This document shows, one piece after another, positions 1-64,000 of a stretch of 64,000 nucleotides of DNA (position 1 is its first letter; every line of letters begins with the position of its first letter). Made by a program: the position numbers and the translations under genes. This DNA is from Minisyncoccota bacterium. Lineage in GTDB: Bacteria > Patescibacteriota > Minisyncoccia > Phycocordibacterales > WO2-35-19. The DNA lies in NCBI GenBank assembly GCA_041664625.1, contig JBAYKK010000004.1, positions 2,343 through 66,342 of the forward strand, read 5' to 3'. The notes under the pieces were generated by a model. It had not been told where the DNA came from. It ran no database searches and worked only from the letters and a program-made list of their open reading frames with translations.

Positions 1-383
1 AACAAATTCATCACTCATGTCGCTCGCTACTTTGGCCGAGTGTTCGATGATATGAGCAAGTTCGGGAGTCAAAAAAATCTGATAAGAAGGAGAAACCGTG
101 TTGCTGGAAGTGACTCCCTCCATGGCTTCAAAAAGTGAATCAGTAAGCAAGATTGTATCTACTTCCATTTTATCCAAAATCGAAGCCACCATACTGTCTT
201 CTTGCAAAATCAAAGCAGCCAAAAGATGCAGAGGGCCAACATGATTTTGGCCACGTTCAATTACCAGCTCGTGAGCTTTCCTGATGACTTCTTTGGCTTT
301 GGTTGTGAAATTGTTAAATGGAGTCATATTAGCGCTATTATAGCAGAAAAACAGCTTAAATCAAGCCTTTCTGCTTGTATAAA

Positions 384-1223
384 TTATTTAGAAAGTTCAG
401 CTAAAGCTTTGGTGGTAGATGTTTTGACAAAGTTTATAGGTAAAAAGGAATACTCGGTTTCTGCCTCGCCTACTGGTGCTTCTAGACCAATGACTTCACC
501 CGTTAAATTCAAAATTGGACTACCAAAATGACTTTTGGAAACCTTTATGTCAGAAAGAATATTGGTAACGGTTTTTTTGTCGGTAGCAAACGAGAGCTGA
601 AATACTCTACCGATAGAAGCTGCATTGGAATCACGTCCACTTATTGCCACCAAAGTTTGGCCGATTTTTAAACTGTCGGAATCACCAAAAGTAGTTGGGT
701 AAAAAGTATACTTGGCATCACTCTGAGGAACATTGGTTTTTATAAATACCAAACCATTGACGTTATCGACAAAAACCTTACCTGATGGATAAGATTTGCC
801 GTCAAAAAATAAAATAGTAAAAGCAGATGCGGCATTGTAGCTCCTCAAATCAGCAACGATCACACCTTCAGCAGAAACCACCAAACCCAGACCAGAAAAG
901 ATTTCTGAGCCGTCAGAGCCGATAGTTTTCAATCTTACGATAGACTTTTCGTTTTTGGCTATGGATTCAAGGACTCGGTCTTCTTCGCTCACCACAACCG
1001 TAGTAGTGACTTTATCGGGTTTGCCTGGCTCGGTCACTACTCGCTCGATAGTACGTTCCACTACTCGACTGATATTTTGAGTGACTTCAACGGGCGCTTC
1101 GGAAAGTAAAGTGAAAGTAATAATACCGGTAGCAATAGAGGTCACAAAAGTTATAAGTAACACAATAAGTATGAGTTGATGTTTGGTGAGATCTTCCATT
1201 TGTTTTAATAATACCAAAATCAA
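384..1223 (-). CDS. Trypsin-like (S1/HtrA-type) serine protease, membrane-anchored, no obvious PDZ
   Basis: 279 aa; N-terminal TM helix; trypsin-fold motifs including 'GSPILN' near the C-terminus (GNSGGP-type serine region). Confidence 0.55.
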   Translation of the reverse strand: MILVLLKQMEDLTKHQLILIVLLITFVTSIATGIITFTLLSEAPVEVTQNISRVVERTIERVVTEPGKPDKVTTTVVVSEEDRVLESIAKNEKSIVRLKTIGSDGSEIFSGLGLVVSAEGVIVADLRSYNAASAFTILFFDGKSYPSGKVFVDNVNGLVFIKTNVPQSDAKYTFYPTTFGDSDSLKIGQTLVAISGRDSNAASIGRVFQLSFATDKKTVTNILSDIKVSKSHFGSPILNLTGEVIGLEAPVGEAETEYSFLPINFVKTSTTKALAELSK

Positions 1224-1328
1224 AAAGTAAAAACAAATAAAATTTATAAGTGGATAATTATTATCTTATATTATTTCTTATTGACAATGTTTTTATTTCT
1301 AGCATAATATTTTAGGGAGTGTGAAGCC

Positions 1329-1721
1329 ATGATTTATCTTTTTGTAATACTCTTCTTCGCTGTTTTTTCCACTTCTGCCCTAGGGCAGGCAGTGAAAATC
1401 GGTGAAAAACAGGTCGTTACAAACTGGAAATGGGTAGAAGTAAGAAACCCTGAACCAGTAAAAAACAGCACAAACACTTTTGACGCAGACGATCTCTGCG
1501 CTATAAAGCACGGCGGAGTGGTAACCATCGCCGGCATAGACAGAAAGCTCCTACTGGCCCATTATTCAATCAGTGGGATCCAGCACGGTCCGTCTTGTCC
1601 GACCGGAGTCCTCTTTTTTACCTCAAAAAAAGGATTTTCAAAGATGGCGATGGAATACCAAGAGGTAAACCGAGAGGAGCAGAAAAAGAAAAACCTGCTC
1701 AAAAGATTCCTGAGATACTGA
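1329..1721 (+). CDS. Hypothetical secreted protein
   Basis: 130 aa ORF with N-terminal signal-peptide-like hydrophobic segment; RBS-like GGGAG upstream. Confidence 0.35.
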   Translation: MIYLFVILFFAVFSTSALGQAVKIGEKQVVTNWKWVEVRNPEPVKNSTNTFDADDLCAIKHGGVVTIAGIDRKLLLAHYSISGIQHGPSCPTGVLFFTSKKGFSKMAMEYQEVNREEQKKKNLLKRFLRY

Positions 1722-1730
1722 CGAGTATAC

Positions 1731-1770
1731 GCCTCGTGTCACCCCAGATGTGACACGAGGCATCGTTTTT
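1731..1770. terminator. Bidirectional intrinsic terminator (GC-rich palindrome gcctcgtgtcac...gtgacacgaggc + T-run)
   Basis: Perfect 12-bp inverted repeat between convergent genes, followed by TTTTT. Confidence 0.6.
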
Positions 1771-1778
1771 AATAAAAT

Positions 1779-3029
1779 TTATTTAATTATTTTTTTAAGG
1801 GTAGAAATGAATTTATCTACATCAGATTTTTTGGTAGCGCGACCAAGAGTGATGCGGAGAGAAGAACTGCCACAATCTTCACGGCCCAAACTTTCAATAA
1901 CATAAGAACCATTTTCGAGCGAGAGCGTATGACAAGCCGAAGCAGCTGATACTGCAAAACCCAAAGTATCGAGTTTGATGACTAGAAATTCAGAATCAAT
2001 TTTAGGCAAACCCGCCTTCGCCAAAGGCTTCGGCGAGGCAAGGCAAATATTAATATTATTAGGCAAACGATTTTTCAAATCACCATTCAAAAAAGAATTT
2101 GGAATTTCTTTTAAGATTTTAGTAACCGCATAATTGCGCAAAGTAGTGAGACGCTTGGTTTCTTTTTCTCTCATATCACTCGCGATCGCCAAAGCTTTGG
2201 TTAAACCAACAGCCCCTGCCACGTTTTCGGTACCTGAACGCAAACCTCTTTCTTGTCCCCCGCCAAAGATTATGGGCGATATTTTGACATCTCGTTTAAC
2301 AACCAAAACCCCTACCCCTCTTGGGCCATACATTTTGATACCGTCCAAAACCAAAATATCTGCCCCCAATCTTTCTAAAGAAACATTTTCAAAACAAACA
2401 CTCTGACAAGCATCTACAAGTAAAAAAGGAAATGAATTATGAATTATGGGATATGAATTATGGAGCTCAGGAGAAGAACTTTTTTTGCTTAATTCATGAT
2501 TCTTAATTCTTAATTCTCGAAAATTTCTTACAATTTTAGAAATTTTAGATACGGGTTGGATAGTGCCGATTTCGTTGTTGGCATGTTGTACCACAATTAA
2601 AACCGTATTTGCTTTTAATTCTTTTTTTATAGACTCTGGATTTATGAGACCTTTTTCGTTTGGCGAAATAAAAGAAATTTCCACTTTTTGTTCTTTAATT
2701 AAATTTTTGATGGGTTCCAAAACTGCCGGGTGTTCTATGCTAGAAACGATAATATGCGGTATTCCGTTTTCAAAATTTTTGACCACACCCGCAATAGCCA
2801 AATTTAAAGATTCAGTACCGCCACTGGTGAAAAACACCTCGTTACTACGGCAATGCAAAAATCGAGCGATATTTATTCTCGCCTCTTCCAAAATGTTTTT
2901 GGCCATTTCTCCCTCGTTGTGTAAAGAAGAAGGATTGGCCCAAAACTTCTTTTGCACTCTACTCATCTCCGCCTCGACTTTGGGGTCAAGAGGAGTAATA
3001 GAAGCATAATCCAAAAATATCCTAGGCAT
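1779..3029 (-). CDS. Cysteine desulfurase (class V aminotransferase, IscS/NifS-like) with an internal low-complexity insertion
   Basis: 416 aa; 'SGGTESLNLAI', 'HANNEIGTIQP', 'VDACQSV' motifs typical of IscS/NifS; ~25-aa insertion encoded by short tandem repeats at ~2400-2530. Confidence 0.85.
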   Translation of the reverse strand: MPRIFLDYASITPLDPKVEAEMSRVQKKFWANPSSLHNEGEMAKNILEEARINIARFLHCRSNEVFFTSGGTESLNLAIAGVVKNFENGIPHIIVSSIEHPAVLEPIKNLIKEQKVEISFISPNEKGLINPESIKKELKANTVLIVVQHANNEIGTIQPVSKISKIVRNFRELRIKNHELSKKSSSPELHNSYPIIHNSFPFLLVDACQSVCFENVSLERLGADILVLDGIKMYGPRGVGVLVVKRDVKISPIIFGGGQERGLRSGTENVAGAVGLTKALAIASDMREKETKRLTTLRNYAVTKILKEIPNSFLNGDLKNRLPNNINICLASPKPLAKAGLPKIDSEFLVIKLDTLGFAVSAASACHTLSLENGSYVIESLGREDCGSSSLRITLGRATKKSDVDKFISTLKKIIK

Positions 3030-3052
3030 ATTTTGTATAATATCATACTTTA

Positions 3053-3538
3053 GTGTATAATATTATTATGTTAATCAACTGGGACTTAGCGGTTTTTTTT
3101 ATTCCTTTTATATCATTAGGGGTGGCTTTGATTTCTCTGATTTTAGCCCTGATAATACATGTGAGGATTAAAAGGATTTTTAGGAGTGCGACCTCATCTG
3201 ACATCGAAAAGCTTCTAAAATTACACTCCAAAACTCTTGAAGATTTCATAAGATTCAAAGCCGAATCAGAAATCTACACCAAAGCTTTGAACGAAAGAAT
3301 AAAGAAAAAAATAATTAACGCTTCAACCATAAGATTCAACCCATTTCAAGGCGAAGGTATCGGTGGCAACCAAAGCTTTTCAGTGAGCCTGGCAGATGAA
3401 GAAGGCAACGGTGTAGTCATCACCAGTATGCACACCAGAGAGCGGACCAACGTCTTTGCCAAGCCTATTCAAAACTGGAAAAGCGAATACGAACTGAGCG
3501 AAGAAGAAAAACAAGCCATAAAAAACCAACAAAAATAA
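3053..3538 (+). CDS. DUF4446-like small membrane-anchored protein
   Basis: 161 aa; N-terminal TM; 'RFNPFQGEGIGGNQSFSVSLADEEGNGVVITSMHTRERT' resembles DUF4446 family. Confidence 0.4.
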   Translation: MYNIIMLINWDLAVFFIPFISLGVALISLILALIIHVRIKRIFRSATSSDIEKLLKLHSKTLEDFIRFKAESEIYTKALNERIKKKIINASTIRFNPFQGEGIGGNQSFSVSLADEEGNGVVITSMHTRERTNVFAKPIQNWKSEYELSEEEKQAIKNQQK

Positions 3539-5047
3539 ATGACTCAAAACAAAAATACAGAGAAATCAAATTTGGAAGCTCGACCACCAGTAGTGGTTAT
3601 CATGGGTCATATCGACCACGGCAAATCCACTTTACTTGATTACATAAGGAAAACCAACACTACCGAAAAAGAAGCTGGTGGTATCACTCAACATATTTCT
3701 GCCTACGAAGCCGAATGCAAAATCGGTGATCAAACTAGGAAAATAACTTTTTTGGACACCCCTGGGCACGAAGCTTTTTGCTCAATCAGAGCTCGAGGTG
3801 CTGACATCGCCGACATAGCAGTGCTCATAGTTTCTGCCGAAGATGGTGTCAAACCTCAGACTCTTGAAGCATTGAACTGTATCAATAAAGACGCTATGCC
3901 GTTTATAATCGCCCTAAACAAAATAGACCGCCCAGGTGCCGATATTGATAAAGTCAAAACCGCACTGGCCGAAGCTGGAGTTTTGGTAGAAGGTTGGGGT
4001 GGCAAGATACCAGTAGTCGCTATCTCTGGCAAAACCGGCGAAGGTGTGCCCGATCTTTTGGAAATAATCGCTCTGCAATCTGATATCGAAGAATTAAATG
4101 GTGACACTTCTCTCTTGGCAGAAGGTTTCGTCATCGAAAGTGATCTCAACCCCAAACAAGGTATTTCTGCCACTCTCATAATCAAAAACGGATCTTTAAA
4201 AACTGGGCTTTTTGTTTCGACTGCTGGCGCTTACGCTCCAGTCAGAGCTATCAGCAATTATAAAAACGAGAGCATCACTGAGGCAACTTTTTCGAGCCCT
4301 ATCAAAATAGTAGGCTGGAACGCTCAACCCATGGCCGGTTTCGAATTCAAAACTTTTGCAAAAAAAGAAGAGGCTATAGAATTCGCTGCAAAAAACTTAG
4401 ATTTGAAAGAAAAAGTTACCTCGAGAAACATACCCGAGGGTTCTGCTTTTTTGGAAGTGATCGTCAAAGCGGATACTTTTGGATCATTAAACGCTGTAGA
4501 AAATGAATTACAAAAATTGGGTAATGAAAAAATGTCAGTCAAAATAATTTCCAAAGGTATCGGCGCAATAACCGAAAAAGATCTCAAGACCGCGACTATC
4601 AAAAACACTTTGGTTTTAGGTTTCAATATAGAAGCAGACAAGAGTGCCGAGATACTAGCTCTCCGCAACAACACCGAAATAAAAACTTACAAAATAATTT
4701 ATGAACTTATTGACTACGTCAAAGAAAAGATCAAACAAAATACTCCAGTAGAAACCGTCAAAACCGTCACCGGCCTAGTCAAAATAATCAGGATTTTTGG
4801 CAAAAACAAAGACAAGCAAGTGATCGGTGGCAAAATAGAAGATGGCGAAATTAAACTAGGAAGCCCAGTGGAAATAATAAGAAGAGAGGCCCTGATCGGT
4901 ACCGGCAAAATCAAAGAACTGCAAGTGCAAAAAATAAAAACCGATATCGTCAAAGCTGGTAGTGAATTTGGCATGATGTTAGATTCAAAGATAGAAATCG
5001 CTCCTGGTGACATGCTCCAAGCCACTTCTTTAATCAAACAAGAATAA
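3539..5047 (+). CDS. infB: Translation initiation factor IF-2 (short form)
   Basis: 502 aa; GTPase G1 'GHIDHGKST', G3 'DTPGHEAF', G4 'NKID'; IF-2 C-terminal domains. Confidence 0.9.
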
Positions 5048-5048
5048 A

Positions 5049-5095
5049 ATAACTCACCCCAAACCCCTCTCTTACATTAAGAGAGGGGAAAAATA
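5049..5095 (+). terminator. Intrinsic terminator after infB; also a copy of a palindromic repeat element
   Basis: Palindrome cccctctcttacattaagagagggg followed by A/T-rich run; same 40-nt element occurs inverted at 47158-47197. Confidence 0.6.
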
Positions 5096-5101
5096 AAAAA
5101 T

Positions 5102-5452
5102 ATGAAAACTCCGATCAGATTTAAAGACGAAAAAAGAAGTTCCTTACTCAACAAATTTGCAGCCGAATACTTCAGTCTAGAATCAAACAAGGATTCTTTG
5201 ATGACTGTCACCAAAATAGAACTTTTGGACAAAGGCCGGAGAGCTATCGTTTATTTCACTACCCTACCAAGAGAAAAAGAAAACGAGGCTTTAGAATTTG
5301 CCAAACGTCGAGCCAGAGATTTCAGACAATTCGTGATGTCTAAAAAGTCTTTTGGTTTTGTACCAAAAATAGATTTTTGTATTGATCTTGGTGAGCTCAA
5401 CCGACAAAGAATAGACGAACTTTCTAACCAATCCAACTCATCACTTAATTGA
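5102..5452 (+). CDS. rbfA: Ribosome-binding factor A-like
   Basis: 116 aa immediately downstream of infB (conserved infB-rbfA synteny); sequence pattern consistent with RbfA KH-like protein. Confidence 0.5.
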   Translation: MKTPIRFKDEKRSSLLNKFAAEYFSLESNKDSLMTVTKIELLDKGRRAIVYFTTLPREKENEALEFAKRRARDFRQFVMSKKSFGFVPKIDFCIDLGELNRQRIDELSNQSNSSLN

Positions 5453-5487
5453 AAATTTGATTAAAAATTGTTAGTCTTAAAACGTTC

Positions 5488-5559
5488 GGCCTGGTAGCCA
5501 AGTAGTAAGGCATTCCTCTGCAAAAGGAATATACGCGGGTGCAATTCCCACCCAGGCCT
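5488..5559 (+). tRNA. tRNA-Cys (GCA)
   Basis: Acceptor GGCCTGG/CCAGGCC; anticodon stem TTCCT/AGGAA with loop CTGCAAA; T-arm GGGTG-CAATTCC-CACCC; no encoded CCA. Confidence 0.7.
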
Positions 5560-5633
5560 CCGCGAAATTTTAAGGAGCAAAGTGACTATAAAATTTCAGC
5601 GCCCCGCCGAAGCTTTAGCGAAGGCGGACAAAA

Positions 5634-5716
5634 GCTCGGGTGGTGGAATGGTATACACGAAGGACTTAAAATCCTTTGGCCGCAAGGCCTTGCGAGTTCG
5701 AGTCTCGCCCCGAGCA
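5634..5716 (+). tRNA. tRNA-Leu (TAA), type II with long variable arm
   Basis: Acceptor GCTCGGG/CCCGAGC; anticodon loop CTTAAAA; variable arm GGCCGCAAGGCC; T-arm GCGAG-TTCGAGT-CTCGC. Confidence 0.8.
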
Positions 5717-5719
5717 CCG

Positions 5720-6478
5720 ATGAAATGGCTTAATAAAAAAATATTATTTCTTTTGGGTTATGTGATTTTGGCAGGGATAGTAGTTTTAATATTTAAACCC
5801 ACTTACCTTTTATCTATCATTTTAGTTTTAGTACCGCCTAGTATCGCAAACTTCTATTGGCTCAAAAAATCAAAACTCAAAGTTTTTGTTTTTGCTTTTA
5901 TAACTGGCGTAGTCATCGCTCCAGCCATCGAACTCTGTGCCAGACTCGCCAACGTCTGGGATGTGCAGTCTGTGATCTTAAGACCTTTTGGACTCATACC
6001 GATAGAAAACATGCTTTTTGCTTTCTTAAATTTCTTGTGGGTTTTGAGTTTTTATGAATATTTTGTAGATCGCGATTACAACAAAAAAATATCATGCAAA
6101 TTTAAAATACTAGTGACTATCTACGTCGTGGCCGCTATCGCTATTTATGCTTTATTTTTTATAAATAAAGCATTGGTAACTTTAAACTACATCACCATTT
6201 CTATACCACTTTTGGTTTTACCGGCTATTTTGATTTTTAGCAAAAAACCAGCTCTACTCAAAAAAGTCATTTTGCCAACCATATTTTTTGCTTTGATTTT
6301 TTTCTATTACGAAATAATCTCCCTCATCATCGGCAGTTGGTGGTGGCCAGGTGAATATATTTTCAACACCACCATTTTTGGCAAAGTTTTCCCACTTGAT
6401 GATGTCATCATCTGGTACCTCCTATCTACCCCAGTCCTTATCGGCGGTTATGAATTTTTCACTGACGATTGGCATTAA
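5720..6478 (+). CDS. Polytopic membrane protein, possibly lycopene-cyclase-domain family
   Basis: 252 aa from ATG at 5720 (the longer six-frame ORF from 5582 overlaps tRNA-Leu); ~7 TM helices; 'IPIEN'/'FPLDD' motifs. Confidence 0.4.
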
Positions 6479-6566
6479 AATTATTTAAATTAACAATTGA
6501 ATTTGATAGTTATTAACCATATTACAGTTTGGTTCTATTTCTATATAGGATATAATTGGTAGTACA

Positions 6567-7286
6567 ATGATAATTAACTCAATCCTAAAACAAAAATCAA
6601 GGGCTCTCAGGAAAAAAGGTTTTAGTTATGGAGAAATAGCGTCCAAAATAAAAATTTCAAAAAGCACAGTAAAATATTGGTGTACTGATATAATTCTTAA
6701 TCAAAAAGACCAAAAAAGACTTTACACTAAACAAATAAAGGCACTTTCAGGTGGGCCAAGAAGTAGCCACAATCGAAGACAAAAAGAAATAGAAAAAATT
6801 ACTAAAAATTCCGAAAAGGAAATATCCTTACCCATCAATTTAGATACATACAAACTTTTTGGTGCTGCCCTTTACTGGGCAGAAGGAAATAAGATCAGTG
6901 ATTTTACAATTACTAATTCCGATCCATTATTAATACAATTTATGTGTCAATGGTTTTGTAAAATATTTAATGTCACACCTAATGATCTAAAAGCTCATCT
7001 TAATATATATCCACAACAAAACGATTTAGAAATAAAAAAATTTTGGTCAAATATAACAGGAATACCATTAAATAGATTTGGGAAAACTTTTATCAAACCA
7101 GTGAGTAAAAATTACAAAAAAAATAATCTTTATTATGGAACAATTAAAGTCAGGGTTAGCAAAGGTACAGATTTTAGACATCGTGTATTTAGTTGGATTA
7201 ATGCAATATTAAAAAATAATAAAATTAATGTTGGAATTACTGAAAGAAAATGGTATAAATTAAAGGGTGACTATATGCGCCCATAG
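6567..7286 (+). CDS. HTH-containing protein with LAGLIDADG-like motif (possible homing-endonuclease-like)
   Basis: 239 aa; N-terminal resolvase-type HTH 'GFSYGEIASKIKISKSTVKYW'; 'LFGAALYWAEGNK' resembles LAGLIDADG; stop overlaps tRNA-Lys 5' end. Confidence 0.3.
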   Translation: MIINSILKQKSRALRKKGFSYGEIASKIKISKSTVKYWCTDIILNQKDQKRLYTKQIKALSGGPRSSHNRRQKEIEKITKNSEKEISLPINLDTYKLFGAALYWAEGNKISDFTITNSDPLLIQFMCQWFCKIFNVTPNDLKAHLNIYPQQNDLEIKKFWSNITGIPLNRFGKTFIKPVSKNYKKNNLYYGTIKVRVSKGTDFRHRVFSWINAILKNNKINVGITERKWYKLKGDYMRP

Positions 7287-7349
7287 CTCAGTCGGTAGAG
7301 CAGTCGCCTCTTAAGCGAACGGTCCTTGGTTCGAATCCAAGTGGGCGCA
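7277..7349 (+). tRNA. tRNA-Lys (CTT)
   Basis: Acceptor GCGCCCA/TGGGCGC; D-arm GCTC..GAGC; anticodon loop CTCTTAA; T-arm CTTGG-TTCGAAT-CCAAG. Confidence 0.8.
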
Positions 7350-7452
7350 CAAACCGACAACAGGAAGGTTTGTGCGAGTCGGAGCACGACGGTGCGAGCC
7401 GGGGTCGCGGAATTTTTTAGCAAAAAATTATCTGTGACCACTCGTAAAGTAT

Positions 7453-7533
7453 GCCGGGGTGGTGAAATGGTATACACGCCAGTTTTAGGAACTGGTGCCG
7501 CAAGGCATGGAGGTTCAAGTCCTCTCCCCGGCA
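7453..7533 (+). tRNA. tRNA-Leu (TAG), type II
   Basis: Acceptor GCCGGGG/CCCCGGC; anticodon stem CCAGT/ACTGG loop TTTAGGA; variable arm TGCCGCAAGGCA; T-loop TTCAAGT. Confidence 0.8.
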
Positions 7534-7536
7534 CAA
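7515..7536 (+). repeat. attL-like: tRNA-Leu(TAG) 3' end, duplicated at 31241-31264
   Basis: 'tcaag-tcctctccccggcacaa' here vs 'tcaagattcctctccccggcacaa' at 31241-31264 (17-nt exact core + 5 nt). Confidence 0.55.
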
Positions 7537-7595
7537 CGCAGTGAGACCGACCGAGACCGCCCAACAGAGCGACATTTCGGTCGAGTCAAGTTTGA

Positions 7596-7625
7596 GACGG
7601 GTTCAGGAATGGAACCTTGTTTTTT
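7596..7625 (+). terminator. Intrinsic terminator downstream of tRNA-Leu
   Basis: gggttc-aggaatg-gaacc hairpin followed by TTGTTTTTT. Confidence 0.55.
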
Positions 7626-7663
7626 ATGATTGACTTTTCATTTAACTGGCTCATAATGCATTC

Positions 7664-8260
7664 ATGAATGAATATGGTTTTCAAACTCAGCCCAAGGAAA
7701 AACACAATGTTTTTGTGAGTTTTCATAATAAAGATCAATATTATAGAGATCAATTTGATACTCTGTTCGGGCATCTATTCAATAGCAGATCTGTTGACGT
7801 AGGAGATATAGACCCCGAGAATGAAGACGAGTATATAAAAAAACTAATCCAAGAGAAGCACATAGAACCCTCAAGTGTCGTCTTTGCTTTGTATGGCAAA
7901 GAAACTCACCAACGCAAGCATGTTGATTGGGAAGTTTCTGCGGCTCTAAATAAAAAAGTGGGAGGCCATAAAGGTCTCGTAATTATGTTGATTCCAGGTT
8001 TCCCCATTGCTCCGTATAATGCGTTTAACCAATATGACGAAAGTGTAATATTCCCATATCTACACCCTCGCACTGCTGCAAATCTTAAAAGTGGTTATGC
8101 TGATCTTTACTATTGGCCAGGCCTCTTTACAAATTTTCCCGGAGTTCAAACATTCCCAATGGAAGATATTATCAAGAAAGCTTTCCTCAAGAGAGATAGC
8201 CACGAGCATTTGATTGATAATGGCGATATCCAATATAAAAGAAATCTATCATGGAACTAG
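7664..8260 (+). CDS. TIR-like domain protein (ThsB/DUF1863-type)
   Basis: 198 aa; 'NVFVSFHNKDQ' N-terminal TIR strand motif, 'SSVVFALYGKETHQRKHVDWEVSAAL' matches ThsB-type TIR core (cf. ThsB 'VFFSFHYQD', 'VTCVLIGSQTFNRRWVRYEI'). Confidence 0.6.
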   Translation: MNEYGFQTQPKEKHNVFVSFHNKDQYYRDQFDTLFGHLFNSRSVDVGDIDPENEDEYIKKLIQEKHIEPSSVVFALYGKETHQRKHVDWEVSAALNKKVGGHKGLVIMLIPGFPIAPYNAFNQYDESVIFPYLHPRTAANLKSGYADLYYWPGLFTNFPGVQTFPMEDIIKKAFLKRDSHEHLIDNGDIQYKRNLSWN

Positions 8261-8943
8261 CGAGTACAACTCTAATTAATTTATTTTCCGTATCTCTAAA
8301 TAAGTATCATTTACTATTTGATGTGAACCCTTGGTTAGTAGTAGGGGTGGTTTTATTAGCGCTACTTTTTATATTTGTTCGATGGCGTTTCGGGAAAATG
8401 CGTGGCCCTAATTTTGAAATTGATGCAGCTGAGATGGGAATCGGCCCTGGTAAAATTTCCTTCAAGCCAAATCTCAAAGATCAGGAAATCGCCTACAAAA
8501 TCTGGGTTGAGTTGAGTACAAGAAAGATTGGCCTTGATATTGATCTAAAACATGATGTCATTGCTGAAGTCTACGATTCATGGCACAGCTTCTTCTTGAT
8601 AACTCGAGAATTGATAAAAGATATTCCAGTAAATAAGGTGAAGAATAAAAGCACAAGAGAGATTATTGCTCTGTCTATTAATGTGCTTAACAAGGGTCTC
8701 CGCCCTCACCTCACAACTTGGCAGGCACGCTTCAGGCATTGGTATGAAAGACAGATTGAAAAGAAAGAGGATAGTGATATCGATCCGCAATTTATTCAAG
8801 CAAAGTATCCGCAATTTGAAGAGTTAAAAACTGATTTATTAGAGGTAAACAAGAGGCTTATTGCTTATAGAAAAAAGATGCATGAACTTGTCCTTGGTAA
8901 ATCAAAAGATGGAGAGGAGTTGTCAGAAAAAATTGTCTCCTAA
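8251..8943 (+). CDS. Membrane-anchored protein of unknown fold, translationally coupled to the TIR gene
   Basis: 230 aa; start overlaps TIR stop by 10 nt; one N-terminal TM helix (PWLVVGVVLLALLFIFV), ~180-aa soluble C-terminal domain with no family assignable by eye. Confidence 0.45.
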   Translation: MELASTTLINLFSVSLNKYHLLFDVNPWLVVGVVLLALLFIFVRWRFGKMRGPNFEIDAAEMGIGPGKISFKPNLKDQEIAYKIWVELSTRKIGLDIDLKHDVIAEVYDSWHSFFLITRELIKDIPVNKVKNKSTREIIALSINVLNKGLRPHLTTWQARFRHWYERQIEKKEDSDIDPQFIQAKYPQFEELKTDLLEVNKRLIAYRKKMHELVLGKSKDGEELSEKIVS

Positions 8944-10259
8944 ATTATCTTTACCTCCCTCCCACTCACTTGAATCCTGCTCTTGAGGCAATCCAGTAGC
9001 TCTCTTTTCTCCCACATAGTACCCTCTTGGAGAAGATACTTGGCATAGTTACGAATATCTATATCGACTACCTTTATTTTCTCCACTTTTTGTCCAAGAA
9101 GACTGGATTGGAATTTTTTATATCGCCCTACTTCAACTTTAATCTTTTCCTTCATTCCAATCTCGTCCAGATCAATTTTGTCCATTAGTTTGGAGAATTG
9201 CTGAATTAAATCTTTCTCTTCTATATATTTCGCCTTGCAGTGCTTATTCTTGGATCTGGAGCATCCATAGTATATGTATTTGTGAACATTGCCATTTTGC
9301 TGATGCTTATATTTTTCGCAAGCGGTTATGCCAGAACCGCACAAGGAGCAAGTCATGAGTTTGGTAAAAGCGTACTCTTTACCGTAATCTTTCATCACAT
9401 GCTCCGAAATATTTTCCTGGGTTTTGTCGAAAAGCTCTTTGGTGATAATTGGCTCATGCTTGCCTTGATACCATTTACCGCTTCCTGCCGGATATTCAAA
9501 TGTACCGTAGTAGAAGTGGCAGCGAAGTGTTAAGTATATGTTACCGAGAGCCAAAAATTTGTTGTTTTTAGTTTTAAACTTGATCTCATCTTTTAGCCAT
9601 TTATGCACTCGTCTGCCAGACCAGTTTTCATAAGCCACTTTTTCAAACATTTTCCTGACTATAGGTGCTCTGTAATGATCAACTTTAACCTGACATTTCT
9701 CATCTTTATTTTTGCTGTTTAGGTATCCAACTGGAGCCGGAGCTGGCCAAAGTCCCATCTCGCATCTAGCTCTCAAACCTCTTTTAACATTTTCAACCTT
9801 GTTGTCATTCTCGAGTTTGGCCTGACTTCCTAAAATCATGAGAAGAAATTTCTCGTTAGGATTGTTTGTAAATTTCTGACCTCCATTGGTTCGGATTTCT
9901 CTGAGTAATCCTTGATCCATTAGGTCCACGATTCTGCCAAGGTCTCCGGCATTTCTTGAAATCCTGTCCGGTGCCCAAGTTAAAATTCCGTCAAATTTTC
10001 CTTGTTTTATTTCCTCCACAATCTCGTTAAAAACAGGTCTCTGTCCCGCTTCTTTAGCAGAATGAGATTCTCTCTTTGTAACCACGATATCCAAACCATT
10101 TTCAGCTGCCATTCTTTCCATTTCTTTAACTTGGCTTTCTATGCTCAAAATTTGTTTATCCTCTTCCTCGGTGCTTTTACGAGAATATAAACAATATTTG
10201 ATCTTTGTTGGGACTACCACTTTCGTTTGAGTTCCCAAAGGACTTTGCGTTGTTTGCAT
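8940..10259 (-). CDS. Large serine recombinase (resolvase/invertase N-domain + recombinase + zinc ribbon)
   Basis: Catalytic 'YCLYSRKSTEEED...SIESQ' resolvase motif, recombinase domain, C-terminal Cys-rich ribbon; start at M10 supported by AAGGAA RBS (six-frame ORF extends to 10286). Confidence 0.85.
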   Translation of the reverse strand: MQTTQSPLGTQTKVVVPTKIKYCLYSRKSTEEEDKQILSIESQVKEMERMAAENGLDIVVTKRESHSAKEAGQRPVFNEIVEEIKQGKFDGILTWAPDRISRNAGDLGRIVDLMDQGLLREIRTNGGQKFTNNPNEKFLLMILGSQAKLENDNKVENVKRGLRARCEMGLWPAPAPVGYLNSKNKDEKCQVKVDHYRAPIVRKMFEKVAYENWSGRRVHKWLKDEIKFKTKNNKFLALGNIYLTLRCHFYYGTFEYPAGSGKWYQGKHEPIITKELFDKTQENISEHVMKDYGKEYAFTKLMTCSLCGSGITACEKYKHQQNGNVHKYIYYGCSRSKNKHCKAKYIEEKDLIQQFSKLMDKIDLDEIGMKEKIKVEVGRYKKFQSSLLGQKVEKIKVVDIDIRNYAKYLLQEGTMWEKRELLDCLKSRIQVSGREVKII

Positions 10260-10397
10260 ATTCCTTAAATTAGCTTGTATACCCAAGGAATGACGCTAAT
10301 CTCTATAAGAGTCTAGAGCATCTCGAGTTGGTAAGGTGTTTATACTCGCTCTTCAAAATGCTTTAAAATTGTGGCTTAAAGTGATAGTATTTCAATA

Positions 10398-13300
10398 ATG
10401 GAAATTGACCAAGATACATCTAAAAAAGTATTGGTTTTTATAAAAGAAAATCCTGGCAGTAAGGCACGGAAGATTTCATCTGTTCTTGATTTGGATAAAA
10501 AGGAAGTCAATAAATTACTCTATGGACCCCTCAAAGGCCAATGTAGACAAGATTCTGCGTACAACTGGTATCTAAAAGAAGATCTAAAAACAGAAGCGAT
10601 TACATCTATCAAACAAACGGTAAATACGCCTTTAGCTAGGCTATGCAATTATTATTCATCCTGTATTGCTGAGGATACCGGAGCAAAAGTTAGAGTGTTT
10701 GCTCAAAGTAAGTATGGGTTGGATTACAAGGAACTGGAAACAATTCCATCTTCTGAAGATACAAGCGAAATTTTTGAGTCATCAGAAGTACAAAATTTTT
10801 TAAATGAATCCCGAAAAGATAAATCCCAAATGTTATATTTTGGATATCCAGTATTAATGTCCCATGCACGTTCTAGCAAATCAGATTGGGAAGGATATTT
10901 TGTCAGTCCAATATTTCTATTTCCGATAAAAGTTGAAAACGACGGAGTAAATCTGGATCTAAATTTTCCGACTATAAATCGAGAAGTCTTGGAGCGATAT
11001 ACAGATGCAAAAGGCGAGGAGTTGATGAAAGAACTTGTTACCCTAGAAGAGGAACTCGGTATTTCAGGAGAAGGAGAACAACCTGAACTAGATGAGTTGA
11101 TTCAACGACTAAAGGTTTTACGTCCTGAATGGCAATGGGTTGAAGATCCTGATCCATACAACCTCGTGAAAGACCCTCCATTACGGGAATGTACTTCGGA
11201 AGGAATTTTTAATCGTGCAGTTGTAGTTAAAGTTCAGGAAGCTCCAAATAATTTTACGCAAGGTCTAGAATACGAATTAAGTCAATTGGCAAGGTTGTCT
11301 GAAAATGACTACAAAGACACAGCGTTGGGTCAATGGATATATAGAAATATCGGAGACGCAGGCGAGAAAAATTTAAACTCTTTGCTTGAGGTGTTCCCTA
11401 TGAATCTAGAGCAACGCGAAGCTGTTCAGAATGCACTAGTAAATGATCTGACCATTATTACCGGACCACCAGGTACCGGAAAATCACAAGTAGTTACTAA
11501 CTTACTTATCAATGCCGCTTGGCAAAAAAAGCGAGTGTTATTTGCAAGTAAAAATAACAAAGCTGTTGATGTAGTTGAAAGTCGTGTGAATAATATCGGA
11601 ACACGTCCAATTCTTTTACGTCTTGGTGGCAAGGGTGATTATCAAGATCAATTAGTTTCCCATCTTTCAAACTTGCTTGCTACAACCGTGGATCAGCAAG
11701 ATGAGCGGGAATTTGCAGAACGAAAACAAGAATTTGAAGATGTGCATGCCGAGCTGTTAAATATTGACTCGCAAATTAATGATTTAGTAATTCTTAGGAA
11801 TAAAGTCGATGAATTAGATAGAGATATTAATGATGCCAGAAATGATCTATCAGAGGATATTTTTGCTCTTATAAAAAATAAAAGATTTTTAAGTGTTAAA
11901 CCTGAAATTGAAATTTTGCTTAATAAATTAGAGTATGCGCTAAAGCCCAAAATTTCGTTTTTTGAAAAAATTGGAGAATTTCTTTTTGGTAGCAAAATAA
12001 GTAACGATATTATTGCAAGAACTACAGAGTTACAAGGTACTCTATCTGAACTTGATATTAGTATTCCAACACAGCCATTAAATAAGTACTCGCAGCAAGT
12101 TTGGGTTGTATTTAAAGATGAGTTACAGCATCGCTGGAATCAAACAGAGCGAGTAAGAAAATATTTTTATTCTCTAGAAGAACTGCAAAAATCTGATTCG
12201 TTGGAGACATTAACTAAACAAAGACTGAATCTTTTAAATAGGATGTCCGATAAATCTTCAGTACTTTGGAAGTTGTGGCTCAAGTTGCAAATTGGGCGAT
12301 TGTCACACGATGACAGATCTCTCCTTAGCCAATATAGATCTACTTTGCAAATGGCCTCTGGCTCTAATCCTACACAAAGTGTCTGGAGAAATTACTATAG
12401 CCAATCACAAAAAATTTCTCATATTCTATCCACTTGGGCTGTAACGTCACTATCAGCAAAAGGTAGAATTCCGCTTAGTAAAAATATATTTGATCTGGTA
12501 GTTTTCGACGAATCAAGCCAGTGTGATATTGCTTCTGCACTCCCACTTCTATATAGGGCAAAGCAAGCTGTAGTTATTGGAGATCCTAAACAGCTGTCTC
12601 ATATTAGTTCAATCTCTAAAAAACAAGACGAGCGTCTTTTGGAAAAATATGGTTTATTAGATACCCATAGCGATTGGGCATATTCATATAATTCTCTATT
12701 TGATCTTGCGGCTGGTCTTTCGCGCGGTACTGGTATTATTGATTTACGAGATCACTATAGGTCTCATGCAGATATTATTAATTTTTCAAATCAATTCTTT
12801 TATAAAGGCCGCCTTAGAATCGCAACTCGATACGATTCACTTAAACGGCCAAAGGACGAAAATGCAGGTATTAGGTGGATAAATGTCGAAGGTCGTGCAG
12901 AAAAAGCACCACTGGGTAGTGGATCACAAAATAAACAAGAAGCTGAGGTGGTAGTTACAGAGCTACGAAGACTTTTTGAGCAAGGATATAAAGGAACTAT
13001 TGGTGTTGTTAGTCCATTTAGGGCACAAGCCAATTTGATACGTAAATTAATCAACGAGGATAGTGAACTCCTTGGATGGTTATCTACATGCGAATTTATA
13101 AGTGAGACTGTTCATAAATTCCAAGGGGATGAGCGAGATATCATTATATTTTCACCTGTCATTTCTAAAGGCATGCCTAATGGTTCAACGCTATTTCTAC
13201 AGAAAACGGGGAACCTGTTTAATGTGGCTATTACTCGCGCGCGAGCAATGTTAATCGTTATTGGCGACCACGAAGCCGTACTTCACTCTGATATTTTGTA

Positions 13301-13727
13301 CATGGAAAAGTTTGCCCAACACGTCAATGAAATTGGTAAACAAAAAGAATATAAAATAATACAAAGTACCAGTCTCGGTCCAGAGTATCCGACAGTTAAA
13401 AATCCAGAGTTAGTTTCAGATTGGGAACATATTTTTTATAAAGCTTTATACGATGCTGGGATATGTCCAATTCCTCAGTATCAGGAAGAAATGTATATTC
13501 TAGATTTTGCAATTTTTGACGGAGACAAAAAACTTAATATAGAAATAGACGGAGAACATTATCATAAAGATTGGACTGGAGAATTATGCTACAGAGATCA
13601 AATGAGAAACCAGAGAATGTATGAATTGGGTTGGGATGTGATGAGATTCTGGGTGTATGAAGTCAGGGATGATCTAGACGGTTGTATCAAAAAAATTAAT
13701 GATTGGATAAGTCCAAGTAATAAGTAA
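10398..13727 (+). CDS. Superfamily-1 (Upf1/DNA2-like, AAA_11/AAA_12) helicase fused to C-terminal DUF559 (Vsr-like) endonuclease; N-terminal winged-helix-like region
   Basis: 1109 aa; Walker A 'GPPGTGKS', 'VVFDESSQ', 'VHKFQGDERD', motif VI 'VAITRAR'; C-terminus 'LDFAIFDGDKKLNIEIDGEHYH...GWDVMRFW' = DUF559. Confidence 0.8.
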   Translation: MEIDQDTSKKVLVFIKENPGSKARKISSVLDLDKKEVNKLLYGPLKGQCRQDSAYNWYLKEDLKTEAITSIKQTVNTPLARLCNYYSSCIAEDTGAKVRVFAQSKYGLDYKELETIPSSEDTSEIFESSEVQNFLNESRKDKSQMLYFGYPVLMSHARSSKSDWEGYFVSPIFLFPIKVENDGVNLDLNFPTINREVLERYTDAKGEELMKELVTLEEELGISGEGEQPELDELIQRLKVLRPEWQWVEDPDPYNLVKDPPLRECTSEGIFNRAVVVKVQEAPNNFTQGLEYELSQLARLSENDYKDTALGQWIYRNIGDAGEKNLNSLLEVFPMNLEQREAVQNALVNDLTIITGPPGTGKSQVVTNLLINAAWQKKRVLFASKNNKAVDVVESRVNNIGTRPILLRLGGKGDYQDQLVSHLSNLLATTVDQQDEREFAERKQEFEDVHAELLNIDSQINDLVILRNKVDELDRDINDARNDLSEDIFALIKNKRFLSVKPEIEILLNKLEYALKPKISFFEKIGEFLFGSKISNDIIARTTELQGTLSELDISIPTQPLNKYSQQVWVVFKDELQHRWNQTERVRKYFYSLEELQKSDSLETLTKQRLNLLNRMSDKSSVLWKLWLKLQIGRLSHDDRSLLSQYRSTLQMASGSNPTQSVWRNYYSQSQKISHILSTWAVTSLSAKGRIPLSKNIFDLVVFDESSQCDIASALPLLYRAKQAVVIGDPKQLSHISSISKKQDERLLEKYGLLDTHSDWAYSYNSLFDLAAGLSRGTGIIDLRDHYRSHADIINFSNQFFYKGRLRIATRYDSLKRPKDENAGIRWINVEGRAEKAPLGSGSQNKQEAEVVVTELRRLFEQGYKGTIGVVSPFRAQANLIRKLINEDSELLGWLSTCEFISETVHKFQGDERDIIIFSPVISKGMPNGSTLFLQKTGNLFNVAITRARAMLIVIGDHEAVLHSDILYMEKFAQHVNEIGKQKEYKIIQSTSLGPEYPTVKNPELVSDWEHIFYKALYDAGICPIPQYQEEMYILDFAIFDGDKKLNIEIDGEHYHKDWTGELCYRDQMRNQRMYELGWDVMRFWVYEVRDDLDGCIKKINDWISPSNK

Positions 13728-13778
13728 TCAAACACTAAATAAAAATATATTATTTAGAATTTTTATTTAAAAAAATTT

Positions 13779-14579
13779 ATGTTCATACCAAAAAAAATTC
13801 TTTGTGCTGTCGGCGGGGTTGTAGTGTTAGTCGCTGTTTTCTTAATTGGGGTCTCGTCTGGAAATAAAAGTGAAAATTTAATATCAGAACAAACTGCGAC
13901 AGTGGTAGATTCAGATACGGCTAATACCAGTATTACTCCCAAATCTGGTGAGTTGGTCAAAGTGGTCAGAGTAGTAGATGGCGATACCATTAATGTTGAA
14001 ATAAATGGCAAAGTAGAGCCGGTGCGATATATAGGTATTGATACTCCAGAGACAGTTGATCCACGCAAGCCGGTACAATGCTTCGGAGTTGAAGCGTCAA
14101 AGAAAAATAAAGAATTAGTGGATGGTAAAATGGTGAGATTGGAAACTGATATCACTGATCGCGATAAATACAATCGACTACTTCGTTATGTTTGGCTTGA
14201 TGACAAGCTAATAAATCAGGCGTTAGTAGAACAAGGTTACGCTAAGTCATACTCATACCCTCCAGATATTAAATACCAAGATAAATTTGTGGTAGCCGAA
14301 AAACAGGCCAGAGAAAATAAACTGGGTCTTTGGACCGCTTGTGCTTCAGAAACAACTACGACGACAGTTCCAACTCCAACACAAACATCTTCATCTACTT
14401 CCGATCCTTCCTGTACCATTAAGGGTAATATAAGTTCGTCAGGAGAGAAGATTTATCACATGCAAGGTTGTGGTTCGTATTCAAAAGCCACCATAGATGA
14501 AAGTCGTGGTGAAAAATGGTTTTGTACAGAAACAGAGGCCCAATCTGCAGGTTGGAGAAAAGCTTTAAATTGTAATTAA
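13779..14579 (+). CDS. Secreted/membrane-anchored thermonuclease (SNase-like) with Cys-containing C-terminal domain; paralog of 54154-54954
   Basis: 266 aa; N-terminal TM; SNase motifs 'VVDGDTINV', 'RYIGIDTPE', 'NRLLRYVWLD', 'KLGLW'; ~88% nt identity to second copy. Confidence 0.8.
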   Translation: MFIPKKILCAVGGVVVLVAVFLIGVSSGNKSENLISEQTATVVDSDTANTSITPKSGELVKVVRVVDGDTINVEINGKVEPVRYIGIDTPETVDPRKPVQCFGVEASKKNKELVDGKMVRLETDITDRDKYNRLLRYVWLDDKLINQALVEQGYAKSYSYPPDIKYQDKFVVAEKQARENKLGLWTACASETTTTTVPTPTQTSSSTSDPSCTIKGNISSSGEKIYHMQGCGSYSKATIDESRGEKWFCTETEAQSAGWRKALNCN

Positions 14580-14587
14580 AATATAAA

Positions 14588-15577
14588 ATGGATCAAGAAA
14601 ACAATAAAAACAAAAAACGTCTTTGGGCTACGATTACAGGTATTGTCATTACCATATTAGCCGCATTCTTGTATTTAATATTTTTTCAAACAGCTGAATC
14701 ACAAGCAGAACCGGAGAGGTTTGTAATGCCTCTAAAATCGGATCAAACTGCTTTCGGTTTACTAAAATCTCAAGAATTTATAAAAAATAATTTTGGTTTT
14801 GGGATAGCAAGCTTGCTAAGAGGCCTGGGAGGTGTTGATCCTGGTGGTTACAAAATTTCCAAATCAATGACCGCGTGGCAAATTGCTGGAATTTTGAATC
14901 AGGAACCGTATATGAAATGGGTGGTGATACCGGAGGGATTAAGAAAAGAAGAAATTGCTGATTTGCTTACCACTACTCTCGGTTGGTCAGAAAAAGAAAA
15001 GAGTGATTGGATAAACACTTACACTGCTATGGATTTTGATCACACAGAGGGTGTATATTTCCCCGACACTTACCTCATTCCGGTAGACGAATCTCCGCTT
15101 GATGTAGCTAAAAGATTAAGAGCGAAGTTTGAAGAAAAATTCGCTCCGTATGCAAAAGAAGCGCTAGCCGAAGATATTAAATGGACGACCCTTATAAAAC
15201 TTGCTTCTATCATTCAACGAGAGGCAAACGGACATGACGATATGCCACTAATAGCAGGTATTCTATGGAATAGATTGCTCAAAAATATGAAGCTTGAGGT
15301 TGATGCCACCTTGCAGTATGCAAGGGGTGACAAAGGAGATGGTTGGTGGGCGCCAATTACACCTGCCGAAAAACAAATCGACTCACCTTACAACACTTAC
15401 AAGAACACCGGCTTGCCGTTTCATCCAATCTCCAATCCCGGTCTTTCCGCGATAGAAGCAGCCCTGCATCCTACCTCCACGAATTGTTTATATTATCTCC
15501 ACGACAGTTCCGGAGAAATCCATTGTTCAGATACGTTTGAGGGCCACAAGCAAAATATTACTAATTATTTAAAATAA
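14588..15577 (+). CDS. mltG: MltG/YceG-like endolytic murein transglycosylase; paralog of 54963-55952
   Basis: 329 aa; N-terminal TM; 'YNTYKNTGLPFHPISNPGLSAIEAALHP...LYYLHD' YceG-type motifs. Confidence 0.7.
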   Translation: MDQENNKNKKRLWATITGIVITILAAFLYLIFFQTAESQAEPERFVMPLKSDQTAFGLLKSQEFIKNNFGFGIASLLRGLGGVDPGGYKISKSMTAWQIAGILNQEPYMKWVVIPEGLRKEEIADLLTTTLGWSEKEKSDWINTYTAMDFDHTEGVYFPDTYLIPVDESPLDVAKRLRAKFEEKFAPYAKEALAEDIKWTTLIKLASIIQREANGHDDMPLIAGILWNRLLKNMKLEVDATLQYARGDKGDGWWAPITPAEKQIDSPYNTYKNTGLPFHPISNPGLSAIEAALHPTSTNCLYYLHDSSGEIHCSDTFEGHKQNITNYLK

Positions 15578-15581
15578 AAAT

Positions 15582-15737
15582 ATGAAAAAACCGAAATTCA
15601 TAAATCTTACAGTATTTATAATCTTTTTTGGAACAGCGCTTTTTGGAGCATTTCAGAAACAAAATTGGATAGAGGTAACACTCTATTTGGCTTTGGGCGT
15701 TCTGTTTCTTTGGGCAGATAGCCAAAGAAAAACTTGA
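15582..15737 (+). CDS. Small hydrophobic protein (51 aa)
   Basis: Two predicted TM segments; located between mltG paralog and acidic peptide gene. Confidence 0.25.
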   Translation: MKKPKFINLTVFIIFFGTALFGAFQKQNWIEVTLYLALGVLFLWADSQRKT

Positions 15738-15861
15738 AATAGTTCTTGGGGTTTCTTATCATGCTCGCAATTATATTCTATTTCGGATATAAGAAAGGCG
15801 AAAAACCGCGTTGGCAGTGGGGACCGTCTAAAGATAAGAAATAAACATAACAATATAAAAT

Positions 15862-16005
15862 ATGGACTCTGATGAAATTTTAGAGCTGGTAAAAGAAGGT
15901 ATTATTGAACCAGACCAGGTCGAGGATTTTGAAAACCTTGACCCCGAAATTCAAGAATTGGTAGCCAATAGCGATTTAGATATAGATGAAGCTTTGGGTT
16001 TGTAG
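15862..16005 (+). CDS. Small, highly acidic protein (47 aa)
   Basis: MDSDEILELVKEGIIEPDQVEDFENLDPEIQELVANSDLDIDEALGL; paralogous copy at 61652-61796 is interrupted by a stop codon. Confidence 0.4.
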   Translation: MDSDEILELVKEGIIEPDQVEDFENLDPEIQELVANSDLDIDEALGL

Positions 16006-16279
16006 CAAAAAACTCCCGTCTCCGGAAGTTCTTTGCGGGAATAGCAAGCTACTTTGAAGGGAGAAAAGATTTCGTCGCTTGTCTCACACTTTGTTCGCTT
16101 CCCGACTCTCAATTATGCTCCTGTTATGCTCAGCCGAGCTCTTGGTACATCCGTAAACCAGTCCGTTGCTTTTTACCGCACCCTCTGTCTTTAGACAAAT
16201 CCACCGCACAAGGCGAATGACGGTCTTATTACAACCCCCGTTCCAAGCTAAGCTTGAAAATACCAATTCTCGCTATTCC
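16005..16279 (-). ncRNA. Unclassified structured ncRNA (~275 nt), copy 1; not RNase P, not tmRNA
   Basis: Reverse-strand -10 box (TAGAAT at 16286-16291), TSS ~16279; 5'/3' closing helix GGAAUAGCGAG/CUUGCUAUUCC; terminator hairpin UCCCG...CGGGA + U6 at 16005-16040; ~95% identical copy at 61320-61595. Confidence 0.55.
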
Positions 16280-16297
16280 GCTGTAATTCTATCAAAT

Positions 16298-16930
16298 TCA
16301 TTGCCATGGCACCACTTTCAGCATGGGCCAGATATGGATCCATTTTTCTACTTTCTTCATGTATATGTCCTCGGTTATTTTCTTTTTGTTTGGTCTAACC
16401 ACTAATTGCATTAGATCGTTTAATCTATAAGGAGCGTAAATTTTAAGTTCGTCATTCTCCAATCTAACTCCTACGGCAGTAGCAGTGGTTGGGTATTGAG
16501 ATATTGCATCTTCGATTGAAAGAAACGGGTCAATCGGAAATCCAAAATGCTTTTCATACCACAAATGGACCCTGGCTTGATTTCGTATTTCAATAGAAAT
16601 ATCTCCGAATATTTTCTTGCTTTTCTTTATGAACTTATCCTCCGCCTCATATGAAAGGTCAGAGTCGTCAAAATACACTAAATCATAATCGCCAATTCCA
16701 TAATTCAAATCGTATCTATGTTTATGGTTCCAAATCGTCTGAGCCAAGCAACCAGCCGTCAAATACCAGTTTTTCATTTCCAAAGAAGGCGCTCTATAAA
16801 GTATCTCTTTTATTACCTCATTTTGGAGCAAAATTTCCTTGAAATATTCCATTGACCAGAATATATCAGTTTGGGAGTGGGTAGACAAGAATCCAGCCAT
16901 TGGTAATTTTTTCATACTTGCATACCACAT
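16298..16930 (-). CDS. Putative nucleotidyltransferase-family protein
   Basis: 210 aa; 'GIGDYDLVYFDDSDL' resembles the Gly/Asp-rich NTase-fold active site; weak assignment. Confidence 0.3.
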   Translation of the reverse strand: MWYASMKKLPMAGFLSTHSQTDIFWSMEYFKEILLQNEVIKEILYRAPSLEMKNWYLTAGCLAQTIWNHKHRYDLNYGIGDYDLVYFDDSDLSYEAEDKFIKKSKKIFGDISIEIRNQARVHLWYEKHFGFPIDPFLSIEDAISQYPTTATAVGVRLENDELKIYAPYRLNDLMQLVVRPNKKKITEDIYMKKVEKWIHIWPMLKVVPWQ

Positions 16931-17253
16931 AAGTCATTGTTTTATATTTCTGATTTTGATATTCTGATATGGACAATTGAATAAGAATGGCCTAAACCAG
17001 TGCTAAAACATTGGCATGGCAAAAAGTCCTTGGAAGATAAAGAACCCATCATGGGGTCGTCTTCCAAGGCCATATCGGGAAACCGGTATGAGAGGCTTCG
17101 ATCCTCTATCCGTGGTGGGCTTTTTGTTGTTCAGATTATTAAAATATGGGAAACTTACAAAGTAAAAGAATTTGATTAATATGTACACTCTCTTTGACAA
17201 TTTCAAAGAATAATGTATTATTAAATTATTCAATAATCATTAGCATTATTACC

Positions 17254-20115
17254 ATGAAAAAGTTTAGTTTGTTTTTCTCGATTTGCCTTAGTATCTTTAT
17301 GGTATTTGGCAGTTTTAGTATTCCAACTCTAGCTTACGAAAACAAGAGTGTTAATCTTGAGCAGGTCAAGACAGAAACCACACTTAACAATGATGCAAAT
17401 ACTCTTAATAAAATAAATTTAATATCTAGACCAGCCAACGATTTCTCACAAAATCTATTAGTGACCCAAAAAGGAAAAACTGGATTGGAAAAATCTCAAC
17501 AAATAGAAGTAAAAACCAAAGATTATGTAGACGGAGAAATTTTGGTCAAGTATAAAAATAATAAAATAAATCTACAAACTATTTCAGGCAAAGCAGCCGC
17601 TCTAAATTTTATTAATTCTAAATCGTTAGAGAAAAAAGAAGATTTGATAAAAAATAATATTTCAGTTTTGAGAATTAAAGATACAAAGACAGTAGAACAG
17701 AAGATAGCCGAATTGAAAAATGATCCAAATGTAGAATATGTTGAGCCCAATTATAGGCGTTATCCAGCGGTAATAAATACAAATGATACAAACAAAAGTA
17801 TTCTCTGGGGGTTAGATAATACGGGACAAACGATCAATGGAAGTTATGGAAATATTACAGGTACCAATGATGCCGACATTGACGCCCCTGAGGCCTGGGC
17901 GATAAGTGGGGCAACAACTTCTGTCCCAGTTATAGTAGCCGTGATAGACAGTGGCGTAGCCTATAACCATCCTGATTTAGTCGCAAATATGTGGGATGGA
18001 TCAAATTGTAAAGATGAAAATGGTAATGCTTTAGGTGGTTGCAATTATGGGTATGATTATGAAGATAATGACAAAACTCCACTTCCATCTTTTTCTTCTC
18101 ACGGAACTCATATTGCCGGAACAATAGCTGCGGCAATAAATAATGGCAAGGGTATAATCGGGGTGGCCCCAAATGCCAAAATAATGGCAATCAAATATGG
18201 TTTTAATGTTGCTTCAGAAATAAAGTCCATTGATTTTGCTATTCAAAATGGGGCGAAAGTAATCAATGCCAGTTTTGATGGTACCGAGTTTTCACAATCA
18301 GAATATGATGCTATTAACCGTTTTAAAACTGCGGGAGGAATTTTAATTGCTGCTGCTGGTAACGAGTCGACTAATAATGAAAGCGTTCATCTTTATCCTT
18401 CGGATTACAATTTGGATAATATTATTTCAACTGCGGCTACAGACCAAAATGATGCTTTGGCCACCTTTTCTAATTATGGAATAACATCTGTTGATGTTGG
18501 TGCTCCTGGAACAAATATTTATAGTACTGTTCCTTCGGAAACGGCTGTAGTATCTGAAAGTTTTGAAAGTCTAACACCACCAAATATTCCTAGTGGTTGG
18601 ATTAAAGGTGGAGCCAATAATAATTGGGGAACATATTCGCTAGATAGTGGCACTTTTTGGGGTAAAGTATTGTACGGAGATCTTGCATACCCATACGCTG
18701 ATAACAGAAATACTACTATTACATCTCCAGTATATAATTTAAGTATCGGGGGGGCCAATATCGATTTTTGGACTAAATGTGATACGGAATATATCACTGA
18801 TGGCTGGGCTGATTATATGCAATTAGAATATAGTGCTGATGGAGTTAATTTTTCTCCAGCGGTTGACCCGTTCTTTGGGGGAGAGTTTAGATGGGATGAA
18901 CCAACTCTCGATATTCTGAATGAGGAAAATCCTCTGAATAGTGCTAATGGGGCGTTATTTCATTATTCAAACATATCAATACCGGCTCAATATTTAACCA
19001 GTAATTTCAAGTTCCGTTTTCGCTGGGTGACTAATGCTTCAAATAATAATTATGACGGTTGTCTTGTTGATGATGTAAAAATTACTAAATTTAGTGATGG
19101 TTCTGATGAAAAATATGATTATAGTGACGGTACTTCAATGGCTACACCACATGTCGCCGGTCTCACCGCATTAGTTGAAGGATATAATCCTGGCCTTTCA
19201 CTAATACAGGTGAAAAATATTATATTAACAATGGGTGATAGTTTATCATCTTTATCTGGTAAAACAGTTTCTGGCAAAAGAATAAATGTGCAAAAAACGC
19301 TACAAGCTGCTAATCCTGCAAAAGCTATTACCGCATTTAGTTTTGCAACCCCAGTAGCCACTGGTGTTATTGATGAAATTACCCACACAATTACATTAAC
19401 CGTTCCATTTGGAACCGATGTTACTGCTCTTATTCCAACTATTGCAACTTCTACCGGATCGTCAGTTAGCCCAGCTAGTGGTGTGGTTAACAATTTTACA
19501 GCTACATCAACTTATACAGTCACGGCTGCTGATGGGTCCACTCAAGCTTATGCTGTGGCAGTAACTGTTGCACCTGCCGCAAGTCATACAATTTCTGGAA
19601 TAATAAAATATTATGACGGGATAAAAGTAATTCCAAATGCTACTGTGATTTTAGAAAATAGTATTGGCACCCAAATAGCCACTACTACAACAAATACAAG
19701 TGGAGCTTATCAATTTACAGAAGTTGCGAATGGGGGTAATTATGTTGTTAGAGTTTCCAAAGATGACAATTTTTCTTCTACCGGAGTTACTGTCTCAGAT
19801 TTGATAGTTATTAAAAAACATACCCTAGGAACGGAATTGACGGATATTTATGAAAAAATTGCTGCTGATTTTAATTCTAGTCAATCAATAACAGTATCCG
19901 ATTTAATAATGCTTAAAAAATTTACCTTAGAACGAATAGACGGGAGACCTGCTTCTTCTTGGAGATTTTATTCATCTAATGTTACGCCAGATGCAACAAA
20001 TTATTTGACCGTTGGCCAGACTAGAACTTACAGTAATTTAACGGCCAATACTCCCAACCAAGATTTTGTTGGTATAAAAATGGGAGATGTAAATAATTCG
20101 TGGGTTAGCAATTAA
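17254..20115 (+). CDS. Secreted subtilisin-like (S8) serine protease with C-terminal Ig-like and other domains
   Basis: Signal peptide; catalytic triad motifs 'VIDSGVAYNHPDL' (D), 'HGTHIAGTIAA' (H), 'GTSMATPHVAG' (S); C-terminal repeat shared with the next gene. Confidence 0.85.
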   Translation: MKKFSLFFSICLSIFMVFGSFSIPTLAYENKSVNLEQVKTETTLNNDANTLNKINLISRPANDFSQNLLVTQKGKTGLEKSQQIEVKTKDYVDGEILVKYKNNKINLQTISGKAAALNFINSKSLEKKEDLIKNNISVLRIKDTKTVEQKIAELKNDPNVEYVEPNYRRYPAVINTNDTNKSILWGLDNTGQTINGSYGNITGTNDADIDAPEAWAISGATTSVPVIVAVIDSGVAYNHPDLVANMWDGSNCKDENGNALGGCNYGYDYEDNDKTPLPSFSSHGTHIAGTIAAAINNGKGIIGVAPNAKIMAIKYGFNVASEIKSIDFAIQNGAKVINASFDGTEFSQSEYDAINRFKTAGGILIAAAGNESTNNESVHLYPSDYNLDNIISTAATDQNDALATFSNYGITSVDVGAPGTNIYSTVPSETAVVSESFESLTPPNIPSGWIKGGANNNWGTYSLDSGTFWGKVLYGDLAYPYADNRNTTITSPVYNLSIGGANIDFWTKCDTEYITDGWADYMQLEYSADGVNFSPAVDPFFGGEFRWDEPTLDILNEENPLNSANGALFHYSNISIPAQYLTSNFKFRFRWVTNASNNNYDGCLVDDVKITKFSDGSDEKYDYSDGTSMATPHVAGLTALVEGYNPGLSLIQVKNIILTMGDSLSSLSGKTVSGKRINVQKTLQAANPAKAITAFSFATPVATGVIDEITHTITLTVPFGTDVTALIPTIATSTGSSVSPASGVVNNFTATSTYTVTAADGSTQAYAVAVTVAPAASHTISGIIKYYDGIKVIPNATVILENSIGTQIATTTTNTSGAYQFTEVANGGNYVVRVSKDDNFSSTGVTVSDLIVIKKHTLGTELTDIYEKIAADFNSSQSITVSDLIMLKKFTLERIDGRPASSWRFYSSNVTPDATNYLTVGQTRTYSNLTANTPNQDFVGIKMGDVNNSWVSN

Positions 20116-20145
20116 AAAATTAATAATAATTAGTATAAAAATAAT

Positions 20146-23100
20146 ATGAAAAACAAATTATCGAAAAATATTAAAACAATTTCAAGCTATGTGCTTGCTT
20201 TATCAATCGTCGTTTCGAGTTTTGGTTTTGTCCCGATAGCACAAGCGGACATAACATCAACATTAACGATTGGCTCTCAGACGGCTGCATATAACGATAT
20301 TATAACTGTTCCCGTAACAGCAAATATTGTAAATATTCAAGGAATTCAACTTAGCATAAATTATCCTGAGTCAATGTTGAGATATGTTGGGTGTTCTTCT
20401 ACTCATATTGTCTGTTCTACTGATGTGGCTTCTTCCACTAATAAAATCAATCTTACCTGGTATGATGTGTTAAATTTTTTGACTTTAAATAATGAAGATT
20501 TGTTGTCGTTACAGTTTCAAGTAGTAAGTTCTGGTGTTACCGATACAGTTTTATCTTTTACACCTGTAGAGGTAATAAATAATATTGGTACTGACATTAC
20601 TGGGAACATTACCTTTAATTCAGGTACACTCACTTTAAATCCTGTCGCAACGCTCTCTAGTGTAGCCATTACTCATCCGGCGAATAAATTAACTTATACC
20701 GTCGGTGATGCATTAGACATTACGGGCTTAGTAGTTACCGGAACCTATAGTGATGCATCTACTGAAGTTGAGACTATTACAACAGCAAACGTAACCGGTT
20801 TTGACAGCTCGGTTCCAGCGACTGGTCAGGTTTTGACCATTACTGTTGAGGGGCAGACTGTGACTTATACAATTGATGTAGTTGATGCCCCCGACACCAC
20901 ACCGCCAACAATATCACTTTTTTATCCAGCTGATAATGCAACCAATGTATCAGTGGATGTCCAACCCACTTTGACTTTTTCTGAAGCCATTGATACCTCT
21001 ACAATGAATGGAGAAAACATTGAATTGCGTGAGTATGCCACACTTTCATCTGATGCAGAAAAAGTACCTGCGGCACTAACTTATTCTATAGGAAACAAAG
21101 TGACTTTTATTTTGTCTTCTCCTCTGGAACACAACAAACAGTATTACTTTTTCGTTGGGACGGGAGTTAAAGATATTGCCGGAAACAGTTTTGCCGCTGA
21201 CACATGGTACCATGCTCAAAGAGCAAATCATGAATTTACCACTGAAGCCCTGCCAGTCACACTGTCAAGTCTTACAATTACACATTTAGCAAACAAACTT
21301 TCTTATTTCGTGGGTGAACCATTAGATATCACAGGATTAGAAATTACTGGACATTATAGCGATGGCTCTACTGAGATTGTGACACCAGTTGTTGTGACAG
21401 GCTTTGATAGTTCAGCACCTGTTACTGGTCAGGTTTTGACTGCCACATTTGGAGGGAAAAGCACGACTTACATGGTTGATATTATTGTTGATGTTGGATC
21501 AATTGGTTCAACCAAAACAATCACTGCTTTTACTATTCCCGGTCAAATAGGCGAAACAATAATTAATGAGGAAGATCATACTGTTAATTTAACGATGCCT
21601 TATGGAACCGATAAGACTAATCTTATTCCGAATATTGTTATTGACGGTTCATCTATTGATCCTAATACCGGCGTTGCTCAAGACTTCACAAATCCGATTA
21701 TTTACAAAGTTACTGCAGCAGATACTACAACCCAAGATTATATAGTAACGATAAATGTGGCGGCCAATTCTGCCAAAGATATTGTTTCTTTCAGTTTTCC
21801 AGAGGGTAATGGTGTTATTACTGGAACCAATATTGCAGTAACCGTTCCATTTGGTACCGATATTACTGATCTCGTGCCGACCATTGTACTTTCCGGAGGA
21901 ACAATTAGCCCATTAAGCGAAGTGGCTCAAAATTTCACAAACTCGGTAACCTATACAGTTACGGCATCTGATGGTTTAACCAAAACGTATACAGTAACTG
22001 TCACTGTGGCTCCTAATAGTGCAGCAAATATTCTCTCCTTCAATTCTACCTTTCCCGTTGCAGTGGGTGTTATCAGCGGGGCCAATATTAATTTAACTTT
22101 ACCTTTCGGGACAAGTTTGGTTGATCTTCCGATAACTATTTCACTTTCTACTGGTGCTTCTGTCCTTCCAGCCACCAGCAATACAACTTTTACTGATGGA
22201 GTTGCAACAATTTATACGGTTACAGCCCAAGATGGTGTAACGACACAAAATTACTCAGTGACAGTAAATGTCGCTCCTAACACCGCCAAAGAAATTACCT
22301 CATTTAATTTTGAGGGCTTAACCCCGAGTGTCACTGGTATTATTAATGGGACCAATATTACTCTGAATGTGCCTTATGGTACTGATATAACCAATCTCGT
22401 CCCTACTATAGGAATTACTGGATCATCAGTAAATCCGGTAAGTGGTATAACTCAAGATTTTACTAACCCATCAACCTATACTGTTACTGCGGCTGATGGT
22501 ACAACTCAAAATTATACAGTAACGGTAGTTATCGCAGCACCATCTGACCTAACATTACTGGCTGCCGCTATTACCTCAGCACAGGCACTACACGATGCTG
22601 CCGTAGAAGGAAATTCTGTTGGTGAATATCCAGCACCTCTTAAAGCTAACTTACAAACAGCCATTAATACTGCCTCTACCATAACTCCTGCCTCTGCTCA
22701 GTCTGTCGTAGATGCTGCAGTTACCACCCTAAACGCCGCTGTTGCTACATTTGAAGCCGGTGTAGTTCTACCTGATACCACAGCACCAGTCATTACTCTT
22801 AATGGATCTTCACCTATGAATATGACCATTGGTCAAACCTATACGGAGCCGGGTGCTACTGCAACTGATAATGTAGACGCCTCTGTGTCAGTCACCGTTG
22901 GAGGAGACAATGTTGATACTTCTGTTGTTGGTACTTATGAAGTGACTTATAATGCCGTTGATGCCGCTGGCAATCATGCAACTCAAGTAGTTCGCACAGT
23001 AGTTATTTCTGATCTGGTTGTTTCTACAGAAGAAACAGCGAGTCCAACTACTGACAGCATTACTATCACTTGGACTACAAGCCACCCATCAACAAGCAGA

Positions 23101-23766
23101 GTAATTTATGACATCGTTTCTCATAATCCAATAATTGATCCTGCTCCAAATTACGGATATTCCAATTCTACCATTGAAGATGCAACACTTGTTACCGCAC
23201 ATTCAGTAACAGTAAATGGACTTTCATCTGGCACCACCTATTACTTCAGACCGGTATCTCATGGTTCGCCTGAAATTGTCGGGGATGAGGTCAGTGTTAC
23301 TACAACGACACCTACTCCGGTTTCCAGCTCTTCTGGTAGTAGAAGTGGTGGAAGCAGCAGTTCATCTGGTAGCCGACATTTAGTAGTTACAACTCCGGTC
23401 GTTGCCCCAACTGTTGGAATTGTTCTTGGATCAAGTGCTTATAACTTCACTCGTAATCTTTCTGTCGGTTCTTTTGGAAATGATGTCACAGAATTACAAA
23501 ACAGGTTAATTTCAGCTGGAGTTTATTCGGGTCCTATAACAGGATACTTTGGATCGCTGACTCAAGCTGCGGTTCAAGCTTTCCAAGCTAAATACGGAAT
23601 CAGTTCGACCGGTTTTGTTGGACCACTCACTCTTGCTCAGCTCAACCAAGGAACTCAGGCTGTTCTCGGAGTTCAGACTACTAACTTTTCTGCCATACTT
23701 GCCCAACTTGATTTCATAAGAACTCAAGCTATGCAAATTTTGCAGACTCTCCAAAATATGCAATAA
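20146..23766 (+). CDS. Large cell-surface protein with ~5 tandem Ig-like repeats, Ser/Gly linker and C-terminal peptidoglycan-binding (PG_binding_1-like) domain
   Basis: 1206 aa; signal peptide; repeated ~85-aa module 'ITAF..P...G.I....HT..LTVPFGTD.T.L.PTI..S.G..V.P.SG...FTNP..YTVTA.DG.TQ.Y.VTV'; C-terminus 'YNFTRNLSVGSFGNDVTELQNRL...GPITGYFGSLT'. Confidence 0.7.
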   Translation: MKNKLSKNIKTISSYVLALSIVVSSFGFVPIAQADITSTLTIGSQTAAYNDIITVPVTANIVNIQGIQLSINYPESMLRYVGCSSTHIVCSTDVASSTNKINLTWYDVLNFLTLNNEDLLSLQFQVVSSGVTDTVLSFTPVEVINNIGTDITGNITFNSGTLTLNPVATLSSVAITHPANKLTYTVGDALDITGLVVTGTYSDASTEVETITTANVTGFDSSVPATGQVLTITVEGQTVTYTIDVVDAPDTTPPTISLFYPADNATNVSVDVQPTLTFSEAIDTSTMNGENIELREYATLSSDAEKVPAALTYSIGNKVTFILSSPLEHNKQYYFFVGTGVKDIAGNSFAADTWYHAQRANHEFTTEALPVTLSSLTITHLANKLSYFVGEPLDITGLEITGHYSDGSTEIVTPVVVTGFDSSAPVTGQVLTATFGGKSTTYMVDIIVDVGSIGSTKTITAFTIPGQIGETIINEEDHTVNLTMPYGTDKTNLIPNIVIDGSSIDPNTGVAQDFTNPIIYKVTAADTTTQDYIVTINVAANSAKDIVSFSFPEGNGVITGTNIAVTVPFGTDITDLVPTIVLSGGTISPLSEVAQNFTNSVTYTVTASDGLTKTYTVTVTVAPNSAANILSFNSTFPVAVGVISGANINLTLPFGTSLVDLPITISLSTGASVLPATSNTTFTDGVATIYTVTAQDGVTTQNYSVTVNVAPNTAKEITSFNFEGLTPSVTGIINGTNITLNVPYGTDITNLVPTIGITGSSVNPVSGITQDFTNPSTYTVTAADGTTQNYTVTVVIAAPSDLTLLAAAITSAQALHDAAVEGNSVGEYPAPLKANLQTAINTASTITPASAQSVVDAAVTTLNAAVATFEAGVVLPDTTAPVITLNGSSPMNMTIGQTYTEPGATATDNVDASVSVTVGGDNVDTSVVGTYEVTYNAVDAAGNHATQVVRTVVISDLVVSTEETASPTTDSITITWTTSHPSTSRVIYDIVSHNPIIDPAPNYGYSNSTIEDATLVTAHSVTVNGLSSGTTYYFRPVSHGSPEIVGDEVSVTTTTPTPVSSSSGSRSGGSSSSSGSRHLVVTTPVVAPTVGIVLGSSAYNFTRNLSVGSFGNDVTELQNRLISAGVYSGPITGYFGSLTQAAVQAFQAKYGISSTGFVGPLTLAQLNQGTQAVLGVQTTNFSAILAQLDFIRTQAMQILQTLQNMQ

Positions 23767-23838
23767 GTCAATCCAATAATAAGGGTAAAGTGCGAACCAA
23801 AAAACAACAGCAAACGCCGTTGTTTTTTGGTTCAATAA

Positions 23839-24342
23839 TTATTTCTCCGGCTTGCCAAAAAGCTGAACTACAAAAATAGCCTCTCTCCCCTTATATATAC
23901 CTGTCGAAGTTGCGATTCCAATCTCGATAAATTTGTTATTCATAATATTGGTAAAATGTTTCGGTGAATTCATCCAAGCGGTTTCTATATCATCACTATC
24001 TTCAAAATTTACAGCCAAATTTTCTCCCGCGTATTCATATTTATAACCAGCTTGCTCAAACCAATACCAAGGTGTTTTGCCATCAGGCGTATTATGTGAA
24101 AAATAACCTTTAGCTGCCATATCGTCAGCTTTCATTTGTGCCGCTTTTTCTAAAACAGGATTGACTTTGAGTTCAGAAAGATTGGCAGACGCACGATTTT
24201 TATTGGTAAGGTTGACCAAGACTGAAGCATAGACGCTTGAAAGAGCTTCAAAAACTGAGGATCTGAAATTCAATAAAAAAGAAAACCCAATTACAACCAC
24301 GATCATGGTGATTGTAAGTTTTTTGTAGTTTCGCTTTGACAT
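23839..24342 (-). CDS. CAP/SCP (PR-1-like, YkwD-type) domain secreted protein
   Basis: 167 aa; N-terminal TM/signal; 'NKNRASANLSEL...GYFSHNTPDG...GENLA...WMNSPKHFTNIM' CAP motifs. Confidence 0.6.
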   Translation of the reverse strand: MSKRNYKKLTITMIVVVIGFSFLLNFRSSVFEALSSVYASVLVNLTNKNRASANLSELKVNPVLEKAAQMKADDMAAKGYFSHNTPDGKTPWYWFEQAGYKYEYAGENLAVNFEDSDDIETAWMNSPKHFTNIMNNKFIEIGIATSTGIYKGREAIFVVQLFGKPEK

Positions 24343-24384
24343 TATAAGTTAACTATATAGAAAAAAGGTGATTTTTCAAGTTAA

Positions 24385-25083
24385 TTATAGAAATCCCATA
24401 CTTTTCAAAATACCGATTCTATATTCGGAAGCTGGCATATCAAAATTTATCGTCTTGATTTTATTTTTCAATAATTTACGGAAATACAAAGATACGGAAA
24501 AAATATGTAATTTTTCAAATTCAGTTTTTATAGCAGAGTTATTGAAAGACTTTATAGAAACATTGAAAAATGGATCGAGCCTGTCCGACTTGGATATTGG
24601 CATCCAGTATATAAGCAGTGGCTGTGTCTTTGAATATTCTTTCGGTAATTTCATTTTGCCAAAAACTTTTGTTACTCCACTAGGGTATTTTTCATTTGAA
24701 AATTCTGTTTTCATCTGATGAGACCAATAATTATTCGTAACTTTTTTAGTTTCTTCTTCATCGGCATTTACAGCCAAGAACTTACCACCTATGGCAGTAG
24801 CCGACCAGTTTTTTATCTCGCATTGGAATAATGTCTTATTACCACCCTTATCTACTTCTATCCATCTATCCAATCTTTTCCCTTTTGAAGTCCCCGGGGT
24901 AACACAAAGAGGTTTTGAATTATCATCACAAAGGATTTTTGCCTTGCCGCCATTATTGTCTATGTAATGTTTGAAAGCACATGCATTGAGTTCCTCGCCG
25001 ATCATACCAACTATTGCACTTGCGTGTCCACGCACTGAAGGATTGTCCAAAAATTCCAAACATTTTATTATATTTATTTTCAT
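24385..25083 (-). CDS. Hypothetical protein, possible PD-(D/E)xK nuclease
   Basis: 232 aa; 'LDRWIEVD...QCEIKNW' fits a D...ExK pattern; otherwise unassigned. Confidence 0.25.
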   Translation of the reverse strand: MKINIIKCLEFLDNPSVRGHASAIVGMIGEELNACAFKHYIDNNGGKAKILCDDNSKPLCVTPGTSKGKRLDRWIEVDKGGNKTLFQCEIKNWSATAIGGKFLAVNADEEETKKVTNNYWSHQMKTEFSNEKYPSGVTKVFGKMKLPKEYSKTQPLLIYWMPISKSDRLDPFFNVSIKSFNNSAIKTEFEKLHIFSVSLYFRKLLKNKIKTINFDMPASEYRIGILKSMGFL

Positions 25084-25255
25084 GCCTTTAATAATGCCAC
25101 AATGTCTCCAATTATCCAGATGTTGGTAACTCCTCTTCGCAACCTTCTATATCTAAGCTAAGATACCCAACGATAGCAAAAAGTGCTATCATAACTTTGA
25201 CAACTTAATAGCAAGAGGAAGCCTAAACCATCCAGTCGATGGCATGGCATCCGAA

Positions 25256-25391
25256 GCAAGAACAACGCACGACACAAGAAAACCCGTTATTAGGGCGTGT
25301 CGTGCGTTACCAGGGGAAACTCTGGTAGAGGTTACCGCAAGGTACCTTCCTAGTAGCGGGCTTTGTTGTTCTTGTTTTAATCGCACGACAA
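25256..25391 (+). promoter_or_regulatory. Structured 5' leader (riboswitch-like) with alternative pairing that can sequester the translation-start region of 25392-26048
   Basis: CGCACGACA occurs at 25267-25275 and again at 25382-25390 (abutting the ATG); complementary GUGUCGUGCG at 25297-25306; enclosing helix CAAGAACAAC/GUUGUUCUUG; internal hairpins with GNRA-type loops (GCAA; GGGAAAC). Confidence 0.3.
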
Positions 25392-26048
25392 ATGGAAAAT
25401 GAATTAAAGTCTTCCGAGGTTAAGACTAAAAATATAACCTTAGGTTCGATTATTGGTTGGATATTTGGAGTGGTAATCGGAATCACTGGAATAATTAATA
25501 TATTCAGTAATCCGCTTTCAGGTTTGTTATTTATATTAGCTACAGTCATAACTCTGCCTCCTGCAAATAAATATTTGAAGGAGAAGATGCACATCTCTCT
25601 TTCAAAAGGAGTAAAGATAGTTTTGGTACTGATACTTCTTGGGGTCGCTGGAAGTCAGGTTGGAGAAAAAGCCAAAACGGAAGCAGTTCAAACTGTCAGT
25701 CAGACAACGGAAAAAGTTGAGGAAGTGGCAGAGCTGCCAAAAATAACAGCAAAGCAGATAGTTGATGACTATAAAGCTAACGAGGTATCTGCTGATGCTA
25801 AGTACAAGGGCAAAGAATTTGAGATTTCTGGCGTAGTGGAAACTATTGGCAAAGATATTATGGATACTCCATATATAGCTCTTGAGAGTTACGAATACGC
25901 TATCATCGACAAAGTGCAGTGTATGTTCAGTAAAGGATCTGAAGCTGAATTGGCTGCAGTTTCCAAGGAGCAGAAGATAACTCTAAAAGGTGAGATATCC
26001 GGCAAGCTTGGAAATATTCTTGTGAAGAGGTGTGAGATAGTGGATTAA
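25392..26048 (+). CDS. Membrane protein of unknown function
   Basis: 218 aa; two N-terminal TM helices, Lys/Glu-rich linker, C-terminal ~100-aa domain. Confidence 0.4.
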   Translation: MENELKSSEVKTKNITLGSIIGWIFGVVIGITGIINIFSNPLSGLLFILATVITLPPANKYLKEKMHISLSKGVKIVLVLILLGVAGSQVGEKAKTEAVQTVSQTTEKVEEVAELPKITAKQIVDDYKANEVSADAKYKGKEFEISGVVETIGKDIMDTPYIALESYEYAIIDKVQCMFSKGSEAELAAVSKEQKITLKGEISGKLGNILVKRCEIVD

Positions 26049-27559
26049 TTCAAGTAATATATCCTTGGCACTACCGGCGGCGCTTCAATGACACTCAGAA
26101 CCATATTGGCAAAAGCATCGGCCAAGTCGTCGTGTTTTTCCACTCCAAAGTGAACGATCTGTTGGATCAACTGCTCCGCTCCTTCTTTTGGAAAAAGTAC
26201 TTTACCGCTTTTGATCATATTGGCTGTTAGCACCAAACGACTTCGCTTGTCTTGATTACCGGGTCGAGTCGTCATCACCTCTCTCACACCCTCGGTTTGC
26301 ATTTGTTGAGGCAGAGCTTTTTGATAGCCGACATCTTCAACAACAAACGTCGGTTCCATGCCACCATGCTCATAACTTTTATCAAACAATTTACACATTT
26401 CAACCGTCTCCGGAAAATTCATTCTTTTGTTTATAATCTTGGGCAGAATATATATCCTGTAATAGTCTTCAAGTTCATAGAGCATAGCAGGTACTATGGC
26501 TGTGTAATCAGCGGCATCGTTTTTTGAAATAGCAGGGTCAACACCAATGCGTACTTCCATGTGAGAAGAATATCCACTTCTGAATTTCATAGGTTTAGGA
26601 ATGGCATCATAGTACTGAATCCATTCCTTATGTATCGCCTGATCTTCCGCCGGAACGATATTTAAGAGATACTCTCTTTGCCACGCAAATTCATTAGCTG
26701 CTTTACTTTTTTCTTCATCAATTGTCGCCATGTCAGGATACTTACCCAACCAAAGTATCTCCCCATTTTGTATCAAAGGATACGACTTGAAGATTCCATT
26801 TATTTTCCCATTATCAATATCTTCTTTAAGACGCATGAGGAGAGAGTCTTCGTGCAAGAGGTTACCGATGATCACGAGTCTTGTGTTGCGATCTCCGGCA
26901 GGAATGACTTCACCAGTTAGCCACTGATACGTTTTATTCCTACCTTCTCTAGTCTTAGTAGAAGCAATATCTTCCAAGTCGTCGCCAATAATAAGGTCTG
27001 GTCGGTGCTGATCGTGACGTAGACCTCTGATACTTTGCTCAGAAGATACTGCCGTGATCCTGGCATTCAGTTTGGAGAAGACCAGAGATGATGAACCCCA
27101 CTCATTGTGTTCTTCTTGGAATGGTCCAAGGTCGTTTTTGAGAAGAGTGTTACTCTCCAATTCTCGACGCAAGTTCATCATATGCTGTTTAGCTTGAGCT
27201 TGGGTTTGGCACAAAATTAGCACGAACTTCTTCTGCTGTTCTCCAAGAATTGCCCAGACAGGATATGAGGTAGTAAAGATGGTCGACTTGGCCGAGCCTC
27301 TAAAGGCAACAACGAAAAGATTCTTCACGTCCTCTCTTTCACTCAAATGGAACAACTCTTTTTGGAATGGCGCTGTCGCATATTTTACGTAGTGAGCGAA
27401 GTAGAAGTGAAAGAAGAGGAAATGGCTATGTTTAGCTATTTCGCTTCTCACCTGTCTATCTGAGAACATTTTATCCGCAAGTTCTGGAGTGAGGCCGCTG
27501 TTAGGTTTGTAATTTGAACTATCATTATTTATTTTCTTCATGATTATTTTGATTAACAT
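26045..27559 (-). CDS. Phage terminase large subunit
   Basis: 504 aa; Walker-A-like 'FRGSAKST'; C-terminal nuclease motif 'IGVDPAISKNDAADYTAIV' and 'DDLADAF' typical of TerL RNaseH-like domain. Confidence 0.7.
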   Translation of the reverse strand: MLIKIIMKKINNDSSNYKPNSGLTPELADKMFSDRQVRSEIAKHSHFLFFHFYFAHYVKYATAPFQKELFHLSEREDVKNLFVVAFRGSAKSTIFTTSYPVWAILGEQQKKFVLILCQTQAQAKQHMMNLRRELESNTLLKNDLGPFQEEHNEWGSSSLVFSKLNARITAVSSEQSIRGLRHDQHRPDLIIGDDLEDIASTKTREGRNKTYQWLTGEVIPAGDRNTRLVIIGNLLHEDSLLMRLKEDIDNGKINGIFKSYPLIQNGEILWLGKYPDMATIDEEKSKAANEFAWQREYLLNIVPAEDQAIHKEWIQYYDAIPKPMKFRSGYSSHMEVRIGVDPAISKNDAADYTAIVPAMLYELEDYYRIYILPKIINKRMNFPETVEMCKLFDKSYEHGGMEPTFVVEDVGYQKALPQQMQTEGVREVMTTRPGNQDKRSRLVLTANMIKSGKVLFPKEGAEQLIQQIVHFGVEKHDDLADAFANMVLSVIEAPPVVPRIYYLN

Positions 27560-27995
27560 TATTAATTTCTTCTAATACTGCAGTCGGCTCCTCTTCTGGA
27601 GGAGATTCCTGTGGATTTTGCGGGGCAAGAGAAGCCAGACGAAGAGCTTCTCTCACTGTTGCTTCTTGCTCTGGAGTCAGAGCGTCTTCTTTATCAAGGT
27701 GAGCCGTAATATCAATGCGATTTTTATAAGTCGCATGATTGTTTCGAAGCCAGAACATAATTCCGGACATGTTGCCTTCCTTAATGGCAGAGATGAGCTG
27801 AGATTCAGCTAGATCATTTACCAGAAGCGAGCCGTCACGCAGAGCCTCATCCGCCTTGTCCACAAACTCCTTGTCCTCCTTTCGCCAGAAGTAATATGTG
27901 GATCGACCAATGCCTAGCTTTTGGCAAGCGGTTTCCACGATGGGAGTTTTCTTTAACTGCTCTAAAAGCAATTCTTTGTTTGCATTAGTTTTCAT
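27525..27995 (-). CDS. HTH protein, putative terminase small subunit
   Basis: 156 aa; HTH 'VETACQKLGIGRSTYYFWRK'; directly upstream of and overlapping TerL; acidic C-terminus. Confidence 0.45.
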   Translation of the reverse strand: MKTNANKELLLEQLKKTPIVETACQKLGIGRSTYYFWRKEDKEFVDKADEALRDGSLLVNDLAESQLISAIKEGNMSGIMFWLRNNHATYKNRIDITAHLDKEDALTPEQEATVREALRLASLAPQNPQESPPEEEPTAVLEEINNVNQNNHEENK

Positions 27996-28765
27996 ATCTT
28001 TTTGGATTTAAAACCTGTTAATTTTTCAAAGCGGTCAATGATTGTTTGGCAGTATTCAGAATCCAACTCGACCATAAAGCACCTTCTCTTCGTCTGTTCG
28101 CAAGCGATTAAATCGGTTCCTGAACCTCCAAAACCGGAATACACCAAGTCTCCAATATCGGTACTATTTAGAATTAGATGCCTCACGAGGCCAACCGGCT
28201 TCATAGTCGGATGCAGACTGCTTTTATTCGGCTTGGGGAAACAGAGTACCGATTTGTCCTTCGACTTCTTGAAGTCATGGGTGCCATACCAACCGAAAGC
28301 AATGAGTTCGTGCATTGGAAGATAATCTTTCCTGCCGATAACCGAGTGATTTTTGACCCAGATGAGGAGTTGAGAGAATGTGATTCCAGCTTCGGCCATA
28401 CCCTCCCTTAGAGCAAAAATCATTTTGTCCGAGTTGAAGATGTAGAAGCTATTTTTTCTTTCGAGATATGGCTTCACCGCTTCTATCCAGTCGTGAGTGA
28501 ATCTCCTATACTCGGCATCGCTCTGGATGTGGTCATTGACGATCACTTTATTTTTCAAAAGTGTTTTGAAATTCTGTTTGCTCTCCGCGACTGCTACGCC
28601 ATATGGCACATCGGTAATGACCGCTTTAATTTTCTCTTTGCCGATAAGTTTCTTTACCAATTCTTTGTCTCTTGCATCACCGCATGCAAGAAAGTGGGAT
28701 CCGAGTTGGAAAATATCGTCAACTTTAATTGAGCTTTTTGGCTTTGTTGCCGCTGATTTTTTCAT
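27992..28765 (-). CDS. DNA methyltransferase (N4/N6, PF01555-like)
   Basis: 257 aa; motif IV-like 'VITDVPYG'; AdoMet motif 'VYSGFGGSGTDLIACE'. Confidence 0.75.
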   Translation of the reverse strand: MKKSAATKPKSSIKVDDIFQLGSHFLACGDARDKELVKKLIGKEKIKAVITDVPYGVAVAESKQNFKTLLKNKVIVNDHIQSDAEYRRFTHDWIEAVKPYLERKNSFYIFNSDKMIFALREGMAEAGITFSQLLIWVKNHSVIGRKDYLPMHELIAFGWYGTHDFKKSKDKSVLCFPKPNKSSLHPTMKPVGLVRHLILNSTDIGDLVYSGFGGSGTDLIACEQTKRRCFMVELDSEYCQTIIDRFEKLTGFKSKKI

Positions 28766-29996
28766 ATCGATTGATTATTACTTGAGTAAATACTGGTTCT
28801 ACTTCTGCAAGGAAAGCTTGACGCTTCAATCCTTCGCAGGCGACCATAAGACTTCCTGATCCAGCGCAGAGATCCAAAATTACGTCTCCAACTTTGCTAC
28901 ACCTTCGGAAGGACTTCTCATACAAACTCGGTGGCTTCATGGTCGGATGTTCGTACTGATTTCCAGGCAATCTTTTGACCAACCATATTTGGAGCATGTC
29001 CAAAACATCGTCTATCAGACGATTACCGCTACCGATTTCTCGATTCATCACTTCGTTCAGATTTTTTACATTCTCAGAAAGGAATGGCTTGCCTTTGGTG
29101 CCGTACATACACAGCTCGACCGTTCGGTTAAAAGCCACCTGAGGAGTGGGGTTGTGCGATCCTTTAATCCACATGCAGAGCCTTTTGAAATTCACTCCTG
29201 ATTCTTTGAAGATGGTCTGGAAATTCCCAACATATTTTTCATCGAGCCAAGTGAAGACATGACAATTGTCCTTGCTAACCGATAGAGCGTTTAGGAGAAT
29301 GCTTTTAACAAAATGTTCGTATTCTGCCTCGGATTTTTTATCATTAGTCTTACCACCATAATTCTGCCTGCCTCCAAGCCCAGCCGAATAGTCGACCCCT
29401 ATGTTGTAAGGAAAATCTATATTTATAAGATCCACCTTTTCTTTACCAAGAAGCTTCTCGATATTTTTTGATTCAGTACTGTCTCCACAAAGAAGTCGGT
29501 GATGTCCAAGCTGAAAAAGATCCCCAGATTTTATAGAGGTCTTTTTTGCTTTTTCTATCTCCTCCTCAACATCTAGCTCGTCATCCTCGATTGAGAGATT
29601 CTCGTCCCAGATGTGGCTCAAATCTTCGTTTTCAAAACCGACATCAAGCAACATGTTTATATCGAAGGATTTAAGGAGATCAAAATCCCAAGCCCCCTGA
29701 TTGGCATTCATGCGGAGCAGAAGCTCACGCTCTTTTTCCTCACTTGGGATATTAAGGTATATGACAGGCACGGTCTCGTATTCAAGCTCTTTCGCCATCT
29801 CTAAGCGAAAGTGGCCAGAGATCAGGCAACCCTTTCTTTTTGGAGATGAATTGACCAGAAGTGGCTCCGTTAAACCGTGCCGTTTTATACTTTCCTTTAG
29901 ATCACTTCTGGCCTTTTCGCTCCAGTATCGCGGATTATTTGGAGATGGTATAATGCAACTAACAGACACATATTCTACTTTCAATTTTTGATTCAT
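28725..29996 (-). CDS. ParB-like nuclease domain fused to DNA methyltransferase (N4/N6)
   Basis: 423 aa; N-terminal ParB/Srx 'IIPSPNNPRYWSEKARSDLKESIKRHGLTEPLLV'; 'NIDFPYNIG' motif IV; 'ILDLCAGSGSLMVACE' AdoMet site. Confidence 0.8.
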   Translation of the reverse strand: MNQKLKVEYVSVSCIIPSPNNPRYWSEKARSDLKESIKRHGLTEPLLVNSSPKRKGCLISGHFRLEMAKELEYETVPVIYLNIPSEEKERELLLRMNANQGAWDFDLLKSFDINMLLDVGFENEDLSHIWDENLSIEDDELDVEEEIEKAKKTSIKSGDLFQLGHHRLLCGDSTESKNIEKLLGKEKVDLINIDFPYNIGVDYSAGLGGRQNYGGKTNDKKSEAEYEHFVKSILLNALSVSKDNCHVFTWLDEKYVGNFQTIFKESGVNFKRLCMWIKGSHNPTPQVAFNRTVELCMYGTKGKPFLSENVKNLNEVMNREIGSGNRLIDDVLDMLQIWLVKRLPGNQYEHPTMKPPSLYEKSFRRCSKVGDVILDLCAGSGSLMVACEGLKRQAFLAEVEPVFTQVIINRYEKISGNKAKKLN

Positions 29997-30077
29997 AAAT
30001 TTCCTGATAAAACTAATAAAGTCGTAACGAAGTGTTACGACTTTATTGAATCAAACTCAAAAATATGTTCTGGGATT

Positions 30078-30932
30078 TTATTCGGTACTTTTCCCCAGAT
30101 CTTTTTTGTATCTTTTTTGTCTTAGCTCTCGAAGTTCTCTTGGTACCTCGTAAACCTGATCCGATCTAATCCTTTTGCCAGTATCGCACTTAACATTTTC
30201 CGCAATTTCTTTAGCGCTTAACTTGTAATATTCCTGATCACCCTCGTTAAATACCTCTCTATTTTGGTGATAGCGATCAATCACTATTTTCGTATCAATA
30301 TCTTTAAGAGGACTAAAGGACGGTAGATCTTTCCCCACTAAATCATTGATGTAATATTTAAGGTGCTTAAGATCGGCGTCGGTCAGCTTCATATAAAATT
30401 TGATGGTTACAGATTTTTCTCCCTTCCTTCTGTTTTCGTCGCGTATCTCCACAAATGGAATGATGGGCGTATTTGATATCTCGTTATATAAAATGTAGTG
30501 ATAGATTGGGTTGTGATAACTTGATGGCACATTAAAATCTTTTATAATGAAATCAATTTGGCGAGTGAAATAATTGACTGGCAATGGATCATGTAATTTA
30601 TATGTCATCTCGTCGTGTTGTTTTTGGTTGATTTCTCCGGCGTTAAGCTGTTGCCTCAGATTTTTTAATTTTTTCCAAAAATCATTGTCCGCCATACTTT
30701 CTGAACGGCTACACATTTCTCTATACCATTTTGCACATTTATCATCTCTATCTGGTGTTTCTTTATCAAATCCACCCAGCGGTAATTTCAAATATTCCCG
30801 TATCTTTTTGATACGGCTCTGGAACTCAAGATCCGAAAAAAGAAGCTTGATATCATCCAAGATTCTTCTTTTGGCTGGAAAGTGCATGTCCTTGTTAGAT
30901 CTTTTCTTTAGCATATTTCCATTATACCGCAT
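30078..30932 (-). CDS. Hypothetical protein (prophage-associated)
   Basis: 284 aa, Lys/Asp-rich, no recognisable family. Confidence 0.35.
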   Translation of the reverse strand: MRYNGNMLKKRSNKDMHFPAKRRILDDIKLLFSDLEFQSRIKKIREYLKLPLGGFDKETPDRDDKCAKWYREMCSRSESMADNDFWKKLKNLRQQLNAGEINQKQHDEMTYKLHDPLPVNYFTRQIDFIIKDFNVPSSYHNPIYHYILYNEISNTPIIPFVEIRDENRRKGEKSVTIKFYMKLTDADLKHLKYYINDLVGKDLPSFSPLKDIDTKIVIDRYHQNREVFNEGDQEYYKLSAKEIAENVKCDTGKRIRSDQVYEVPRELRELRQKRYKKDLGKSTE

Positions 30933-31240
30933 ACAAAATTAGACACTGCACCTGATCCTTAAGGAGTGTCTAATCTGTCTAATTCTAAAATTTAGAGCTG
31001 ACTGAGACCCTTAAACGTGTTATATTGAAATTACCTCAAAGGTCTTTACGGTGCCCCACCTATGGAGGTACCAGACTGGAGAGGGGCACAAATTAAATGA
31101 CTGGATTTTTCCAGTCTTTTTAATTTGTGCTGGGAGAAAGCAAACTGCTTTGCTTTCGTGAGAGGACGCGAAAACCTTGAGTATATTTTCGAGAAGCTTT
31201 GCTTTGAGAAAATACGAAAGGTGTACAGATTCTGTAAGAA

Positions 31241-31264
31241 TCAAGATTCCTCTCCCCGGCACAA
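31241..31264 (+). repeat. attR-like partial copy of tRNA-Leu(TAG) 3' end
   Basis: 'tcaagattcctctccccggcacaa' matches 7515-7536; GC-rich 17-mer in AT-rich DNA, direct orientation, 23.7 kb from the tRNA. Confidence 0.55.
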
Positions 31265-31300
31265 AATTGTTTTTTAAAATCAAATGTGATATAATACATT

Positions 31301-31738
31301 TAGGTTTTCATTTCGACAACTACTATCGGGTCGCCTTCGCTCTTACAGAGCTTTGGCGGACTAATAGAGGAAAGTCCGAACACATACCAATTCTGTCTAC
31401 TTATTGTAAACAAAATTGGAATAGTAGCGGGTAACACCCGTCGTCCGCGAGGATAGAGATGCGAACAGTGACGCCAAAGCCGAAAGGCAGAGGGTTCCCT
31501 GTCTGCCGACAAGGCAGGCCTAGTGGAATAATCCAATGGCAACATTGGGGTGCAACGGCTAAATTCTTACTTGTGTGCAAGGCCGTGTCGCCTACTCTTT
31601 ATTTTAAAGGATAGGTGAAGTGCCGCTTGATCCGTCTGGTAACAGACGAGACAGATAAATTGTTGTTAAACCTGCCTTCGCTAAAAGCTTCGGCGTGGTA
31701 AACCAGAATTCGGCTTATGAGAATGAAAACCTGAAATA
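31301..31738 (+). ncRNA. rnpB: RNase P RNA
   Basis: P4 strands 'AGAGGAAAGUCCGAAC' and 'ACCAGAAUUCGGCUUAU' (consensus GGAAAGUCCGGGC / ACAGAACCCGGCUUA); 'GCGGGUAACACCCG' and 'GGUGAAGUGCCGC' conserved blocks; P1 pairing GGUUUUCAUUUC/GAAUGAAAACC; TG-extended -10 'TGTGATATAAT' at 31286-31296; terminator 31741-31775. Confidence 0.75.
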
Positions 31739-31740
31739 TG

Positions 31741-31775
31741 CAAAAACCGTCCGCAAGGTCGGTTTTTGCATTTCA
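31741..31775 (+). terminator. Intrinsic terminator of rnpB
   Basis: AAACCGUCC-GCAA-GGUCGGUUUUUG hairpin (GNRA loop) followed by U-run. Confidence 0.6.
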
Positions 31776-31806
31776 TTAAATATCTTAGCTTGCATTTTTT
31801 TCTATA

Positions 31807-31853
31807 TGTGATATAATTATGGACGAATTTAGATCTTTGAAAGGAACGGCAAC
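31807..31853 (+). promoter_or_regulatory. Conserved promoter/leader motif (copy 1) TGTGATATAATT-N-ACGAATTTAGATCTTTGAAAGGA
   Basis: Near-identical 45-nt element recurs at 33136-33181 upstream of the next gene; TG-extended -10 and AAAGGA SD. Confidence 0.5.
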
Positions 31854-33068
31854 ATGATTGTAGTAACCTTCTTGTTGGTCTTTTTGGGATTTGCAGCGTT
31901 GTTTTCTCTACTCTTTTACTGGGCTGGCGCCGCCATCAAACGGCAGGCCAACAAACCCATCAAACGGTTTTTTGCTCCTGTCCCCCGTCCTGGTAGTTTC
32001 AGTTTTGTAACTAACGAGGGCAGAGTGGAAGACGTCTTCGAAAACGTCGTAGGTTGGAGCTTGGAAACGATCAAGGACAGACGCCTGTTTACGTTAGGTA
32101 AAAATAACAACGCAGGCTTTTTGGAAAAAAATCTTGGAGTGAAGTGGATAGGCCCGTATCCAACCATCAAATCATTCAGTGATTGGGAATGGTCGGAATT
32201 GCAGGAGAGAGAAGTAGAGGAAGACGGAAAGAAAGTTATAAAATACGAAATAACAACTCGTAAAGCAAACGTTTCTGATTTCTTCTTCCAGTTCTCTCAC
32301 CCAATCAGGACAGAAGCCATCGAGATACTCGGCAACACTCAAGTTGCCCTGACCATGCTCATCACTGTTCTCAACTTGGATCCGGAACGGGCTCAGTTCT
32401 TGAATAAAGACCCTGCCATTCTTTTAGCTGGCATGATCCAGTCAACCATCAAGTCGTACATCTGCGACATGAGTTTTGATGAGATAAAGAGGATGACAGG
32501 AACAGCAACCAGAGGACAACAACAAGACCAAGACCAGAAACTCTGGGACAAATTGAAAGCCCTCAATGGTCTCGAGATGGGTGAAAAAGGCAACCCGATG
32601 TATGAAACTGAGGACCCACTTGGGGTCTTTGGTAAACTTGGTAAGTTCATTGTTCGTGGTGAAATTATCCAAGTCGAAGCAGTCGGGGCAGCCGCGGCCG
32701 CAATCGAGGCAGAAAAGATCGCCGAACTCAAAGGTAACGCCGACATCAAAGCGGCTGAAAAAACCGGCGACGCTTTGATAATGAGCGCTAAAAAAAGGAA
32801 GGAGGCTGCAGTGCTCGATGCTGCAGCTCAACGGACTCTGAACGAGCAGAATGCCGGATATTTTGCTTCGCTCCCTGGCGGTGACAGGATGTTTGTGGCT
32901 GCCCAACTGGCAGGCAAAGATTCTGACGTCACCACTTGGGTAGAAGGGGGGAACGACACAAAGGTGACAATACCTTTGCCTATGGCTCCACCCAAACCAA
33001 AGGAACCGGAAGGAGTTCCACCTGCAACAACGACAGAACCCCAAAACAAAAAGCCCAAAAAAGCTTGA
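31854..33068 (+). CDS. Membrane-anchored protein, possibly SPFH/band-7 (flotillin-like), with Ala/Glu-rich coiled-coil and Pro-rich C-terminus
   Basis: 404 aa; N-terminal TM; central region and 'AAAAAIEAEKIAELKGNADIKAAEK' resemble flotillin-type SPFH proteins; assignment tentative. Confidence 0.4.
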   Translation: MIVVTFLLVFLGFAALFSLLFYWAGAAIKRQANKPIKRFFAPVPRPGSFSFVTNEGRVEDVFENVVGWSLETIKDRRLFTLGKNNNAGFLEKNLGVKWIGPYPTIKSFSDWEWSELQEREVEEDGKKVIKYEITTRKANVSDFFFQFSHPIRTEAIEILGNTQVALTMLITVLNLDPERAQFLNKDPAILLAGMIQSTIKSYICDMSFDEIKRMTGTATRGQQQDQDQKLWDKLKALNGLEMGEKGNPMYETEDPLGVFGKLGKFIVRGEIIQVEAVGAAAAAIEAEKIAELKGNADIKAAEKTGDALIMSAKKRKEAAVLDAAAQRTLNEQNAGYFASLPGGDRMFVAAQLAGKDSDVTTWVEGGNDTKVTIPLPMAPPKPKEPEGVPPATTTEPQNKKPKKA

Positions 33069-33135
33069 CTCATGCTGTCTATATTCGCACCCCCACTGGA
33101 TTCGTCCTTTGGGGGTTGCTTTTTTATATTGAATA

Positions 33136-33181
33136 TGATATAATTGTAAACGAATTTAGATCTTTGAAAGGAGACAACCGT
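33136..33181 (+). promoter_or_regulatory. Conserved promoter/leader motif (copy 2)
   Basis: TGATATAATT ... ACGAATTTAGATCTTTGAAAGGAG ... ATG. Confidence 0.5.
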
Positions 33182-34411
33182 ATGAAGAGAGTAGCAGGTA
33201 TAATCATACTACTTGCGCTAATCGGAGCGTTCGTTTTTTCTCCCTCAATCAACGACTCAATCAAAGAGAGTCAAAAAACTGAGGAAGTTCAAAAATCCGC
33301 TCAAAAAACAAATGGAACGACCACAGACACTCAGACAGAAAAAACCCCTTCGACTTTTGGTTGGGCGTTCTCCTTCTTGGTTTTGGTAGGGATACTGATC
33401 ACGATCATCGTGATGACCTACAGAGACAAGCGCGGAACTGGCGCTAGTGTCCCGTGGGGCGACATTTTGTCGCAACCAGTCTTCATTGCCGTATTGGGGG
33501 TGGTGATACTCAACGCTTTGGCGAGTCTTTTCATCTACCCTACTTGGCGGTGGTTTTGGGATCATCAGACTTTGTTTTGGGGCACAAATATCGCACTTGT
33601 GATTTTTGTGCACTTCACGACGAAGAAAGAGCCCTACGCCAAATTTGTCTCTGGTGGGATTGGCTTGCTCATCCTCATGGGATTTGCGACCACTCTCTAC
33701 AGAGAACACATCGATGTTTGGTGGACAAAAAAGACTCAAAAAAACACCCAGACCAAAAGTCTGGCCTCTAGCTTGACCTACAGGGTGCCGGTGGAGGTGG
33801 CCAAGAAGGTGATTTGTGAATGTGAATCTGGGTGCCGACAGTTTGAGGTCGATAAAGACGGCAAATTTATCACCGACACTAACGGCAATAAGATCCCCTA
33901 CAAAAACCGGGGTATTCCTCAAAAGAATATCCCCCCATCGAGTGCGTTTGGTAAGTACCAGTTTTTGGAGGTTCATCGTGAACCAGCCAAGAAATTGGAT
34001 TGGGATCTAAACACCGAAGAGGGCCAGGAACAATACTTCGAGTACCTGTACGGGAAAGAAGGTTTTGGCCCTTGGGACTTCGACGAAGAGTACGGTGGAG
34101 GCCGGGCCTGCTGGGGGCCAAAGCTCGCGGCGCTGGGGTACGGAGCTCAAGAAAGTCCCGAATTGCTCGGTGTCGTGGATGTCCCGTCCAGCGAATGGAG
34201 CGATGTGGTGGTGAACACCTATCTCTCCAAGATCGGCTGGGGCAGACTCGACACGAGCAAAGGTGGGGTCTGCGAAGTGATGATGGATGGAGACTCCCAA
34301 AAAGTCTTCGATATCAAAGGTAACCACCCAGAGATCACTCCCCGATCGGTGCAGTTCAAATGCACCGAAAAAGGAGCCATAGTTCGAGTTCGGAGAGTTC
34401 CGAACACCTAA
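33182..34411 (+). CDS. Membrane protein with GC-rich C-terminal extracellular domain (possible cell-wall hydrolase-like)
   Basis: 409 aa from ATG at 33182 (ORF finder start 32936 lies upstream of the conserved promoter); 4-5 TM helices; C-terminal Cys/Trp-rich domain; local GC clearly above window average. Confidence 0.4.
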   Translation: MKRVAGIIILLALIGAFVFSPSINDSIKESQKTEEVQKSAQKTNGTTTDTQTEKTPSTFGWAFSFLVLVGILITIIVMTYRDKRGTGASVPWGDILSQPVFIAVLGVVILNALASLFIYPTWRWFWDHQTLFWGTNIALVIFVHFTTKKEPYAKFVSGGIGLLILMGFATTLYREHIDVWWTKKTQKNTQTKSLASSLTYRVPVEVAKKVICECESGCRQFEVDKDGKFITDTNGNKIPYKNRGIPQKNIPPSSAFGKYQFLEVHREPAKKLDWDLNTEEGQEQYFEYLYGKEGFGPWDFDEEYGGGRACWGPKLAALGYGAQESPELLGVVDVPSSEWSDVVVNTYLSKIGWGRLDTSKGGVCEVMMDGDSQKVFDIKGNHPEITPRSVQFKCTEKGAIVRVRRVPNT

Positions 34412-34439
34412 CGGGGGAGCGCAAGCTCCCCTATATTTT

Positions 34440-34778
34440 TTAACAGAAAAATCGGCCGTCACACGATATATCAAAAGTAGCCAAAACTAAACGCAAAATA
34501 CCGTAGACACTAAACATTATGAAAAGACCGATCACTCCCCACTTCACATTGTCTCTGTTTTTGGTCAAGTCACTACTGTCGGCTTTATAAATCATCTCAG
34601 CTATACCATAAAACAAAAAAACTGTAGCAATTGTAAAACCTAAAATAATAAGTGGATTTAAAATGAGAGTAGCTATTTTTCCCAAAAGCTCGGTGATTGA
34701 AAGCATAGATATATTATAACACCCCGTAGTAGATTTTTGCATAGCACTTTGTGTGCAAAACACAATGCAAAAATTCAC
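34440..34778 (-). CDS. Small two-TM protein, VirB2/TrbC-pilin-like topology (paralog 1 of 7)
   Basis: Hydrophobic N-segment, charged loop, conserved C-terminal TM 'KWGVIGLFIMFSVYGILRLV'. Confidence 0.4.
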   Translation of the reverse strand: MNFCIVFCTQSAMQKSTTGCYNISMLSITELLGKIATLILNPLIILGFTIATVFLFYGIAEMIYKADSSDLTKNRDNVKWGVIGLFIMFSVYGILRLVLATFDISCDGRFFC

Positions 34779-34880
34779 TACGGGGTAACAAACTCCCCCA
34801 AAGCAAGCAAACTAAAGTGTGGCACAACTAAACAAAAACCCCGAGAACATCGGGGTTTTTGTTATTCAGATTTAACTAAA

Positions 34881-35219
34881 TTAATTAGGTATAAGAGGAC
34901 TTACTGAAGGCGCAGCCTCTTCGTCGATACCGACAGCTGTACCGATAAATCTCACCAAACCCCAAACTGAAGCCATGACGAATAGAGCCACAACTCCCCA
35001 AATCATAGTTTTCTTAGCAGCATCTTTGTCGTCTTCTTTGCCAAAAATGTATTTGACCAAACCGTAGAAGAAACCAAGAAGGGCCAAAGCAAACATAATC
35101 GGAATGATTTTGTTTATGATATTGCCGATATCAGTGATCAAACCATCAATGTTGCCCAAAGCGGCAAAAGAAGTAAGAGGTAAAGCCAAAGCTAAACCAG
35201 TCCACATTAATTTTTTCAT
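34881..35219 (-). CDS. Small two-TM protein, VirB2/TrbC-pilin-like (paralog 2)
   Basis: Signal peptide; 'MIWGVVALFVMASVWGLVRFI' conserved C-terminal TM. Confidence 0.4.
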   Translation of the reverse strand: MKKLMWTGLALALPLTSFAALGNIDGLITDIGNIINKIIPIMFALALLGFFYGLVKYIFGKEDDKDAAKKTMIWGVVALFVMASVWGLVRFIGTAVGIDEEAAPSVSPLIPN

Positions 35220-35330
35220 CTTTTTTTTGTAATTAATAATTAATAAATTTTAATAATTAAATAAACGACCTATTTTAATTTATTTCATAATACAACTTTT
35301 TACACACAAACTCAATGAAGTAATCCACAG

Positions 35331-35693
35331 CTAAATATTACTACTACCACCACTACCTATAGTTGGTATTGGTATACTAGAGTTATTGGTAATATTAAAT
35401 TCCTCCTGAATAAATCTTACTAAACCCCAAACTGAAGCCATGACGAAGAGAGCAACAACTCCCCAAATCATTATCTGTCTACCCTCAGCTTTGGCTGTAC
35501 CTTCAGACCATATGTATTTGGCCACACCCCAGAAAAAGAAAAACAAAGCCAAAGTAAAAACGAGAGGGATGAGCACATCGGTAACCATAGTTTTTAAATT
35601 TGTAAAAAATGTGCTGGTTTCCCCTAGAGCTTCAGCAGAAGCCAAGACTGGTAAAACTGTTAAGGTTAAAACAAAATAAAACTTTTTTAACAT
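35331..35693 (-). CDS. Small two-TM protein, VirB2/TrbC-pilin-like (paralog 3)
   Basis: Signal peptide; 'IMIWGVVALFVMASVWGLVRFI' identical C-terminal TM to paralog 2. Confidence 0.4.
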   Translation of the reverse strand: MLKKFYFVLTLTVLPVLASAEALGETSTFFTNLKTMVTDVLIPLVFTLALFFFFWGVAKYIWSEGTAKAEGRQIMIWGVVALFVMASVWGLVRFIQEEFNITNNSSIPIPTIGSGGSSNI

Positions 35694-35722
35694 AAATTTT
35701 AAATACTAATAATTATAATTTG

Positions 35723-35995
35723 TTACTGTTTGCTTACACTTCCTATACCTGGTATACCCAGCTCGACTTGTATAAATTTAATTATACCCCAGATAGAAAA
35801 AGCTACAAACAACCCGACGATGCCCCAGACCATGACTTTTTTGCCTTCTTCGGCTGCTTTGTCGCCTGCCGCCCCGCTTCTTATATATTTGGCTACGCCC
35901 CAGAAAAAATAAAACAAACACAAGGCAAAAGCCAAGGGTATTAGCACATTTTTCACTATCCCAAACGCTGCGTCTATTATATCTATAATTCCCAT
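35723..35995 (-). CDS. Small two-TM protein, VirB2/TrbC-pilin-like (paralog 4)
   Basis: 'VMVWGIVGLFVAFSIWGIIKFI' C-terminal TM. Confidence 0.4.
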   Translation of the reverse strand: MGIIDIIDAAFGIVKNVLIPLAFALCLFYFFWGVAKYIRSGAAGDKAAEEGKKVMVWGIVGLFVAFSIWGIIKFIQVELGIPGIGSVSKQ

Positions 35996-36009
35996 ATTTT
36001 ATTTTTTAA

Positions 36010-36312
36010 TTATTTTTTTAAATCTTTTGGTATTTGAGGAATAAGTGGAGTGGTGCCATTTCTAAAACCAAATTCTCCTTGTAAAAAGTAAACAATCCCC
36101 CAAATCGTAACCATGACAAACATCCCTACCACCCCCCAAATAAGCAGATTTTTGCTGTCTTTGATTTCCTTTTCACTACCAGCCGAATTGATATATCTGG
36201 CCACTCCATAGACGAATGCCAAAAATGCCACCGCTCCCAAAAATGGTACGAGTTTGAGCCCGATACTGGTAAATAAATTTATGATACCTGCTAAACCATC
36301 GTTTGGATTCAT
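36010..36312 (-). CDS. Small two-TM protein, VirB2/TrbC-pilin-like (paralog 5)
   Basis: 'LLIWGVVGMFVMVTIWGIVYFL' C-terminal TM. Confidence 0.4.
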   Translation of the reverse strand: MNPNDGLAGIINLFTSIGLKLVPFLGAVAFLAFVYGVARYINSAGSEKEIKDSKNLLIWGVVGMFVMVTIWGIVYFLQGEFGFRNGTTPLIPQIPKDLKK

Positions 36313-36318
36313 TTTGTT

Positions 36319-36738
36319 TTATGTTTTTAATTGATCAATCGTGGTACCAATAGCTTTAGAAATAACCGAAGCCCCGAGAAGTATAGCCGCCCCGACCACT
36401 GCCCACGTCAAAGCATCAGTGGCTTTTTTGATTTGACTAGTATCGCCTCTGGCGGTCACATACATAAATCCGGCATACATGATCATCACGACCGCTACTA
36501 CCCCACCCACCGGCATCAAAATATCGTTTATTATGGTCTCTATCAGGCCTTGGATACTATCAAGCTTGAAAGGATTTTTGATTATTATATTCATAGCCGG
36601 AGGTTTGCCCGCACCACCTTCATCACCACCTCCACCACCCTCTTGACCATTCACAAACAAAGGTGTAATCAAAATAGCTAGCATCAAGAAGCTTACGAAA
36701 TAACTTAAAATATTTTTGGCTTTATGAGATTTAAACAT
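36319..36738 (-). CDS. Small two-TM protein with Gly-rich linker, VirB2/TrbC-pilin-like (paralog 6)
   Basis: 139 aa; signal peptide, GGGGGDEGGAG linker, two hydrophobic helices. Confidence 0.35.
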   Translation of the reverse strand: MFKSHKAKNILSYFVSFLMLAILITPLFVNGQEGGGGGDEGGAGKPPAMNIIIKNPFKLDSIQGLIETIINDILMPVGGVVAVVMIMYAGFMYVTARGDTSQIKKATDALTWAVVGAAILLGASVISKAIGTTIDQLKT

Positions 36739-36758
36739 ATTTATATTATTTATTAATT

Positions 36759-37154
36759 TTATTTGACTCCTTCTACTGATGGGTTGGCCTTGAAATTTTC
36801 CCCACCATTATTACTTCCATCACTTAAAAGACTGTTGGTAATAGTGGTTACGATAATCCAAGCGGCCAAAATAGCCACGAAACCTATAAAAACTTTTTGC
36901 ATCATCGCTTTGGCAGCTGATTTTTGATCCGAAATACCAGTCGTCATATAAGTGAAGCCAGCCCAAGCAAATACTCCGGCTGCCACCGGCACCGATATCA
37001 TTATAATCCAATTTATAATGTTGTTTACCAATTGCATCAGATCATTATACCCACAATTTGGACTACAATTTGGTACAAAAGCTCCTTGAGCAAAAACAAA
37101 GATAGGTAGAATGATTAATGAAAAAACTAAAATATTTTTAATTAAAAACTTCAT
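36759..37154 (-). CDS. Small two-TM protein with Cys pair, VirB2/TrbC-pilin-like (paralog 7)
   Basis: 131 aa; signal peptide; 'CSPNCGY' motif; two hydrophobic helices. Confidence 0.35.
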   Translation of the reverse strand: MKFLIKNILVFSLIILPIFVFAQGAFVPNCSPNCGYNDLMQLVNNIINWIIMISVPVAAGVFAWAGFTYMTTGISDQKSAAKAMMQKVFIGFVAILAAWIIVTTITNSLLSDGSNNGGENFKANPSVEGVK

Positions 37155-38438
37155 TTATTTATTTAACAGAGCAGAGATTTCTCGGCTCGTTTTAAATACC
37201 GCTTCACTGGTCCTAACCCTACCGCTTGTGATTGATTCTATCATGCTCTTAAATATAACATCGGTTTCGATTGGGGATGGGTCAAGCCAAGCTTTACTTT
37301 TGATCGCACTATCATAGAAAACACTTTGATATGCATCTACCGGTTTTTTGTTTAAAAGATCATGTCTGACCGGAGGCAAATTCAAGGTTTTGCTGAAAGC
37401 CGATACTCCCGCCGTCCCCGAAAGGACCGAGACTACAGCAAAGGCAGCCGACGGCACTTTGGAAGATTTGGTGATGGCCAAAGCATTGAAATTAGCAAAA
37501 GAAACATTGACTCCCCCTTCACGCGAAACCGGTACAGTAGTCACATCAAAATTTAAATTAGGATTTTTTAATTGTAGATTTGCTATTTCACTAGCAAAAC
37601 CAAAGTACAAAGCCAAATCTCCACTCAAAAAGTAATTGGTAGAATTTGATAAGGAACGATTCCAAGAATAAGAAGGTTTGGACGGGTTGCCAAATTCGGT
37701 ATAAAAATTGACAGCAGCTTCAGCTGGCACAGTGGGTTGACCGAATGTATCAGCAAAAACACTTTGTATTTTGGTACCGTTCCAAGTAGTGACCGGAGTA
37801 CCCGCCTGCATAGCCAAATTTATGATGATATCTTTGGCGTGAGAGATGTTGGCATACTCACCCAAAGCTACGGCACTTTTTGAAATATTCAAAGAACCAT
37901 CTTTTTTGGATATAACATTGGCTAGATTATAAAATTCATCCCAATATTTTGGTGGTTGCGTCATTTTGGCCTGAGTGAACAAAGCTCGGTTCCAATACAT
38001 GACTAGTGGATCAACAGACACAGGTAAAGCCATGATACCTTCTGGAGTCATATAAATTTCAGAGCCTTCTATAAAAGCATCTTTAAATTGTCTTTGAGTA
38101 AAAACATTGTAAGGAATGACAAATATTTTGTTGCGATGTTTCAAAATCTTTTGAGATGGTAGCATAAAAATATCTGGACCAACTCCCGAAGCTAAACTTT
38201 CAACAAAACTTGAGTCAAATTCGTCTGCAGTTTTTTGAACATACTGCACAGTAAACTCCTTGCTTTGATACAAAGAAGTTTCTTTGACTACGTTATTGAA
38301 ATCATTTGCAGACATGGTACCCCAGATCACCACCGTCGTTGCGTCTTGAGAATTGCCTCTGTAAGCGGAAAAAATAATAACTCCGCCGATCAAAAATAAC
38401 CCAAAAACACCCATCAAAATAATTTGAAATTTATTCAT
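37155..38438 (-). CDS. Extracellular solute-binding protein (ABC transporter SBP, family 1, sugar-type)
   Basis: 427 aa; N-terminal anchor; 'PDIFMLPSQ', 'VDPLVMYWNRALF' family-1 SBP signatures; first gene of the operon containing the seven two-TM proteins. Confidence 0.65.
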   Translation of the reverse strand: MNKFQIILMGVFGLFLIGGVIIFSAYRGNSQDATTVVIWGTMSANDFNNVVKETSLYQSKEFTVQYVQKTADEFDSSFVESLASGVGPDIFMLPSQKILKHRNKIFVIPYNVFTQRQFKDAFIEGSEIYMTPEGIMALPVSVDPLVMYWNRALFTQAKMTQPPKYWDEFYNLANVISKKDGSLNISKSAVALGEYANISHAKDIIINLAMQAGTPVTTWNGTKIQSVFADTFGQPTVPAEAAVNFYTEFGNPSKPSYSWNRSLSNSTNYFLSGDLALYFGFASEIANLQLKNPNLNFDVTTVPVSREGGVNVSFANFNALAITKSSKVPSAAFAVVSVLSGTAGVSAFSKTLNLPPVRHDLLNKKPVDAYQSVFYDSAIKSKAWLDPSPIETDVIFKSMIESITSGRVRTSEAVFKTSREISALLNK

Positions 38439-38493
38439 AGATTTATTATACCCAAACCTTCAAACATCTGCATCTCCAAAAGTGGATGGCAAA

Positions 38494-41004
38494 TTAGAGG
38501 CAGATGAACGAGGCGATGGAGTCACCAGGGTGAAGCTTCATGATGCGGACTCCTTGAGTAGAACGGCCAAGAGAAGGGATTTCAGAAAGACCGAGACGGA
38601 TAACTTGGCTCTTTTTGGACATTGCCACAGCCTCTTCTTCTTCGCCGGTCACCACACTAGAAGCAATGATTTCGCCAGTTTTGGCGGTTACGTTGCTGGT
38701 CTTGATACCAGAACCACCGCGATTTTGAATCTTGTATTCTTTGATTGAGGTCTTTTTGCCGTAGCCATTGGCACCCATAGTAAGCAAGGCCGCATCCTTC
38801 TCGGTCTCTTTGGCAACAGGATGAGCTCCGACTACTCTGTCCCCTTTTTTGAGTTTGATAATCCTGACACCACCAGCGGTACGGCCCATTTCTCGGACGT
38901 CGTTTTCTTTGAATCTGATGGACTGACCTTGAGTAGTGACCACGATACAAGAATCGCCTTTGTTTACTCCAGAAACCGAAACTAATTTGTCACCCTCAGA
39001 AAGTTTGATCGCAATAATGCCACTAGATCTCACGTCTGTGAAGCTCGAAGCTGAAACTTTTTTGCCAGTACCATCTCCGGTCACCATCATGAGAGAAAAA
39101 TCTTTATTGTCTTTCAAATCTTTGGGCCCGCCTGCATCGCGTTGCGAAGCATTGCGGGCAGGCATAGGCAAAATAGAAGTGACGCGTTCACCTTCAGAAA
39201 GAGAAATGAAGTTCATAATAGACTTGCCACGAGTAGCTCGTTTACCTTCTGGCAATTCATACATTTTTATTTGATAAGCTTTGCCTCGATCAGTGAAGAA
39301 CAGCAAATCGGCATGAGTGCTGGCTGTCAAAAAATTGGTCACGAAATCTTCTTCTTTGGTATCCAAATCCACTACTCCCACTCCCCCTCTTTTTTGTTTT
39401 TTGTATTCATCAGGAGAGGTGCGTTTGACGTAACCACCTGAAGTCAAAATCAAAGTATTTTCTTCATCAGCGATCAAATCTTCCATCGACAAGACTTTGA
39501 CTCCACCTTTGACTACTTTGGTACGACGCTCATCACCATATTTTTCGGAAATATCAGAAAGATCTTTTTTGATAATCGAAAGGATTTTTTTAGGATTAGC
39601 TAAAATACTTAGCAATTCGGCTATCAGTTTTTGGATTTCGATTAATTCGTCTTCTATTTTCTTTCTTTCCAAACCGGCCAACTTTTGCAAACGCATTTCC
39701 AAAATAGCGTTGGCTTGCAATTCAGAAAATCTAAAAGTTTTCATGAGGCTGGCTCGAGCATCATCTACATCTTTGGATTTTTTGATGAGTTTAATAATCT
39801 CGTCGATATGATCAAGAGCTTTTTTGAGACCAATCAAGATATGTTCACGAGCCTCTGCTTCACGCAAATCAAATTCGGTCCTTCTCTTTATGACGATTTG
39901 TCGATGTTTTATAAACTCTTCCAAGATACCCTTCATGGAAATAGTCTGGGGTACGCCCCCAACCAAAGCCACGATGTTCAAGTGGAAAGTGTCTTCCAAT
40001 TGAGTATGTTTGTACAAAAAATTCAAAACTTTTTGCGGATAACTGCCATTTTTCAAATCAATCACTACACGTATATCTTTGGTTGATTCATCGCGCAAAC
40101 CTTTGATACCTTCAATTTTTTTCTCTCGTACCAAATTAGCGATGGCCTCAACCAAAGTTTGTTTGTTTACTCGATAAGGTATAGAAGTGATGATTATTTG
40201 CGAAATATTTTTGTCTTCTATTATTTCAGCAACTCCACGGCAAACGATCCCACCACGACCAGTCGTATAAGCATGCAAAATATCTTTGCTATTGAAAATC
40301 ACGCCCCCAAGAGGGAAATCTGGACCTTGCACAAACTGCATCAAATCTTCAGTAGTCGCGTCTTTGTTATCAATGAGGTAGGCGGTAGCGTCAATCACTT
40401 CACGGAGGTTGTGTGGAGGAATGTTGGTAGCCATACCGACAGCAATGCCCAAAGTCCCATTCAACAAAAGCTGTGGAGCGGCGGCCGGCAAAACTGCTGG
40501 TTCCTTTTTGGTAGCGTCATAGTTTGGAACCCAATCTACCGTTTCTTTGTTGATATCACGCAAAAGCTCACTCGTTACTTTACCCATCTTGGCTTCGGTA
40601 TAACGCATAGCGGCAGCTGGGTCGCCATCGACTGAACCAAAGTTTCCTTGGCCGATAATCAGAGGATATCTGATGCTGAATTCTTGGGCCATTTTGACCA
40701 TAGAATCATAAACCGCCACATCACCGTGTGGATGGTAATTTCCTAAAACCTCTCCCACCACAGTAGCTGATTTACGAGTTTTGGCAGCAGCCGAAAGACC
40801 CAAAGTGTGCATGGCATAAAGAATACGGCGATGCACTGGCTTCAAACCATCGCGAACGTCAGGCAAAGCACGATCAGTGATGACCGACATAGCATAATCA
40901 ATGAAAGATTTCTTCATTTCACTGACAATTGAACGAGAAATAACGCTCACATGAGCGCTATTTTCTTCACTATTTGCCTGATTTTTATCTTCCTTTTTAG
41001 CCAT
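38494..41004 (-). CDS. gyrA: DNA gyrase subunit A
   Basis: 836 aa; '[20 protein letters not shown]' active-site region with catalytic Tyr; C-terminal beta-pinwheel repeats. Confidence 0.95.
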
Positions 41005-41056
41005 TTATACCCCTATTATAGCAAAATTAAGCCTTATATACAAGCCAAAAAGTTTA

Positions 41057-41389
41057 TCATCTTTGATAGACCTCAATACTAGAAATGAAAGGCACAAAAA
41101 CTGTCGCCACCGAATCTGTAAGTTCTTGGTATTTTTTGCCAATTTCACCAAAAGCCGCTTCAAAAGTTTTTTTGGTATTTTGTATTGGCGAAGGGACCAA
41201 ATCTGCTGATACGACGCTAGCTACTTGTTTGGGTGGAGCTACATAAATTTCTCCAAAATTCAAAAAACCGCGATAAAAAGCAAAGCTTGTGAATATAAAA
41301 ATAGAACACCCGACCGAAAGACCCAGAGCCCATCCATTACGATGTTTTTCTGATTTTTCCATTATTGAATTATATTTTTTTAATAACAT
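41057..41389 (-). CDS. Hypothetical membrane protein
   Basis: 110 aa with one TM helix. Confidence 0.3.
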   Translation of the reverse strand: MLLKKYNSIMEKSEKHRNGWALGLSVGCSIFIFTSFAFYRGFLNFGEIYVAPPKQVASVVSADLVPSPIQNTKKTFEAAFGEIGKKYQELTDSVATVFVPFISSIEVYQR

Positions 41390-41397
41390 GATTCAAA

Positions 41398-42021
41398 TTA
41401 TTGTTCTGAAATAACAATGATTTCTCCGGCTTTATTTTCTAAATCTTTTTTCTTGATTGTGAGTTTATCCACAGGCTTCAGACCTTCAGCTCCGCCTTCT
41501 TTCAAAAAAGCTTTCAAAGAAGCACTATCAAAATGCATAGGCACGATGACTGAAGGTTCAAGAGAAACGGCAAATTTATAAGCCTCTTGAGGACTTAAAA
41601 CTCCGTCGCCACCGATAGGGACAAAAAGTATATCTACTCCGTCAATGCCCTCTTTGGTTTCTTTGGGAATATCAGTATCGGCCAAAGCCCCCAAAAAACA
41701 AATATTCATATTTTCGAAATTGACTGTATATATAGTATTGATTTTTTCTTCATTATCATATTTGGAAATTGAAGAGAGGCCTTTTATAAAAACCCCTTGA
41801 ATTTCGTATTCGCCAGGAGACTTGATGATAAAAGCTTGTTTATCGCCCCGGTTGACCTGATCAACCCCATTCATATCAGGATGATTCAAAGAAATCAGCG
41901 CGATATCAGCGCCAAAATTGTTGGCCTTAAATTTGGACTTTTTGGATACTGGATCAAACGCCAAAACCGTATCCCCAAATTGGACTTTGAAAGACTGCGC
42001 TCCTTGATATGAAATAATCAT
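41398..42021 (-). CDS. MBL-fold metal-dependent hydrolase (UPF0173-like)
   Basis: 207 aa; beta-lactamase-fold His/Asp pattern ('ISLNHPDM', 'HFD'). Confidence 0.5.
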   Translation of the reverse strand: MIISYQGAQSFKVQFGDTVLAFDPVSKKSKFKANNFGADIALISLNHPDMNGVDQVNRGDKQAFIIKSPGEYEIQGVFIKGLSSISKYDNEEKINTIYTVNFENMNICFLGALADTDIPKETKEGIDGVDILFVPIGGDGVLSPQEAYKFAVSLEPSVIVPMHFDSASLKAFLKEGGAEGLKPVDKLTIKKKDLENKAGEIIVISEQ

Positions 42022-43397
42022 GCAAGCATTTTAGCACGACGGAGCTGTTTGTGGAACCCCAATGCAAACCGGTGAGTTTCGGCATTGGCCAAAAGTATTT
42101 GCTTTTCTAAATTTTCAATTTTTAAATTTTTCAATCTTGTGATTCCCAAAATCTCCTTTGGCTTATGATGCTCATCTTTGACTACTGAAACCACTGGGAT
42201 TTTGGTGTTATTTGCATTCAATATTTTTTCTACTGCTCGTTTTTGGGCCAGCCCACCATCTACCACAATCAGATCTGCTTTGGGCCATTCGATATGAGCC
42301 AAACGTCGCAACAAAACTTCAGAAAGAGCTCTGGTGTCATCTACTATTTTATTATTTCCTGTGGTGAGTTTATCGAACCATTTAATTTTAAATTTTCTAT
42401 AATCGGATTTTTTGATCTCTCCGTTTTCTAGCACCGTCATCGCTCCTACCATATTAGTCCCCGAAAGATGGGCAATATCATAACTTTCTATCCTGAAATT
42501 AGTGTCAAAGGTCCCCTTTGACACTTGATCTTTGATTAAAGATACATCTTGGATGTGGCCGAGAGTGAAGATAGTTTTTTTAATTTTTTGAGCTTTTTCA
42601 AATTGACGAGCTTTGGCAAAATCTCGCATTTGTTTTTCTAATTTTTTAATTAAAACTTGTTTTTTGCTCTCAAAAAACAAAATTATATTTTTGATATTTT
42701 GAGCATATTCTTTTTGAGAAATTTCGCCCATACAAACTCCGGGGCAAAGACCAATCTGACGATTGAAACAAGGTCGGCCAACCATCGGAATACACTTATC
42801 CCTAAATGGGAACATTTTGCGCACGATTTTCAAAGCTTCTTTGAGTTGTGAGCCATTGGGGAAGGGGCCAAAAGTTTTAAATATCCTTATTTTTTCTTTT
42901 TTCCCAACAAATGAAATAGATTCTGAAGCCGTATTTTTCGAAGAAAAATCAGGAACGTCGGCGAAAGAATCTATTTCAGTTGTTGGGATCTGTTCCAATT
43001 CCCTGCCTCTCATAATCAAAACTCTTGGAAAATCTTCATCAGTAATAACCACATAATTAAAACTGCGATTATCTTTTTCTTTGATATTGGCCTCGGGTTG
43101 ATATTTTTTAATTAAATTGGCTTCCAAAACCAAAGCCTCCAAAACCGAATCAGTTTTTATAAATTGAATATCATCAAATTGCGAGAGCATTTTGGAGATC
43201 AGTGGACTGCGAGTGTTCACGATATCTTGATTGAAATAACTCCTGACTCGATCTTTGAGTGATGTGGCTTTACCTACATACAAAATCTTGCCCCCACGCC
43301 AGTCGCCTCCACTACGTTTCGGCGTACCAAGAAACAAATACACCCCCGGCGCATCTGGCAACTTTTTTATTATTTCTGATGCTTTCTGTTTTTCCAT
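42018..43397 (-). CDS. uvrC: Excinuclease ABC subunit C (short form)
   Basis: N-terminal GIY-YIG 'GVYLFLG...ILYVGKATSLKDRVRSYF'; UvrC homology region; part of uvrCAB cluster. Confidence 0.8.
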   Translation of the reverse strand: MEKQKASEIIKKLPDAPGVYLFLGTPKRSGGDWRGGKILYVGKATSLKDRVRSYFNQDIVNTRSPLISKMLSQFDDIQFIKTDSVLEALVLEANLIKKYQPEANIKEKDNRSFNYVVITDEDFPRVLIMRGRELEQIPTTEIDSFADVPDFSSKNTASESISFVGKKEKIRIFKTFGPFPNGSQLKEALKIVRKMFPFRDKCIPMVGRPCFNRQIGLCPGVCMGEISQKEYAQNIKNIILFFESKKQVLIKKLEKQMRDFAKARQFEKAQKIKKTIFTLGHIQDVSLIKDQVSKGTFDTNFRIESYDIAHLSGTNMVGAMTVLENGEIKKSDYRKFKIKWFDKLTTGNNKIVDDTRALSEVLLRRLAHIEWPKADLIVVDGGLAQKRAVEKILNANNTKIPVVSVVKDEHHKPKEILGITRLKNLKIENLEKQILLANAETHRFALGFHKQLRRAKMLA

Positions 43398-43413
43398 TTT
43401 TACAAATATGTCG

Positions 43414-46161
43414 CTAAGCTCTGTGTTTTTTTAAGACTTTTTTCAAATACTGACCGGTGTAAGATTTGGTATTATTGGCCACTTCTTCTGGAGTACCTTT
43501 GGCTACCAATTGCCCACCCCCAACACCTCCATCTGGCCCGATATCAAGCACATAATCACAAGACTTCACGATATCCATATTGTGTTCGATCACCAAAACC
43601 GTATTGCCTTTATTGACCAATTTTTGCAAAATTTCTATCAATTTTTTGACATCTTCATAATGCAGACCGATGGTTGGCTCATCCAAGAGATATATGGTTT
43701 TTTGCAAGTGTGGTCGGTAAAGTTCACTTGAAATTTTGACTCTTTGAGCCTCCCCACCAGAAAGCGTAGTGGCCGATTGACCCAATTCCAAATAACCCAA
43801 ACCCACTTCGTCCAAAGTTTTTAACCTGTCATATATAGCCGGGATATCTTCAAAAAATTTCAAAGCTTCCTCTACTGTCATTTTCAAAATATCGTAAATA
43901 TTTTTCTTTTTATATTTCACATCCAGAGTTTCTTTCATAAATCTTTTGCCGTGACAAACATCGCAAGGCACATAAACCGTCGGCAAAAAATGCATCTCCA
44001 CCTCTATCATGCCGTTCCCTTGGCAGACTTCGCATCGCCCACCTTTGACATTGAAGGAAAACCGATTGGCTTGCCAACCCCGAGCTCGCGCTTCGGCAGT
44101 TTCAGCAAACAAATCTCGCACAAATGTCCACGCCCCGGTATAAGTAGCCGGATTGGACCTCGGCGTACGCCCGATGGCTGACTGATCAATCAAAATAGCT
44201 CGGCCCAAATATTCGGTCCCAGCAAATGAACCACAATTGAAAGTTTCGGCTGTGCGATATTTCTTTTCAAAACGCGCTTGTAAGTTTTTGTACAAAATTT
44301 CATAAACAAAAGAAGATTTACCAGAACCAGAAACTCCGGTCACAGCTACGAATTTACCCAAGGGCACATCGACATTTAAATTTTTGATGTTGAAAACTTT
44401 ACCGCCTCTGATTTGCAAAGCGCCTTTTTCTTTTTCTCTTCTCTTTTCGGGTAATTCAACAATTTTATCACCTCGTAAATAATCCAAAGTGACCGAGTCC
44501 GAATCGTTCTTTTTGGCAGTCAGGAGTTCATTCAAATCTCCAGCGACCACCACTTCCCCGCCGTGCACTCCCGCTCCCGGACCGATATCAACTATATAAT
44601 CAGAAGCATAAATAGTATCTTCATCATGTTCTACCACTATTATAGTGTTGCCTAAATCGCGCAGATCAAGCAAAGTTTGGATCAAGCGATCATTGTCTCG
44701 CGCGTGCAGTCCTATGGTTGGCTCATCGAGTACATACAAAGCTCCCACCAAACCCGAACCAAGTTGAGATGCTAGACGGATGCGTTGAGCCTCCCCGCCT
44801 GAAAGTGTATGAGCTCTGCGATTGAGCGAGAGGTATTCAATACCGACGTTGATCATGAAAATCAGTCTTGATTCGATTTCTCGCAAAACCACTTTAGAAA
44901 TATTTTTTTCGCGCTCAGTCAATTTGAGTTTTTCAAAAAAATCATAAGAATCTTTGATAGACATCTCTACCAACTCTACGATATTTTTGCCTCCTATTTT
45001 CACATGCAGTGCCTCAGGCCTTAGTCTCGCACCCAAACAGACCGGACAAACCTCATTGCCGAAGAAGTGCCGAGTACCCAAACCATTACATTCTGGGCAA
45101 GCACCATATGGGGAGTTGAATGAAAAAAGACGGGGTTCAACTTCAGGATATGAATAACCGTCTTTGGGGCAAGAAAGTTTGTTGGACATTATGAAATTAT
45201 CCCCCGATTCTGAAACCAAAGATTCTGAAGCTGTATTTTTCGAAGAAAAATTAGCGGAGCCAGCGGAAGAATTTTTGGTTTTAGAATTCAATCCTTTAAA
45301 CATAATTTTCACTTGACCTTCAGATTCCGTCAGAGCCTTTTCCAGATCTTCAAAAAGTCGCTCTTCGGCACTTTTGGGATCATTCACAAAATCCGCCATA
45401 CTTATACTATCTACTAAAACATCAATAGTATGTCTTTTGGTTTTTGAAAGTATTATCTGTTCACGCAAAGATTTACGTACTCCATCTACCAAAACGTGCG
45501 AATAACCCTTACCCAACAAATCATAAAGCAGTTGGTAGTACTCGCCCTTTCTGCCTTTGACTACCGGCGCAAAAATTTCAACAAAAACTTGCTGTTCCGC
45601 TGTCGAAGTCGCCAGCTCTACCGCATTTCCCAATTTACTTTTTTTCTTTTTATTTATATCAGACACTGTCTTGGACATATTCTTTTTGAATTCTGTTTTA
45701 TGTACTGCCACTTTTTCCAAAACAAAATTTTTGATTTCTTCGTTTGAAAGTTTTTTGATTTCATCGCCACAGACCAAACAATATGGGTGGCCAACGCGAG
45801 CATACAAAATACGCAAATAATCATAAATTTCTGTGATGGTCGCCACCGTTGAACGTGGATTGTTGGAACGAGATTTTTGGTCAATAGAAATAGCCGGACT
45901 TAATCCTACAATCTCATCAACATCCGGTTTCTGAAGCTGGCGCAAAAATTGCCGAGCATAAGACGAAAGTGATTCTATATATCTGCGCTGGCCTTCGGCA
46001 AAAATAGTATCAAAAGCTAGCGATGATTTGCCAGAACCTGAAAGACCAGTGAAAACTACCATCTTGTTGCGTGGCATTTCTACGGTGATATTTTTGAGAT
46101 TATGAGTCCTCGCCCCTTTGACGATGATCTTATCTCCTTGTTTTTGTTCTTTTTTAATCAT
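43414..46161 (-). CDS. uvrA: Excinuclease ABC subunit A
   Basis: 915 aa; two ABC ATPase modules (Walker A 'GLSGSGKSS' and 'GVSGSGKSS', signatures 'LSGGEAQR'), zinc fingers. Confidence 0.95.
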
Positions 46162-46263
46162 TTTAATGAATGTAAATACAGAAACTCACCCAAGGTTTGC
46201 CCATAGGGTGTATATATAATCTGCATTAGCAATAATAACACAAGAGCTTATAAAAGTATACAA

Positions 46264-48498
46264 CTACGCCAAAAGTTCCCAGGCGTTTTTGGGGTTTTTG
46301 TGTTTTTTGACTTTGGGCACAATATTTAGTTTTTCGAGTTCAAAAATTTCATCACGAAGCAGTGCCGCGGTTTCGAAGTCCAAAATTTTCACTGCCCCAT
46401 CCATCTGCTTTTCTTTTTGAGCGATAAGTTTTTTAAGTTTCTTTGGATCTTTAAGCAAAATGTTTTTATCTATTTTAATTAATTCATCCACAGCTTTGCC
46501 ATGTTCACTACGCAGTTGATCTGTAATATCTTGAATTTTTTTGATAATAGTTTTGGGTATGATTCCATGTTTAGTATTGTATGCGATCTGTATCGCCCTT
46601 CGACGATTGGTCTCACCTATCGCTCGCTCCATAGAACCTGTCATGGTGTCTGCATACAGGATAACTTTACCAAGTACATTGCGAGCGGCCCGACCGATAA
46701 TTTGGATGAGTGATGTGTCACTGCGCAAAAAACCTTCTTTGTCCGCATCCAAAATACCGATGAGCGTCACCTCTGGTAAATCCAAACCCTCTCGAAGCAA
46801 GTTCACTCCAACCAGACAATCAAACCCACCAAGCTTCGGGCCTTTGCGTAAGTTGGTCAAAATTTCGATTCGATCAATCGTCTTGATGTCACTGTGCAAA
46901 TACTCTGCCTTGATACCCTTTTCTTTCAAATACTCTGACAAATCTTCGGCCATTTTTTTGGTGAGTGTGGTGGCGATAACCCGGCCACCAGCTTTTATAT
47001 TTTTTTCCGCCTCGGCTATGAAATCGGCTATCTGACCAGGGTAGTTCTCTTCTTTTTTCATAACCCCCTCTTGCTTCGCCTTGCGGATGCTTGAAATCGC
47101 ATCCTCACCCCTTACCTTAAGGGGGGAATCAGAAAAACTAGACTCTATATTCTCGCGCCCCTCTCTTAATGTAAGAGAGGGGTTGGGGTGAGTTATTTTT
47201 TTTTCAGTAATCGGCCTGACTTCCACCACGGGATCAATAAGGCCGGTCGGACGGATCACTTGCTCTACCACCCGCTCACTGTGTTCACCTTCATAATGGC
47301 TAGGAGTAGCCGAAGTATAAATAACTTGACCGACTCGTTCTTCAAATTCTTTGAAAGTCAGCGGGCGATTGTCTTTGGCGCTAGGCAATCTAAAACCAAA
47401 ATCTACCAGCGATTGCTTACGCGAAGCATCTCCCGCATACATCGCACCAATCTGAGGAACAGAAACATGTGATTCATCTATTATAGTCAAAAAATCTGGT
47501 TCACCATTTTCTTTATGTGGAAAATATGAAAGTAGTGTGTCTGGCGCTTCACCGGCCTTTTTACCAGAAAAATGCCTAGAATAATTTTCGATGCCGTTGC
47601 AATAACCCATTTCGCGTATCAAAGCCAGGTCGTAAGTGGTGCGTCTTTTGAGTCTCTCGGCTTCCAAAAGTTTGCCAGCCTTTTCTAATTCTTTGAGTCT
47701 AGAAGCCAACTCAGCTTTGATGGTTTTGAAAGCTTTGGCGCTTTGCTCTTTGGTAGAAATGAAATGTTTGGCCGGAAAAAGGAAAAATACTGAAACTTCT
47801 TCAATGATAGCTCGCGTGATCGCTTCTATTTTTAAAATATTTTTTATTACCCCTTCATTGATCTCGATTCTGAAAATAATTTTTTCTGAAACCGGCATGA
47901 TTTCTATCATATTACCAATGACTCTGAATTGACCCGGATTCAAATCGGCGTTGGTGCGTTCAAAATGAATATCAATGAGCTTACGCAAAAAATCGCTTCG
48001 AGAAATTTTTTGGCCTTTTTCTACTTTCAAATTTACTTTTTCATATTCAACTGGAGACCCCAAACCATAAATACAAGAAACCGAGGCCACGATAATCACG
48101 TCTTTACGAGTGAGCAAAGCTTGAGTAGAAGCATGACGCAATCTTTCTATTTCTTCATTTATCATTGCCTCCTTTTCTATATATGTATCAGAGACCGGCA
48201 TATAGGCTTCCGGTTGATAGTAATCATAATATGAGACGAAATAATGCACCGCGTTTTCGGGGAAAAATTCACGATATTCTTGAGCTAGTTGAGCCGCCAA
48301 AGTTTTGTTATGAGCGATGACCAAAGTTGGTTTGTTTATTTTTTCAATAACATTGGCCACTGTGAAAGTTTTGCCACTACCTGTCACGCCCAAAAGAGTC
48401 TGATGCTTCAGACCTTGTTTGATACCGTCTACCAACTTATTTATGGCCTGCGGTTGATCCCCCGCCGGCTCAAAATCTTTTTTAATCTTAAAATTCAT
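46264..48498 (-). CDS. uvrB: Excinuclease ABC subunit B, with ~50-aa in-frame insertion derived from palindromic repeat elements
   Basis: Helicase motifs 'GVTGSGKT', 'DESH', UvrB beta-hairpin region; start at M29 (48498) because the longer ORF overlaps tRNA-Ser; insertion at 47107-47197. Confidence 0.9.
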   Translation of the reverse strand: MNFKIKKDFEPAGDQPQAINKLVDGIKQGLKHQTLLGVTGSGKTFTVANVIEKINKPTLVIAHNKTLAAQLAQEYREFFPENAVHYFVSYYDYYQPEAYMPVSDTYIEKEAMINEEIERLRHASTQALLTRKDVIIVASVSCIYGLGSPVEYEKVNLKVEKGQKISRSDFLRKLIDIHFERTNADLNPGQFRVIGNMIEIMPVSEKIIFRIEINEGVIKNILKIEAITRAIIEEVSVFFLFPAKHFISTKEQSAKAFKTIKAELASRLKELEKAGKLLEAERLKRRTTYDLALIREMGYCNGIENYSRHFSGKKAGEAPDTLLSYFPHKENGEPDFLTIIDESHVSVPQIGAMYAGDASRKQSLVDFGFRLPSAKDNRPLTFKEFEERVGQVIYTSATPSHYEGEHSERVVEQVIRPTGLIDPVVEVRPITEKKITHPNPSLTLREGRENIESSFSDSPLKVRGEDAISSIRKAKQEGVMKKEENYPGQIADFIAEAEKNIKAGGRVIATTLTKKMAEDLSEYLKEKGIKAEYLHSDIKTIDRIEILTNLRKGPKLGGFDCLVGVNLLREGLDLPEVTLIGILDADKEGFLRSDTSLIQIIGRAARNVLGKVILYADTMTGSMERAIGETNRRRAIQIAYNTKHGIIPKTIIKKIQDITDQLRSEHGKAVDELIKIDKNILLKDPKKLKKLIAQKEKQMDGAVKILDFETAALLRDEIFELEKLNIVPKVKKHKNPKNAWELLA
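47158..47197 (+). repeat. Palindromic repeat element (copy 2, inverted relative to 5049-5088) inside uvrB coding sequence
   Basis: cccctctcttaatgtaagagaggggttggggtgagttatt = reverse complement of 5049-5088 (one T indel). Confidence 0.7.
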
Positions 48499-48501
48499 AT
48501 G

Positions 48502-48588
48502 CGGAAGTGGGAGGATTCGAACCCCCGATCCGCTTTCACGGATGCCGGTTTTCGAAACCGGTGCCTTCAACCACTCAGCCACACTTCC
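48502..48588 (-). tRNA. tRNA-Ser (CGA), type II
   Basis: Acceptor GGAAGTG/CACTTCC; anticodon stem CCGGT/ACCGG loop TTCGAAA; long variable arm; T-loop TTCGAAT. Confidence 0.8.
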
Positions 48589-48705
48589 ATAAATCTACTC
48601 CGCCAGTCTAACATTTTTTGCATTATTATCAAAAAATGTTATATTAATTTTGGCCTAAATCAACTTCGTTGATCGGCCGAACATTTTGCTTTGCAAAACG
48701 TTTTA

Positions 48706-48777
48706 GGCCCCATCGTCTAACGGTTAGGACACTGCCTTTTCAAGGCAGGAATCAGAGTTCGATTCTCTGTGGGGTCA
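48706..48777 (+). tRNA. tRNA-Glu (TTC)
   Basis: Acceptor GGCCCCA/TGGGGTC; anticodon stem CTGCC/GGCAG loop TTTTCAA; T-arm CAGAG-TTCGATT-CTCTG. Confidence 0.8.
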
Positions 48778-48895
48778 CATTCAAGGCCGACGCGGAGACA
48801 TCGTTGTTTTGCAACGTATTTCGTCGACCAACATCAAAATCTAAGCCGACCCGAAGTGTCAGTTTTGCATCATTGATTTTTTATTTTAAGATTAT

Positions 48896-50197
48896 TTAAG
48901 AATCTTTTTCTATCAACTTCTTCCCTTTCAATACTAGGTTGCTTTTTACACACGAGAGGATTTCTCTCTGCTCGTAGACATTGCCTTCCTTAAGCAGATA
49001 TTTGGCGTAATTTCGAATATCAATGTCTCGCTTTTTGGTGATCACTTCTTTTTCAATCCCCAATACTCCATTTTGAAACCTTGCATACCTTTCAATTTCT
49101 TTGGACATCTTTTCCTTAAGTCCGATTTTATCCATATCCACTTTGTCTATAATTTCTAGAGCTTGCGATACTAAGATTGTCTCGCTAACAGGCTCATTTT
49201 TACAGTCAATGTTTTTGGATTTTGTACACCTATAATATACATGTCGATTCATGCCCCCATCTTTTAACTTTTTCCACTTTTCTTCGGCAGTTATACCCGA
49301 ACCGCATACCCCACAATGAATGATTTTGGTAAAGGCGAATTCTTTACCTTTGTATCCGGTTTTATATGTTTCTTCGTTTAGCTTTTCCTGCGTTTTTTCA
49401 AAAAGTTCTTTGCTAATTATGGGGGTATGTTTCCCGGTATACCAACTCCCGCTTCCTTTTGGATACTCAAATACTCCATAGTAGAAGCTGAGCCGAAGTA
49501 ATCGGTATATGTTTCCTACGGTCAATCCTTTGCCATATCTCGTGGTAAAATGGACATCTTCTTTTAGCCATTTAAATATTCTTCTGCCACTCAATCCTTC
49601 ATTGGCTACTTTTTCAAACATTTGCTTGATTATAGGAGCTCGGCTCGGATCTACGATAATCTCACATTTTCTGTCGGTTCTTTTTTCATTTGAATATCCT
49701 GTAGGTGCTATGCACGGCCAGAGTCCCATCTCAACTCTGGTCCGCAGACCTCTTTTTACATTTTGACTTTTGTTGTCGTTTTCAAGTTTTGCCTGACTAC
49801 CCAAAATCATTAGGAGGAATTTTTCATTCGGATTGTTTGTAAATTTCTGTCCGTAAGTCCGAATTTCAACTAGCACTTTTTGATCCATAAGATCAACTAA
49901 TGCACCTAAGTCCCCGGCATTTCTGCTCAATCTATCCGGTGCCCAAGTGAGTATGCAATTGAAAAGTCCAGATTTAAGGTCGGCTAAAATTGTATTAAAC
50001 ACAGGCCTCTGGCCGTTAGCTTTAGCAGAGTGGCTTTCTTTTCGAACCTCTGTGATATTTAGTCCATCTTTCTCCGCAATCCTCATCATTTCTTTTATCT
50101 GAGAATCTATTGAAAGAGCTTGCATTTCATCTTGCTCGGTACTTTTCCTCGCATAGAGGCAGTACCGTAGAGTCTCTTGTGGTTTGCTATTTTCCAT
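48896..50197 (-). CDS. Large serine recombinase (paralog of 8940-10259)
   Basis: 433 aa; 'YCLYARKSTEQDE...SIDSQ' catalytic motif, recombinase domain, zinc ribbon; conserved upstream motif AGCGTCATTCCTTAAGG. Confidence 0.85.
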   Translation of the reverse strand: MENSKPQETLRYCLYARKSTEQDEMQALSIDSQIKEMMRIAEKDGLNITEVRKESHSAKANGQRPVFNTILADLKSGLFNCILTWAPDRLSRNAGDLGALVDLMDQKVLVEIRTYGQKFTNNPNEKFLLMILGSQAKLENDNKSQNVKRGLRTRVEMGLWPCIAPTGYSNEKRTDRKCEIIVDPSRAPIIKQMFEKVANEGLSGRRIFKWLKEDVHFTTRYGKGLTVGNIYRLLRLSFYYGVFEYPKGSGSWYTGKHTPIISKELFEKTQEKLNEETYKTGYKGKEFAFTKIIHCGVCGSGITAEEKWKKLKDGGMNRHVYYRCTKSKNIDCKNEPVSETILVSQALEIIDKVDMDKIGLKEKMSKEIERYARFQNGVLGIEKEVITKKRDIDIRNYAKYLLKEGNVYEQREILSCVKSNLVLKGKKLIEKDS

Positions 50198-50317
50198 ACC
50201 TTAAGGAATGACGCTTAAAGGTTTTAAGTCCAGCCCGAAGGAGACAAGCTGTTGGTAAATCGACTTCTTTAAATCTTCCAAAATCTAGCTAAAAGTGGTA
50301 TGGTTTATTAATAAATT

Positions 50318-51478
50318 ATGGCAAACAAAAATCTTACGAATGCAAAACGGGCAAAAAATGACGAGTTTTATACTCAGTATAGTGATATTCAAAAAGAGAT
50401 TGGAGCGTATTTGGAATACAACCCAGTTGTATTTCGAGATAAGGTGGTATATTGCAATTGTGATGATCCGTTCGAGAGTAATTTTTTTCGCTACTTTGTT
50501 CTCAATTTCAATAAGCTTAACTTGAAACAACTTATCACTACCAGTTATAAACCATCACCGATTGCTAATACAGAACTTGTATTGCAACCATCCCTTCTTC
50601 CTGATTATAAAGATATGGTTGTGAAAAAACTAACAGTACCAAAGGGTAGACCGAAGGTAACTGCTAACAAATTTATTATCAACGAAGTGCGCGACATAGA
50701 CGGCAACGGTGAGTTCAACTTGAAAGACGTTGCTAAGCAGTTAAAAGCAAACAAACATAATGAATGGGCACCTCTTGAAGGTGACGGTGATTTTCGTAGT
50801 GATGAATCTATAAATTTATTAAAACAATCCGACATCGTAGTGACTAATCCACCGTTCAGTTTGTTTCGCGAATATATAAAACAGCTTGTTGAACACAACA
50901 AAAAGTTTTTAATTATCGGTAATATGAATGCTATCACCTATAAAGAAGTGTTCCCATTGCTCAAAGATAATAAAGTTTGGTTGGGCAACAATTACAAAGT
51001 TAATGCTGGTGCCATGTTTTTTGAAATTCCAGAGGCAATTGCTAACTTGGAGCAAGTTCGTGAAATTAAAACAAATGAAAGTGGCAAGAAAGTTTATATT
51101 ACCAGAGTTCAAGGGGTTCGCTGGTTCACCAACCTTGATCATGGTCGCCGTCATCAGCCATTACCTCTTATGACCGAAGCAGAAGTTATAAAATTTGTAA
51201 CAAAAAAACCTTTTGAAAAATATGACAATTATAATGCGATAGATGTATCTCTAGTTAAAAATATTCCGAGTGATTATAGTGGTGTAATGGGAGTGCCGAT
51301 GAGTGTATTTGATAAACATTCCCCTGAACAGTTCGAGATTTTAGGAAGTGATTATAATGTTAAAGAAGGATTGCTTCCAAAATTAGTTAATCCAAAATGG
51401 AAAGGCAAGTTAGATAGAGGATATGTAAATGGCAAAAGATTTTATACTCGAATATTTATTAAACATAATAAGGAATAA
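50318..51478 (+). CDS. N6-adenine DNA methyltransferase, EcoRI-methylase-like family
   Basis: 386 aa; N-terminal '[10 protein letters not shown]...[16 protein letters not shown]' and catalytic 'NPPFS' (motif IV). Confidence 0.55.
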
Positions 51479-51479
51479 C

Positions 51480-52646
51480 ATGAAGACAGTTTTAAAAACT
51501 AATATAACTATTCAAGAAATTTGCAACGGATTTGTCTATAACGAACTTGAGGGTAAGGGTTTGTTTGGTCTCTCGGGCAAACTCACGATTCAGCCAGAAT
51601 ATCAGCGCAACTATATCTATTCATCCGATGGCGGCAAAAGAGAAATCGCTGTAATTGAATCAGTCCTAAAAGGCTATCCAATAGGTTTGATTTATTTCAA
51701 TAAGATTTCCGATGATAGTTTAGAGGTTTTGGACGGACAGCAACGCATCACAAGTCTCGGACGATTTATTACCGATAAATTTGCTATCAAAGATGAAAAC
51801 GGGATGCAATATTTTGGCACAATGGCAAAAGATAAGAAAGATAAAATTTTGGAAACAAAACTTCTTATTTATGAATGTGAAGGGACAGAAAGCCAAATAA
51901 AAGAGTGGTTTAAGACTATAAATATTGCCGGGGTTCCGCTTGTTCCTCAAGAATTACTAAACGCGATCTATTCCGGACCATTTGTTACATTGAGCAAAGA
52001 GGAGTTTAGCAACAGCCAAAATGCCAATATTCAAAAATGGGGTGCCTACATAAAAGGAAGCGCAAACAGACAAGCGTTTTTTGAGAGAGCGTTAGATTGG
52101 GTGAGTAAAGGAAATATTGATGATTATATGAGCAGTCATCGCAATGATAAAAATATTAATGAGTTAAAAAAATATTTTAATAATGTGATTGATTGGGTTT
52201 CTAGTGTATTCACTGATGTAGAAGATGAAATGTGTGGGCTTGAATGGGGACGATTTTATGAGCAGTATAACAAGAAATCCTATGACCCTAAGAAGGTCTC
52301 AGCTGAAATGCGTAAACTCTATGGCGATCCATACATCAAAAACCGCAAAGGTATTTTTGAATTTATTTTAGGTGGTTCTATTGATACGAAATTACTTGAA
52401 GTTCGTGTTTTTGATGATGCAATTAAAAAATCGGTTTATGCAACACAAACCGCTAAAGCAGAAAAAAGTGGTATATCAAATTGTTCTTATTGCGCCATTG
52501 GACATGACGTAAATAAAGCGAAAATTTGGAGTTTGAGCGATATGGACGCCGACCATGTTTCAGCTTGGAGTAAGGGCGGGGCTACTTCAGCGAAGAATTG
52601 TGAGATGTTGTGTAAAACCCACAATCGGGCAAAAGGTAATCGATAA
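51480..52646 (+). CDS. DUF262 (ParB-like, GmrS-type) domain fused to C-terminal HNH nuclease
   Basis: 388 aa; '[10 protein letters not shown]', 'DGQQRITSL' DUF262 signatures; C-terminal 'CSYC...[12 protein letters not shown]...[15 protein letters not shown]' HNH; start immediately after MTase stop with AAGGA RBS. Confidence 0.7.
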
Positions 52647-52679
52647 GAAGCCATACTAATCGGAAAAATAAATATTAAA

Positions 52680-53399
52680 ATGACTACCACCGAAGAATTA
52701 CAAAAACAAATAAATGAGCTTCTGAGTCAAATTAATTCTTTACAAAAACAATTCGGATTTCCTGTATCTTCTGGCTTGGGAATAGATACAGAAAAAGAAT
52801 TATTAGAGAAAAAAGCTGAATTTTTATCTAATGAGTTGGAAAAAATAGGCGAAATTCTTTCTAATCTTACTGCTGGAACAGGGATTTTGTTAACCATTGC
52901 AGGCATATTATCCTTCCTTCCCCAATTTATGATAAATAATGGAGAATACCTTGCAAACTTTTTGTTTTGGACGTTCTGGCTTCTTCCTTTATCCATTATC
53001 ACTTACTACCCGTCTTCTCTAAGAATTTCTTCGATAATTAAAGGCCAGCCCTTTGCTTCTACTGGTTCTAGTATGGAATTGGAAATTTTAAAAAATAGAG
53101 CTCAATATCTTGAATTAATATGGAAGAGATCTGTAGAAAATCATGATTCGGTAATATTCTGGAACAGACTAACTAAAAGTTTTATATATACATATATTGT
53201 ATCTCTAGTTTTGAATTTTTATGTTTTTGTTTTTTATGGAAAACCGAGTTTGTTGGTTTCAATAGTATTACTCTTCATATCCTGCTTAACAGCAACAATG
53301 CTACTTGTTTCTCAAAAAGCTAAATCTGAAAAGAATAGGGTCATCGGCGATACAAAAATCGATATAAACGCTGTTGGTGGCGCACCATCAGATACATAA
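52680..53399 (+). CDS. Membrane protein with N-terminal coiled coil
   Basis: 239 aa; coiled-coil ~aa 5-60, then 4 TM helices. Confidence 0.35.
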   Translation: MTTTEELQKQINELLSQINSLQKQFGFPVSSGLGIDTEKELLEKKAEFLSNELEKIGEILSNLTAGTGILLTIAGILSFLPQFMINNGEYLANFLFWTFWLLPLSIITYYPSSLRISSIIKGQPFASTGSSMELEILKNRAQYLELIWKRSVENHDSVIFWNRLTKSFIYTYIVSLVLNFYVFVFYGKPSLLVSIVLLFISCLTATMLLVSQKAKSEKNRVIGDTKIDINAVGGAPSDT

Positions 53400-53453
53400 C
53401 ATGCCCAAAAGATATCAGAAAATAATATATGAATTTAATAAAAAATATATAAG

Positions 53454-54143
53454 ATGAGCTACTATCGTAAACCATATTATCATCATCGTTATTACAAAAA
53501 CAAAAGCAAAGGGCCTGATTTGTTTGATATGTTAGCTGATATTATTTTTTTCCTCGGCGTAATTTTTGGAAAGTTTATCTTTTGGATTTTTAAAAAGATT
53601 TTTAGCAATAAAAATAAAACCAAAGGGTTATTCAAATTAAATGCAGAGCCAACAGAAAATTCAGAGGAGGACGTACAAATTCAAGAGAAACTTAATAAAT
53701 TCGTTCAATCTCCTTATGCCAAAAATGAACAAGAATCACCAAAAGAAAATGCTAGAAAATACTCTTTAAAAGAAAGTCAGATCACAGAAGCGGAAAAATG
53801 TTTTTTTGAAATTTTAAAAGAAGTGGTCGGCAATAATTATAGGATTGAACCCCAAGTTCAACTGTCCAGTATAGTGAGGCCAATAGATTCTAATAATAGA
53901 TATACTAATTATACAGACTTCAATAGGATAAAGGCTAAGTCTATTGATTTTGTTTTGTTTGATGATAAAAATAAGCCTTGGTTGGCAATTGAGCTTGATG
54001 ACCGCTCTCATTTTAAATGGGAGAGGATGAGGCGAGACCAATTTGTTAATGATTTGATGACTGAGGTTGGTTTGCGTATTATTCATGTACCGTTCTCATA
54101 TTCATATGATAGTGAAAAATTAAGAAAACAAATTTTTGTTTAA
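53454..54143 (+). CDS. Membrane-anchored DUF2726 (restriction-endonuclease-like fold) protein
   Basis: 229 aa; N-terminal TM; C-terminal 'SIDFVLFDDKNKPWLAIELDDRSH...RMRRDQFVNDLMTEVGLRIIHV' typical DUF2726. Confidence 0.5.
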   Translation: MSYYRKPYYHHRYYKNKSKGPDLFDMLADIIFFLGVIFGKFIFWIFKKIFSNKNKTKGLFKLNAEPTENSEEDVQIQEKLNKFVQSPYAKNEQESPKENARKYSLKESQITEAEKCFFEILKEVVGNNYRIEPQVQLSSIVRPIDSNNRYTNYTDFNRIKAKSIDFVLFDDKNKPWLAIELDDRSHFKWERMRRDQFVNDLMTEVGLRIIHVPFSYSYDSEKLRKQIFV

Positions 54144-54153
54144 TAAAAAAGTT

Positions 54154-54954
54154 ATGTTCATACCAAAAAAAATTCTTTATGCTATCGGCGGGGTCGTGAT
54201 ATTAATTGTCGTTTTCTTAATTGGAGTCTCGTCTGGAAATAAAAGTGAAAATTTAATATCAGAGCAAACTGCAGCAGTGGTAAAGTCAGATACAGTTAAC
54301 ACCAATATTGCTCCCAAATCGGGCGAGTTGGTCAAAGTGGTCAGAGTAGTAGATGGCGACACCATTAATGTTGAAATAAACGGTAAAATTGAGCCAGTGC
54401 GTTATATCGGCATTGATACTCCGGAAACAGTTGATCCGAGGAAGCCAGTGCAATGCTTTGGGGTGGAAGCATCAAAGAAAAATAAAGAATTAGTAGAAGG
54501 TAAAATGGTGAGATTAGAAACTGATATCACTGATCGCGATAAATACAATCGACTACTTCGTTATATTTGGCTTGATGACACTCTTATAAATCAGGTGTTG
54601 GTTGAACAAGGATATGCCAAATCATACTCATACCCTCCAGATGTTAAGTACCAAGATAAATTTGTGGCAGCCGAAAAACAAGCTAGAGAAAATAAATTGG
54701 GTCTTTGGACAGCTTGTACTTCAGAAACAACCACAACAACAGTTCCATCAACAACACAAACATCTTCATCTGCTTCCGATCCTTCCTGCACCATTAAAGG
54801 TAATATAAGCTCTTCGGGAGAAAAAATTTACCACATGCAAGGATGTGGTTCGTATGCAAAGACTGTCATTGACGAAAGTCGTGGAGAAAAATGGTTCTGT
54901 ACCGAAGCCGAGGCTCAATCTGCCGGTTGGAGAAAAGCTTTAAATTGTAATTAA
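54154..54954 (+). CDS. Secreted/membrane-anchored thermonuclease (SNase-like), paralog of 13779-14579
   Basis: Same motifs as copy 1; ~88% nt identity, mostly synonymous differences. Confidence 0.8.
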   Translation: MFIPKKILYAIGGVVILIVVFLIGVSSGNKSENLISEQTAAVVKSDTVNTNIAPKSGELVKVVRVVDGDTINVEINGKIEPVRYIGIDTPETVDPRKPVQCFGVEASKKNKELVEGKMVRLETDITDRDKYNRLLRYIWLDDTLINQVLVEQGYAKSYSYPPDVKYQDKFVAAEKQARENKLGLWTACTSETTTTTVPSTTQTSSSASDPSCTIKGNISSSGEKIYHMQGCGSYAKTVIDESRGEKWFCTEAEAQSAGWRKALNCN

Positions 54955-54962
54955 AATATAAA

Positions 54963-55952
54963 ATGGAACGAGAAAACAACAAAAACAAAGAACGTCTCTG
55001 GGCTACGATTGCTGGTATCGTCATTGCCGTATTGGCTGCGTTTTCGTATTTAATATTTTTCCAATCATCTGAATCGCAAGCGGAATCAGAGAGATTTGTG
55101 ATGCCTCTAAAATCGGATCAAACTGCTTCCGGTTTACTCAAATCCCAAGAATTTATAAAAAATAATTTTGGTTTTTGGATAGCAAGTTTACTGAGAGGTC
55201 TGGGAGGTGTTGAACCTGGCGGTTATAAAATTTCAAAATCAATGACCGCTTGGCAAATCGCCGAAGTTTTGAAGCAAGAGCCATATATGAAATGGGTAGT
55301 AATTCCCGAAGGATTGAGAAAAGAAGAAATTGCCGATTTGCTTACCACCACTCTCGGTTGGTCAGAAAAAGAAAAGAGCGATTGGATAAATACGTACACT
55401 GCTATGGATTTTGATCATACAGAGGGTGTATATTTCCCTGATACATATCTCATTCCTGTGGACGAAGATCCGCTTGATGTTGCAAAAAGACTACGAGCCA
55501 AGTTTGAAGAAAAATTTGCACCATACGCCAAAGAGGCCGTAGCCCAAAACATCAAATGGACCACGCTTCTCAAAATCGCTTCCATTATTCAAAGAGAAGC
55601 TAACGGACACGAAGACATGCCTTTAGTTGCAGGTATTCTTTGGAATAGATTGCTTAAAGATATGAGATTGGAGGTAGATGCAACTTTGCAATATGCCAGG
55701 GGTGATAAGGGAGATGGTTGGTGGGCATCCATTACAACGGCTGAAAAGCAAATTGAATCACCTTACAATACTTACAAAAATACAGGTCTGCCTCTACACC
55801 CGATCTCCAACCCTGGACTTTCGGCCATTGAAGCCGCTCTACATCCGGCTTCTACTACTTGCCTATATTACCTCCATGACAACTCTGGAGAAATTCATTG
55901 CTCTGATAGTTATGAAGGACATGAGACTAATATTGATAAATACTTAAAATAA
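54963..55952 (+). CDS. mltG: MltG/YceG-like murein transglycosylase, paralog of 14588-15577
   Basis: 329 aa, same length and motifs as copy 1. Confidence 0.7.
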   Translation: MERENNKNKERLWATIAGIVIAVLAAFSYLIFFQSSESQAESERFVMPLKSDQTASGLLKSQEFIKNNFGFWIASLLRGLGGVEPGGYKISKSMTAWQIAEVLKQEPYMKWVVIPEGLRKEEIADLLTTTLGWSEKEKSDWINTYTAMDFDHTEGVYFPDTYLIPVDEDPLDVAKRLRAKFEEKFAPYAKEAVAQNIKWTTLLKIASIIQREANGHEDMPLVAGILWNRLLKDMRLEVDATLQYARGDKGDGWWASITTAEKQIESPYNTYKNTGLPLHPISNPGLSAIEAALHPASTTCLYYLHDNSGEIHCSDSYEGHETNIDKYLK

Positions 55953-55955
55953 AAA

Positions 55956-56501
55956 ATGATAACGGAAGAATTTAAAATAGGGTTTTGGCACCCATTTGGT
56001 CCACATGGAGGAGAAACACCGGAAGAAATTATAAAAAGGAAACAAAATGAAATAGATAAAAATGGTTGGACATTATGGTCATTTCAGTCAAGAAATACAT
56101 TAAAAAAATGGTTTGAAAAAATTGAAGAGATGAAACCAGATAAAGTGTTTGTTTTTTGTTCCGAAGGAAAAGGTTCTAAAGAGCCTGTAGGTGAAATAAA
56201 AAATTGTAGTTTGTATACTCCAATAAATGGACTCAAGTCAAAAGAAATTCCTCATGAAATTAAGATTCCTCATCCTATGGGTAAAAAATTAAAAGGTTCT
56301 GCTTTTATTGTAAAAAATATAATATATCCAGCAAGTTATGAGGATTCAATTTATGCGGAATGGTTAAAGGATGACAAATGGCAAGCAACAAAAGTTCCAA
56401 CGAGACCGGAATATTTAATAAAATCAGGGTCTGGCAATAAAATTAGAAAATTCCGTGCGGTTTTAGAATTAAAATATCCATATCTTGCAGAGATTTCATA
56501 A
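55956..56501 (+). CDS. Hypothetical protein
   Basis: 181 aa, Lys/Glu-rich, no family recognised. Confidence 0.3.
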   Translation: MITEEFKIGFWHPFGPHGGETPEEIIKRKQNEIDKNGWTLWSFQSRNTLKKWFEKIEEMKPDKVFVFCSEGKGSKEPVGEIKNCSLYTPINGLKSKEIPHEIKIPHPMGKKLKGSAFIVKNIIYPASYEDSIYAEWLKDDKWQATKVPTRPEYLIKSGSGNKIRKFRAVLELKYPYLAEIS

Positions 56502-56504
56502 ATT

Positions 56505-57932
56505 ATGATTTTTGAACATTATTCCAAAAACAAAAAGATACTGATTCCTGTTGTCGCAGTACTTCTTGCTATAGGTGTTTTTTTGGTTTTAGAAAGACAA
56601 TATGTAGTAGAGAATGATTGGGTACAAATTTCAGCCGAACTTCAGGAATGTCTGTCGAAAAGCGATACAGAAAGTCACGAGAGGTGTCAGGAACTGATAT
56701 CCTTGATACAAGATTACGAAGATTGCATCGCAGCCGGTTTTCTCATAATGAAATCAAATCCATCGCAATGTGGCACACCAGACGGTAGGGTTTTTGTGGA
56801 GGGTGTGGAAGTGGAAACCGACCCTAACCTTCTTTTGGAAGCATGGAACATTCCCGATCCAAACAATAAACCAGAAGTCATCGATATTGGTTGGCAGTGG
56901 ATGGTTGCCGAAAAGGTTGCTGGCGGTCTTGTTGTCAGAGGAACTTGGGATAAAAATGATCAAGGTATTTTTGTAAGTTTGGCAGACGCGGACAAATTCA
57001 TCCGCATCAAAAATTCAGAAGGTGCACCAACGCCATATTTTACGACTGGAAAAAATATCTATATATTCAAGACTGATAAAAATTCAAAGAAAGCCGTTGC
57101 TACCAATACTCCGATCCCGACTCCGCTTCAAATTCAGGAAGCCGACATAAATACATTTGTTCCGGGCATAAGTCACGATCTCTCGTATATTTCGAAAGAC
57201 AAGAATCGTGTCTACATACACGGCATTCCAGATGCTTCCATTGACGCTCAAACTCTTATAGCTCTGGATGGAATGGACTATTTCTTTCAGTATTTTTTCA
57301 AAGACAGAAACCATGTGTACGATGCCAGACCGGAACAAGGTTCGGATCTTAAGTATAAGATCACCTCGTATGATCCACAGACCTTTGAAATCTTAAAGAG
57401 TGTCTATGGCTACACCAAAGACAAAAATGGGGTGTATTACGAAGACAAGAAGATAGCCGGTGCCGATCCGAATACCTTCCAAGTTTTGACGACTCCAAAA
57501 CTCTCGGCTGGCAAAGCGGACCATGCCACCTATTCATACTCCAAAGACATAAAAAATGTATATTACCTTGGTCAGGTTATTCCAAACGCAGACCCCAAAA
57601 CATTTACTCCCATCGACACAGGTGGTACATATGCCCATTATTACGGAAAAGATGGTGTGTCCGTTTACGAAGGCACTACTACCATCCCTTTTGCCGATCC
57701 TAAAACTTTCAGACCTTTATGGTATCCGATCTATGAGGGTTGCGGTCCGTCCAGATATTCTGTTGACGCAACGCATGTATTTTTTGAAAAGCAAATAGTT
57801 ACCGGTGCTGATCCGGCAACATTCGAAGCTCTGATTTTGCAGTATGGTAGAGACAAAAACGGACTTTGGTTTAAAGACAAGCTTGAGAAACAAATGCCTC
57901 CCAATTTTGAGCCAGTATGTAATTATGGGTAG
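56505..57932 (+). CDS. DKNYY-repeat family secreted protein
   Basis: 475 aa; N-terminal TM; seven 'KDKNxVYY...ADP.TF' repeats. Confidence 0.5.
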   Translation: MIFEHYSKNKKILIPVVAVLLAIGVFLVLERQYVVENDWVQISAELQECLSKSDTESHERCQELISLIQDYEDCIAAGFLIMKSNPSQCGTPDGRVFVEGVEVETDPNLLLEAWNIPDPNNKPEVIDIGWQWMVAEKVAGGLVVRGTWDKNDQGIFVSLADADKFIRIKNSEGAPTPYFTTGKNIYIFKTDKNSKKAVATNTPIPTPLQIQEADINTFVPGISHDLSYISKDKNRVYIHGIPDASIDAQTLIALDGMDYFFQYFFKDRNHVYDARPEQGSDLKYKITSYDPQTFEILKSVYGYTKDKNGVYYEDKKIAGADPNTFQVLTTPKLSAGKADHATYSYSKDIKNVYYLGQVIPNADPKTFTPIDTGGTYAHYYGKDGVSVYEGTTTIPFADPKTFRPLWYPIYEGCGPSRYSVDATHVFFEKQIVTGADPATFEALILQYGRDKNGLWFKDKLEKQMPPNFEPVCNYG

Positions 57933-58012
57933 GGTGGTTGCTTTTTGGTGTTTTTAATGTACAATACAAGTATAAATTTTAGTGTAAATTATTGGATTTT
58001 AATTATAAAAAT

Positions 58013-59788
58013 ATGAGAAGTAGACTATATTTGTTGGCGTTTTTTGTCTTTTTAGGTCTCATCCCGTTTTCACAAGCTGATGCTGAAATTGCCTTCAGTC
58101 AAAATATAACTCTATCTCCTGGGTGGAATATAGTTTCTACTCCGAGAATTTTGGAAAGCCATTCTTTTTCGGTTCCAGAGACAAACGAAAATTTTGATAT
58201 ATTCGCATTAGACGCCTCCAAAACAAGTGGGTGGGCAACACTGGCAGATTTGGGACAGACAGAATTCACTCCTCTTTATGGATATTTCGTAAATAATAAG
58301 ACTGTAAGTAACCAGATTCTTACCTTCAATTATAAAGCCGATGTCTCTCCATCCCAAAGATTTTTTGACAGAACTTTTCCATCCACAGGTTGGTATTCTT
58401 TCGGTATAGCAAATCCAACTTATTCTAAAACTGTTAGTAGCGATAATACTGATACAAACAATCCCGACCATATTTTAAACTCCCTGCTCGGATCTCAAGC
58501 CAAATACAGTACGGTTATAGATTTTACTGACGCAAATCCAAACTCGGTTGCCCTTAGCGATCCTTGGGGTTCGCGAATACGTTCGATTACTCCCGCTGAT
58601 GCGACAGAGATAAATAAACTTAATGACTTCAGAGAGACAAAGGCATATGCAATCTATATCAGAGAAGCCGATACTCTGTACAACGGATTTCAAAATAACG
58701 ATATTCCGCCTGTGCCAGCTTGTTCTAATGGAGAAGATAATGACGGAGATCTTCTGGTTGACCTAGATGACCCCGGATGTATAAACGCGCTAGATAACGA
58801 CGAGACAGATGTCATTCTTGAGCCAGCCGTTTTAATACTTTCTCTCAATAATTCTTCTCCTAGTAAGCAGGATGTTGTGGCATCAGCGGGTTCTCAGGAT
58901 AACGAGATGGATAAACTTACTTTGCTTGTTTTTGATATTAAGGCCGAAAAAGATGACATTGCCGTAACGGACCTACAAGTTAACATTGAGAAAACTGGTT
59001 CTGGATCAGCCATGGCACAGACGGTTTACTTATTTGATGGTTCGCAGGAAAAATCAAGCATTACATTAAATGGCAATACCGCAGTATTTAGCGATCTTAA
59101 TTTGGCAGTCGCAAAAGACTCTACTAAAACTTACACAGTTAAGATAGACATTAGAAACGCAAACGCCACAGAAGCTCGTTTTTCAGCCACAGCTTCATCC
59201 ACTGGCTTTATGGCAAAAAATTCTATCGGTGACTCTGTATCGGATGAAAACAAAAATGGATCTGCCACAGGGTATAGTATTGGAGTAAGGAATGTGGGAC
59301 CCGAAATAACCTTAGTTTCAAAAAGTATTAGCACCTCAGGTGTTCCACAGGGTAATACACTGAATAATATGAGCACATCCACAGTGACAGCTACCTTCAA
59401 TGTCAGATTGAAAGCGGTTGGAGGAGATATAATGTTGGGCACAGTTGCTTCTGGAACCCCTGCGTTTTCTAAATCAACCGGATTTAAAATATATAGAAAC
59501 GGCAGCGAAGTTAATACGGATTCTGTCAGCACCAAATCAATTTCATTCACCATTCCTTCCGTATGTACTTCTACGGGCACAAATTCTTGTATGCTCGCCG
59601 AAGGAAACGAAATAAATATACCAGTATCATTCCAAATTACAGGCCGAAATATCGACGGGTCGTCTTTGTCTTCAGGGCTGTATTCAGTAGCACTAGAAGC
59701 CGTCAATTGGGTTTCAGGCGCTATGAATACTTCAGATTTTATGTCAGGCGAGGTTGATTGGAAAACCGCCGATGTAAGCTTCCCTTAA
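58013..59788 (+). CDS. Secreted protein of unknown function
   Basis: Signal peptide 'MRSRLYLLAFFVFLGLIPFSQA'; Ser/Thr/Asn-rich beta-type composition. Confidence 0.4.
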   Translation: MRSRLYLLAFFVFLGLIPFSQADAEIAFSQNITLSPGWNIVSTPRILESHSFSVPETNENFDIFALDASKTSGWATLADLGQTEFTPLYGYFVNNKTVSNQILTFNYKADVSPSQRFFDRTFPSTGWYSFGIANPTYSKTVSSDNTDTNNPDHILNSLLGSQAKYSTVIDFTDANPNSVALSDPWGSRIRSITPADATEINKLNDFRETKAYAIYIREADTLYNGFQNNDIPPVPACSNGEDNDGDLLVDLDDPGCINALDNDETDVILEPAVLILSLNNSSPSKQDVVASAGSQDNEMDKLTLLVFDIKAEKDDIAVTDLQVNIEKTGSGSAMAQTVYLFDGSQEKSSITLNGNTAVFSDLNLAVAKDSTKTYTVKIDIRNANATEARFSATASSTGFMAKNSIGDSVSDENKNGSATGYSIGVRNVGPEITLVSKSISTSGVPQGNTLNNMSTSTVTATFNVRLKAVGGDIMLGTVASGTPAFSKSTGFKIYRNGSEVNTDSVSTKSISFTIPSVCTSTGTNSCMLAEGNEINIPVSFQITGRNIDGSSLSSGLYSVALEAVNWVSGAMNTSDFMSGEVDWKTADVSFP

Positions 59789-59792
59789 AAAT

Positions 59793-60644
59793 ATGAAAAA
59801 AATAATTTTAGCCACATTTCTTCTTTTCCCAACTTTTGCATTTGCTCAGATACCGGATTTTCCCATGGCATTTTATGGATCTGTGACAATAAACAGCAAT
59901 CCGGCACCCTCAGGCTCAGTTGTAAAAGCATATTACGGAAGTATCGCCTTAGAAAATATTGCTGGTGAAATTGTTGTAAAAGCGAATGGCATTTATGGAG
60001 ACGATACTCCAATTGGCCCAAAACTTCTTGTCACTAAAGATGACGGGGAAATAGTCTTTACGATCCAATCTCCATCTATATCTAACAATCAAGAAACCGG
60101 CGGCTCTTCCGAAGTTTCTTATCCAAATTTTGAGAGTGGAAGTGTGCATTTTAATTTAGCTTTTACTTATGAATCTCCCGTGCCACCATCAACACAAACT
60201 AGTTCAAACGGTTCCTCTGGATCAAGAAGTGGCGGCGGAGGCGGAGGAGGCGGCTCAAGCAGAATTGCTCCTGCAACTTCATTGCCAAGCGGACAGGTTT
60301 TAGGAGCTAGTACATACAATTTTTCTCGCAATTTGTCTGTAGGTTCTTCTGGCGAAGATGTTACAGAATTACAAAAAATATTGACCTCCGAGGGTGTATA
60401 TACGGGTCCCATAACTGGATATTTCGGTTCATTAACAAAATTGGGAGTAATAACTTTTCAGAAAAAATATAGTATTGATCCAGTTGGGATCGTTGGTCCT
60501 GCCACTCGCGCAAAACTCAATTCAAGCGCTACTCAAACCACTACAACCGGAACGATGACAATAGATCAAATGAAAACTCTACTCGCCCAGCTTCAGGCTC
60601 AACTCACTACTCTCATTGCCAAACTGAACGCTTCGGTACAATAA
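59793..60644 (+). CDS. Secreted protein with Gly/Ser linker and C-terminal peptidoglycan-binding domain
   Basis: Signal peptide; 'SGSRSGGGGGGGGSS' linker; 'YNFSRNLSVGSSGEDVTELQKIL...GPITGYFGSLT' shared with 20146-23766. Confidence 0.55.
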   Translation: MKKIILATFLLFPTFAFAQIPDFPMAFYGSVTINSNPAPSGSVVKAYYGSIALENIAGEIVVKANGIYGDDTPIGPKLLVTKDDGEIVFTIQSPSISNNQETGGSSEVSYPNFESGSVHFNLAFTYESPVPPSTQTSSNGSSGSRSGGGGGGGGSSRIAPATSLPSGQVLGASTYNFSRNLSVGSSGEDVTELQKILTSEGVYTGPITGYFGSLTKLGVITFQKKYSIDPVGIVGPATRAKLNSSATQTTTTGTMTIDQMKTLLAQLQAQLTTLIAKLNASVQ

Positions 60645-60709
60645 AAAAATATAAGTGTGCTTGTGAGTACCTTCACGAGTATGCGAATAAGATCAAAGAT
60701 GCAATAAAT

Positions 60710-61300
60710 ATGACCATCATCAAACAATGTTTCGAGACGATTATGAACGGCAGCAAGGAAGAGAGTCGCCAAGCAGCACGCAGAGTAGGCAAACTTGTGT
60801 ACAGCTCACCTGCAGAAGGCCAAGAAAAATACACGGAAATTGTAGCTTTGATTAAAACCGCACAGGAAGATTATGCTCGTATTTCAGAAGATTGGCGACA
60901 GGAGAATTTTGTGATGGCGATTTCAGTTATGTATTTTTTGCACGACAAAGAAGACCAGCCGGATTTTATTTTTCCTTGGCTTTTTCAGTTGTTACAGCAT
61001 CAAAATGGTTATATTCGTTACGCCGCAGTTAAAATGATTTCTCACGAAATTGGTCCATTAACGGTTCATATTCGTTTTCCCGGCGACAGACCTATTCTCG
61101 GAGATAAATTGAAACCAGATCAGGCTGACAAAATTTTACATTCGCTTTTTATGAGTTTAAACGGTTTGCTGTCTGTTTTATGGCAGCCGAAATATAAACG
61201 ATACAAATATATTGATTCCTTACCCGCAAGTCCTTATAAGTCAGTACAAATGGTTTTGACCGAGTTGAAGGAATCTTGTGATAGAAATCACTGGTATTAG
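60710..61300 (+). CDS. Hypothetical protein
   Basis: 196 aa, no family recognised. Confidence 0.3.
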   Translation: MTIIKQCFETIMNGSKEESRQAARRVGKLVYSSPAEGQEKYTEIVALIKTAQEDYARISEDWRQENFVMAISVMYFLHDKEDQPDFIFPWLFQLLQHQNGYIRYAAVKMISHEIGPLTVHIRFPGDRPILGDKLKPDQADKILHSLFMSLNGLLSVLWQPKYKRYKYIDSLPASPYKSVQMVLTELKESCDRNHWY

Positions 61301-61319
61301 AAATAGACAAAAACTGATA

Positions 61320-61595
61320 GCAAAAAACTCCCATCTCTGGAAGTTCTTTGCGGGAATAGCAAGCTACTTTGAAGGGAGAAAAGATTTCGTCGCTTGTCTC
61401 ACACTTCGTTCGCTTCCCGACTCTCAATTATGCTTCTGTTATGCTCAGCCGAGCTCTTGGTATATCCGTAAACCAGTATGTTGCTTTTTACCGCACCTTC
61501 TGTCTTTCGACAAATCCACCGCACAAGGCGGATGACGGTCTTATTACAACCTCCGTTCCAAGCAAAGCTTGAAAATACCAATTCTCGCTACTCCA
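61320..61595 (-). ncRNA. Unclassified structured ncRNA, copy 2
   Basis: Perfect reverse-strand -10 TATAAT (61601-61606); same closing helix and U-tract terminator as copy 1; 11 substitutions relative to copy 1, including UAAA->GAAA in a tetraloop and a G-C->G·U change in the terminator stem. Confidence 0.55.
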
Positions 61596-61651
61596 CTTGT
61601 ATTATAGCAAATCGAGTAGAACAGATGTATATTATGTAATAATATTTTGAT

Positions 61652-61796
61652 ATGGATCTAGACGAAATTTTAGAGTTGGTAAAATAAGGAGTTATTGAAC
61701 CCGAGCAGATTGAGGATTTTGAAAATTTGGATTCAGAAATTCAGGAACTTGTAGCCGAAGGTAATTTGGATATAAGCGAAGCTTTGGATTTATAAA
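61652..61796 (+). pseudogene. Disrupted paralog of the small acidic protein gene
   Basis: MDLDEILELVK-stop(TAA)-GVIEPEQIEDFENLDSEIQELVAEGNLDISEALDL; GAA->TAA at codon 12. Confidence 0.5.
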
Positions 61797-61818
61797 CTAT
61801 TTGTTTTACAATTAAACT

Positions 61819-62952
61819 ATGTCTCTCTTCAAAAAAATCTTTCTTTATTTTCCGACCCTTTTAGGAGTTTCCATGGTTTTGTCTATTCCTGTTGGAATAA
61901 TATTTACCAAAACTCAATACGGCTCTGGAGGATTAGAAATGTTGGGCAATCTGATTGATTACTTTTTTAGCGGAACAAAACTTACAGGTTTGTTTTTTAT
62001 GTGGCCCCTCGCAGTTTTACTAGAGCTTCCTATAATTCTATCCATAATTTTCCCTTTAGCTATCGTATTTGTTAAATTCAAGTTTGGGTATTTTACAACA
62101 ATGGAGACTATATTCTGTGTACTTGGTGCAATTTCTGCTCTGATGGTTTTTTACATGAAAAAACGAGGCCAGTTCAATTGGTTTAGGAAAAAAGACGAAC
62201 AAATAATCAACTCTCCAGTCGATAACAAAAACCACATACCCACAGTTGTAAGTAATTTTTCAATAGCAGCATGGGTGGTATTTTTAACTTTCTTTCTGTC
62301 ATACTACACAGGTCATTACATATTAATCCATCTTAATGACTATTTTGTTTACACCGGTGGTAGTTGGATAGGCCTGGACAAATCAACAATGGAATTTTTA
62401 ACAGGATTACCAGTAACCTACGCGTTTCTGATCGGTTTTCTTTTTACTCTATTTAGCAAAACAAAGTCGTGGAACTCACACCTTTTGGCACTCACTCCAT
62501 CTCTACTATTATCAGGCATAGGTGGAGTAATATGGCTTTTTTGGACCGTAACTTTTTTTGTTATTGGCTTTCTGACCGCAAAACTATTAAACAAAATATC
62601 AACAGCTGAAGGAAGAAGAAAGGTTATGGGTTATATCGCTATTGTAGCAATTTTAGCCTCTGGTATTTACGCTTTCAATTGGTATCTGAATAGAGACGTG
62701 TTGAAAGTCGTTAACTATCAGTGTGCTGCTACTGAAAAATTCAAAGTCAAATTTTATGATGATTATATAATGTTAGAAAAATTCAATAGCAATCCAGTAA
62801 GGTTGAACTATTCTTTGCAGTCTGGCTCTTGGACTAAATACATGACTAGCAACGAAGTAATGACATTGTGGATTAATGGAGATAAAGCTTATACAACTCA
62901 AAACGGTCAAAAAAATCCTACTCCCCATTATAGAGATTGTGTTGAAAATTAA
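61819..62952 (+). CDS. Polytopic membrane protein
   Basis: 377 aa, ~8 TM helices, soluble C-terminal ~90 aa. Confidence 0.4.
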   Translation: MSLFKKIFLYFPTLLGVSMVLSIPVGIIFTKTQYGSGGLEMLGNLIDYFFSGTKLTGLFFMWPLAVLLELPIILSIIFPLAIVFVKFKFGYFTTMETIFCVLGAISALMVFYMKKRGQFNWFRKKDEQIINSPVDNKNHIPTVVSNFSIAAWVVFLTFFLSYYTGHYILIHLNDYFVYTGGSWIGLDKSTMEFLTGLPVTYAFLIGFLFTLFSKTKSWNSHLLALTPSLLLSGIGGVIWLFWTVTFFVIGFLTAKLLNKISTAEGRRKVMGYIAIVAILASGIYAFNWYLNRDVLKVVNYQCAATEKFKVKFYDDYIMLEKFNSNPVRLNYSLQSGSWTKYMTSNEVMTLWINGDKAYTTQNGQKNPTPHYRDCVEN

Positions 62953-62955
62953 AAC

Positions 62956-63462
62956 ATGGAAATAAAATCACAATTAACAAACAGATCGGGTCAAAAATTG
63001 GACATCATTTATTACGAGGGTGTAGATCCAAATAAAAATTTAGAAGGTAAAATATTATCCGGAGTACATGGCTTTTGTTTTTATAATGGGAAATTGGTTA
63101 TAGTCTATGCGGAAAATAAGAAATACTGGACTCCACCAGGAGGCGCCATTGAGCCAGGAGAAACATACGAGCAAGCTGTTATTCGAGAAGTGCTGGAAGA
63201 AACTAATATGAAAGTACTGCATCAAGAACTTATCGGCTACCAAGATATTTACGAACCAAACAGGACAATCAGACAGACACGCTCATTTTGTATAGTAGAA
63301 CCTTATGGAGAATTTACTGGTGATCCGGACGGTGATATTACGGAAATTAAACTCATCGATCCTAAAGATTTGAAACAGTATATTGATTGGAAAGAAATCG
63401 GAGACAGAATACTGGAAAGAGCCGTGGAAATGTTTAAAAAATATAACACTGAAAATTTATGA
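62956..63462 (+). CDS. NUDIX hydrolase
   Basis: Nudix box 'GGAIEPGETYEQAVIREVLEETNM'. Confidence 0.75.
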   Translation: MEIKSQLTNRSGQKLDIIYYEGVDPNKNLEGKILSGVHGFCFYNGKLVIVYAENKKYWTPPGGAIEPGETYEQAVIREVLEETNMKVLHQELIGYQDIYEPNRTIRQTRSFCIVEPYGEFTGDPDGDITEIKLIDPKDLKQYIDWKEIGDRILERAVEMFKKYNTENL

Positions 63463-64000
63463 AATTATTTTTGGGAGGTGGTGGAGGAAAAGAAGATTCA
63501 ATTGAGCTCGACAAGAGATTTGTCGCATCTTTAGATTTATTCAAACCGCTCTTATATATTCCAATAGCGACAAACACTGACAAATATTCATACTCTGGGT
63601 GTGTTGCATGGTTGTTGAGCATTCTCGGACCATTAGGTGTTACAAATATCGTGATGTGGGTTGAAGATGATTTAAAACAAAAGCAAGAAAAAGATTTTGA
63701 ACAATTTGGCGGAGTATATATCGGGGGTGGAAACACTTTTAAACTCCTAAAAGAGCTTAAGGAATTCGGGACATTTGAAATATTAAGAAAACTAGCGGAA
63801 AAAGATATTCCAATTTATGGCGGTAGTGCTGGATCCATCATACTTGCAAAAACGATTATTCCCGCGTTATCCGCAGATGAAAATCTTGTTGAATTAACCG
63901 ATTTTACTGCTTTGAATCTGGTTAATAATTATGAGATTTGGTGTCATTACGCCGAGACAATGGACTCGTTGATAAAAAGTTATATAGATAAATATTATTT
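63459..64000 (+). CDS. Peptidase E / S51-family peptidase (3' partial)
   Basis: 'GGGNTF...IYGGSAGSII' S51 motifs; ATGA start/stop overlap with NUDIX gene; runs off window end. Confidence 0.55.
   Translation, partial: MKLFLGGGGGKEDSIELDKRFVASLDLFKPLLYIPIATNTDKYSYSGCVAWLLSILGPLGVTNIVMWVEDDLKQKQEKDFEQFGGVYIGGGNTFKLLKELKEFGTFEILRKLAEKDIPIYGGSAGSIILAKTIIPALSADENLVELTDFTALNLVNNYEIWCHYAETMDSLIKSYIDKYY

Follow-up and report, generated by a model that had tools for sequence, protein, structure and literature searches.

A probable satellite-like integrative island with a large serine recombinase at the 3' tip of a tRNA-Leu gene in Candidatus Zambryskibacteria

The window, a stretch of 64,000 nucleotides that was analysed as a whole, belongs to the genome of an uncultured Candidatus Zambryskibacteria (Patescibacteria/CPR). 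The original prediction placed in this stretch an integrative element of ca. 23.7 kb, extending from tRNA-Leu(TAG) to a direct copy of its 3' end and corresponding to a prophage or an integrative element with defence cargo. The features detected in this region are given below, with their positions in the window and their strand.

7453-7534, + strand: tRNA-Leu(tag) (ARAGORN; Rfam tRNA, 57.8 bits), its 3' end forming the left integration-site arm
7509-7558, + strand: attL, in which AC (7533-7534) separates the tRNA-Leu 3' arm from the element-side arm AACGCAGTGAGACCGACCGAGACC
7664-8260, + strand: ThsB-like TIR protein (Pfam ThsB_TIR, E = 2.9e-14; PADLOC ThsB, E = 9e-10), defence cargo between LSR1 and attL
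8251-8943, + strand: 230-aa protein that is hydrophobic over a stretch near its N-terminus, the gene overlapping the end of the TIR gene
8940-10259, - strand: LSR1, large serine recombinase (Resolvase PF00239, Recombinase PF07508, Zn_ribbon_recom PF13408; phrog_95 integrase, E = 1e-59)
10398-13727, + strand: fusion of an SF1 helicase and a DUF559/MTES_1575 nuclease (Pfam AAA_11, AAA_12, MTES_1575, DUF559)
13779-15577, + strand: cargo pair of SNase (13779-14579) and YceG/MltG (14588-15577) (Pfam)
16298-16930, - strand: NTP_transf_6 nucleotidyltransferase, cargo (Pfam, E = 5e-53)
16989-17107, + strand: LOOT RNA copy 1 (RF03000; 78.8 bits for a gathering score of 46.4), immediately 5' of the S8 protease gene and on the same strand
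17194-20115, + strand: secreted S8 subtilase, cargo (Pfam)
20146-23766, + strand: surface protein of 1206 aa, Ig-like/PG-binding, cargo (Pfam)
23839-24342, - strand: CAP-domain protein (Pfam CAP, E = 3e-21)
24385-25083, - strand: 232-aa protein, no match in Pfam or PHROGs
25220-25346, + strand: LOOT RNA copy 2 (RF03000; 50.1 bits for a gathering score of 46.4), immediately 5' of the tRNA_anti-like gene
25392-26048, + strand: tRNA_anti-like OB-fold membrane protein (Pfam PF12869, E = 5e-25)
26045-29996, - strand: backbone operon of four genes (ParB_N-methylase, N6_N4 methylase, TerS-like, TerL; Pfam and PHROGs), listed in the next four lines
26045-27559, - strand: TerL (phrog_38, E = 1.4e-74)
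27525-27995, - strand: TerS-like HTH protein, a weak assignment (PHROGs, E ca. 1e-6)
27992-28765, - strand: N6_N4 methylase
28725-29996, - strand: ParB_N-methylase
30078-30932, - strand: 284-aa protein, first gene inside the right end, no family match (Pfam, PHROGs, PADLOC)
31064-31113, + strand: attR, made of the element arm ...AGACTGGAGAGGGGC, AC (31088-31089) and host sequence AAATTAAATGACTGG (terminator-like hairpin)
31090-31264, + strand: structured host segment of ca. 175 bp, outside the element, ending in the 17-nt repeat (31248-31264)
31313-31724, + strand: rnpB, RNase P RNA (full-length RF00010, E = 1.4e-13; 48 bits for an Rfam gathering score of 100)

Read along the minus strand, the region starts with the 284-aa gene, the ParB-methylase, the second methylase, TerS and TerL; ca. 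16 kb of cargo separate TerL from LSR1, and another 1.3 kb of cargo lie between LSR1 and the tRNA. Most of the predicted gene content was recovered, namely the recombinase, the helicase-DUF559 protein, SNase, MltG, the S8 protease, the surface and CAP proteins, TerL, the two methylases and, weakly, TerS. A pair of TIR proteins had also been proposed, of which only one was detected (7664-8260), the product of 8251-8943 having no match in Pfam, PHROGs or PADLOC, including ThsA; with regard to Thoeris, a ThsB-like TIR is found next to a protein that fits no ThsA model (PADLOC) and that may possibly be its partner. The helicase-nuclease fusion is the only helicase of the element and is best matched by defence models (PADLOC: MkoC/MkoA of Mokosh, PDC-S37 and Hhe); it is predicted to be cargo of a defence-like type. 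The SNase-MltG pair has a paralogue at 54131-55962 with 85% nt identity (window self-BLAST) and, in relatives of the element, SNase adjoins the recombinase gene in one locus (L055) while MltG lies near the backbone in another (L070). The RNA that had been left unclassified corresponds to LOOT RNA, both copies of which score above the Rfam gathering threshold; two secreted or surface-type cargo genes thus carry LOOT RNA upstream, and its position ahead of a tRNA_anti-like gene is found again in three other loci (L064, L089 and L109). The tRNA_anti-like protein itself matches phrog_8545, "superinfection exclusion Sie-like" (E = 3e-14). The 284-aa protein has only three homologues among 5.8 billion proteins, one of which, with 55% identity, is likewise located first inside the end of the L109 element.

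No capsid, portal or tail gene was found in the element using Pfam or PHROGs, and the three proteins devoid of any match total 746 aa; although TerL is present, the element is not recognisable as a prophage. Of the original alternatives, the mobile island with defence genes was retained and the prophage was not. No primase or Rep domain, or other replication module, was found in the element. The gene set resembles that of a satellite, with LSR1, the TerS-like gene and TerL and no structural genes detected.

The site of insertion was examined in seven related Zambryskibacteria genomes retrieved with IF-2 (65-78% aa identity), all of which have kept the infB-rbfA-tRNA Cys-Leu(taa)-Lys-Leu(tag) cluster. 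As anticipated for an empty site, tRNA-Leu(tag) is followed by rnpB in 7/7, with a gap of 50 bp to 1.1 kb, and none of the genes of the interval was found there by tblastn. The rnpB homologues adjoin tRNA-Leu(tag) in L013-L019 and, where the locus extends, are followed by u404/u491, pilins, SBP and gyrA. In the window, the tRNA-Leu(tag) gene remains intact after insertion, and both the window and the ENA contig k141_100757 run unbroken across the two junctions.

The exact extent of the element was defined at both ends by a near-identical copy in a second host (sample SRR13007711), where it likewise sits at tRNA-Leu(tag). In a first contig of this sample (L012), tRNA-Lys and tRNA-Leu(tag) both differ from those of the window, while 958/958 nt are identical to the window from 7537 on, after ...AGCACAA. 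The second contig (L021) ends within the surface-protein gene, which it contains from 21316 on, and shows 2 mismatches in 9774 nt with window 21316-31089 (99.98%) before giving way to a different host flank. Of the element, these two contigs cover ca. 1 kb on the left and 9.8 kb on the right, window 8495-21315 (12.8 kb) being outside both, and exact-sequence searches for LSR1 and MltG1 gave no match in SRR13007711. Likewise, exact-sequence look-ups of two proteins flanking the element in the window's host (host A) gave no record in this sample. The mobile element thus corresponds to window 7535-31089, i.e. 23,555 bp. Finding it near-identical in a host with a different tRNA and a different flank points to a very recent transfer, and the data support the view that the interval is inserted, mobile DNA with defence cargo at the 3' end of tRNA-Leu(TAG).

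The right end at 31089 departs from the boundary initially proposed, which relied on the repeat. Insertion at tRNA-Leu stood while the right limit did not. The repeat itself is real: the window has two exact copies of TCCTCTCCCCGGCACAA and no more (7520-7536 and 31248-31264, each on the + strand), the match can be followed over 22 nt if a 2-nt indel is allowed, and its recurrence is far beyond chance (0/100 shuffles matched, even at 2 mismatches). The second copy also lies, as stated, just upstream of rnpB, the gene that comes directly after tRNA-Leu in relatives. These observations would favour a classical tRNA 3'-end integration in which a 23.7-kb element (7453-31264) is bounded by the 17-22-nt direct repeat. 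However, the copy of the second host stops at window 31089, 158 nt short of the 17-mer, and no tyrosine integrase was found, with no Phage_integrase match (Pfam, PHROGs) in ORFs of at least 150 aa or in the three family-less proteins. Moreover, a homologous segment with the repeat occurs in L017, which has no element, and L109, from a third host at the same distance as L013/L014, has a homologous segment beyond the conserved end of a related element. This segment has folding z-scores of -6.9 and -8.9, and the consensus fold of three sequences includes 6 compensatory pairs, the 17-mer co-varying with each host's own tRNA while being paired inside the conserved fold. The 17-mer is part of a separate, older structured segment located between the element and rnpB; as a recurring intergenic motif it loses its role as boundary, which bears on the repeat and not on the element. 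Delimitation of the element by the repeat is thus extremely improbable.

The junctions themselves share very little. The element side of attL is identical in L012 despite the different tRNA sequence, the identity of L021 with the window ends after GGGGCAC, and 17 nt of attR, AGACTGGAGAGGGGCAC, are kept in L109. GCAC is all that the four junctions have in common (GGCACAA in host A), and most junctions of relatives have AC after the acceptor stem of the tRNA. With common stretches of only 4-7 nt, the junctions are better explained by a serine recombinase than by a duplication of the tRNA 3' end of the tyrosine type. They also agree with crossover at 2 bp between attP and attB sites of different sequence, the crossover position being read from sequence identity. 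LSR1 is the sole recombinase found in the element and is presumed to be its integrase, based on its sequence: the three Pfam domains are above cut-off and its translation displays a catalytic-serine motif, YSRKST...Q, near the N-terminus. No recombination directionality factor was identified in the element. Judging from the junctions, LSR1 would recombine attP (...AGACTGGAGAGGGGC-AC-AACGCAGTGAGACCGACC...) with the 3' tip of tRNA-Leu(TAG), with strand exchange taking place at or beside the discriminator A and the following C, an event that would leave an intact tRNA and no long target duplication.

Whether the 23.6 kb move as one unit or result from separate insertions was considered next to this evidence. 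Several parts could have been acquired independently, for example an LSR defence islet (7.5-13.7 kb), the SNase-MltG duplicate, the secreted-protein genes and a terminase/methylase remnant (26-31 kb). The uneven GC (0.34-0.43), the presence elsewhere in the window of a second SNase-MltG pair and of a 295-nt duplicated segment, a short-read contig that spans exactly 7507-13880, the completely different TerL-LSR cargo of relatives and the fact that the second-host contigs cover the two ends and not window 8495-21315 are all in line with such a composite island. Against it, the second host has both extremities (100% and 99.98%), with precise junctions and at the same tRNA; the terminase operon lies at one of these ends and the LSR at the other, these two backbone halves being adjacent in relatives, and the contig break at 13880 coincides with the start of an internal repeat. 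Cargo has certainly accreted in the past, which does not conflict with present movement of the element as a single unit, and an island whose parts do not travel together is considered unlikely.

A second alternative is that of a decayed prophage remnant, fixed in the chromosome and immobile, in which TerL, the TerS-like gene and the methylases would have outlived the structural genes. The related element of L109, which occupies the same site with other cargo, is about as divergent as the host genes are, so that some of the family's past at this site may be a matter of vertical descent. Neither an attP nor a same-strain empty site was seen, the attP junction pattern giving 0 matches in metagenome and viral collections that likewise failed to return the known attR. 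Decay is nevertheless hard to reconcile with the very recent transfer indicated by the near-identical element in a host with a different tRNA and flank, with the intact open reading frames of LSR1, TerL and the methylase genes, and with a backbone free of structural genes in ca. 20 independent contigs, a pattern unlike random decay; this scenario is very improbable. Overall, window 7535-31089 is probably a satellite-like integrative cargo island that has moved as one unit, driven by LSR1, into the 3' tip of tRNA-Leu(TAG). Because packaging genes occur without virion genes, it would most likely spread from cell to cell like a phage satellite in the capsids of a helper phage, or else by DNA uptake; this is the weakest step of the proposed mechanism, and transfer of the element by a helper phage is purely what we infer.

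LSR1 has more than 8000 close homologues. Among 47 distinct loci of LSR1 relatives having at least 300 nt downstream, a convergent tRNA was found within 300 nt in 9 and within 3 kb in 21, with no tRNA in the opposite orientation and no upstream tRNA within 300 nt. In LSR1 relatives, element-side motifs fall into classes and directly follow the tRNA discriminator (or the encoded CCA): the ..AC/A-N5-GTGAGACCGAC class occurs after Leu, Arg and Ile tRNAs, and the CCAAGGYCGACGC class after Gly, Val, Leu(caa) and Arg(tct) tRNAs as well as at tRNA-Glu with LSR2, another recombinase of the window. The order ParB-methylase, TerS, usually TerL and then LSR was observed in ca. 11 metagenome loci; this operon order also adjoins an LSR in L053, L063/64, L070, L087, L089 and L109, and the seven further IMG/VR contigs retrieved with TerL all display it wherever the contig extends (L111 starts at TerS and L116 stops within TerL). 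The cargo between TerL and LSR is wholly different among relatives, and no capsid, portal or tail gene is conserved across 10 relatives' loci clustered by ORF. In L113, the one viral contig with annotated cargo, ca. 15.5 kb between two tRNAs contain reverse transcriptase and type III R-M-like genes together with an S24 repressor (CI/LexA-like) divergent from the packaging operon, and no structural genes.

These data indicate a large and apparently undescribed LSR1 family having a recurrent backbone that includes LOOT RNA, with defence cargo and without capsid genes. Taken jointly, they suggest, as a tentative reading that we consider possible, that a very large family of satellite-like islands, so far undescribed, occurs in Patescibacteria, with LSRs directed to tRNA 3' tips, tRNA-matched sub-families, a common backbone, a defence hotspot and ongoing transfer among CPR bacteria. 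If so, conserved LSRs would be aimed at the discriminator/CCA position of tRNA genes, with sub-families fitted to different tRNAs by modular element-side arms, and the slot between TerL and the recombinase would be a hotspot for defence genes. The LOOT RNA leader preceding a surface or exclusion gene would provide the first biological context for this RNA, and the near-identical copies in two species would mean that islands are now moving genes between CPR bacteria.

In terms of gene content, the element resembles PICIs/SaPIs and other phage satellites, with which it shares site-specific integration, TerS, the lack of its own virion and accessory or defence cargo; the divergent CI/LexA-like repressor of L113 adds to the likeness with PICIs. 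It differs from PICIs by its integrase, a large serine recombinase instead of a tyrosine integrase, by TerL being usually present in its family as well, by its size (23.6 kb for the window copy, above that of a typical PICI) and in that neither a primase/replication module nor capsid-remodelling genes were found in the window element. Tycheposons of Prochlorococcus are cargo-carrying integrative elements located at tRNA genes in streamlined genomes; a PICI-like subset has TerS or a capsid protein, many carry replication genes and a minority encode a large serine recombinase, while 910/937 tycheposons and cryptic elements have tyrosine recombinases and leave partial tRNA repeats (bioRxiv 10.1101/2020.12.28.424599). 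Compared with that description, the LSR is here the rule, the backbone consists of ParB-methylase/TerS/TerL/LOOT and the hosts are CPR bacteria.

Classical tRNA islands with tyrosine integrases are similar in their insertion at a tRNA 3' end, the functional tRNA and a variable cargo with defence genes, but the window element has neither a tyrosine integrase nor a 15-50-nt duplication of the tRNA 3' end at its far boundary, the nearby 17-mer belonging to another feature. Finally, phages and elements with large serine integrases include phiC31, Bxb1, SPbeta and SCCmec (CcrAB); SCCmec also accumulates cargo, and it targets a conserved housekeeping gene at its 3' end. The window element has in common with them the LSR domain architecture, a very short crossover identity and a recombinase gene at one end, although LSR1 shows ca. 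25% identity at most with the integrases of 50,697 deposited phage records. The serine integrases known so far target mostly protein-coding genes or intergenic sites, whereas here a whole family is found at the 3' tip of tRNA genes, with many isoacceptors.

Comparison with relatives of the window's host (host A, a member of Candidatus Zambryskibacteria) bears out the original prediction of an island at tRNA-Leu, which is real, mobile and carries defence cargo; its right boundary, the meaning given to a repeat of the tRNA 3' end and the prophage label proved wrong. The features used below are as follows.

7453-7534, plus strand: tRNA-Leu(tag), found by ARAGORN and Rfam
8940-10259, minus strand: LSR1, the large serine recombinase of the element, with Resolvase, Recombinase and Zn_ribbon_recom domains, a phrog_95 integrase match (E 1e-59) and a YSRKST...Q catalytic motif
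31090-31264: structured segment of ca. 140-175 nt between tRNA-Leu and rnpB, also found in L017 (a relative without the element; 12284-12462) and in L109 (a third host with a related element; 9661-9822, minus strand)
31313-31724, plus strand: rnpB, a full-length bacterial RNase P class A match (E 1.4e-13, 48 bits)
48896-50197, minus strand: LSR2, with 69% nucleotide identity to LSR1 over 660 nt
48706 to ca. 62000: second element (same family), adjoining tRNA-Glu(ttc) at its 3' end

The host flanks contain infB, rbfA, T4SS-type pilin genes, gyrA and uvrABC. An IF-2 search with one genome per species returned seven relatives (65-78% amino acid identity), of which five are labelled as Candidatus Zambryskibacteria or Patescibacteria group and the other two as Saccharibacteria and Levybacteria. 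In all seven, infB-rbfA is followed by tRNA Cys, Leu(taa), Lys and Leu(tag) and then by rnpB, with the exception that the Cys and Leu(taa) genes are inverted in L018. Past rnpB, where the loci extend, homologs of the window genes from 31.8-41 kb are found (404-aa and 491-aa proteins, pilins, solute-binding protein, gyrA). The gap from tRNA-Leu(tag) to rnpB ranges from 50 bp to 1.1 kb and no window gene from 7.6 to 31 kb is detectable at the locus in any of the seven; the site is empty in each, and the interval is therefore inserted DNA. rnpB had been missed by the default Rfam scan because its 48 bits fall short of the gathering score of 100. Among close relatives, its direction with respect to tRNA-Leu varies, being plus in the window, L017 and L018 and minus in L013-L016 and L019.

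The gene list predicted for the interval was confirmed by Pfam and PHROGs, save for two corrections. The supposed TIR pair is a single ThsB-like TIR protein (7664-8260), its neighbour (8251-8943) matching no family, and the RNA described as an unclassified ncRNA is indeed present but is LOOT RNA (RF03000), in two copies (16989-17107 and 25220-25346). Read on the minus strand from the right end, the element consists of a 284-aa orphan gene, a ParB-methylase, a methylase, TerS, TerL, cargo, LSR1, the TIR and 230-aa proteins and finally tRNA-Leu, the main cargo block between TerL and LSR1 spanning ca. 16 kb (10.4-26 kb). Cargo comprises the TIR protein (Pfam/PADLOC), a helicase-nuclease with best matches to the Mokosh MkoC/MkoA, PDC-S37 and Hhe models, SNase and MltG, an NTP_transf_6 nucleotidyltransferase, an S8 protease, an Ig/PG-binding surface protein, a CAP protein and a tRNA_anti-like protein resembling superinfection-exclusion proteins. 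The 230-, 232- and 284-aa proteins have no match in Pfam or PHROGs, nor do the first and last of these in PADLOC; only three homologs of the 284-aa protein were found.

Exact-protein look-ups placed the first and last genes of the element in a second sample, SRR13007711, where contigs L012 and L021 carry the left and right junctions, respectively. Two flanking proteins of host A that were looked up have no record in this sample and the second host (host B) is therefore another organism. L012 has a different tRNA-Lys and tRNA-Leu(tag) (acceptor GCTGGGG/CCCCAGC versus GCCGGGG/CCCCGGC in the window) and reads ...AGCACAA then CGCAGTGAGACC... at the junction; its element part is identical to the window from 7537 (958/958), all 19 differences falling within the tRNA. 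L021 differs from window 21316-31089 by 2 mismatches in 9774 nt (99.98% identity) and is divergent beyond. At this right junction, ...GAGAGGGGCAC is followed by AAATTAAATGACTGG in the window and by CACGTAGGAAATTGC in L021, which runs into a different gene with no rnpB. Both junctions being found in the second host, the mobile unit corresponds to 7535-31089 (23,555 bp), of which host B covers the left ca. 1 kb and the right 9.8 kb, the middle 12.8 kb excepted; its sample was not among the matches in exact-protein look-ups of LSR1 and MltG1. The degree of identity between the two copies points clearly to a very recent transfer. To our knowledge, mobile elements and horizontal transfer are poorly documented in CPR/Patescibacteria, and the present case illustrates gene flow with one element in two species and both junctions resolved to the base.

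Only GCAC is common to all four junctions, while GGCACAA is shared within host A. The pre-insertion site of host A can be reconstructed as the tRNA ending in ...CCCCGGCAC followed by AAATTAAATGACTGG, that is a tRNA and then a terminator-like hairpin, much like the situation in relatives; that of host B would be ...CCCAGCAC followed by CACGTAGG, which would be an encoded CCA end. Predicted 50-mers are GGAGGTACCAGACTGGAGAGGGGCACAACGCAGTGAGACCGACCGAGACC for attP and GGAGGTTCAAGTCCTCTCCCCGGCACAAATTAAATGACTGGATTTTTCCA for attB of host A, attL and attR being window 7509-7558 and 31064-31113, respectively. A degenerate 50-nt pattern covering the four sites finds the window and gave no match in metagenome and viral contig collections, which probably lack these samples.

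Four independent short-read contigs (L002, L009, L010 and L011, from three samples) end or start less than 100 nt from the left junction. One JGI contig ends at window 7440 and one starts at 7497, while Logan contigs start at 7507 and at 7539, the latter a few bases past the inferred crossover. These breaks could correspond to alternative junctions in populations or only to the repetitiveness of tRNA sequences; taking them as a decisive sign of population heterogeneity was abandoned, as short-read assemblies are also interrupted at tRNAs and at the internal repeat (13758).

The right end had been placed at a 17-mer, TCCTCTCCCCGGCACAA, that repeats the 3' end of tRNA-Leu. It occurs in exactly two copies (7520-7536 and 31248-31264, both on the plus strand), whereas 100 shuffles that preserved dinucleotide composition gave no match even when two mismatches were tolerated. 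The wider similarity consists of TCAAG, a 2-nt indel and then the 17-mer. The repeat is thus real and non-random; it is not the end of the element, since the copy in the second host stops at 31089, and belongs instead to the segment at 31090-31264. At ca. 170 nt past its tRNA-Leu, the element-free L017 carries AAAGGTGTACAGATTCTGTAAGAATCAAGATTCCTCTCTTGCCCACAA, the first 30 nt of which are those of window 31218-31247 while the remainder copies L017's own tRNA 3' end. L018 has no such segment and its post-tRNA sequence resembles, by eye, that of L017 after the copy, so that the segment behaves as a separate small insertion. In L109, the same segment, and beyond it rnpB, comes after a conserved element end (...AGACTGGAGAGGGGCAC). 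L014 shows an unrelated segment of 120 nt, which a 20-nt repeat of that relative's own tRNA end bounds. Folding z-scores against shuffled sequence are -6.9 and -8.9, and in a consensus fold of three sequences all of the 17-mer is paired, its partner being an inverted copy upstream. This closing stem, made of an inverted and a direct copy of the host tRNA-Leu 3' end, changes in step with the tRNA acceptor in three species, and six pairs of the fold show compensatory changes (e.g. GATTC/GAATC to GATCC/GGATC). The segment housing the 17-mer is an older feature located between the element and rnpB; candidate identities are a structured RNA, a second pseudo-attachment site and what remains of an older element. 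It serves as a warning that a convincing tRNA-fragment repeat beside an island is not necessarily its boundary.

The L109 host is as distant from the window's host as are the element-free L013 and L014 (solute-binding protein 77% and GyrA 88% amino acid identity). Its element occupies the same site and is related to that of the window (ParB-methylase 80%, methylase 86% and TerL 66% amino acid identity), with different cargo that includes VWA/CobT_C and AAA_5 proteins. This distribution among equally distant hosts means that the tRNA-Leu site has undergone gain, loss or replacement over long times.

LSR1 is the sole recombinase found in the element, in which no tyrosine integrase was detected. 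Serine integrases use a 2-bp crossover between dissimilar sites and tyrosine integrases an overlap of 6-8 bp; the 4-nt common core fits serine-integrase chemistry and is too short for a tyrosine-integrase overlap. LSR1 has more than 8000 homologs at E below 1e-20, of which the best 120 have 66-100% identity and lengths of about 440 aa; the few source-named among these 120 are called recombinase or DNA invertase, and the sources are mostly unclassified bacterial MAGs with one Parcubacteria group. In 47 distinct metagenomic loci, the LSR gene has 300 nt or more of downstream sequence. A convergent tRNA was found downstream within 300 nt in 9 of these and within 3 kb in 21; the first 300 nt downstream never contain a tRNA of opposite orientation, and the 300 nt upstream contain no tRNA at all. 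Directly past the tRNA discriminator, or the encoded CCA, element-side motifs fall into classes. The class 1 motif, A-N5-GTGAGACCGAC, follows tRNA-Leu(tag), Leu(taa), Arg(gcg), Arg(cct) and Ile(tat) and also occurs beside the two closest LSRs (87-88% identity); the class 2 motif, AACCAAGGYCGACGC, follows tRNA Gly, Val, Leu(caa) and Arg(tct); another, GACAAnTTTTTTATCG, follows Ser tRNAs and a fourth class follows a Tyr tRNA. These motifs are kept even where 1.3-2.4 kb of cargo separates recombinase and tRNA, as in the window. Adjacency to tRNAs and conserved motif classes both support the serine-recombinase reading. From the junction sequences, we infer that members of the LSR1 family insert their elements at the 3' tip of tRNAs, strands being exchanged presumably at or beside the discriminator A and the following C, and element-side arm sequences appear to track the targeted tRNA.

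Some loci show further particularities. In L030 (about 1.5 kb past tRNA-Ile) and L053 (10000-10250), a tRNA-3'-like fragment, with AC and an element-side motif behind it, is found between the genuine tRNA and the gene for the recombinase, which suggests tandem or accreted attachment sites. In L036 (ca. 3069) and L038 (ca. 9677), a GC-rich ...GGCGGGCTTGGTGTCCACGCCGGAGTAC with no recognisable tRNA end precedes the class 1 motif and the target may be another structured RNA gene. Finally, 15 nt past the LSR gene of L040, ARAGORN predicts a tRNA (6615-6690) with anticodon tta, which reads the stop codon UAA and may be a suppressor tRNA beside such an element.

Classically, it is tyrosine integrases that target tRNA genes, and a conserved, abundant serine-integrase family reading tRNA 3' ends would represent a new target class. 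As serine integrases are in use as genome-engineering tools, such enzymes could be useful in that field. In the literature, of which coverage was incomplete, we found nothing specific on serine recombinases, tRNA integration or prophages in CPR/Patescibacteria, nor any account of CPR islands whose serine recombinase targets tRNAs.

In the second element, 118 nt separate LSR2 from the tRNA-Glu(ttc) 3' end (48706-48778) and the element-side motif, ATTCAAGGCCGACGCG, is of class 2. Its cargo includes an EcoRI-like methylase with a GmrSD/HNH-type restriction enzyme (type II R-M by PADLOC), a DUF2726 protein, an SNase2-MltG2 pair, and DKNYY and PG-binding secreted proteins. Scanning 48.9-64 kb for a tRNA-like arm that would mark the far end gave no match, and in relatives the same scan mostly matched other tRNA genes. 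SNase2-MltG2 has 85% nucleotide identity to the first SNase-MltG pair. An SNase gene also adjoins the LSR in L055 and MltG is found near the backbone genes in L070, another LSR locus, so that SNase-MltG, for which the original prediction had asked whether it travels with such elements, is recurrent cargo and has probably been exchanged between the co-resident elements. Next to these genes, 295 nt devoid of called genes (16003-16297 and 61318-61612) show 94% identity between the two elements, a higher degree of conservation than that of the adjoining SNase-MltG genes (85%), with a further pair nearby (15860-16004 and 61650-61794); the 295-nt stretch has no Rfam match on either strand and occurs in no other fetched locus. 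Elsewhere in the window, a 46-nt inverted repeat (95.7% identical) links 5043-5088, just after infB, to 47202-47158, inside the uvrB reading frame.

ORF clustering of the loci of ten relatives gave four conserved families only, namely ParB_N-methylase/methylase, TerS, TerL and LSR, with TerL absent from four loci and located 0.1-2.5 kb before the LSR in the others. Seven further IMG/VR contigs, found with TerL, have the same backbone as far as each contig reaches. LOOT RNA occurs in 11 of 12 backbone loci (9 of the 10 backbone-bearing relatives, L109 and the window with its two copies; LOOT-bearing relatives being L052, L053, L056, L064, L070, L071, L081, L087, L089 and L109) and was not found in the eight LSR loci that lack the ParB-methylase/TerS module (126 kb searched). 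The RNA thus travels with such elements, a point raised by the original prediction. It is always located directly upstream of a cargo gene on the same strand, and this gene, where annotatable, encodes a secreted or membrane protein (tRNA_anti-like in four cases including the window, DUF4352, PG_binding protein or S8 protease). LOOT has the appearance of a 5' leader associated with this family of elements, and its co-occurrence with the backbone provides a testable context for an orphan Rfam family.

The prophage label does not hold, as no virion gene was detected in the element with Pfam or PHROGs, nor was any replication module. Against 50,697 deposited phage records, the best matches of TerL and LSR1 are only ca. 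25% identical. In L113, an island of ca. 15.5 kb between two tRNA genes contains, in this order, an S24/LexA-like repressor, the backbone, a reverse transcriptase, type III restriction-modification-like genes and the LSR, with no structural genes found. The element is best described as a serine-recombinase-driven, satellite-like cargo and defence island, for which the capsids of a helper phage or DNA uptake would be the obvious options for travel between cells. Its nearest analogue that we found described is the tycheposon/PICI-like group, in which tycheposons overwhelmingly use tyrosine recombinases (bioRxiv 10.1101/2020.12.28.424599).

Follow-up and report, generated by a model that had tools for sequence, protein, structure and literature searches.

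A probable type VI Thoeris gene pair as att-proximal cargo of a tRNA-integrated serine-recombinase island in a Patescibacteria genome

Results

The thsB–thsG gene pair

The window, that is, the whole stretch of 64,000 nucleotides considered here, comes from an uncultivated Patescibacterium. The thsB gene (7664..8260, plus strand) encodes a ThsB-type TIR protein of 198 aa. It is followed by thsG (8251..8943, plus strand), encoding a protein of 230 aa, the probable membrane-anchored effector of a type VI Thoeris system. Both reading frames start with ATG. The ATG of thsG at 8251 begins 10 nt before the end of the thsB stop codon TAG (8258–8260), and hence, as had been noted in the first-pass annotation, the second gene overlaps the stop codon of the first. 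The shared 10 nt (8251..8260, plus strand), read directly from the sequence, are ATGGAACTAG. This arrangement is compatible with translational coupling of the two genes. In several related loci, too, the predicted ORFs of the TIR gene and its partner overlap slightly, and in the verified system L083, considered below, the TIR and effector genes overlap by 1 nt.

A consensus scan yields a candidate promoter of the thsB–thsG operon at 7630..7657 on the plus strand (TTGACT, a 16 nt spacer and CATAAT, 10 of 12 matches). It is weak evidence, as such sites are as numerous in this region as expected from shuffled sequences. A terminator-like hairpin (7599–7617) lies between the preceding tRNA gene and this site.

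Both thsB and thsG are real genes. The two ORFs are intact, and the catalytic glutamate of the former and all family-invariant residues are present. The product of thsG has 2526 homologues at E≤1e-3, counted as clusters at 90% identity, and in an exhaustive search it matches 748 clusters at 50% identity; among the scanned GTDB species genomes, 262 contain the family.

The integrated island

Upstream of the pair are the genes of tRNA-Lys (7277–7350) and tRNA-Leu with the anticodon TAG (7453..7534, plus strand; predicted by ARAGORN, Rfam tRNA score 57.8 bits). Downstream is a gene of a large serine recombinase (8940..10286, minus strand) with the Pfam domains Resolvase, Recombinase and Zn_ribbon_recom, the probable start being the ATG at 10259. 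The recombinase gene and thsG are convergent, and their ends share 4 nt. Thus the pair is indeed situated between a tRNA cluster and a large serine recombinase; no other recombinase was identified in the island.

The search for exact repeats with blastn-short revealed a 17-bp direct repeat, TCCTCTCCCCGGCACAA, with exactly two copies in the window, whereas none of 100 shuffles produced a match. The left, attL-like copy (7520..7536) overlaps the 3' end of the tRNA-Leu gene, and the right, attR-like copy (31248..31264) precedes the RNase P RNA gene (31313–31724) by 49 nt. In five related genomes the island is absent, and tRNA-Leu(TAG) is followed by the sequence equivalent to the window from position 31283 onwards. 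The 17-bp repeat, which duplicates the 3' end of tRNA-Leu, and the absence from the five genomes together delimit an integrated island with a body of 23.7 kb (7537..31247), inserted at the 3' end of tRNA-Leu. The thsB–thsG operon is its first, att-proximal cargo, and the integrative element that had been only putative in the earlier reading is now bounded on both sides.

Besides the operon, the island encodes a helicase-nuclease, an SNase, both terminase subunits (large and small), surface proteins and DNA methyltransferases. Its set of phage genes is partial (terminase, methyltransferases), with neither capsid nor tail genes recognised. The general plan is that of tRNA-integrated islands and prophages carrying defence genes: the island is bordered by a repeat of a tRNA 3' end, has its recombinase close to one of its ends, and carries a defence operon as cargo between the att site and the recombinase. 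Unlike the usual islands with a tyrosine integrase, this one has a large serine recombinase, a Patescibacterium host and the partial phage gene set.

A repeat scan restricted to positions 7200–26000 did not find the att repeat, as the right end at 31.2 kb is outside this range. No repeats of tRNA 3' ends were found in the available DNA of the related loci L004, L005 and L022. We also considered an inverted repeat of 23 nt, 83% complementary, formed by tRNA-Leu (7469–7491) and the region upstream of the recombinase (10261–10283). It was judged to be a chance match, since our rough estimate is of about 0.3 pairs of this kind in 3 kb, and there is no equivalent in L004 or L022.

ThsB

The product of the first gene is a ThsB-type TIR protein with an invariant Trp-Glu catalytic motif. 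It passes the Pfam ThsB_TIR model PF08937 (E 2.9e-14, 53.7 bits at the cut-off of 21.2) and is matched by the PADLOC ThsB models (9.4e-10), which agrees with its initial description as a TIR protein of the ThsB/DUF1863 type. The TIR core spans residues 17–109 and the C-terminal extension residues 110–198. The putative catalytic Glu90 is within the motif HVDWE, and both W89 and E90 are conserved in all 55 TIR proteins encoded adjacent to the partner. There is also a weak match of this protein to PDC-M50B (4e-7); the PDC-M50 identity of the pair was dropped, as the second protein matches no PDC-M50 model.

ThsG

The product of thsG has roughly 25 N-terminal residues, one transmembrane helix (about 26–48) and then a basic stretch, RWRFGKMR. 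The only strongly hydrophobic segment is at residues 25–43 (Kyte–Doolittle maximum 2.6), and residues 27–48 are modelled as a helix by AlphaFold2. In the AlphaFold2 monomer, residues 75–215 form a confident four-helix bundle (pLDDT 78 on average and above 85 in most of the bundle), and the soluble domain, roughly 170 aa, is all-helical. Of the two parts expected from the initial inspection, the N-terminal transmembrane helix is seen both in the hydropathy profile and in the model, and the soluble domain in the model. The basic stretch following the helix suggests that the rest of the protein faces the cytoplasm, and hence the helical domain is probably cytoplasmic.

The residues invariant in the family are R91, D102, S110, R119, N147, R151 and T155. 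R91, K92, R119, R151 and H153, taken as invariant, are candidate residues of a nucleotide-binding pocket.

The protein has no match in Pfam, PADLOC or NCBIfam, and only insignificant ones in PHROGs; hence it has no SIR2, SLOG or Macro domain, as had been stated initially, and the all-alpha fold is in line with this. The same holds for the relatives, as nothing was found in Pfam for 69 family members (23 + 46).

Homology to verified type VI systems

Type VI Thoeris and its effector ThsG were named and tested against phage by Yirmiya et al. (bioRxiv 10.64898/2025.12.03.692087), who reported 255 operons of this type. Along its full length (213 aligned positions), the window ThsG shares 48% identity with the verified ThsG Ga0209396_100023225 (E 2e-68); for the window ThsB and the verified type VI ThsB Ga0209396_100023224 the identity is 45% (E 2e-55). 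Both verified proteins are encoded in locus L083, identified as the JGI contig Ga0209396_1000232 of Table S2 in the preprint, and Ga0209396_100023225 was taken to be the 211-aa gene downstream of the TIR gene on this contig. The Ga0209396 system protects E. coli from phage, and growth arrest is caused specifically by 2'cADPR (bioRxiv 10.64898/2025.12.03.692087). It has been used again as the type VI reference, with ThsG called 'membrane-spanning' (bioRxiv 10.64898/2026.06.15.732069).

More distant relationships are seen at the level of profiles. The alignment of the profile of the transmembrane ThsG family with the soluble verified ThsG from Bacillus has an hhalign probability of 98.7% (E 2.5e-16, 153 columns). 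A probability of 97% was obtained for a Priestia protein adjoining a TIR protein that is about 51% identical to the type VI TIR of E. coli ACN001. The plasmid p13TMH22-1 of E. coli was rejected as a type VI reference, as it carries only a remnant with a frameshifted TIR gene and a truncated ThsG.

Since each of the two proteins is homologous over its full length to its counterpart in a verified system, we assign the pair, on sequence grounds, to type VI Thoeris anti-phage systems with ThsG in its transmembrane-anchored form. We estimate the probability of this assignment at about 0.87, the identity to the verified proteins being only 45–48%. The first-pass annotation had proposed a Thoeris-like pair with an unrecognised effector and, further, a new Thoeris variant. 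The Thoeris part stands, and the effector is recognised as ThsG. That the pair is a new variant, with a membrane effector of no described family, has practically no probability left, as the second protein is directly homologous over its full length to the published and verified ThsG, and type VI has already been described (bioRxiv 10.64898/2025.12.03.692087). The initial reasoning was sound; the system has been described since.

The authors of the preprint place ThsG under 'DUF6650', the transmembrane-anchored subclass being 'DUF6650 and TM' (bioRxiv 10.64898/2025.12.03.692087). With hmmscan, PF20355 (DUF6650) matches neither the window protein (E≤1) nor any of the 23 + 46 family members, and the ThsG homologues on plasmids of Calothrix, Aureispira and Priestia have no match either. 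This test is non-discriminating, as both verified ThsG proteins also remain unmatched (E≤10), and a more sensitive method is the probable source of the DUF6650 label. The libraries that have no match to ThsG either predate its description in December 2025 or contain an insufficiently sensitive model. The model of the window protein has no specific PDB neighbour for the transmembrane helix and helical bundle, in agreement with the authors, according to whom ThsG is unlike any domain with a known function.

The verified system from a Gammaproteobacteria metagenome (scaffold 3300025731) has the same two overlapping genes, TIR followed by the effector. Its ThsG and the window ThsG both have an N-terminal transmembrane helix and the motifs WVELSTRKIG and LRPHLTxWQA. 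The differences are in the host, which is a Gammaproteobacteria metagenome for the verified 'DUF6650 and TM' system and Patescibacteria here, and in the surroundings, a transposase and a tyrosine integrase near the verified genes, as opposed to a large serine recombinase in a tRNA-integrated island. The verified soluble form from Bacillus (metagenome scaffolds; 2'cADPR) has a homologous effector domain, corresponding to residues 58–215 of the window protein, and shares with it the arginines equivalent to R91, R119 and R151. However, it has no transmembrane helix, is 170 aa long and shows only about 22% identity to the window ThsG, while its TIR protein belongs to a different clade (TIR_2/ThsB), and no close relationship to the window TIR was detected.

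The signal

The TIR proteins of sequence cluster 2741407742, that of the verified type VI TIR, pair with different effectors, according to Table S1 of the preprint, and type VIII systems with a CMP-hydrolase effector use canonical cADPR (bioRxiv 10.64898/2025.12.03.692087). As the TIR clusters are promiscuous for both effector and signal, the identity of the signal in the window system rests mainly on the homology of the effector. Nor can the Thoeris type be derived from TIR similarity alone, as a TIR protein of B. toyonensis, 71% identical to the verified ThsB, adjoins TIR_2/LD_cluster2 proteins.

These observations bear on the possibility that the architecture is that of type VI, but the signal is another ADPR derivative (3'cADPR, canonical cADPR or some other), the Patescibacterial clade being functionally distinct. 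The B. toyonensis case speaks for it, as does the fact that TIR proteins of the verified type VI cluster also pair with the CMP hydrolase whose type VIII systems use canonical cADPR (Table S1); moreover, of two type V variants, one does not respond to the signal of the other (bioRxiv 10.64898/2025.12.03.692087). On the other hand, the specificity should reside in the pocket of the effector. Two ThsG proteins from distant bacteria both respond to 2'cADPR only (bioRxiv 10.64898/2025.12.03.692087), the window ThsG is homologous to both, and in the hhalign alignment the invariant arginines are common even to the Bacillus protein. Hence we consider a different signal unlikely.

Gene linkage and distribution

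Among 80 genomes with a ThsG homologue, a TIR gene is present in the locus in 74, and in 65 it is adjacent, within 300 nt. The order of the two genes varies among these loci. The two families are closely linked in many phyla, and the variable order points to a functional link between TIR and ThsG rather than inherited synteny. The first-pass annotation had staked its reading on the co-occurrence of the partner with TIR genes and on the TIR protein passing the HMM threshold, and both have been observed.

The distribution of ThsG homologues is patchy and crosses phyla. They are found in Patescibacteria, Proteobacteria, Chlorobi, Thermotogae and an archaeon, with 45–70% identity. Patescibacteria are not mentioned as a host of type VI systems in the preprint (bioRxiv 10.64898/2025.12.03.692087). 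In a putative proteobacterial form, ThsG is encoded beside a TIR-Nmad2-MazG-UDG/HMUDK nucleotide-modification cluster.

A module of ThsB, ThsG and a large serine recombinase recurs in other Patescibacteria. Homologues of the window recombinase (E from 1e-150 to 1e-179) adjoin the pair in four loci (L001, L003, L004 and L022), and the block conserved in tblastx corresponds to positions 7661–10226 of the window. Apart from the window, the core module is seen in genomes labelled Adlerbacteria, Magasanikbacteria and Saccharibacteria.

The recurrence of this three-gene module and the position of the pair, next to the recombinase and the att site, might be taken to mean that the pair is not a working phage defence in this host, but mainly an addiction or stabilisation module of the island, formed by a toxin-like membrane protein and its controller, or else a decaying passenger, such as the copy on the plasmid p13TMH22-1. 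However, a homologue of the recombinase is found near only eight of the 80 ThsG loci, and two-gene homologues cloned without the recombinase provide phage defence (bioRxiv 10.64898/2025.12.03.692087). Also against it are the intact ORFs that have kept the catalytic glutamate and the family-invariant residues. Overall, this explanation seems very unlikely, even more so than a change of the signal.

Discussion

Proposed mode of action

By homology to the verified systems, ThsB probably senses phage infection and converts NAD+ into 2'cADPR. The latter would bind to positively charged pockets between the protomers of ThsG, predicted to form a ring-shaped hexamer; the ring and the charged pockets are published AlphaFold3 predictions, not solved structures (bioRxiv 10.64898/2025.12.03.692087). 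The activated membrane-anchored ThsG would then compromise the membrane and arrest growth, so that the phage cycle would not be completed, that is, the system may act by abortive infection.

Comparison with other Thoeris types

The logic of type II Thoeris (ThsB and a transmembrane Macro protein; His-ADPR) is the same: a TIR protein generates the signal, and a membrane-spanning effector kills or arrests the cell. In the window protein, by contrast, the sensor domain is an all-helical bundle without a Macro match, it is matched by no PADLOC model, and the homologues of the pair respond to a signal other than His-ADPR. Type I Thoeris (ThsB and ThsA with SIR2-SLOG; 3'cADPR) shares with the window pair the ThsB-type TIR (PF08937), but the window effector contains neither SIR2 nor SLOG and would be expected to act at the membrane, not by depletion of NAD+. 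Thus, according to Pfam, PADLOC and the all-alpha fold, the second gene encodes neither the SIR2-SLOG effector that defines type I nor the Macro-TM effector that defines type II.

Implications

The locus does not represent a new kind of system, but a further copy of one already known, the host being unusual, a Patescibacteria genome. The locus adds no new mechanism, and type VI Thoeris (thsB/thsG) is a suitable annotation for it. What is new is the context: the pair comes first among the cargo of a serine-recombinase island that is integrated at a tRNA gene and delimited on both sides, a clean example of type VI Thoeris carried in this way. The effector is missed by the current models of Pfam, PADLOC 2.0 and NCBIfam, and the ThsG family, with the cluster and genome counts given above, could supply the sequences for a sensitive ThsG HMM to be included in defence-annotation tools.

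By analogy with the verified systems, the locus would extend TIR signalling of the 2'cADPR type to the Patescibacteria (CPR), bacteria with tiny genomes and poorly known phages. A broader statement, that in Patescibacteria type VI Thoeris spreads as att-proximal cargo of integrative elements with large serine recombinases, the core being tRNA/att – thsB – thsG – recombinase, is offered tentatively, as a possibility that we regard as rather doubtful. If it is true, ThsB–ThsG would be a system of abortive infection that is common among ultra-small episymbiotic bacteria and spreads horizontally, and the ThsG family, including the proteobacterial form with the nucleotide-modification cluster, would considerably exceed the 255 reported operons in both size and variety.

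The thsB and thsG genes

The thsB gene (7664–8260, plus strand) encodes a ThsB-type TIR protein of 198 aa, as the first-pass annotation had proposed. The protein passes the curated threshold of the Pfam ThsB_TIR profile (PF08937, E 2.9e-14, 53.7 bits vs 21.2), and the PADLOC ThsB models match it as well. Residues W89 and E90 are conserved in 100% of the TIR proteins found at loci with homologues of the partner, and Glu90 is a candidate for the TIR catalytic glutamate.

The partner gene, thsG (8251–8943, plus strand, 230 aa), starts within the final codons of thsB (sequence ATGGAACTAG), the overlap being 10 nt. It has no significant match in Pfam, PADLOC, NCBIfam or PHROGs. The protein has a single strongly hydrophobic segment, residues 25–43, and its AlphaFold2 model, based on an alignment of 23 sequences, features a transmembrane (TM) helix at residues 27–48 and a confident helical bundle at 75–215. 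The basic stretch RWRFGKMR immediately behind the TM helix points to a cytoplasmic C-terminal domain; the membrane topology as read here is probable. All descriptive statements of the first-pass annotation hold, namely, the ThsB-type TIR, the overlap, the TM helix with a soluble domain, and the flanking tRNAs and recombinase.

Assignment to type VI Thoeris

Thoeris types V to XI were defined in 10.64898/2025.12.03.692087. Type VI TIR proteins make 2'cADPR upon infection, and the growth of cells carrying the system is arrested by exogenous 2'cADPR, not by 3'cADPR or cADPR. The effector, ThsG, annotated as 'DUF6650', occurs with or without N-terminal TM helices and is unlike any known domain; in its AlphaFold3 model six protomers form a tube, and the pockets between them are positively charged (10.64898/2025.12.03.692087).

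In Table S1 of that preprint, the TIR protein Ga0209396_100023224, from a verified 'DUF6650 and TM' system, is visibly similar to the window TIR. Its sequence, used as a query, yielded an identical protein (P0121) and the contig of the latter (L083), which is the very JGI scaffold that Table S2 names. The L083 gene directly downstream of the TIR gene, Ga0209396_100023225 by numbering, encodes 211 aa and shares 48% identity with the window partner over 213 aligned positions (E 2e-68), while the two TIR proteins are 45% identical (E 2e-55). The verified soluble ThsG of Bacillus (170 aa) aligns with the profile of the TM-anchored family with hhalign probability 98.7% (E 2.5e-16, 153 columns); the alignment spans residues 58–215 of the window protein and shows that the Bacillus protein retains the counterparts of arginines R91, R119 and R151. 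A Priestia plasmid protein matches the same profile with probability 97%, and the TIR adjoining it is about 51% identical to the type VI TIR of E. coli ACN001. The Gammaproteobacteria-scaffold system was reused in a second preprint, where ThsG is described as a membrane-spanning protein activated by 2'cADPR (10.64898/2026.06.15.732069).

Hence, judging by the homology of both proteins to verified components, we assign the window pair to the TM-anchored form of type VI Thoeris. Type I and type II systems have a SIR2, SLOG or Macro domain; no such domain was found in the window pair, in agreement with the first-pass annotation, and it therefore belongs to neither. On the other hand, the suggestion that the effector was unrecognised and the pair a new Thoeris variant does not stand, as the effector is a ThsG homologue.

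The DUF6650 profile (PF20355) yields no hmmscan match in the window protein or in 69 family members. However, this is no argument against membership, since both verified ThsG proteins (L083:5561–6193 and, in the contig of the Bacillus system, L089:3598–4107) fail the same test even at E≤10. As PF20355 goes undetected, standard annotation calls the gene 'hypothetical', and no recognisable effector was seen at first pass. Automatic annotation of ThsG would need a dedicated HMM.

The ThsG family and its linkage to TIR genes

Homologues of the partner at E≤1e-3 form 2526 clusters at 90% identity; the best 120 of them are 56–100% identical, and the few named sources among these 120 are Patescibacteria or unclassified bacteria. 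When clustered at 50% identity, the matches of an exhaustive profile search number 748. Two motifs, WVELSTRKIG and GLRPHLTxWQARFRxWY, are near-invariant, and seven residues (R91, D102, S110, R119, N147, R151, T155) are invariant over 46 divergent members. The ThsG family seems to exceed the 255 operons reported in the type VI preprint (10.64898/2025.12.03.692087).

A scan of GTDB, one genome per species, found 262 loci, of which 80 were kept, at 45–70% identity to the window partner. The hosts are Patescibacteria, Alpha- and Gammaproteobacteria, Chlorobi, WOR-3, Fervidobacterium, Melainabacteria and one Altiarchaeales archaeon; the distribution is patchy and reflects horizontal transfer. The window TIR, and after it the profile of its matches, served as queries against ORFs called in these loci. 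A TIR gene is present in 74 of the 80 loci, in line with the proposed pairing, and in 65 it is no more than 300 nt away from the partner. On the strand of the partner, the TIR gene precedes it in 35 loci and follows it in 22; in six loci the two are divergent. The linkage is kept in several gene orders, which indicates a functional pair.

In 32 of the 80 loci (within L007–L078, e.g. L012:5899–8968, L028:4052–7870, L041 and L060), from Sphingomonads, Pseudomonas, Rhodobacterales and others, the ThsG homologue belongs to a conserved cluster, where in nearly all cases the TIR gene adjoins a co-oriented Nmad2 gene. Further genes are MazG+MazG_C (24 loci), UDG-like (16), 5-hmdU DNA kinase HMUDK_hel (nine) and dCTP-deaminase-like (six). 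The type VI preprint (10.64898/2025.12.03.692087) makes no mention of the TIR–Nmad2–MazG arrangement. This could be a variant with several genes, or Thoeris fused with a nucleotide-modification or nucleotide-depletion system.

The Aureispira sp. CCB-E plasmid (L082, NZ_CP133672.1) has three consecutive TIR genes followed by a ThsG homologue 40% identical to the window protein. A multi-TIR array of Bacillus toyonensis (L085) contains a TIR 71% identical to the verified type VI ThsB, along with TIR_2/LD_cluster2 proteins. Thus, the same TIR clade serves several effector types. A decayed type VI system is seen in the E. coli plasmid p13TMH22-1 (L087, NZ_CP019257.1:1–1702): its TIR gene, with a product 98% identical to the verified ThsB of E. 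coli ACN001, is split by a frameshift, and of the ThsG-like gene only a C-terminal fragment with the motif LTKHQNNYRRWHKY is left, preceded by stop codons.

The tRNA-Leu island

The pair lies just downstream of tRNA-Lys and tRNA-Leu genes and is followed by a convergent large serine recombinase gene. At the 3' end of tRNA-Leu (7520–7536) stands the 17-nt sequence TCCTCTCCCCGGCACAA, which has one exact second copy in the window, at 31248–31264; such a match was seen in none of 100 shuffles. Relatives of the window IF2 are encoded by 11 metagenome contigs. Five of them (L092, L094, L095, L098, L099; IF2 67–77% identical) reach past tRNA-Leu(TAG). Upstream, over the available DNA, they are syntenic with the window (provisional NusA, IF2, RbfA, tRNAs); directly after tRNA-Leu(TAG) they continue with the equivalent of window position 31283 onwards, with no homologues of thsB, thsG, or the recombinase, helicase, SNase or YceG-like genes. 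The repeat at both ends and the absence from five relatives demonstrate a 23.7-kb island, 7537–31247, integrated at tRNA-Leu, which delimits the integrative element suspected at first pass.

The first gene after the right repeat, 49 nt on, is RNase P RNA (31313–31724, plus strand; RF00010, bacterial class A, E 1e-13). It matches the full model (positions 1–367) with 48 bits against the gathering score of 100, and is a divergent Patescibacterial rnpB missed by the Rfam threshold. In four of the five related contigs it is inverted relative to tRNA-Leu. Between the two tRNA pairs there is an ORF of 239 aa (6567–7286, plus strand) whose one domain signal is a weak HTH at the N-terminus. The ORF runs 10 nt into the start of tRNA-Lys, and L098 has a homologue (54% identity) at the corresponding place.

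The genes of the island are, in order, thsB, thsG, serine recombinase, helicase-nuclease, SNase, a YceG-like gene, secreted or surface proteins, the large and small terminase subunits and two DNA methyltransferases. The helicase-nuclease (10398–13727, plus strand, 1109 aa) is tripartite: a ZorC-like 'EH signature' region at the N-terminus is followed by an SF1 helicase (AAA_11/AAA_12) and, at the C-terminus, by a DUF559/MTES_1575 endonuclease. In PADLOC it matches MkoC (1e-70), PDC-S37 (3e-58) and Hhe (2e-28). Beside the thsB–thsG pair, this single gene is probably another defence candidate of the island. The SNase-domain protein follows at 13779–14579. Near the right end are phage-derived genes (26045–29996, minus strand), encoding the large (phrog_38, 1e-74) and small terminase subunits and the two methyltransferases, of which one is ParB-like at its N-terminus; neither capsid nor tail genes were recognised. 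Possibly, the island is what remains of a prophage, or else a satellite-like element, of a Patescibacterium. It also contains two copies of the LOOT RNA motif (RF03000; 16989–17107 and 25220–25346, plus strand; 78.8 and 50.1 bits), both exceeding the gathering score and situated upstream of large secreted-protein genes.

The thsB–thsG–recombinase block is kept in four other genomes, labelled Adlerbacteria (L004), Magasanikbacteria (L001) and Saccharibacteria (L003, L022), the recombinase homologues having E 1e-150 to 1e-179. In L004, L022 and a further locus, L005, the pair is directly downstream of a tRNA gene different from that in the window. These findings suggest that the module is mobile and recurs. 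In these three loci, which are shorter than the window, att repeats were not found. A 23-nt inverted repeat (7469–7491 and 10261–10283, 83% complementary), in the tRNA-Leu anticodon region and just upstream of the probable ATG of the recombinase, brackets the three genes in the window; it is probably fortuitous, as about 0.3 such pairs are expected by a rough estimate, and has no equivalent in L004 or L022.

Possible mechanism and implications

For the window pair itself, the domain architecture, the conservation of the catalytic motif, the gene linkage and the homology to verified components are established. By analogy with the homologues, ThsB would be activated by phage infection, with its C-terminal extension (residues 110–198) a candidate sensor of the trigger, and would cyclise NAD+-derived ADP-ribose into 2'cADPR. 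The latter would bind between the protomers of the ThsG ring, and the TM-anchored ThsG would compromise the membrane and stop growth, aborting the infection. The identity of the signal is the main uncertainty of this mechanism. In Table S1, other effectors are also paired with TIR proteins of the same sequence cluster, and type VIII systems, with one of these effectors, use canonical cADPR (10.64898/2025.12.03.692087).

The feature is real, correctly observed and reasonably interpreted at first pass, but already explained: type VI Thoeris was described and tested in the preprint of December 2025, with a follow-up in June 2026. The former (10.64898/2025.12.03.692087) does not mention Patescibacteria, and our literature search found no paper linking them with type VI Thoeris. 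Hence what is new is modest: Patescibacteria as a host phylum, the precise context of an island with a serine recombinase, and an indication that the ThsG family extends beyond the reported operons.

Follow-up and report, generated by a model that had tools for sequence, protein, structure and literature searches.

Large serine recombinases (LSRs) such as the phiC31 and Bxb1 integrases and the CcrAB enzymes of SCCmec-type cassettes share a three-domain organization, insert site-specifically by a conserved host gene and bring along variable cargo. In the hotspots of P2 and P4 phages and satellites, as outlined by Rousset et al. 2022 (PMC9122126), a conserved mobile core carries a fixed site at which anti-phage systems are swapped. 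Chromosomal 'core' defence hotspots, in the portions of the E. coli (PMC10121019) and Pseudomonas aeruginosa (PMC10250203) reports on which we draw, are bounded by conserved genes. Islands targeted to tRNA genes (Islander/TIGER, PMC4383910) usually encode, according to the excerpt of that source used here, tyrosine integrases, and a displaced tRNA fragment marks their far end.

The window analyzed in this study is a stretch of 64,000 nucleotides in which a first-pass annotation had recognized two paralogous LSR elements, each with a defence cargo between the recombinase and a SNase-MltG pair. Gene order, strands and domains of both elements agree with that description. The recombinase sides of the two loci are composed as follows:

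7453..7534 (+), tRNA-Leu(tag), anchor of island 1 (ARAGORN and Rfam)
7535..7616, LSR-element end module of ~80 nt, near-palindromic, with a T-arm-like hairpin
7664..8260 (+), ThsB-like TIR protein, cargo on the tRNA side (Pfam ThsB_TIR 2.9e-14, PADLOC ThsB 9.4e-10)
8251..8943 (+), 230-aa protein with an N-terminal TM segment, between the TIR gene and LSR1
8940..10259 (-), LSR1, large serine recombinase (phage-type integrase; Resolvase, Recombinase and Zn_ribbon_recom)
10260..10397 (-), LSR1 leader with the family motif CTAGACTC...GCGTCATTCCTT, from alignments
10398..13727 (+), Upf1-like SF1 helicase fused to a DUF559/MTES_1575 nuclease, island 1 cargo (Pfam AAA_11, AAA_12, MTES_1575)
48706..48778 (+), tRNA-Glu(ttc), anchor of island 2
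48779..48895, diverged end module between tRNA-Glu and LSR2, from alignment A5
48896..50197 (-), LSR2, large serine recombinase (Pfam Resolvase, Recombinase and Zn_ribbon_recom)
50318..53399 (+), island 2 cargo: EcoRI-like methylase, DUF262/GmrSD_N-HNH restriction enzyme and 239-aa coiled-coil membrane protein

The explanation we prefer, and regard as probable with considerable reserve, is that two separate tRNA-anchored integrase islands lie beside anciently duplicated host genes on the chromosome of a Paceibacterota (Zambryskibacteria-like, CPR), and that the shared 'backbone' would be host DNA and no mobile element. It builds on the observed gene content, homology boundaries, family architecture and comparative distributions. 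Island 1 would combine the TIR and membrane proteins on the tRNA side of LSR1 with the helicase-nuclease on the other side, and extend from about 7535 to 13757; island 2 would hold a type II restriction-modification (RM) pair and a membrane protein, and extend from about 48779 to 53411. Their right edges are set solely by the start of homology to the paralogue or relatives (13758) and to relatives (53412), not by an att site; homology to the related locus L140 (L numbers denote comparison loci) starts at 53412 and not within the island 2 cargo.

The tRNA-to-recombinase order given earlier holds for island 1 with the qualification that the TIR and 230-aa genes separate tRNA-Leu from LSR1. The 230-aa protein, without a match in Pfam, PADLOC or PHROG, is a possible partner of the TIR protein. 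LSR1 matches the integrase family phrog_95 (3.9e-59), and TTCCTT in its leader could base-pair with the ribosome-binding site AAGGAA. The helicase-nuclease matches MkoC (1e-70), PDC-S37 and Hhe in PADLOC; for the island 2 cargo the corresponding matches are MTase_II (2e-104) and REase_II (3e-81), and its 239-aa protein has four TM segments. The end module at 7535..7616 has homologues in L126, L127, L044 and L046, in each case in the stretch that separates the LSR stop codon from the tRNA, and these tRNAs differ; within the window, neither a second copy of it nor a repeat of the tRNA end was found. The LSR2-like locus L162 also abuts tRNA-Glu(ttc).

Both LSRs are intact and, as initially recognized, paralogues (59% amino-acid identity over 420 residues); they are members of a large and very abundant Patescibacteria family of ~440 aa. 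The family is strongly conserved: identity in the best 120 database clusters is 66% or higher, and alignment A9 has a mean column identity of 78%. Its members are usually arranged as ParB-methylase, methylase, TerS, TerL, variable defence slot, LSR, ~80-nt end module and tRNA gene, with an optional small second slot between LSR and end module; the genes of the variable slot are mostly transcribed away from the LSR. Of 72 loci, 45 have TerL upstream of the LSR and in the same orientation; in IMG/VR relatives the two are separated by 57 nt to 9.3 kb. The ORFs in this gap are mainly ResIII, N6_N4/N6 methylases, Eco57I, RT/DRT, PIF1, KAP NTPase and ThsB_TIR, and type I/III RM genes also fill it. 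All 17 tRNAs located within 3 kb downstream of an LSR are on the opposite strand, and the end module is kept beside different tRNAs. The conserved 5' leader motif, previously noted for the two recombinases, is real but proves to be a family-wide feature, present in 32 of 72 LSR loci compared with 0.3% of control windows. The variable defence slot beside the recombinase is a real and general property of this LSR family. We infer LSR activity, att sites and the direction of events: the LSR would insert its element at the 3' end of a tRNA gene, and the flanking slots would gather and swap anti-phage genes.

Next to the cargo of each island lie the SNase and MltG genes:

13779..14579 (+), SNase copy 1, membrane-anchored thermonuclease (Pfam SNase)
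14588..15577 (+), MltG/YceG copy 1 (Pfam YceG 3e-63)
53454..55952 (+), DUF2726, SNase copy 2 and MltG copy 2, a putatively chromosomal block

Only three blocks of homology link the two copies, and divergence is much greater between the LSRs than between the SNase-MltG pairs. Positions 13758-15588 and 54131-55962 are 85.0% identical over 1833 nt; the ~88% reported earlier for the pair applies to SNase (88.0%) but not to MltG (82.5%). If a single family of mobile elements, with the order tRNA, LSR, cargo, SNase, MltG and ncRNA, had inserted two copies at different tRNAs, the same order and orientation of these parts at both loci would be explained. Such a family could also accommodate the recurrence of methylase and GmrSD genes upstream of SNase in L024 and L031, and a distant SNase in L127 at 9 kb from an LSR with 84% identity to LSR1. 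Furthermore, distant CPR lineages have SNase homologues (75-81% identity) without flanking synteny, often near contig ends, which suggests horizontal transfer of SNase. However, MltG and the ncRNA are found in none of the 72 LSR loci and SNase in only three, as distant homologues (50-55%) outside the LSR-TerL slot; conversely, none of the 40 SNase loci from other genomes contains a family LSR and just one (L018) an adjacent MltG, with the proviso that the comparison loci are mostly short metagenomic contigs, in which an LSR or TerL would be missed at distances above 5-10 kb. The identity of the LSRs is also out of step with that of SNase (91% at the amino-acid level) and MltG (88%), and LSR1 is nearer to LSRs of unrelated contexts (84-88%), which adjoin ribosomal-protein, DsbA or NUDIX genes, than to LSR2. 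These surveys have already largely refuted a single element, and we consider it very improbable. What stands of the hotspot proposed on a mobile backbone is the variable defence slot beside the LSR; the series LSR-SNase-MltG-ncRNA is no mobile backbone. In other genomes its genes are not co-linear, and SNase and MltG appear as chromosomal duplicates unlinked to recombinases, either of which the first-pass annotation had named as an outcome contrary to its proposal. The LSRs and SNase-MltG appear to have separate histories.

A vertical descent of MltG is suggested by its relatives, whose identity declines smoothly from 85% to 76%, with similar values for UvrB (85-81%) and the same Zambryskibacteria MAG among them. 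Because the divergence of MltG is about that of UvrB, it looks like the ordinary mltG of the lineage and behaves as a vertically inherited gene would, which also argues against a single mobile element, as MltG follows the species tree. Orthologues of SNase copy 1 (80-83% at the amino-acid level) are present in L072, L114 and L138, all of them without an LSR. In L138, a type III RM system precedes SNase and MltG, and neither a tRNA nor a family LSR lies within 10 kb; the pair stands there, as in L028, in a context of the copy 1 type with acidic ORFs and an S49 peptidase. L140 is an orthologue of copy 2 (DUF2726 93%, MltG 90%, DKNYY 84% amino-acid identity) with the order DpnII RM, DUF2726, SNase scar, MltG and DKNYY, SNase having been deleted to a 10-nt scar. 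Since the block in L138 and L140 is accompanied by other restriction systems and not by a family LSR, these loci too speak against a single element. MltG copy 2 is slightly closer to its counterpart in L140 (90%) than to copy 1 (88%), and codons at identical residues are shared to 65% and 60%, respectively; the SNase-MltG duplication probably predates the split from the L140 lineage. According to our preferred explanation, (DUF2726-)SNase-MltG and the structured RNA would be ordinary chromosomal genes, whose copies were rearranged and partly lost genes after this duplication.

Different restriction systems are situated upstream of (DUF2726-)SNase-MltG in L138, L140, L030 and L135-137, the last with the order type I-like RM and MltG. 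Across 26-28 GTDB loci, RM and defence families rank first over the 6 kb that precede SNase, and housekeeping families downstream. These gene orders indicate a second, chromosomal hotspot upstream of SNase/MltG and around the ncRNA, where unrelated restriction and defence genes of relatives may have arrived via other integrases or without any.

Several related contigs end inside or just past SNase/MltG (L041, L001-L003, L135-137), as repeats or strain mixtures would cause, and the window could in principle be a chimeric contig merged from two strains or species. We give this hardly any credence: the layout with both copies has been assembled independently, and copies with 15% divergence are too distant for collapse or crossover by an assembler. 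The ENA contig (ERZ27249449) is contiguous from LSR1 through MltG copy 2 and carries both copies, the JGI contig (3300037810) is contiguous from the TIR gene through the island 2 methylase, and the LSR2 locus is seen in three other contigs.

Beyond MltG, the two loci differ in the surroundings of the structured RNA:

15863..16006 (+), 47-aa acidic ORF; its pseudogene duplicate (61650-61794) is on the opposite side of the ncRNA
16003..16297 (-), structured ncRNA copy 1, ~275 nt, with its own promoter and terminator, 3' of the NTase gene
16298..16930 (-), NTP_transf_6 nucleotidyltransferase (NTase; Pfam 5e-53), conserved ncRNA neighbour
55956..61300 (+), five genes between MltG copy 2 and ncRNA copy 2: 181 aa, DKNYY, 598 aa, PG_binding_1 protein and 196 aa
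61318..61612 (-), structured ncRNA copy 2

The ncRNA reported for both elements is borne out: the copies are 93.6% identical, lie on the minus strand, and have a preceding -10 box and a terminator. Copy 1 folds with z = -2.1 on the minus strand compared with -0.1 on the plus strand, and eleven pairs show compensatory changes compared with 2.3 in shuffles. Rfam yields no match for the ncRNA; eight homologues were found, all metagenomic. The NTase adjoins the ncRNA in L028, L088, L094, L113 and L114, the ncRNA-NUDIX arrangement of copy 2 recurs in L123, and the flanks contain an AlwI RM system (L113), type III RM systems (L082, L114/L030) and a TIR protein (L072). Although all genes listed for element 2 are present, the five genes missing from copy 1 separate MltG from the ncRNA, with a gap of 5.4 kb compared with 0.4 kb in element 1; DKNYY follows MltG in L140 too, and L072 has a homologue of the 598-aa protein near its ncRNA. 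Because of these extra genes, the TIR and membrane genes of island 1 and the swapped order of acidic ORF and ncRNA, the statement that only the cargo differs is wrong; the lack of co-linearity from MltG to the ncRNA is a further argument against a single mobile element.

The family's packaging genes are also encoded in the window:

26045..29996 (-), ParB_N-methylase, methylase, TerS-like protein and TerL (Pfam; PHROG TerL 1.4e-74)

This module is 15.8 kb away from LSR1, whereas the family norm is directly upstream of the LSR. The neighbourhood showed neither head nor portal genes; the core, as observed to date, comprises only ParB-methylase, methylase, TerS, TerL and LSR. Conceivably, a phage- or satellite-like element took a copy of host SNase-MltG...ncRNA DNA into its LSR-TerL slot, e.g. 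by imprecise excision or recombination, and this copy was then carried to, or kept at, a second site, so that the duplication would be element-mediated although the genes are of host origin. Copy 1 does have LSR1 on one side and a complete packaging module, encoded on the strand of LSR1, on the other. TerL adjoins a Sie-like OB-fold gene as in L141 and L167, and tandem or compound elements exist, as several IMG/VR contigs contain two family LSRs at a spacing of 17-21 kb. A published survey describes Patescibacteria as relying 'almost exclusively' on HGT and genomic islands and not on duplication (PMC12455944), which therefore makes an element-mediated route attractive. We nevertheless regard such a capture as unlikely. 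The interval from LSR1 to TerL includes a subtilase, giant surface proteins and the NTase-ncRNA pair, whose synteny is preserved in five further metagenomic loci, with LSR and TerL absent from the sequence at hand; GC content is host-like at 10-26 kb (0.34-0.43) and higher at 26-35 kb (0.42-0.48). Close relatives of LSR1 usually occur without any TerL, and the copy-1-type context, with acidic ORFs and S49 peptidase, already exists in the pre-duplication relative L138 (and L028).

As to the position of the old copies, both lie directly on the cargo side of the islands and in the same orientation, a striking coincidence for which our preferred explanation of islands beside duplicated host genes does not account. 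Copy 1 is also formally within the LSR1-TerL interval (10.3-26.0 kb), the cargo slot of relatives, which likewise counts against that explanation. An empty site was not found; the locus is rearranged in relatives whose UvrB is 81-82% identical.

In comparison with CcrAB, phiC31 and Bxb1, LSR1 and LSR2 have the same three-domain LSR architecture and would likewise insert site-specifically beside a conserved host gene, with variable cargo, but they are short (~440 aa) and their family targets several different tRNAs; a recombination directionality factor and att sites are not identified here. Like Islander/TIGER islands, as far as the cited excerpt (PMC4383910) describes them, the islands have the integrase gene at the edge beside the tRNA 3' end and a conserved element-borne tRNA-like sequence at the junction; they differ in the serine recombinase and in showing no repeat of tRNA end or module in the window. 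In contrast to the core hotspots, as presented in the portions of PMC10121019 and PMC10250203 used, the second hotspot is known from fragmentary metagenomic contigs and not from a pangenome, its anchor is duplicated within one streamlined genome, and one flank is an unclassified structured RNA; it resembles them in that defence systems vary by genome beside conserved flanking genes, here SNase/MltG and the ncRNA-NTase pair, with tRNA genes and integrases close by. Set against the P2/P4 hotspots as outlined in PMC9122126, the LSR islands differ in host phylum (Patescibacteria), in using a large serine recombinase instead of a tyrosine integrase, in a core of only ParB-methylase, methylase, TerS, TerL and LSR, and, in this window, in LSRs apart from the packaging module; the likeness lies in the TerL-LSR interval, a site of variable length filled with RM, DRT-like RT and TIR genes.

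The window contains two large serine recombinase (LSR) genes, LSR1 and LSR2, each in its own tRNA-adjacent island and each near one of two paralogous SNase-MltG blocks with a structured RNA (copy 1 and copy 2). The first-pass annotation had interpreted LSR, cargo, SNase, MltG and RNA as a mobile backbone carrying variable defence genes. According to our analysis, this backbone is wrong, while the variable defence slot is right.

Features of the two loci (window positions)
Locus 1
7277-7534: tRNA-Lys and tRNA-Leu(tag), left end
7664-8260: ThsB-like TIR gene
8251-8943: 230-aa membrane protein
8940-10259, minus strand: LSR1
10398-13727: SF1 helicase fused to a DUF559 nuclease
13779-14579: SNase copy 1
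14588-15577: MltG copy 1, followed by small ORFs
16003-16297, minus strand: structured RNA copy 1, followed by a PF06042 nucleotidyltransferase gene
Locus 2
Left of tRNA-Glu(ttc): uvrC, uvrA, uvrB, then tRNA-Ser
48706-48778: tRNA-Glu(ttc)
48896-50197, minus strand: LSR2
Right of LSR2: EcoRI-like methylase, DUF262/HNH endonuclease, coiled-coil membrane protein
53454-55952: DUF2726, SNase and MltG (copy 2), followed by five further genes
61318-61612, minus strand: structured RNA copy 2
Blocks aligned in the window self-comparison
Inside both LSR genes: LSR core, 69% over 666 nt
13758-15588 and 54131-55962: SNase-MltG, 85.0% over 1833 nt
16003-16297 and 61318-61612: RNA, 93.6% over 295 nt
15860-16004 and 61650-61794: acidic mini-ORF, 79%

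The gene order previously given for both elements is broadly right, except that two genes between tRNA-Leu and LSR1 had been omitted. MltG and the RNA are present in both loci as described, but 5.4 kb lie between MltG2 and its RNA, and the order of RNA and mini-ORF is swapped, the latter being found on opposite sides of the RNA in copy 1 and copy 2. Because the identical layout was recovered in two independent assemblies, the two-locus arrangement is no chimera. The four aligned blocks are all that the self-comparison detects, and they have not diverged alike, as parts of one backbone were supposed to have done: the LSRs are indeed paralogous, with 59% protein identity, but SNase and MltG share 91% and 88% of their residues between copies, and the RNA 94% of its nucleotides. 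The earlier estimate of about 88% DNA identity for the SNase-MltG pair holds for SNase alone (88.0%), but not for MltG alone (82.5%) or for the pair as a whole (85.0%). Furthermore, LSR1 is far closer to LSRs of other genomes than to LSR2; hence, the LSRs and the SNase-MltG pair have different histories. The DUF2726 protein and the C-terminus of the helicase were considered as another pair of duplicated homologs and rejected: their similarity is weak (50 residues, E 2e-4) and compatible with a shared nuclease fold, no more.

With roughly 8000 members, the LSR family is huge, and its sequences are strongly conserved. The two window genes are of full length and encode the resolvase, recombinase and zinc ribbon domains (Pfam: PF00239, PF07508, PF13408); the PHROG search assigned LSR1 to the phrog_95 integrases (3.9e-59), and the catalytic-serine motif YCLY.RKST (Y22...S29 in alignment A9) is invariant in 18 family members. 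Our survey comprises 72 LSR loci, i.e. five contexts of close LSR1 relatives and 67 loci from IMG/VR (L141-L207); an IMG/VR scan with LSR1 alone yielded one locus, and the family was recovered only by an alignment-based scan. The five close relatives (73-88%) adjoin ribosomal-protein genes, IF-2/RbfA, pseudouridine synthase, DsbA or NUDIX genes. The backbone is not co-linear around these homologs: neither MltG nor the structured RNA occurs in any of the 72 loci, and a distant SNase (50-55% identical) was detected in three, none of them between LSR and TerL. What does precede the LSR on the same strand, in 45 of the 72 loci, are homologs of a ParB_N-methylase, a methylase, a TerS-like protein and TerL. 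The gap between TerL and LSR varies from 57 nt to 9.3 kb, and its ORFs, mostly transcribed away from the LSR, encode ResIII, N6_N4 methylases, parts of type I restriction-modification (RM) systems, Eco57I, KAP NTPase and ThsB_TIR as well as DRT-type reverse transcriptases and PIF1-like helicases. In the family, the variable defence slot beside the recombinase is the TerL-LSR gap. tRNAs within 3 kb downstream of the LSR all lie on the opposite strand (17/17), at a distance of 96 nt to 2.9 kb, which implies a second small slot there. The conserved leader noted earlier is also borne out: CTAGACTC...GCGTCATTCCTT, with predicted pairing to the ribosome-binding site, is found in 32/72 loci versus 0.3% of background windows.

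Among the IMG/VR loci, the five-gene unit of ParB-methylase, methylase, TerS, TerL and an LSR of about 440 aa, with defence genes between TerL and LSR, is widespread, and six contigs possess two LSR copies 17-21 kb apart. Apart from a weak head-closure match, no PHROG structural genes (head/portal) were found beside the LSR in two of these loci (L165, L183) or at 30-34 kb of the window, though PHROGs may fail to recognize CPR phage proteins. Since no head or portal genes were seen beside it, the five-gene unit is perhaps satellite-like and not an entire phage.

Seen from the other side, the SNase and MltG genes of other loci surveyed are not linked to LSRs of this family, as the backbone would have required. 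A family LSR is absent from all 40 SNase loci taken from GTDB species representatives, and in only one of them (L018, 57%) is MltG adjacent to SNase. The window is of Patescibacteria origin: all relatives of its SNase come from CPR MAGs, and the nearest named relatives of both UvrB and MltG are Zambryskibacteria. Identity among the MltG relatives declines smoothly (85, 82, 81, 79, 76%), and one of them belongs to the very Zambryskibacteria MAG that also has the UvrB with 82% identity; on these grounds, the window MltG is, by sequence, the lineage's own mltG. The contigs of the Zambryskibacteria MltG loci shown (L135-137) all end 70-410 nt past MltG. SNase homologs with 75-81% identity are also scattered over distant CPR lineages without common neighbors (L001-L040), about one third of them less than 1 kb from a contig end, which suggests either horizontal transfer or repeat-induced assembly breaks.

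Two comparison loci date the duplication. L138 is arranged as type III RM, SNase (79%) and MltG (81%), then acidic ORFs and an S49 peptidase, as downstream in L028 and L114. L140 is an ortholog of copy 2 (DUF2726 93%, MltG 90%, DKNYY 84%), whose homology to the window starts at 53412 and which carries a DpnII system where the window has LSR2 and a type II RM system. Within the available sequence, no family LSR occurs in L138, L140 or L135-137. MltG2 is 90% identical to L140 and 88% to MltG1; identical codons, i.e. conservation at synonymous sites, amount to 65% and 60%, respectively; and L138 is equidistant from both MltG copies. Hence, the block was probably duplicated after the split from L138 and before that from L140, which makes mltG a rare case of an old duplicate within a streamlined genome. 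In L140, the whole SNase has been cleanly deleted (3250-3275 vs window 54144-54954), and the last ~10 nt of its ORF, TTGTAATTAA, remain between DUF2726 and MltG.

The window islands can be delimited at the tRNA side by an end module, a conserved sequence of ~80 nt between the LSR side and the tRNA 3' end. It adjoins different tRNAs (Leu-tag, Leu-taa, Leu-gag, Val-tac), and in the window it occupies 7535-7616, abutting tRNA-Leu on the side of LSR1; with the module on one side and LSR1 on the other, the genes of the TIR and 230-aa proteins are therefore part of island 1. The TIR protein is ThsB-like, but its 230-aa neighbor matches neither ThsA nor any Pfam or PADLOC entry, and the pair does not qualify as Thoeris. 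Other module copies were located in three comparison loci (L126 5861-5943, L044 7829-7889, L046 7833-7893). The module is nearly palindromic, GAGACCGACCGA, 22 nt, TCGGTCGAGTC, and has a T-arm-like hairpin at its end; judged from its sequence, it is less like a single half-site than like an entire recombination site or the remnant of a tRNA-like sequence. A search with 22-mers (up to 5 mismatches, both strands) detected no second copy in the window, direct or inverted. At island 2, 117 nt separate the LSR2 stop codon from tRNA-Glu. Relatives of UvrB did not provide an island-free version of this site; those with 81-82% identity have PGI-ROK upstream of uvrB and no tRNA, so that the locus is rearranged there and uninformative for an empty site.

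Homology breaks at 13758 and 53412 probably mark the far ends of islands 1 and 2. On this reading, island 1 extends over about 7535-13757 and island 2 over about 48779-53411, both being integrase-proximal parts of elements of the LSR family; each has its own defence payload and abuts one old paralogous copy of a chromosomal block. In island 2, the methylase (EcoRI_methylase 5e-122, MTase_II 2e-104) and the adjacent endonuclease (GmrSD_N and HNH, REase_II 3e-81) form a predicted type II RM pair. The IF-2, RbfA, tRNA-Cys, tRNA-Leu(taa) cluster (window 5488-7534) has the same gene order in L045; there, the same tRNA-Leu(taa) has an LSR beside it that shares 76% identity with LSR1, and several tRNA clusters of the lineage thus serve as LSR landing sites. 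The 5.7-7.3 kb stretch, with its gene for an HTH protein, may be what is left of an island. A 46-nt inverted match (95.7%) links 5043-5088 in the IF-2/rbfA junction region with 47158-47202 inside uvrB.

The chromosomal block is itself a site of variable defence. Upstream of SNase/MltG we observed type III RM (L138, L030), DpnII (L140), type I-like RM with DUF87 and DUF4268 (L135-137), a TIR protein (L072) and, in the window, the helicase-nuclease (copy 1) and type II RM (copy 2); the structured RNA has AlwI RM beside it in L113 and type III RM in L082. The families most often encoded within 6 kb upstream of SNase in 26-28 GTDB loci are Eco57I, GmrSD_N, DUF2726, ResIII, AAA_15/21 and Fic; the commonest downstream are housekeeping (tRNA synthetase, GTPases, RecA, NusA, IF-2). 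Conserved flanks with differing defence systems in related genomes characterize this position as a chromosomal defence hotspot. Other integrases occur at such sites: a tyrosine integrase in L030 and a 545-aa LSR with primase in L082. No nucleotide overlap connects L030 and L028 as halves of one gene split by assembly; the joined arrangement is seen directly in L114.

The structured RNA spans ~275 nt, has a TATAAT-like box and an intrinsic terminator, and folds better than shuffled controls on the minus strand only. Compensatory changes, which support the fold, affect 11 base pairs, against 2.3 ± 1.3 for shuffled and 0-1 for slid controls. Eight metagenomic homologs were found, most at ~95% and two at 77-82%, and the RNA lies directly 3' of the PF06042 nucleotidyltransferase gene in five loci. 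It is listed in L028, L072, L082, L088, L094, L113, L114, L123 and L124, is surrounded by defence genes, and retains ~95% conservation between species with protein identities of ~80%. Rfam yielded no match at gathering threshold, and none overlapping 16003-16297 at E <= 10. RNase P, tmRNA, SRP RNA and 6S RNA were discarded as candidates: their conserved motifs are absent by eye, and Rfam is silent. Two equally oriented matches to the LOOT RNA (Rfam: RF03000; 16989-17107 and 25220-25346, plus strand; 78.8 and 50.1 bits) bracket a block of subtilase, giant surface protein and CAP genes; a LOOT-like sequence is also present near SNase in L005. At 19390-22418 lie five coding repeats of ~62 nt (61-79% identical to the reference copy); at the protein level, these are DUF5018/Ig-like domain repeats of two giant surface proteins (973 and 1206 aa), one with PG_binding_1.

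Upstream of LSR1, the window has its sole packaging module.

Packaging module (window positions)
26045-27559, minus strand: TerL (phrog_38, 1.4e-74)
27525-27995, minus strand: TerS-like, by TerS-like matches
27992-28765, minus strand: methylase, homologs of which precede the LSR in the family
28725-29996, minus strand: ParB_N-methylase, homologs of which precede the LSR in the family

This module (26045-29996) lies 15.8 kb upstream of LSR1 on the same strand, so that, formally, copy 1 falls in the region that serves as cargo slot in relatives. Copy 1 may accordingly be host DNA captured between LSR1 and TerL. However, 10-26 kb has a host-like GC content, the synteny of nucleotidyltransferase and RNA recurs in other loci, the copy-1-type context is present in L138 and L028, and close LSR1 relatives usually lack TerL. 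We therefore favor a chromosomal copy 1, and consider it improbable that the defence slot of Patescibacteria LSR/terminase elements can acquire pieces of the host chromosome, in this case mltG, an essential cell-wall gene, together with a surface nuclease and a structured RNA, so that segmental duplications arise in streamlined genomes, and that the RNA, often paired with the PF06042 nucleotidyltransferase, marks or helps to specify the hotspot where defence genes accumulate. A Sie-like OB-fold gene (25392-26048) lies beside the packaging module, which has no adjacent integrase; tblastn detected no LSR remnant near TerL. The GC content of 26-35 kb is 0.42-0.48 versus about 0.38 elsewhere, and neither Pfam nor PHROG assigns a family to the proteins of 30-34 kb. 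In the same region, the promoter-like sequence TGTGATATAAT is duplicated upstream of two ORFs (31795-31845 and 33122-33172), as is an 84-nt coding segment in neighboring small minus-strand ORFs (34945-35028 and 35410-35493); both duplications suggest that paralogous genes form local pairs within this GC-rich stretch. No exact match to the right window end was obtained in IMG/VR.

As a lesson for annotation, paralogous host genes beside two independent islands can give the false impression of a plausible mobile backbone. Our results distinguish two kinds of hotspot: a chromosomal one, which has SNase/MltG and the new structured RNA as anchors, and an element-borne one, the TerL-LSR slot. With its fixed defence slot by the terminase module and its targeting of tRNAs, the LSR family offers a practical marker for mining the defence systems of Patescibacteria. 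Our literature search retrieved no paper describing the LSR/terminase family, the SNase/MltG hotspot or the RNA. The finding overturns none of the current ideas on defence islands. Hotspots on phages, satellites and chromosomal core positions are well known (PMC9122126, PMC10121019, PMC10250203), and genomic islands with RM systems have been reported for Patescibacteria (PMC12455944).

Follow-up and report, generated by a model that had tools for sequence, protein, structure and literature searches.

A multicopy, structured non-coding RNA gene family, new to Rfam, in a Minisyncoccota bacterium and its relatives

Two minus-strand copies of an RNA gene are carried by the window, that is, the whole stretch of 64,000 nucleotides of a Minisyncoccota bacterium (contig JBAYKK010000004.1) that we analysed, and their comparison with homologs from other genomes shows them to belong to a genuine, strand-specific, structurally constrained, non-coding, and multicopy gene family, new to Rfam. 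The reading that we favour on balance is that each copy would be a stand-alone gene for a stable, trans-acting RNA dependent on its structure, with a few such "sibling" copies in each genome of a narrow Paceibacterota clade.

When the window was compared with itself by BLAST, positions 16003-16297 paired with 61318-61612 at 93.6% identity over 295 nt. The gene—a 275-nt core that includes the terminator—occupies 16005-16279 (minus strand) in copy 1 and 61320-61594 (minus strand) in copy 2, and these transcript regions are 95.3% identical, which figure agrees with the minus-strand duplicate of some 95% identity described in a sequence-only reading of this DNA. Each copy has the same order of elements: TGn plus a -10 hexamer, six unconserved bases, the start GGA(A/G)UAGCGAG (GGARUAGYGAG across the family), a fold closed by the helix P1, a hairpin, and a U6 tract. 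The covariance model that we built from the homologs, R1, scores copy 1 at 329 bits and copy 2 at 341.6 bits; copy 1 has a minimum free energy (MFE) of -88.3 kcal/mol with z = -3.07, and copy 2 a z of -3.48, both against dinucleotide shuffles.

The extended -10 elements, read directly on the minus strand, are TG-a-TAGAAT at 16286-16294 in copy 1 (TG at 16294-16293, hexamer at 16291-16286) and TG-c-TATAAT at 61601-61609 in copy 2 (TG at 61609-61608, hexamer at 61606-61601). In copy 1 the element overlaps the last codons and the stop of the upstream nucleotidyltransferase (NTase) gene (stop at 16298-16300), and a 6-nt spacer (16285-16280) leads to the first conserved base, G16279. Our call of the promoter is based on the conservation of TGnTAnAAT over 7 unrelated upstream contexts: the TG and the A2 and T6 of the hexamer are kept in all of these classes, whereas the six bases of spacer that precede the first G differ freely among the 12 distinct sequences. 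A box retained beside a varying spacer is what one expects if the promoter is under selection and the start is fixed. A simple consensus scanner did not call the promoter because there is no -35 box.

The terminator, for its part, lies at 16005-16036 (minus strand) in copy 1, with the core ACUUCCG-GAGA-CGGGAGU plus U6 (core stem 16029-16023/16018-16012, GAGA loop, U6 at 16012-16007), and at 61351-61320 in copy 2 (U6 at 61327-61322), where it was also called by a minus-strand terminator scan. Its general form, ACUUCC(G/A)-GAGA-(C/U)GGGAGU followed by U6, is present in 12/12 sequences, and there the conservation stops. One pair of the stem is compensatory: the difference between the copies, formerly read as G-C to G·U, is a full change from G-C to A-U (CCGGAGACGGG versus CCAGAGATGGG). 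The flanking A-tract and U-tract lengthen the copy 1 stem to 14 bp, which extension suggests that this terminator may be bidirectional; it abuts the stop codon of a convergent 47-aa ORF, and R1 gave an opposite-strand match at 15945-16036, over this same terminator. We infer that RNA polymerase would start on the conserved G at an extended -10 promoter lacking a -35 box and would finish at the hairpin-U6 terminator, giving an RNA of ~273 nt: 16007-16279 (minus strand) for copy 1, from the putative +1 at G16279 to the U-tract according to the boundaries of the conserved block, and 61322-61594 (minus strand) for copy 2, from the putative start at G61594. The earlier statement that each copy has its own promoter and terminator thus stands, in that TGnTAnAAT and the hairpin-U6 bound the conserved block.

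Ten further distinct homologs (here designated by L-numbers) came from groundwater metagenomes and one MAG. Among the 185,579 species representatives of GTDB, a mixed-pattern motif matched one true homolog (L028, a MAG labelled Saccharibacteria) and two further sites by chance, and an 18-mer scan of the JGI metagenomes gave 9 true ones among 28 matches, many of them from Hainich groundwater; one diverged homolog, L014, was reached via the 47-aa ORF family. As these collection scans needed an exact match to a 3'-domain motif, the sample is biased to close relatives and the conservation of the 18-mer is exaggerated. Searched with R1, the window and 422 kb of fetched loci yielded no extra divergent or partial copies, and the phage, plasmid, and IMG/VR viral collections held no match to the RNA. 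The family looks confined to one narrow Paceibacterota clade, in a survey by exact motifs that would miss distant relatives.

The homologs are 93-98% identical to one another in the RNA, except for L066, whose 80-84% is due to a single 38-nt hairpin insertion; five contigs with the same NTase gene have identical copies. Between the same pairs of contigs, the flanking NTase, NUDIX, SNase, and 377-aa genes are 72-83% identical in nucleotides. An RNA identity of 93-98% in genomes whose proteins differ by 13-31% indicates strong and long-term purifying selection on the RNA. At least two copies in one genome are seen in the window and again in L062, where two copies separated by 5.3 kb share 99.3% identity, against 93-96% with the copies of other genomes. 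The L062 copies share lineage-specific substitutions, while copies of different genomes differ by 2-7%, which pattern indicates gene conversion or recent duplication.

For the structure we used 12 distinct sequences and the RNAalifold consensus of 83 pairs, that is, 996 sequence-by-pair cells, 99.6% of which hold standard pairs. The MFE and consensus folds are both multi-branched, with 8 branch points. P1 joins GGAAUAGCGAG (16269-16279, minus strand) to CUUGCUAUUCC (16038-16048, minus strand) in copy 1 and 61594-61584 to 61363-61353 (minus strand) in copy 2; its 11 pairs are formed in 100% of the cells of the 12 sequences, and they vary at only two positions, through A-U/G·U and C-G/U·G. The terminator adjoins P1 with a gap of 1 nt in both copies, so that the claim of a closing helix between the 5' and 3' ends, followed by a hairpin and U6, was borne out.

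Inside P1, the 5' domain (16142-16266, minus strand) consists of P2 (nt 14-20/132-138) around the hairpins P3 to P6, P2 enclosing two weak 3-bp stems as well. P3 (nt 21-39) has two pairs with compensatory changes and a loop that varies (UUA/UUU/UUUU/AUUA/UUUA); P4 (nt 41-61) is invariant in its stem and in its loop GUAAUAA; P5 (nt 62-81) has a loop UUGUGC with one variable position; and P6 (nt 82-95) has one compensatory pair, an extension of the stem in L028/L060, and a varying loop (GAAA/UAAA/AAA/GGAAAC). A largely invariant single-stranded stretch with few scattered changes follows P6. In the 3' part RNAalifold places P9, a long-range 7-bp helix CUCGGCU/AGUCGGG (nt 142-148/173-179, within 16101-16138, minus strand), which is invariant and thus without support from covariation. 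Its 24-nt loop contains AGCAUAA twice and houses both the 38-nt perfect hairpin inserted in L066—extra hairpins being the usual way in which structured RNAs take up added sequence—and the G-to-U change of L014/L062. A kissing interaction between the P5 loop UUGUGC and GCAUAA of the P9 loop is no more than a speculation: the sole variants, those of L014/L062, weaken the pairing without compensation. In P10 (16056-16092, minus strand), the purine-rich GAAGUGUGAGACAAG pairs with the pyrimidine tract CUUUUCUCCCUUC, and the only variation there is the loop change from GCGACGAAA to GCUAUAAA in L040/L066 plus one A-U to G·U.

Changes on both sides of a pair occur in 4 of the 83 pairs (8 cells; two pairs in P3, one in P6, and one in the terminator). 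Six slid-register controls gave 0 such changes, and at most 1/500 shuffles reach the observed value, which shuffle statistics are inflated by the shared ancestry of these related sequences. The remaining variable stem positions all change through G·U, so that in P1, P2, P3, P5, P6, and the terminator the variation is pair-preserving only; the predicted helices P4 and P9 and nearly all of P10 do not vary among sequences that are all at least 93% identical. Variable columns number 29/143 in the 5' part versus 9/102 in the 3' part. The fold is that of the minus-strand RNA, since the G·U pairs, in ~142 of the 996 cells (~14%), would be A·C mismatches on the opposite strand. Between the two window copies, too, pairing is kept at the substituted stem positions, as the sequence-only reading had proposed.

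That reading had assigned the RNA to no recognised class, and the search by covariance models agrees: Rfam 15 gave no match in the RNA at the gathering thresholds over the whole window, nor, under permissive filters, at E<=10 in any of four independent sequences, namely, the locus and the contigs of L028, L051, and L066. At that same E<=10, there was no match to the SRP models (RF00169/RF01854; the window copy plus L028, L051, and L066), to the 6S model (RF00013) and its relatives, or to the RNase P RNA models. One might nevertheless suppose a highly divergent housekeeping RNA—a relative of SRP RNA, 6S RNA, tmRNA, or RNase P—in that the size and the end-to-end pairing would fit, short strings resemble RNase P and SRP motifs, and models can underperform in this phylum: the CPR RNase P of the window itself scores only 48 bits against its own family. 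That divergent, class A-like RNase P RNA lies at 31313-31724 (48 bits, below the Rfam gathering score, E = 3e-13); its presence had been correctly noted, with its position given as 31301, which we correct here. The RNase P-like strings of the new RNA (GGUGCGGUAA, ACAGAAG, AGUCGGG/CGGCU) were followed up, but by alignment and shared k-mers the resemblance to the RNase P of the window was no better than that of shuffles, and the same was found with an approximate E. coli M1 sequence. ARAGORN reported only six tRNAs in the window, so that the exclusion of tmRNA holds, whereas the hinted resemblance to SRP or 6S RNA is not supported, the fold being multi-branched instead of rod-like and showing no rod with a large central bubble. 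With at least two copies, where housekeeping RNAs are normally single-copy, we regard this possibility as very improbable.

Still less credible to us is an mRNA for a small toxic or regulatory peptide of the type I toxin kind, locked by the pairing of its 5' and 3' ends, even though the multiple copies, the length of ~270 nt, the paired ends, and the own promoter and terminator are hok-/aapA-like traits. There is no conserved AUG; the lone frame with an SD-like AGGAG and a UUG runs without a stop before the terminator, is broken by 1-nt deletions in L040/L066 and L044/L051, and in L066 has the 38-nt insertion between the SD-like sequence and the UUG. No reading frame can be conserved among the homologs, which differ by indels of 1, 2, and 38 nt, and a six-frame translation of the RNA met no called protein in a collection of 5.8 billion proteins.

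As to the neighbourhood, copy 1 lies between the NTase gene (NTP_transf_6, Pfam E = 5e-53; 16298-16930, minus strand) directly upstream and, convergent with it, an acidic 47-aa ORF with weak SHOCT-like similarity (15862-16005, plus strand); copy 2 is flanked by a 196-aa ORF convergent with it and by a divergent, decayed copy of the 47-aa ORF with an in-frame stop (61653-61795). The NTase is upstream in five sequences, the same arrangement being found in L028, L044, L058, and L060; in NTase homologs of 77% identity the next gene is immediately adjacent and leaves no room for the RNA, and a Parcubacteria homolog at 59% lies in a ribosomal-protein/secY neighbourhood. The NTase is a recurrent, non-obligate neighbour. 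The 47-aa ORF, likewise, is a neighbour and a non-obligate partner: it occurs on either side of the RNA, and around its relatives of 66-81% identity the RNA is missing over 3-4 kb. The corresponding 300-nt gap beside the ORF is filled in L019-L026 by a LOOT-like RNA. The window has two LOOT RNAs (Rfam RF03000), one of which is separated by 60 nt from the NTase gene upstream of copy 1, and the genomes of relatives have the LOOT RNA after the same 47-aa ORF; as another orphan structured RNA of the lineage it invites comparison, but it is unrelated in sequence and fold, ~120 nt long, and on the other strand. A 12-nt antisense match between the new RNA and the LOOT-bearing spacer after the 47-aa ORF in L019 was discarded as being at chance level.

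A SppA (Peptidase_S49) gene lies downstream of the RNA in five or six sequences, on the same strand in L028, L060, L044, L051, and probably L045, and the architecture—P1 closing a folded domain, with the terminator one nt further on—is riboswitch-like. Both features would suit a 5' leader, either a riboswitch or an attenuator, that controlled SppA through the terminator, the other copies being orphaned duplicates. The next gene, however, is convergent in 7/13 copies, both window copies included, and on the same strand in 6/13, so that a regulated gene does not follow most members, and the copies before convergent genes are equally conserved; by inspection we saw no alternative anti-terminator pairing, and in L028/L060 the SppA gene is truncated while the RNA is intact. 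We hold such a leader to be quite unlikely, and infer from the convergent next gene in those 7/13 copies that the RNA would act in trans and not in cis.

The conserved block starts at TGnTAnAAT and ends just past the U-tract, and the flanks of the 12 distinct sequences are otherwise unrelated. Upstream the homologs have 7 or more different contexts, and downstream again 7 or more, combined as a mosaic, the NTase being found with three downstream blocks, SppA with three upstream blocks, and the SWIM-domain gene with two; NUDIX and SWIM-domain genes adjoin other copies. L044 and L051 have a common right flank and common 3' variants of the RNA along with different 5' halves, as expected from crossovers inside the RNA gene. 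In the window, two large serine recombinases stand beside tRNA genes, each followed by defence-type genes, 6 and 11 kb from the copies; a SNase-YceG gene pair is also duplicated there, at 85%.

Sharp block boundaries, the many contexts at junctions of variable gene blocks, an 11-bp inverted repeat (P1) near the ends, and those recombinases with their defence cargo might all suggest a selfish or mobile repeat (a MITE or a Correia-like element), or an attachment or cargo module of serine-recombinase islands, conserved merely by recent spread. Against this, the inverted repeat has its 3' arm 35 nt short of the end of the conserved block, no target-site duplication was seen in 12 contexts, and the variation is non-random, with the pairs preserved and the loops spared. 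Moreover, the RNA identity persists across the protein divergence between genomes given above, and the viral, phage, and plasmid collections lack it. By tblastn, neither window recombinase had a match in the fetched parts (~2-12 kb) of 11 homolog contigs, which contigs are short. The notion of the RNA as a backbone component of two integrative elements is not supported, the homologs having mosaic flanks and no recombinase on the fetched stretches, and we judge a mobile repeat to have only a slight probability. The 275-nt direct repeat could, in addition to its role as a gene, serve as a substrate for homologous recombination, which process would explain both the mosaic flanks and the homogenised copies within a genome; on present sequence comparisons the mosaic flanks are best explained by recombination between the repeated copies, rather than by membership of serine-recombinase islands. 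The small RNA gene at the border of conserved and variable blocks, near recombinase-bearing defence islands, does resemble a tRNA or tmRNA integration landmark, but the window has no att-like partial duplications, and both flanks vary instead of only the 3' one; recombination between the copies is enough to produce the landmark-like pattern.

Orphan large structured bacterial RNAs such as raiA, OLE, and ROOL/GOLLD were found by comparative genomics (Weinberg et al., 2017, PMC5737381; cryo-EM, 10.1101/2024.12.08.627333). Like them, the new RNA exceeds 200 nt, is strongly conserved, non-coding, and built of many helices, and was found by sequence comparison only; unlike them, it has no match in Rfam 15, belongs to one clade, and is multicopy, and it is smaller than OLE, ROOL, and GOLLD. 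With 6S and Bacillus-type SRP RNAs it has in common the length, the paired 5' and 3' ends, and a housekeeping-like evolutionary rate, but it is branched, where 6S is a rod with a central bubble and SRP RNA has the helix 8 motif, and it is present in at least two copies per genome.

Sibling trans-acting sRNAs in several copies per genome are known in Qrr1-5, CsrB/C, and LhrC1-5, and they resemble the new RNA in having near-identical copies with own promoters and terminators in different neighbourhoods. A base-pairing family of this kind, in which mRNAs would be base-paired by an exposed invariant segment such as the AGCAUAA repeats or the pyrimidine tract UCUUUUCUCCCUUC, is compatible with a stand-alone gene ending in a Rho-independent terminator, with several copies per genome, and with the long invariant stretches that are predicted to be single-stranded. 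Typical base-pairing sRNAs, however, are shorter and much less structured, the conservation of the new RNA over ~240 nt and many helices far exceeds the needs of a seed region, and the predicted fold has the pyrimidine tract paired inside P10; by eye there is also no enrichment of GGA motifs as in CsrB. We therefore give this mode of action a modest chance and consider it doubtful.

Under the favoured reading of a structure-dependent RNA acting in trans, the 11-bp P1 would close two domains, one of multiple hairpins on the 5' side (P2-P8) and one on the 3' side (P9, P10); P3 and P6, whose stems covary while their loops drift, would be peripheral, and the invariant single-stranded and loop elements may constitute the working surface. 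That surface might bind a protein encoded elsewhere in the genome, the RNA acting as a scaffold or as a sequestering RNA. The scaffold is probably the role, in what is a guess by analogy; among the neighbours no conserved protein partner was seen, and NTase, SppA, the 47-aa ORF, NUDIX, and SWIM each accompany only some of the copies. Protein binding would be the most likely function, the base-pairing of targets a less likely one, and a catalytic or self-assembling role the more novel possibility. That last proposal, in its fullest form, would make the RNA the first representative of a novel class of large structured RNAs peculiar to an ultra-small symbiont lineage—a ribozyme, an RNA-only assembly, or an RNP subunit—whose copies are also recombination joints for defence and surface gene blocks; we put it forward as rather improbable.

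The genomes of Patescibacteria (CPR) are tiny, and their rRNA and tRNA genes are usually single. That such a genome keeps at least two copies of a 273-nt RNA, whose evolutionary rate is four to five times below that of the neighbouring proteins, points to an important function, to our knowledge one that nobody has described. Bacterial RNAs of large size and high conservation have proved time and again to be ribozymes, protein-regulating scaffolds, or self-assembling particles. By its homologs, the new RNA is to be read as a new family of narrow distribution and shallow divergence. We know of almost no RNA biology in this lineage, and the RNA offers there a defined sequence, a fold model, and a promoter to test, while its position at the borders of variable blocks may provide a handle on the reshuffling of defence and surface genes in reduced genomes.

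The Logan unitigs L004 and L005, which carry the structured RNA, both stop at RNA nt 218, a position that lies exactly 30 nt beyond the final difference between copy 1 (16005–16279, minus strand) and copy 2 (61320–61594, minus strand). These ends mark a break in the assembly caused by the repeat, which break implies that the samples behind the two unitigs contain copy 1 as well as copy 2.

Further duplicated sequence is found in the window. A segmental duplication (13758–15588 versus 54131–55962; 85% identity) comprises a staphylococcal-nuclease homolog together with a YceG/MltG gene, and homologs of that nuclease are also present at 1.5–3 kb from the RNA in L028, L045, and L060, three of the contigs that carry homologs of the RNA. 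The genes for the two large serine recombinases (8940–10286 and 48896–50197, both on the minus strand) are 69% identical across about 660 nt, each adjoining tRNA genes and lying within the regions 7664–13727 and 48896–54143, respectively, where both are flanked by defence-type genes: those encoding a ThsB-like TIR protein, an SF1 helicase fused to a DUF559/MTES_1575 nuclease, an EcoRI-like methylase, a GmrSD-HNH nuclease, and a DUF2726 protein. At 34440–36738 on the minus strand, a tandem array encodes five membrane proteins that are paralogs of one another, each about 90–140 aa long and possibly pilin or VirB2-like; the 62-nt repeat 34945–35006/35410–35471 is explained by this array. The gene for a 1206-aa surface protein with a C-terminal peptidoglycan-binding domain (20146–23766, plus strand) contains internal repeats of ~280 nt—for example, 21727–22001 versus 22240–22526—and a 134-nt stretch matching the peptidoglycan-binding gene at 60297–60430. 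An inverted match of 46 nt (5043–5088 versus 47158–47202; 95.7% identity) joins the end of a 502-aa ORF with the interior of the UvrB gene.

As to other structured RNAs, the LOOT RNA (RF03000) was matched twice on the plus strand, at 16989–17107 (78.8 bits) and at 25220–25346 (50.1 bits). The NTP_transf_6 nucleotidyltransferase gene (16298–16930, minus strand) starts 60 nt from the former match, the two being divergently oriented, and a 973-aa subtilase is encoded downstream of that match. A divergent class A RNase P RNA with large insertions (31313–31724, plus strand; E = 3e-13) reached 48 bits, whereas the gathering score is 100; a TATAAT box is located nearby, at 31290–31295.

The very acidic 47-aa ORF with weak SHOCT-like repeats (15862–16005, plus strand), whose second copy contains an in-frame stop codon (61653–61795, plus strand), is a member of a patescibacterial family that comprises 56 clusters. 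In the related Patescibacteria contigs L019–L026, the ORF homolog is immediately followed by a LOOT-like sequence (at about 3240–3440) and then by variable genes, one of which encodes an HTH_17 protein. In another locus, L010, a long gap (2343–3451) upstream of the ORF homolog holds tRNA-like halves with several hundred structured bases between them, and may represent a group I intron inside a tRNA gene; such introns are on record in Patescibacteria (PMC13011429).
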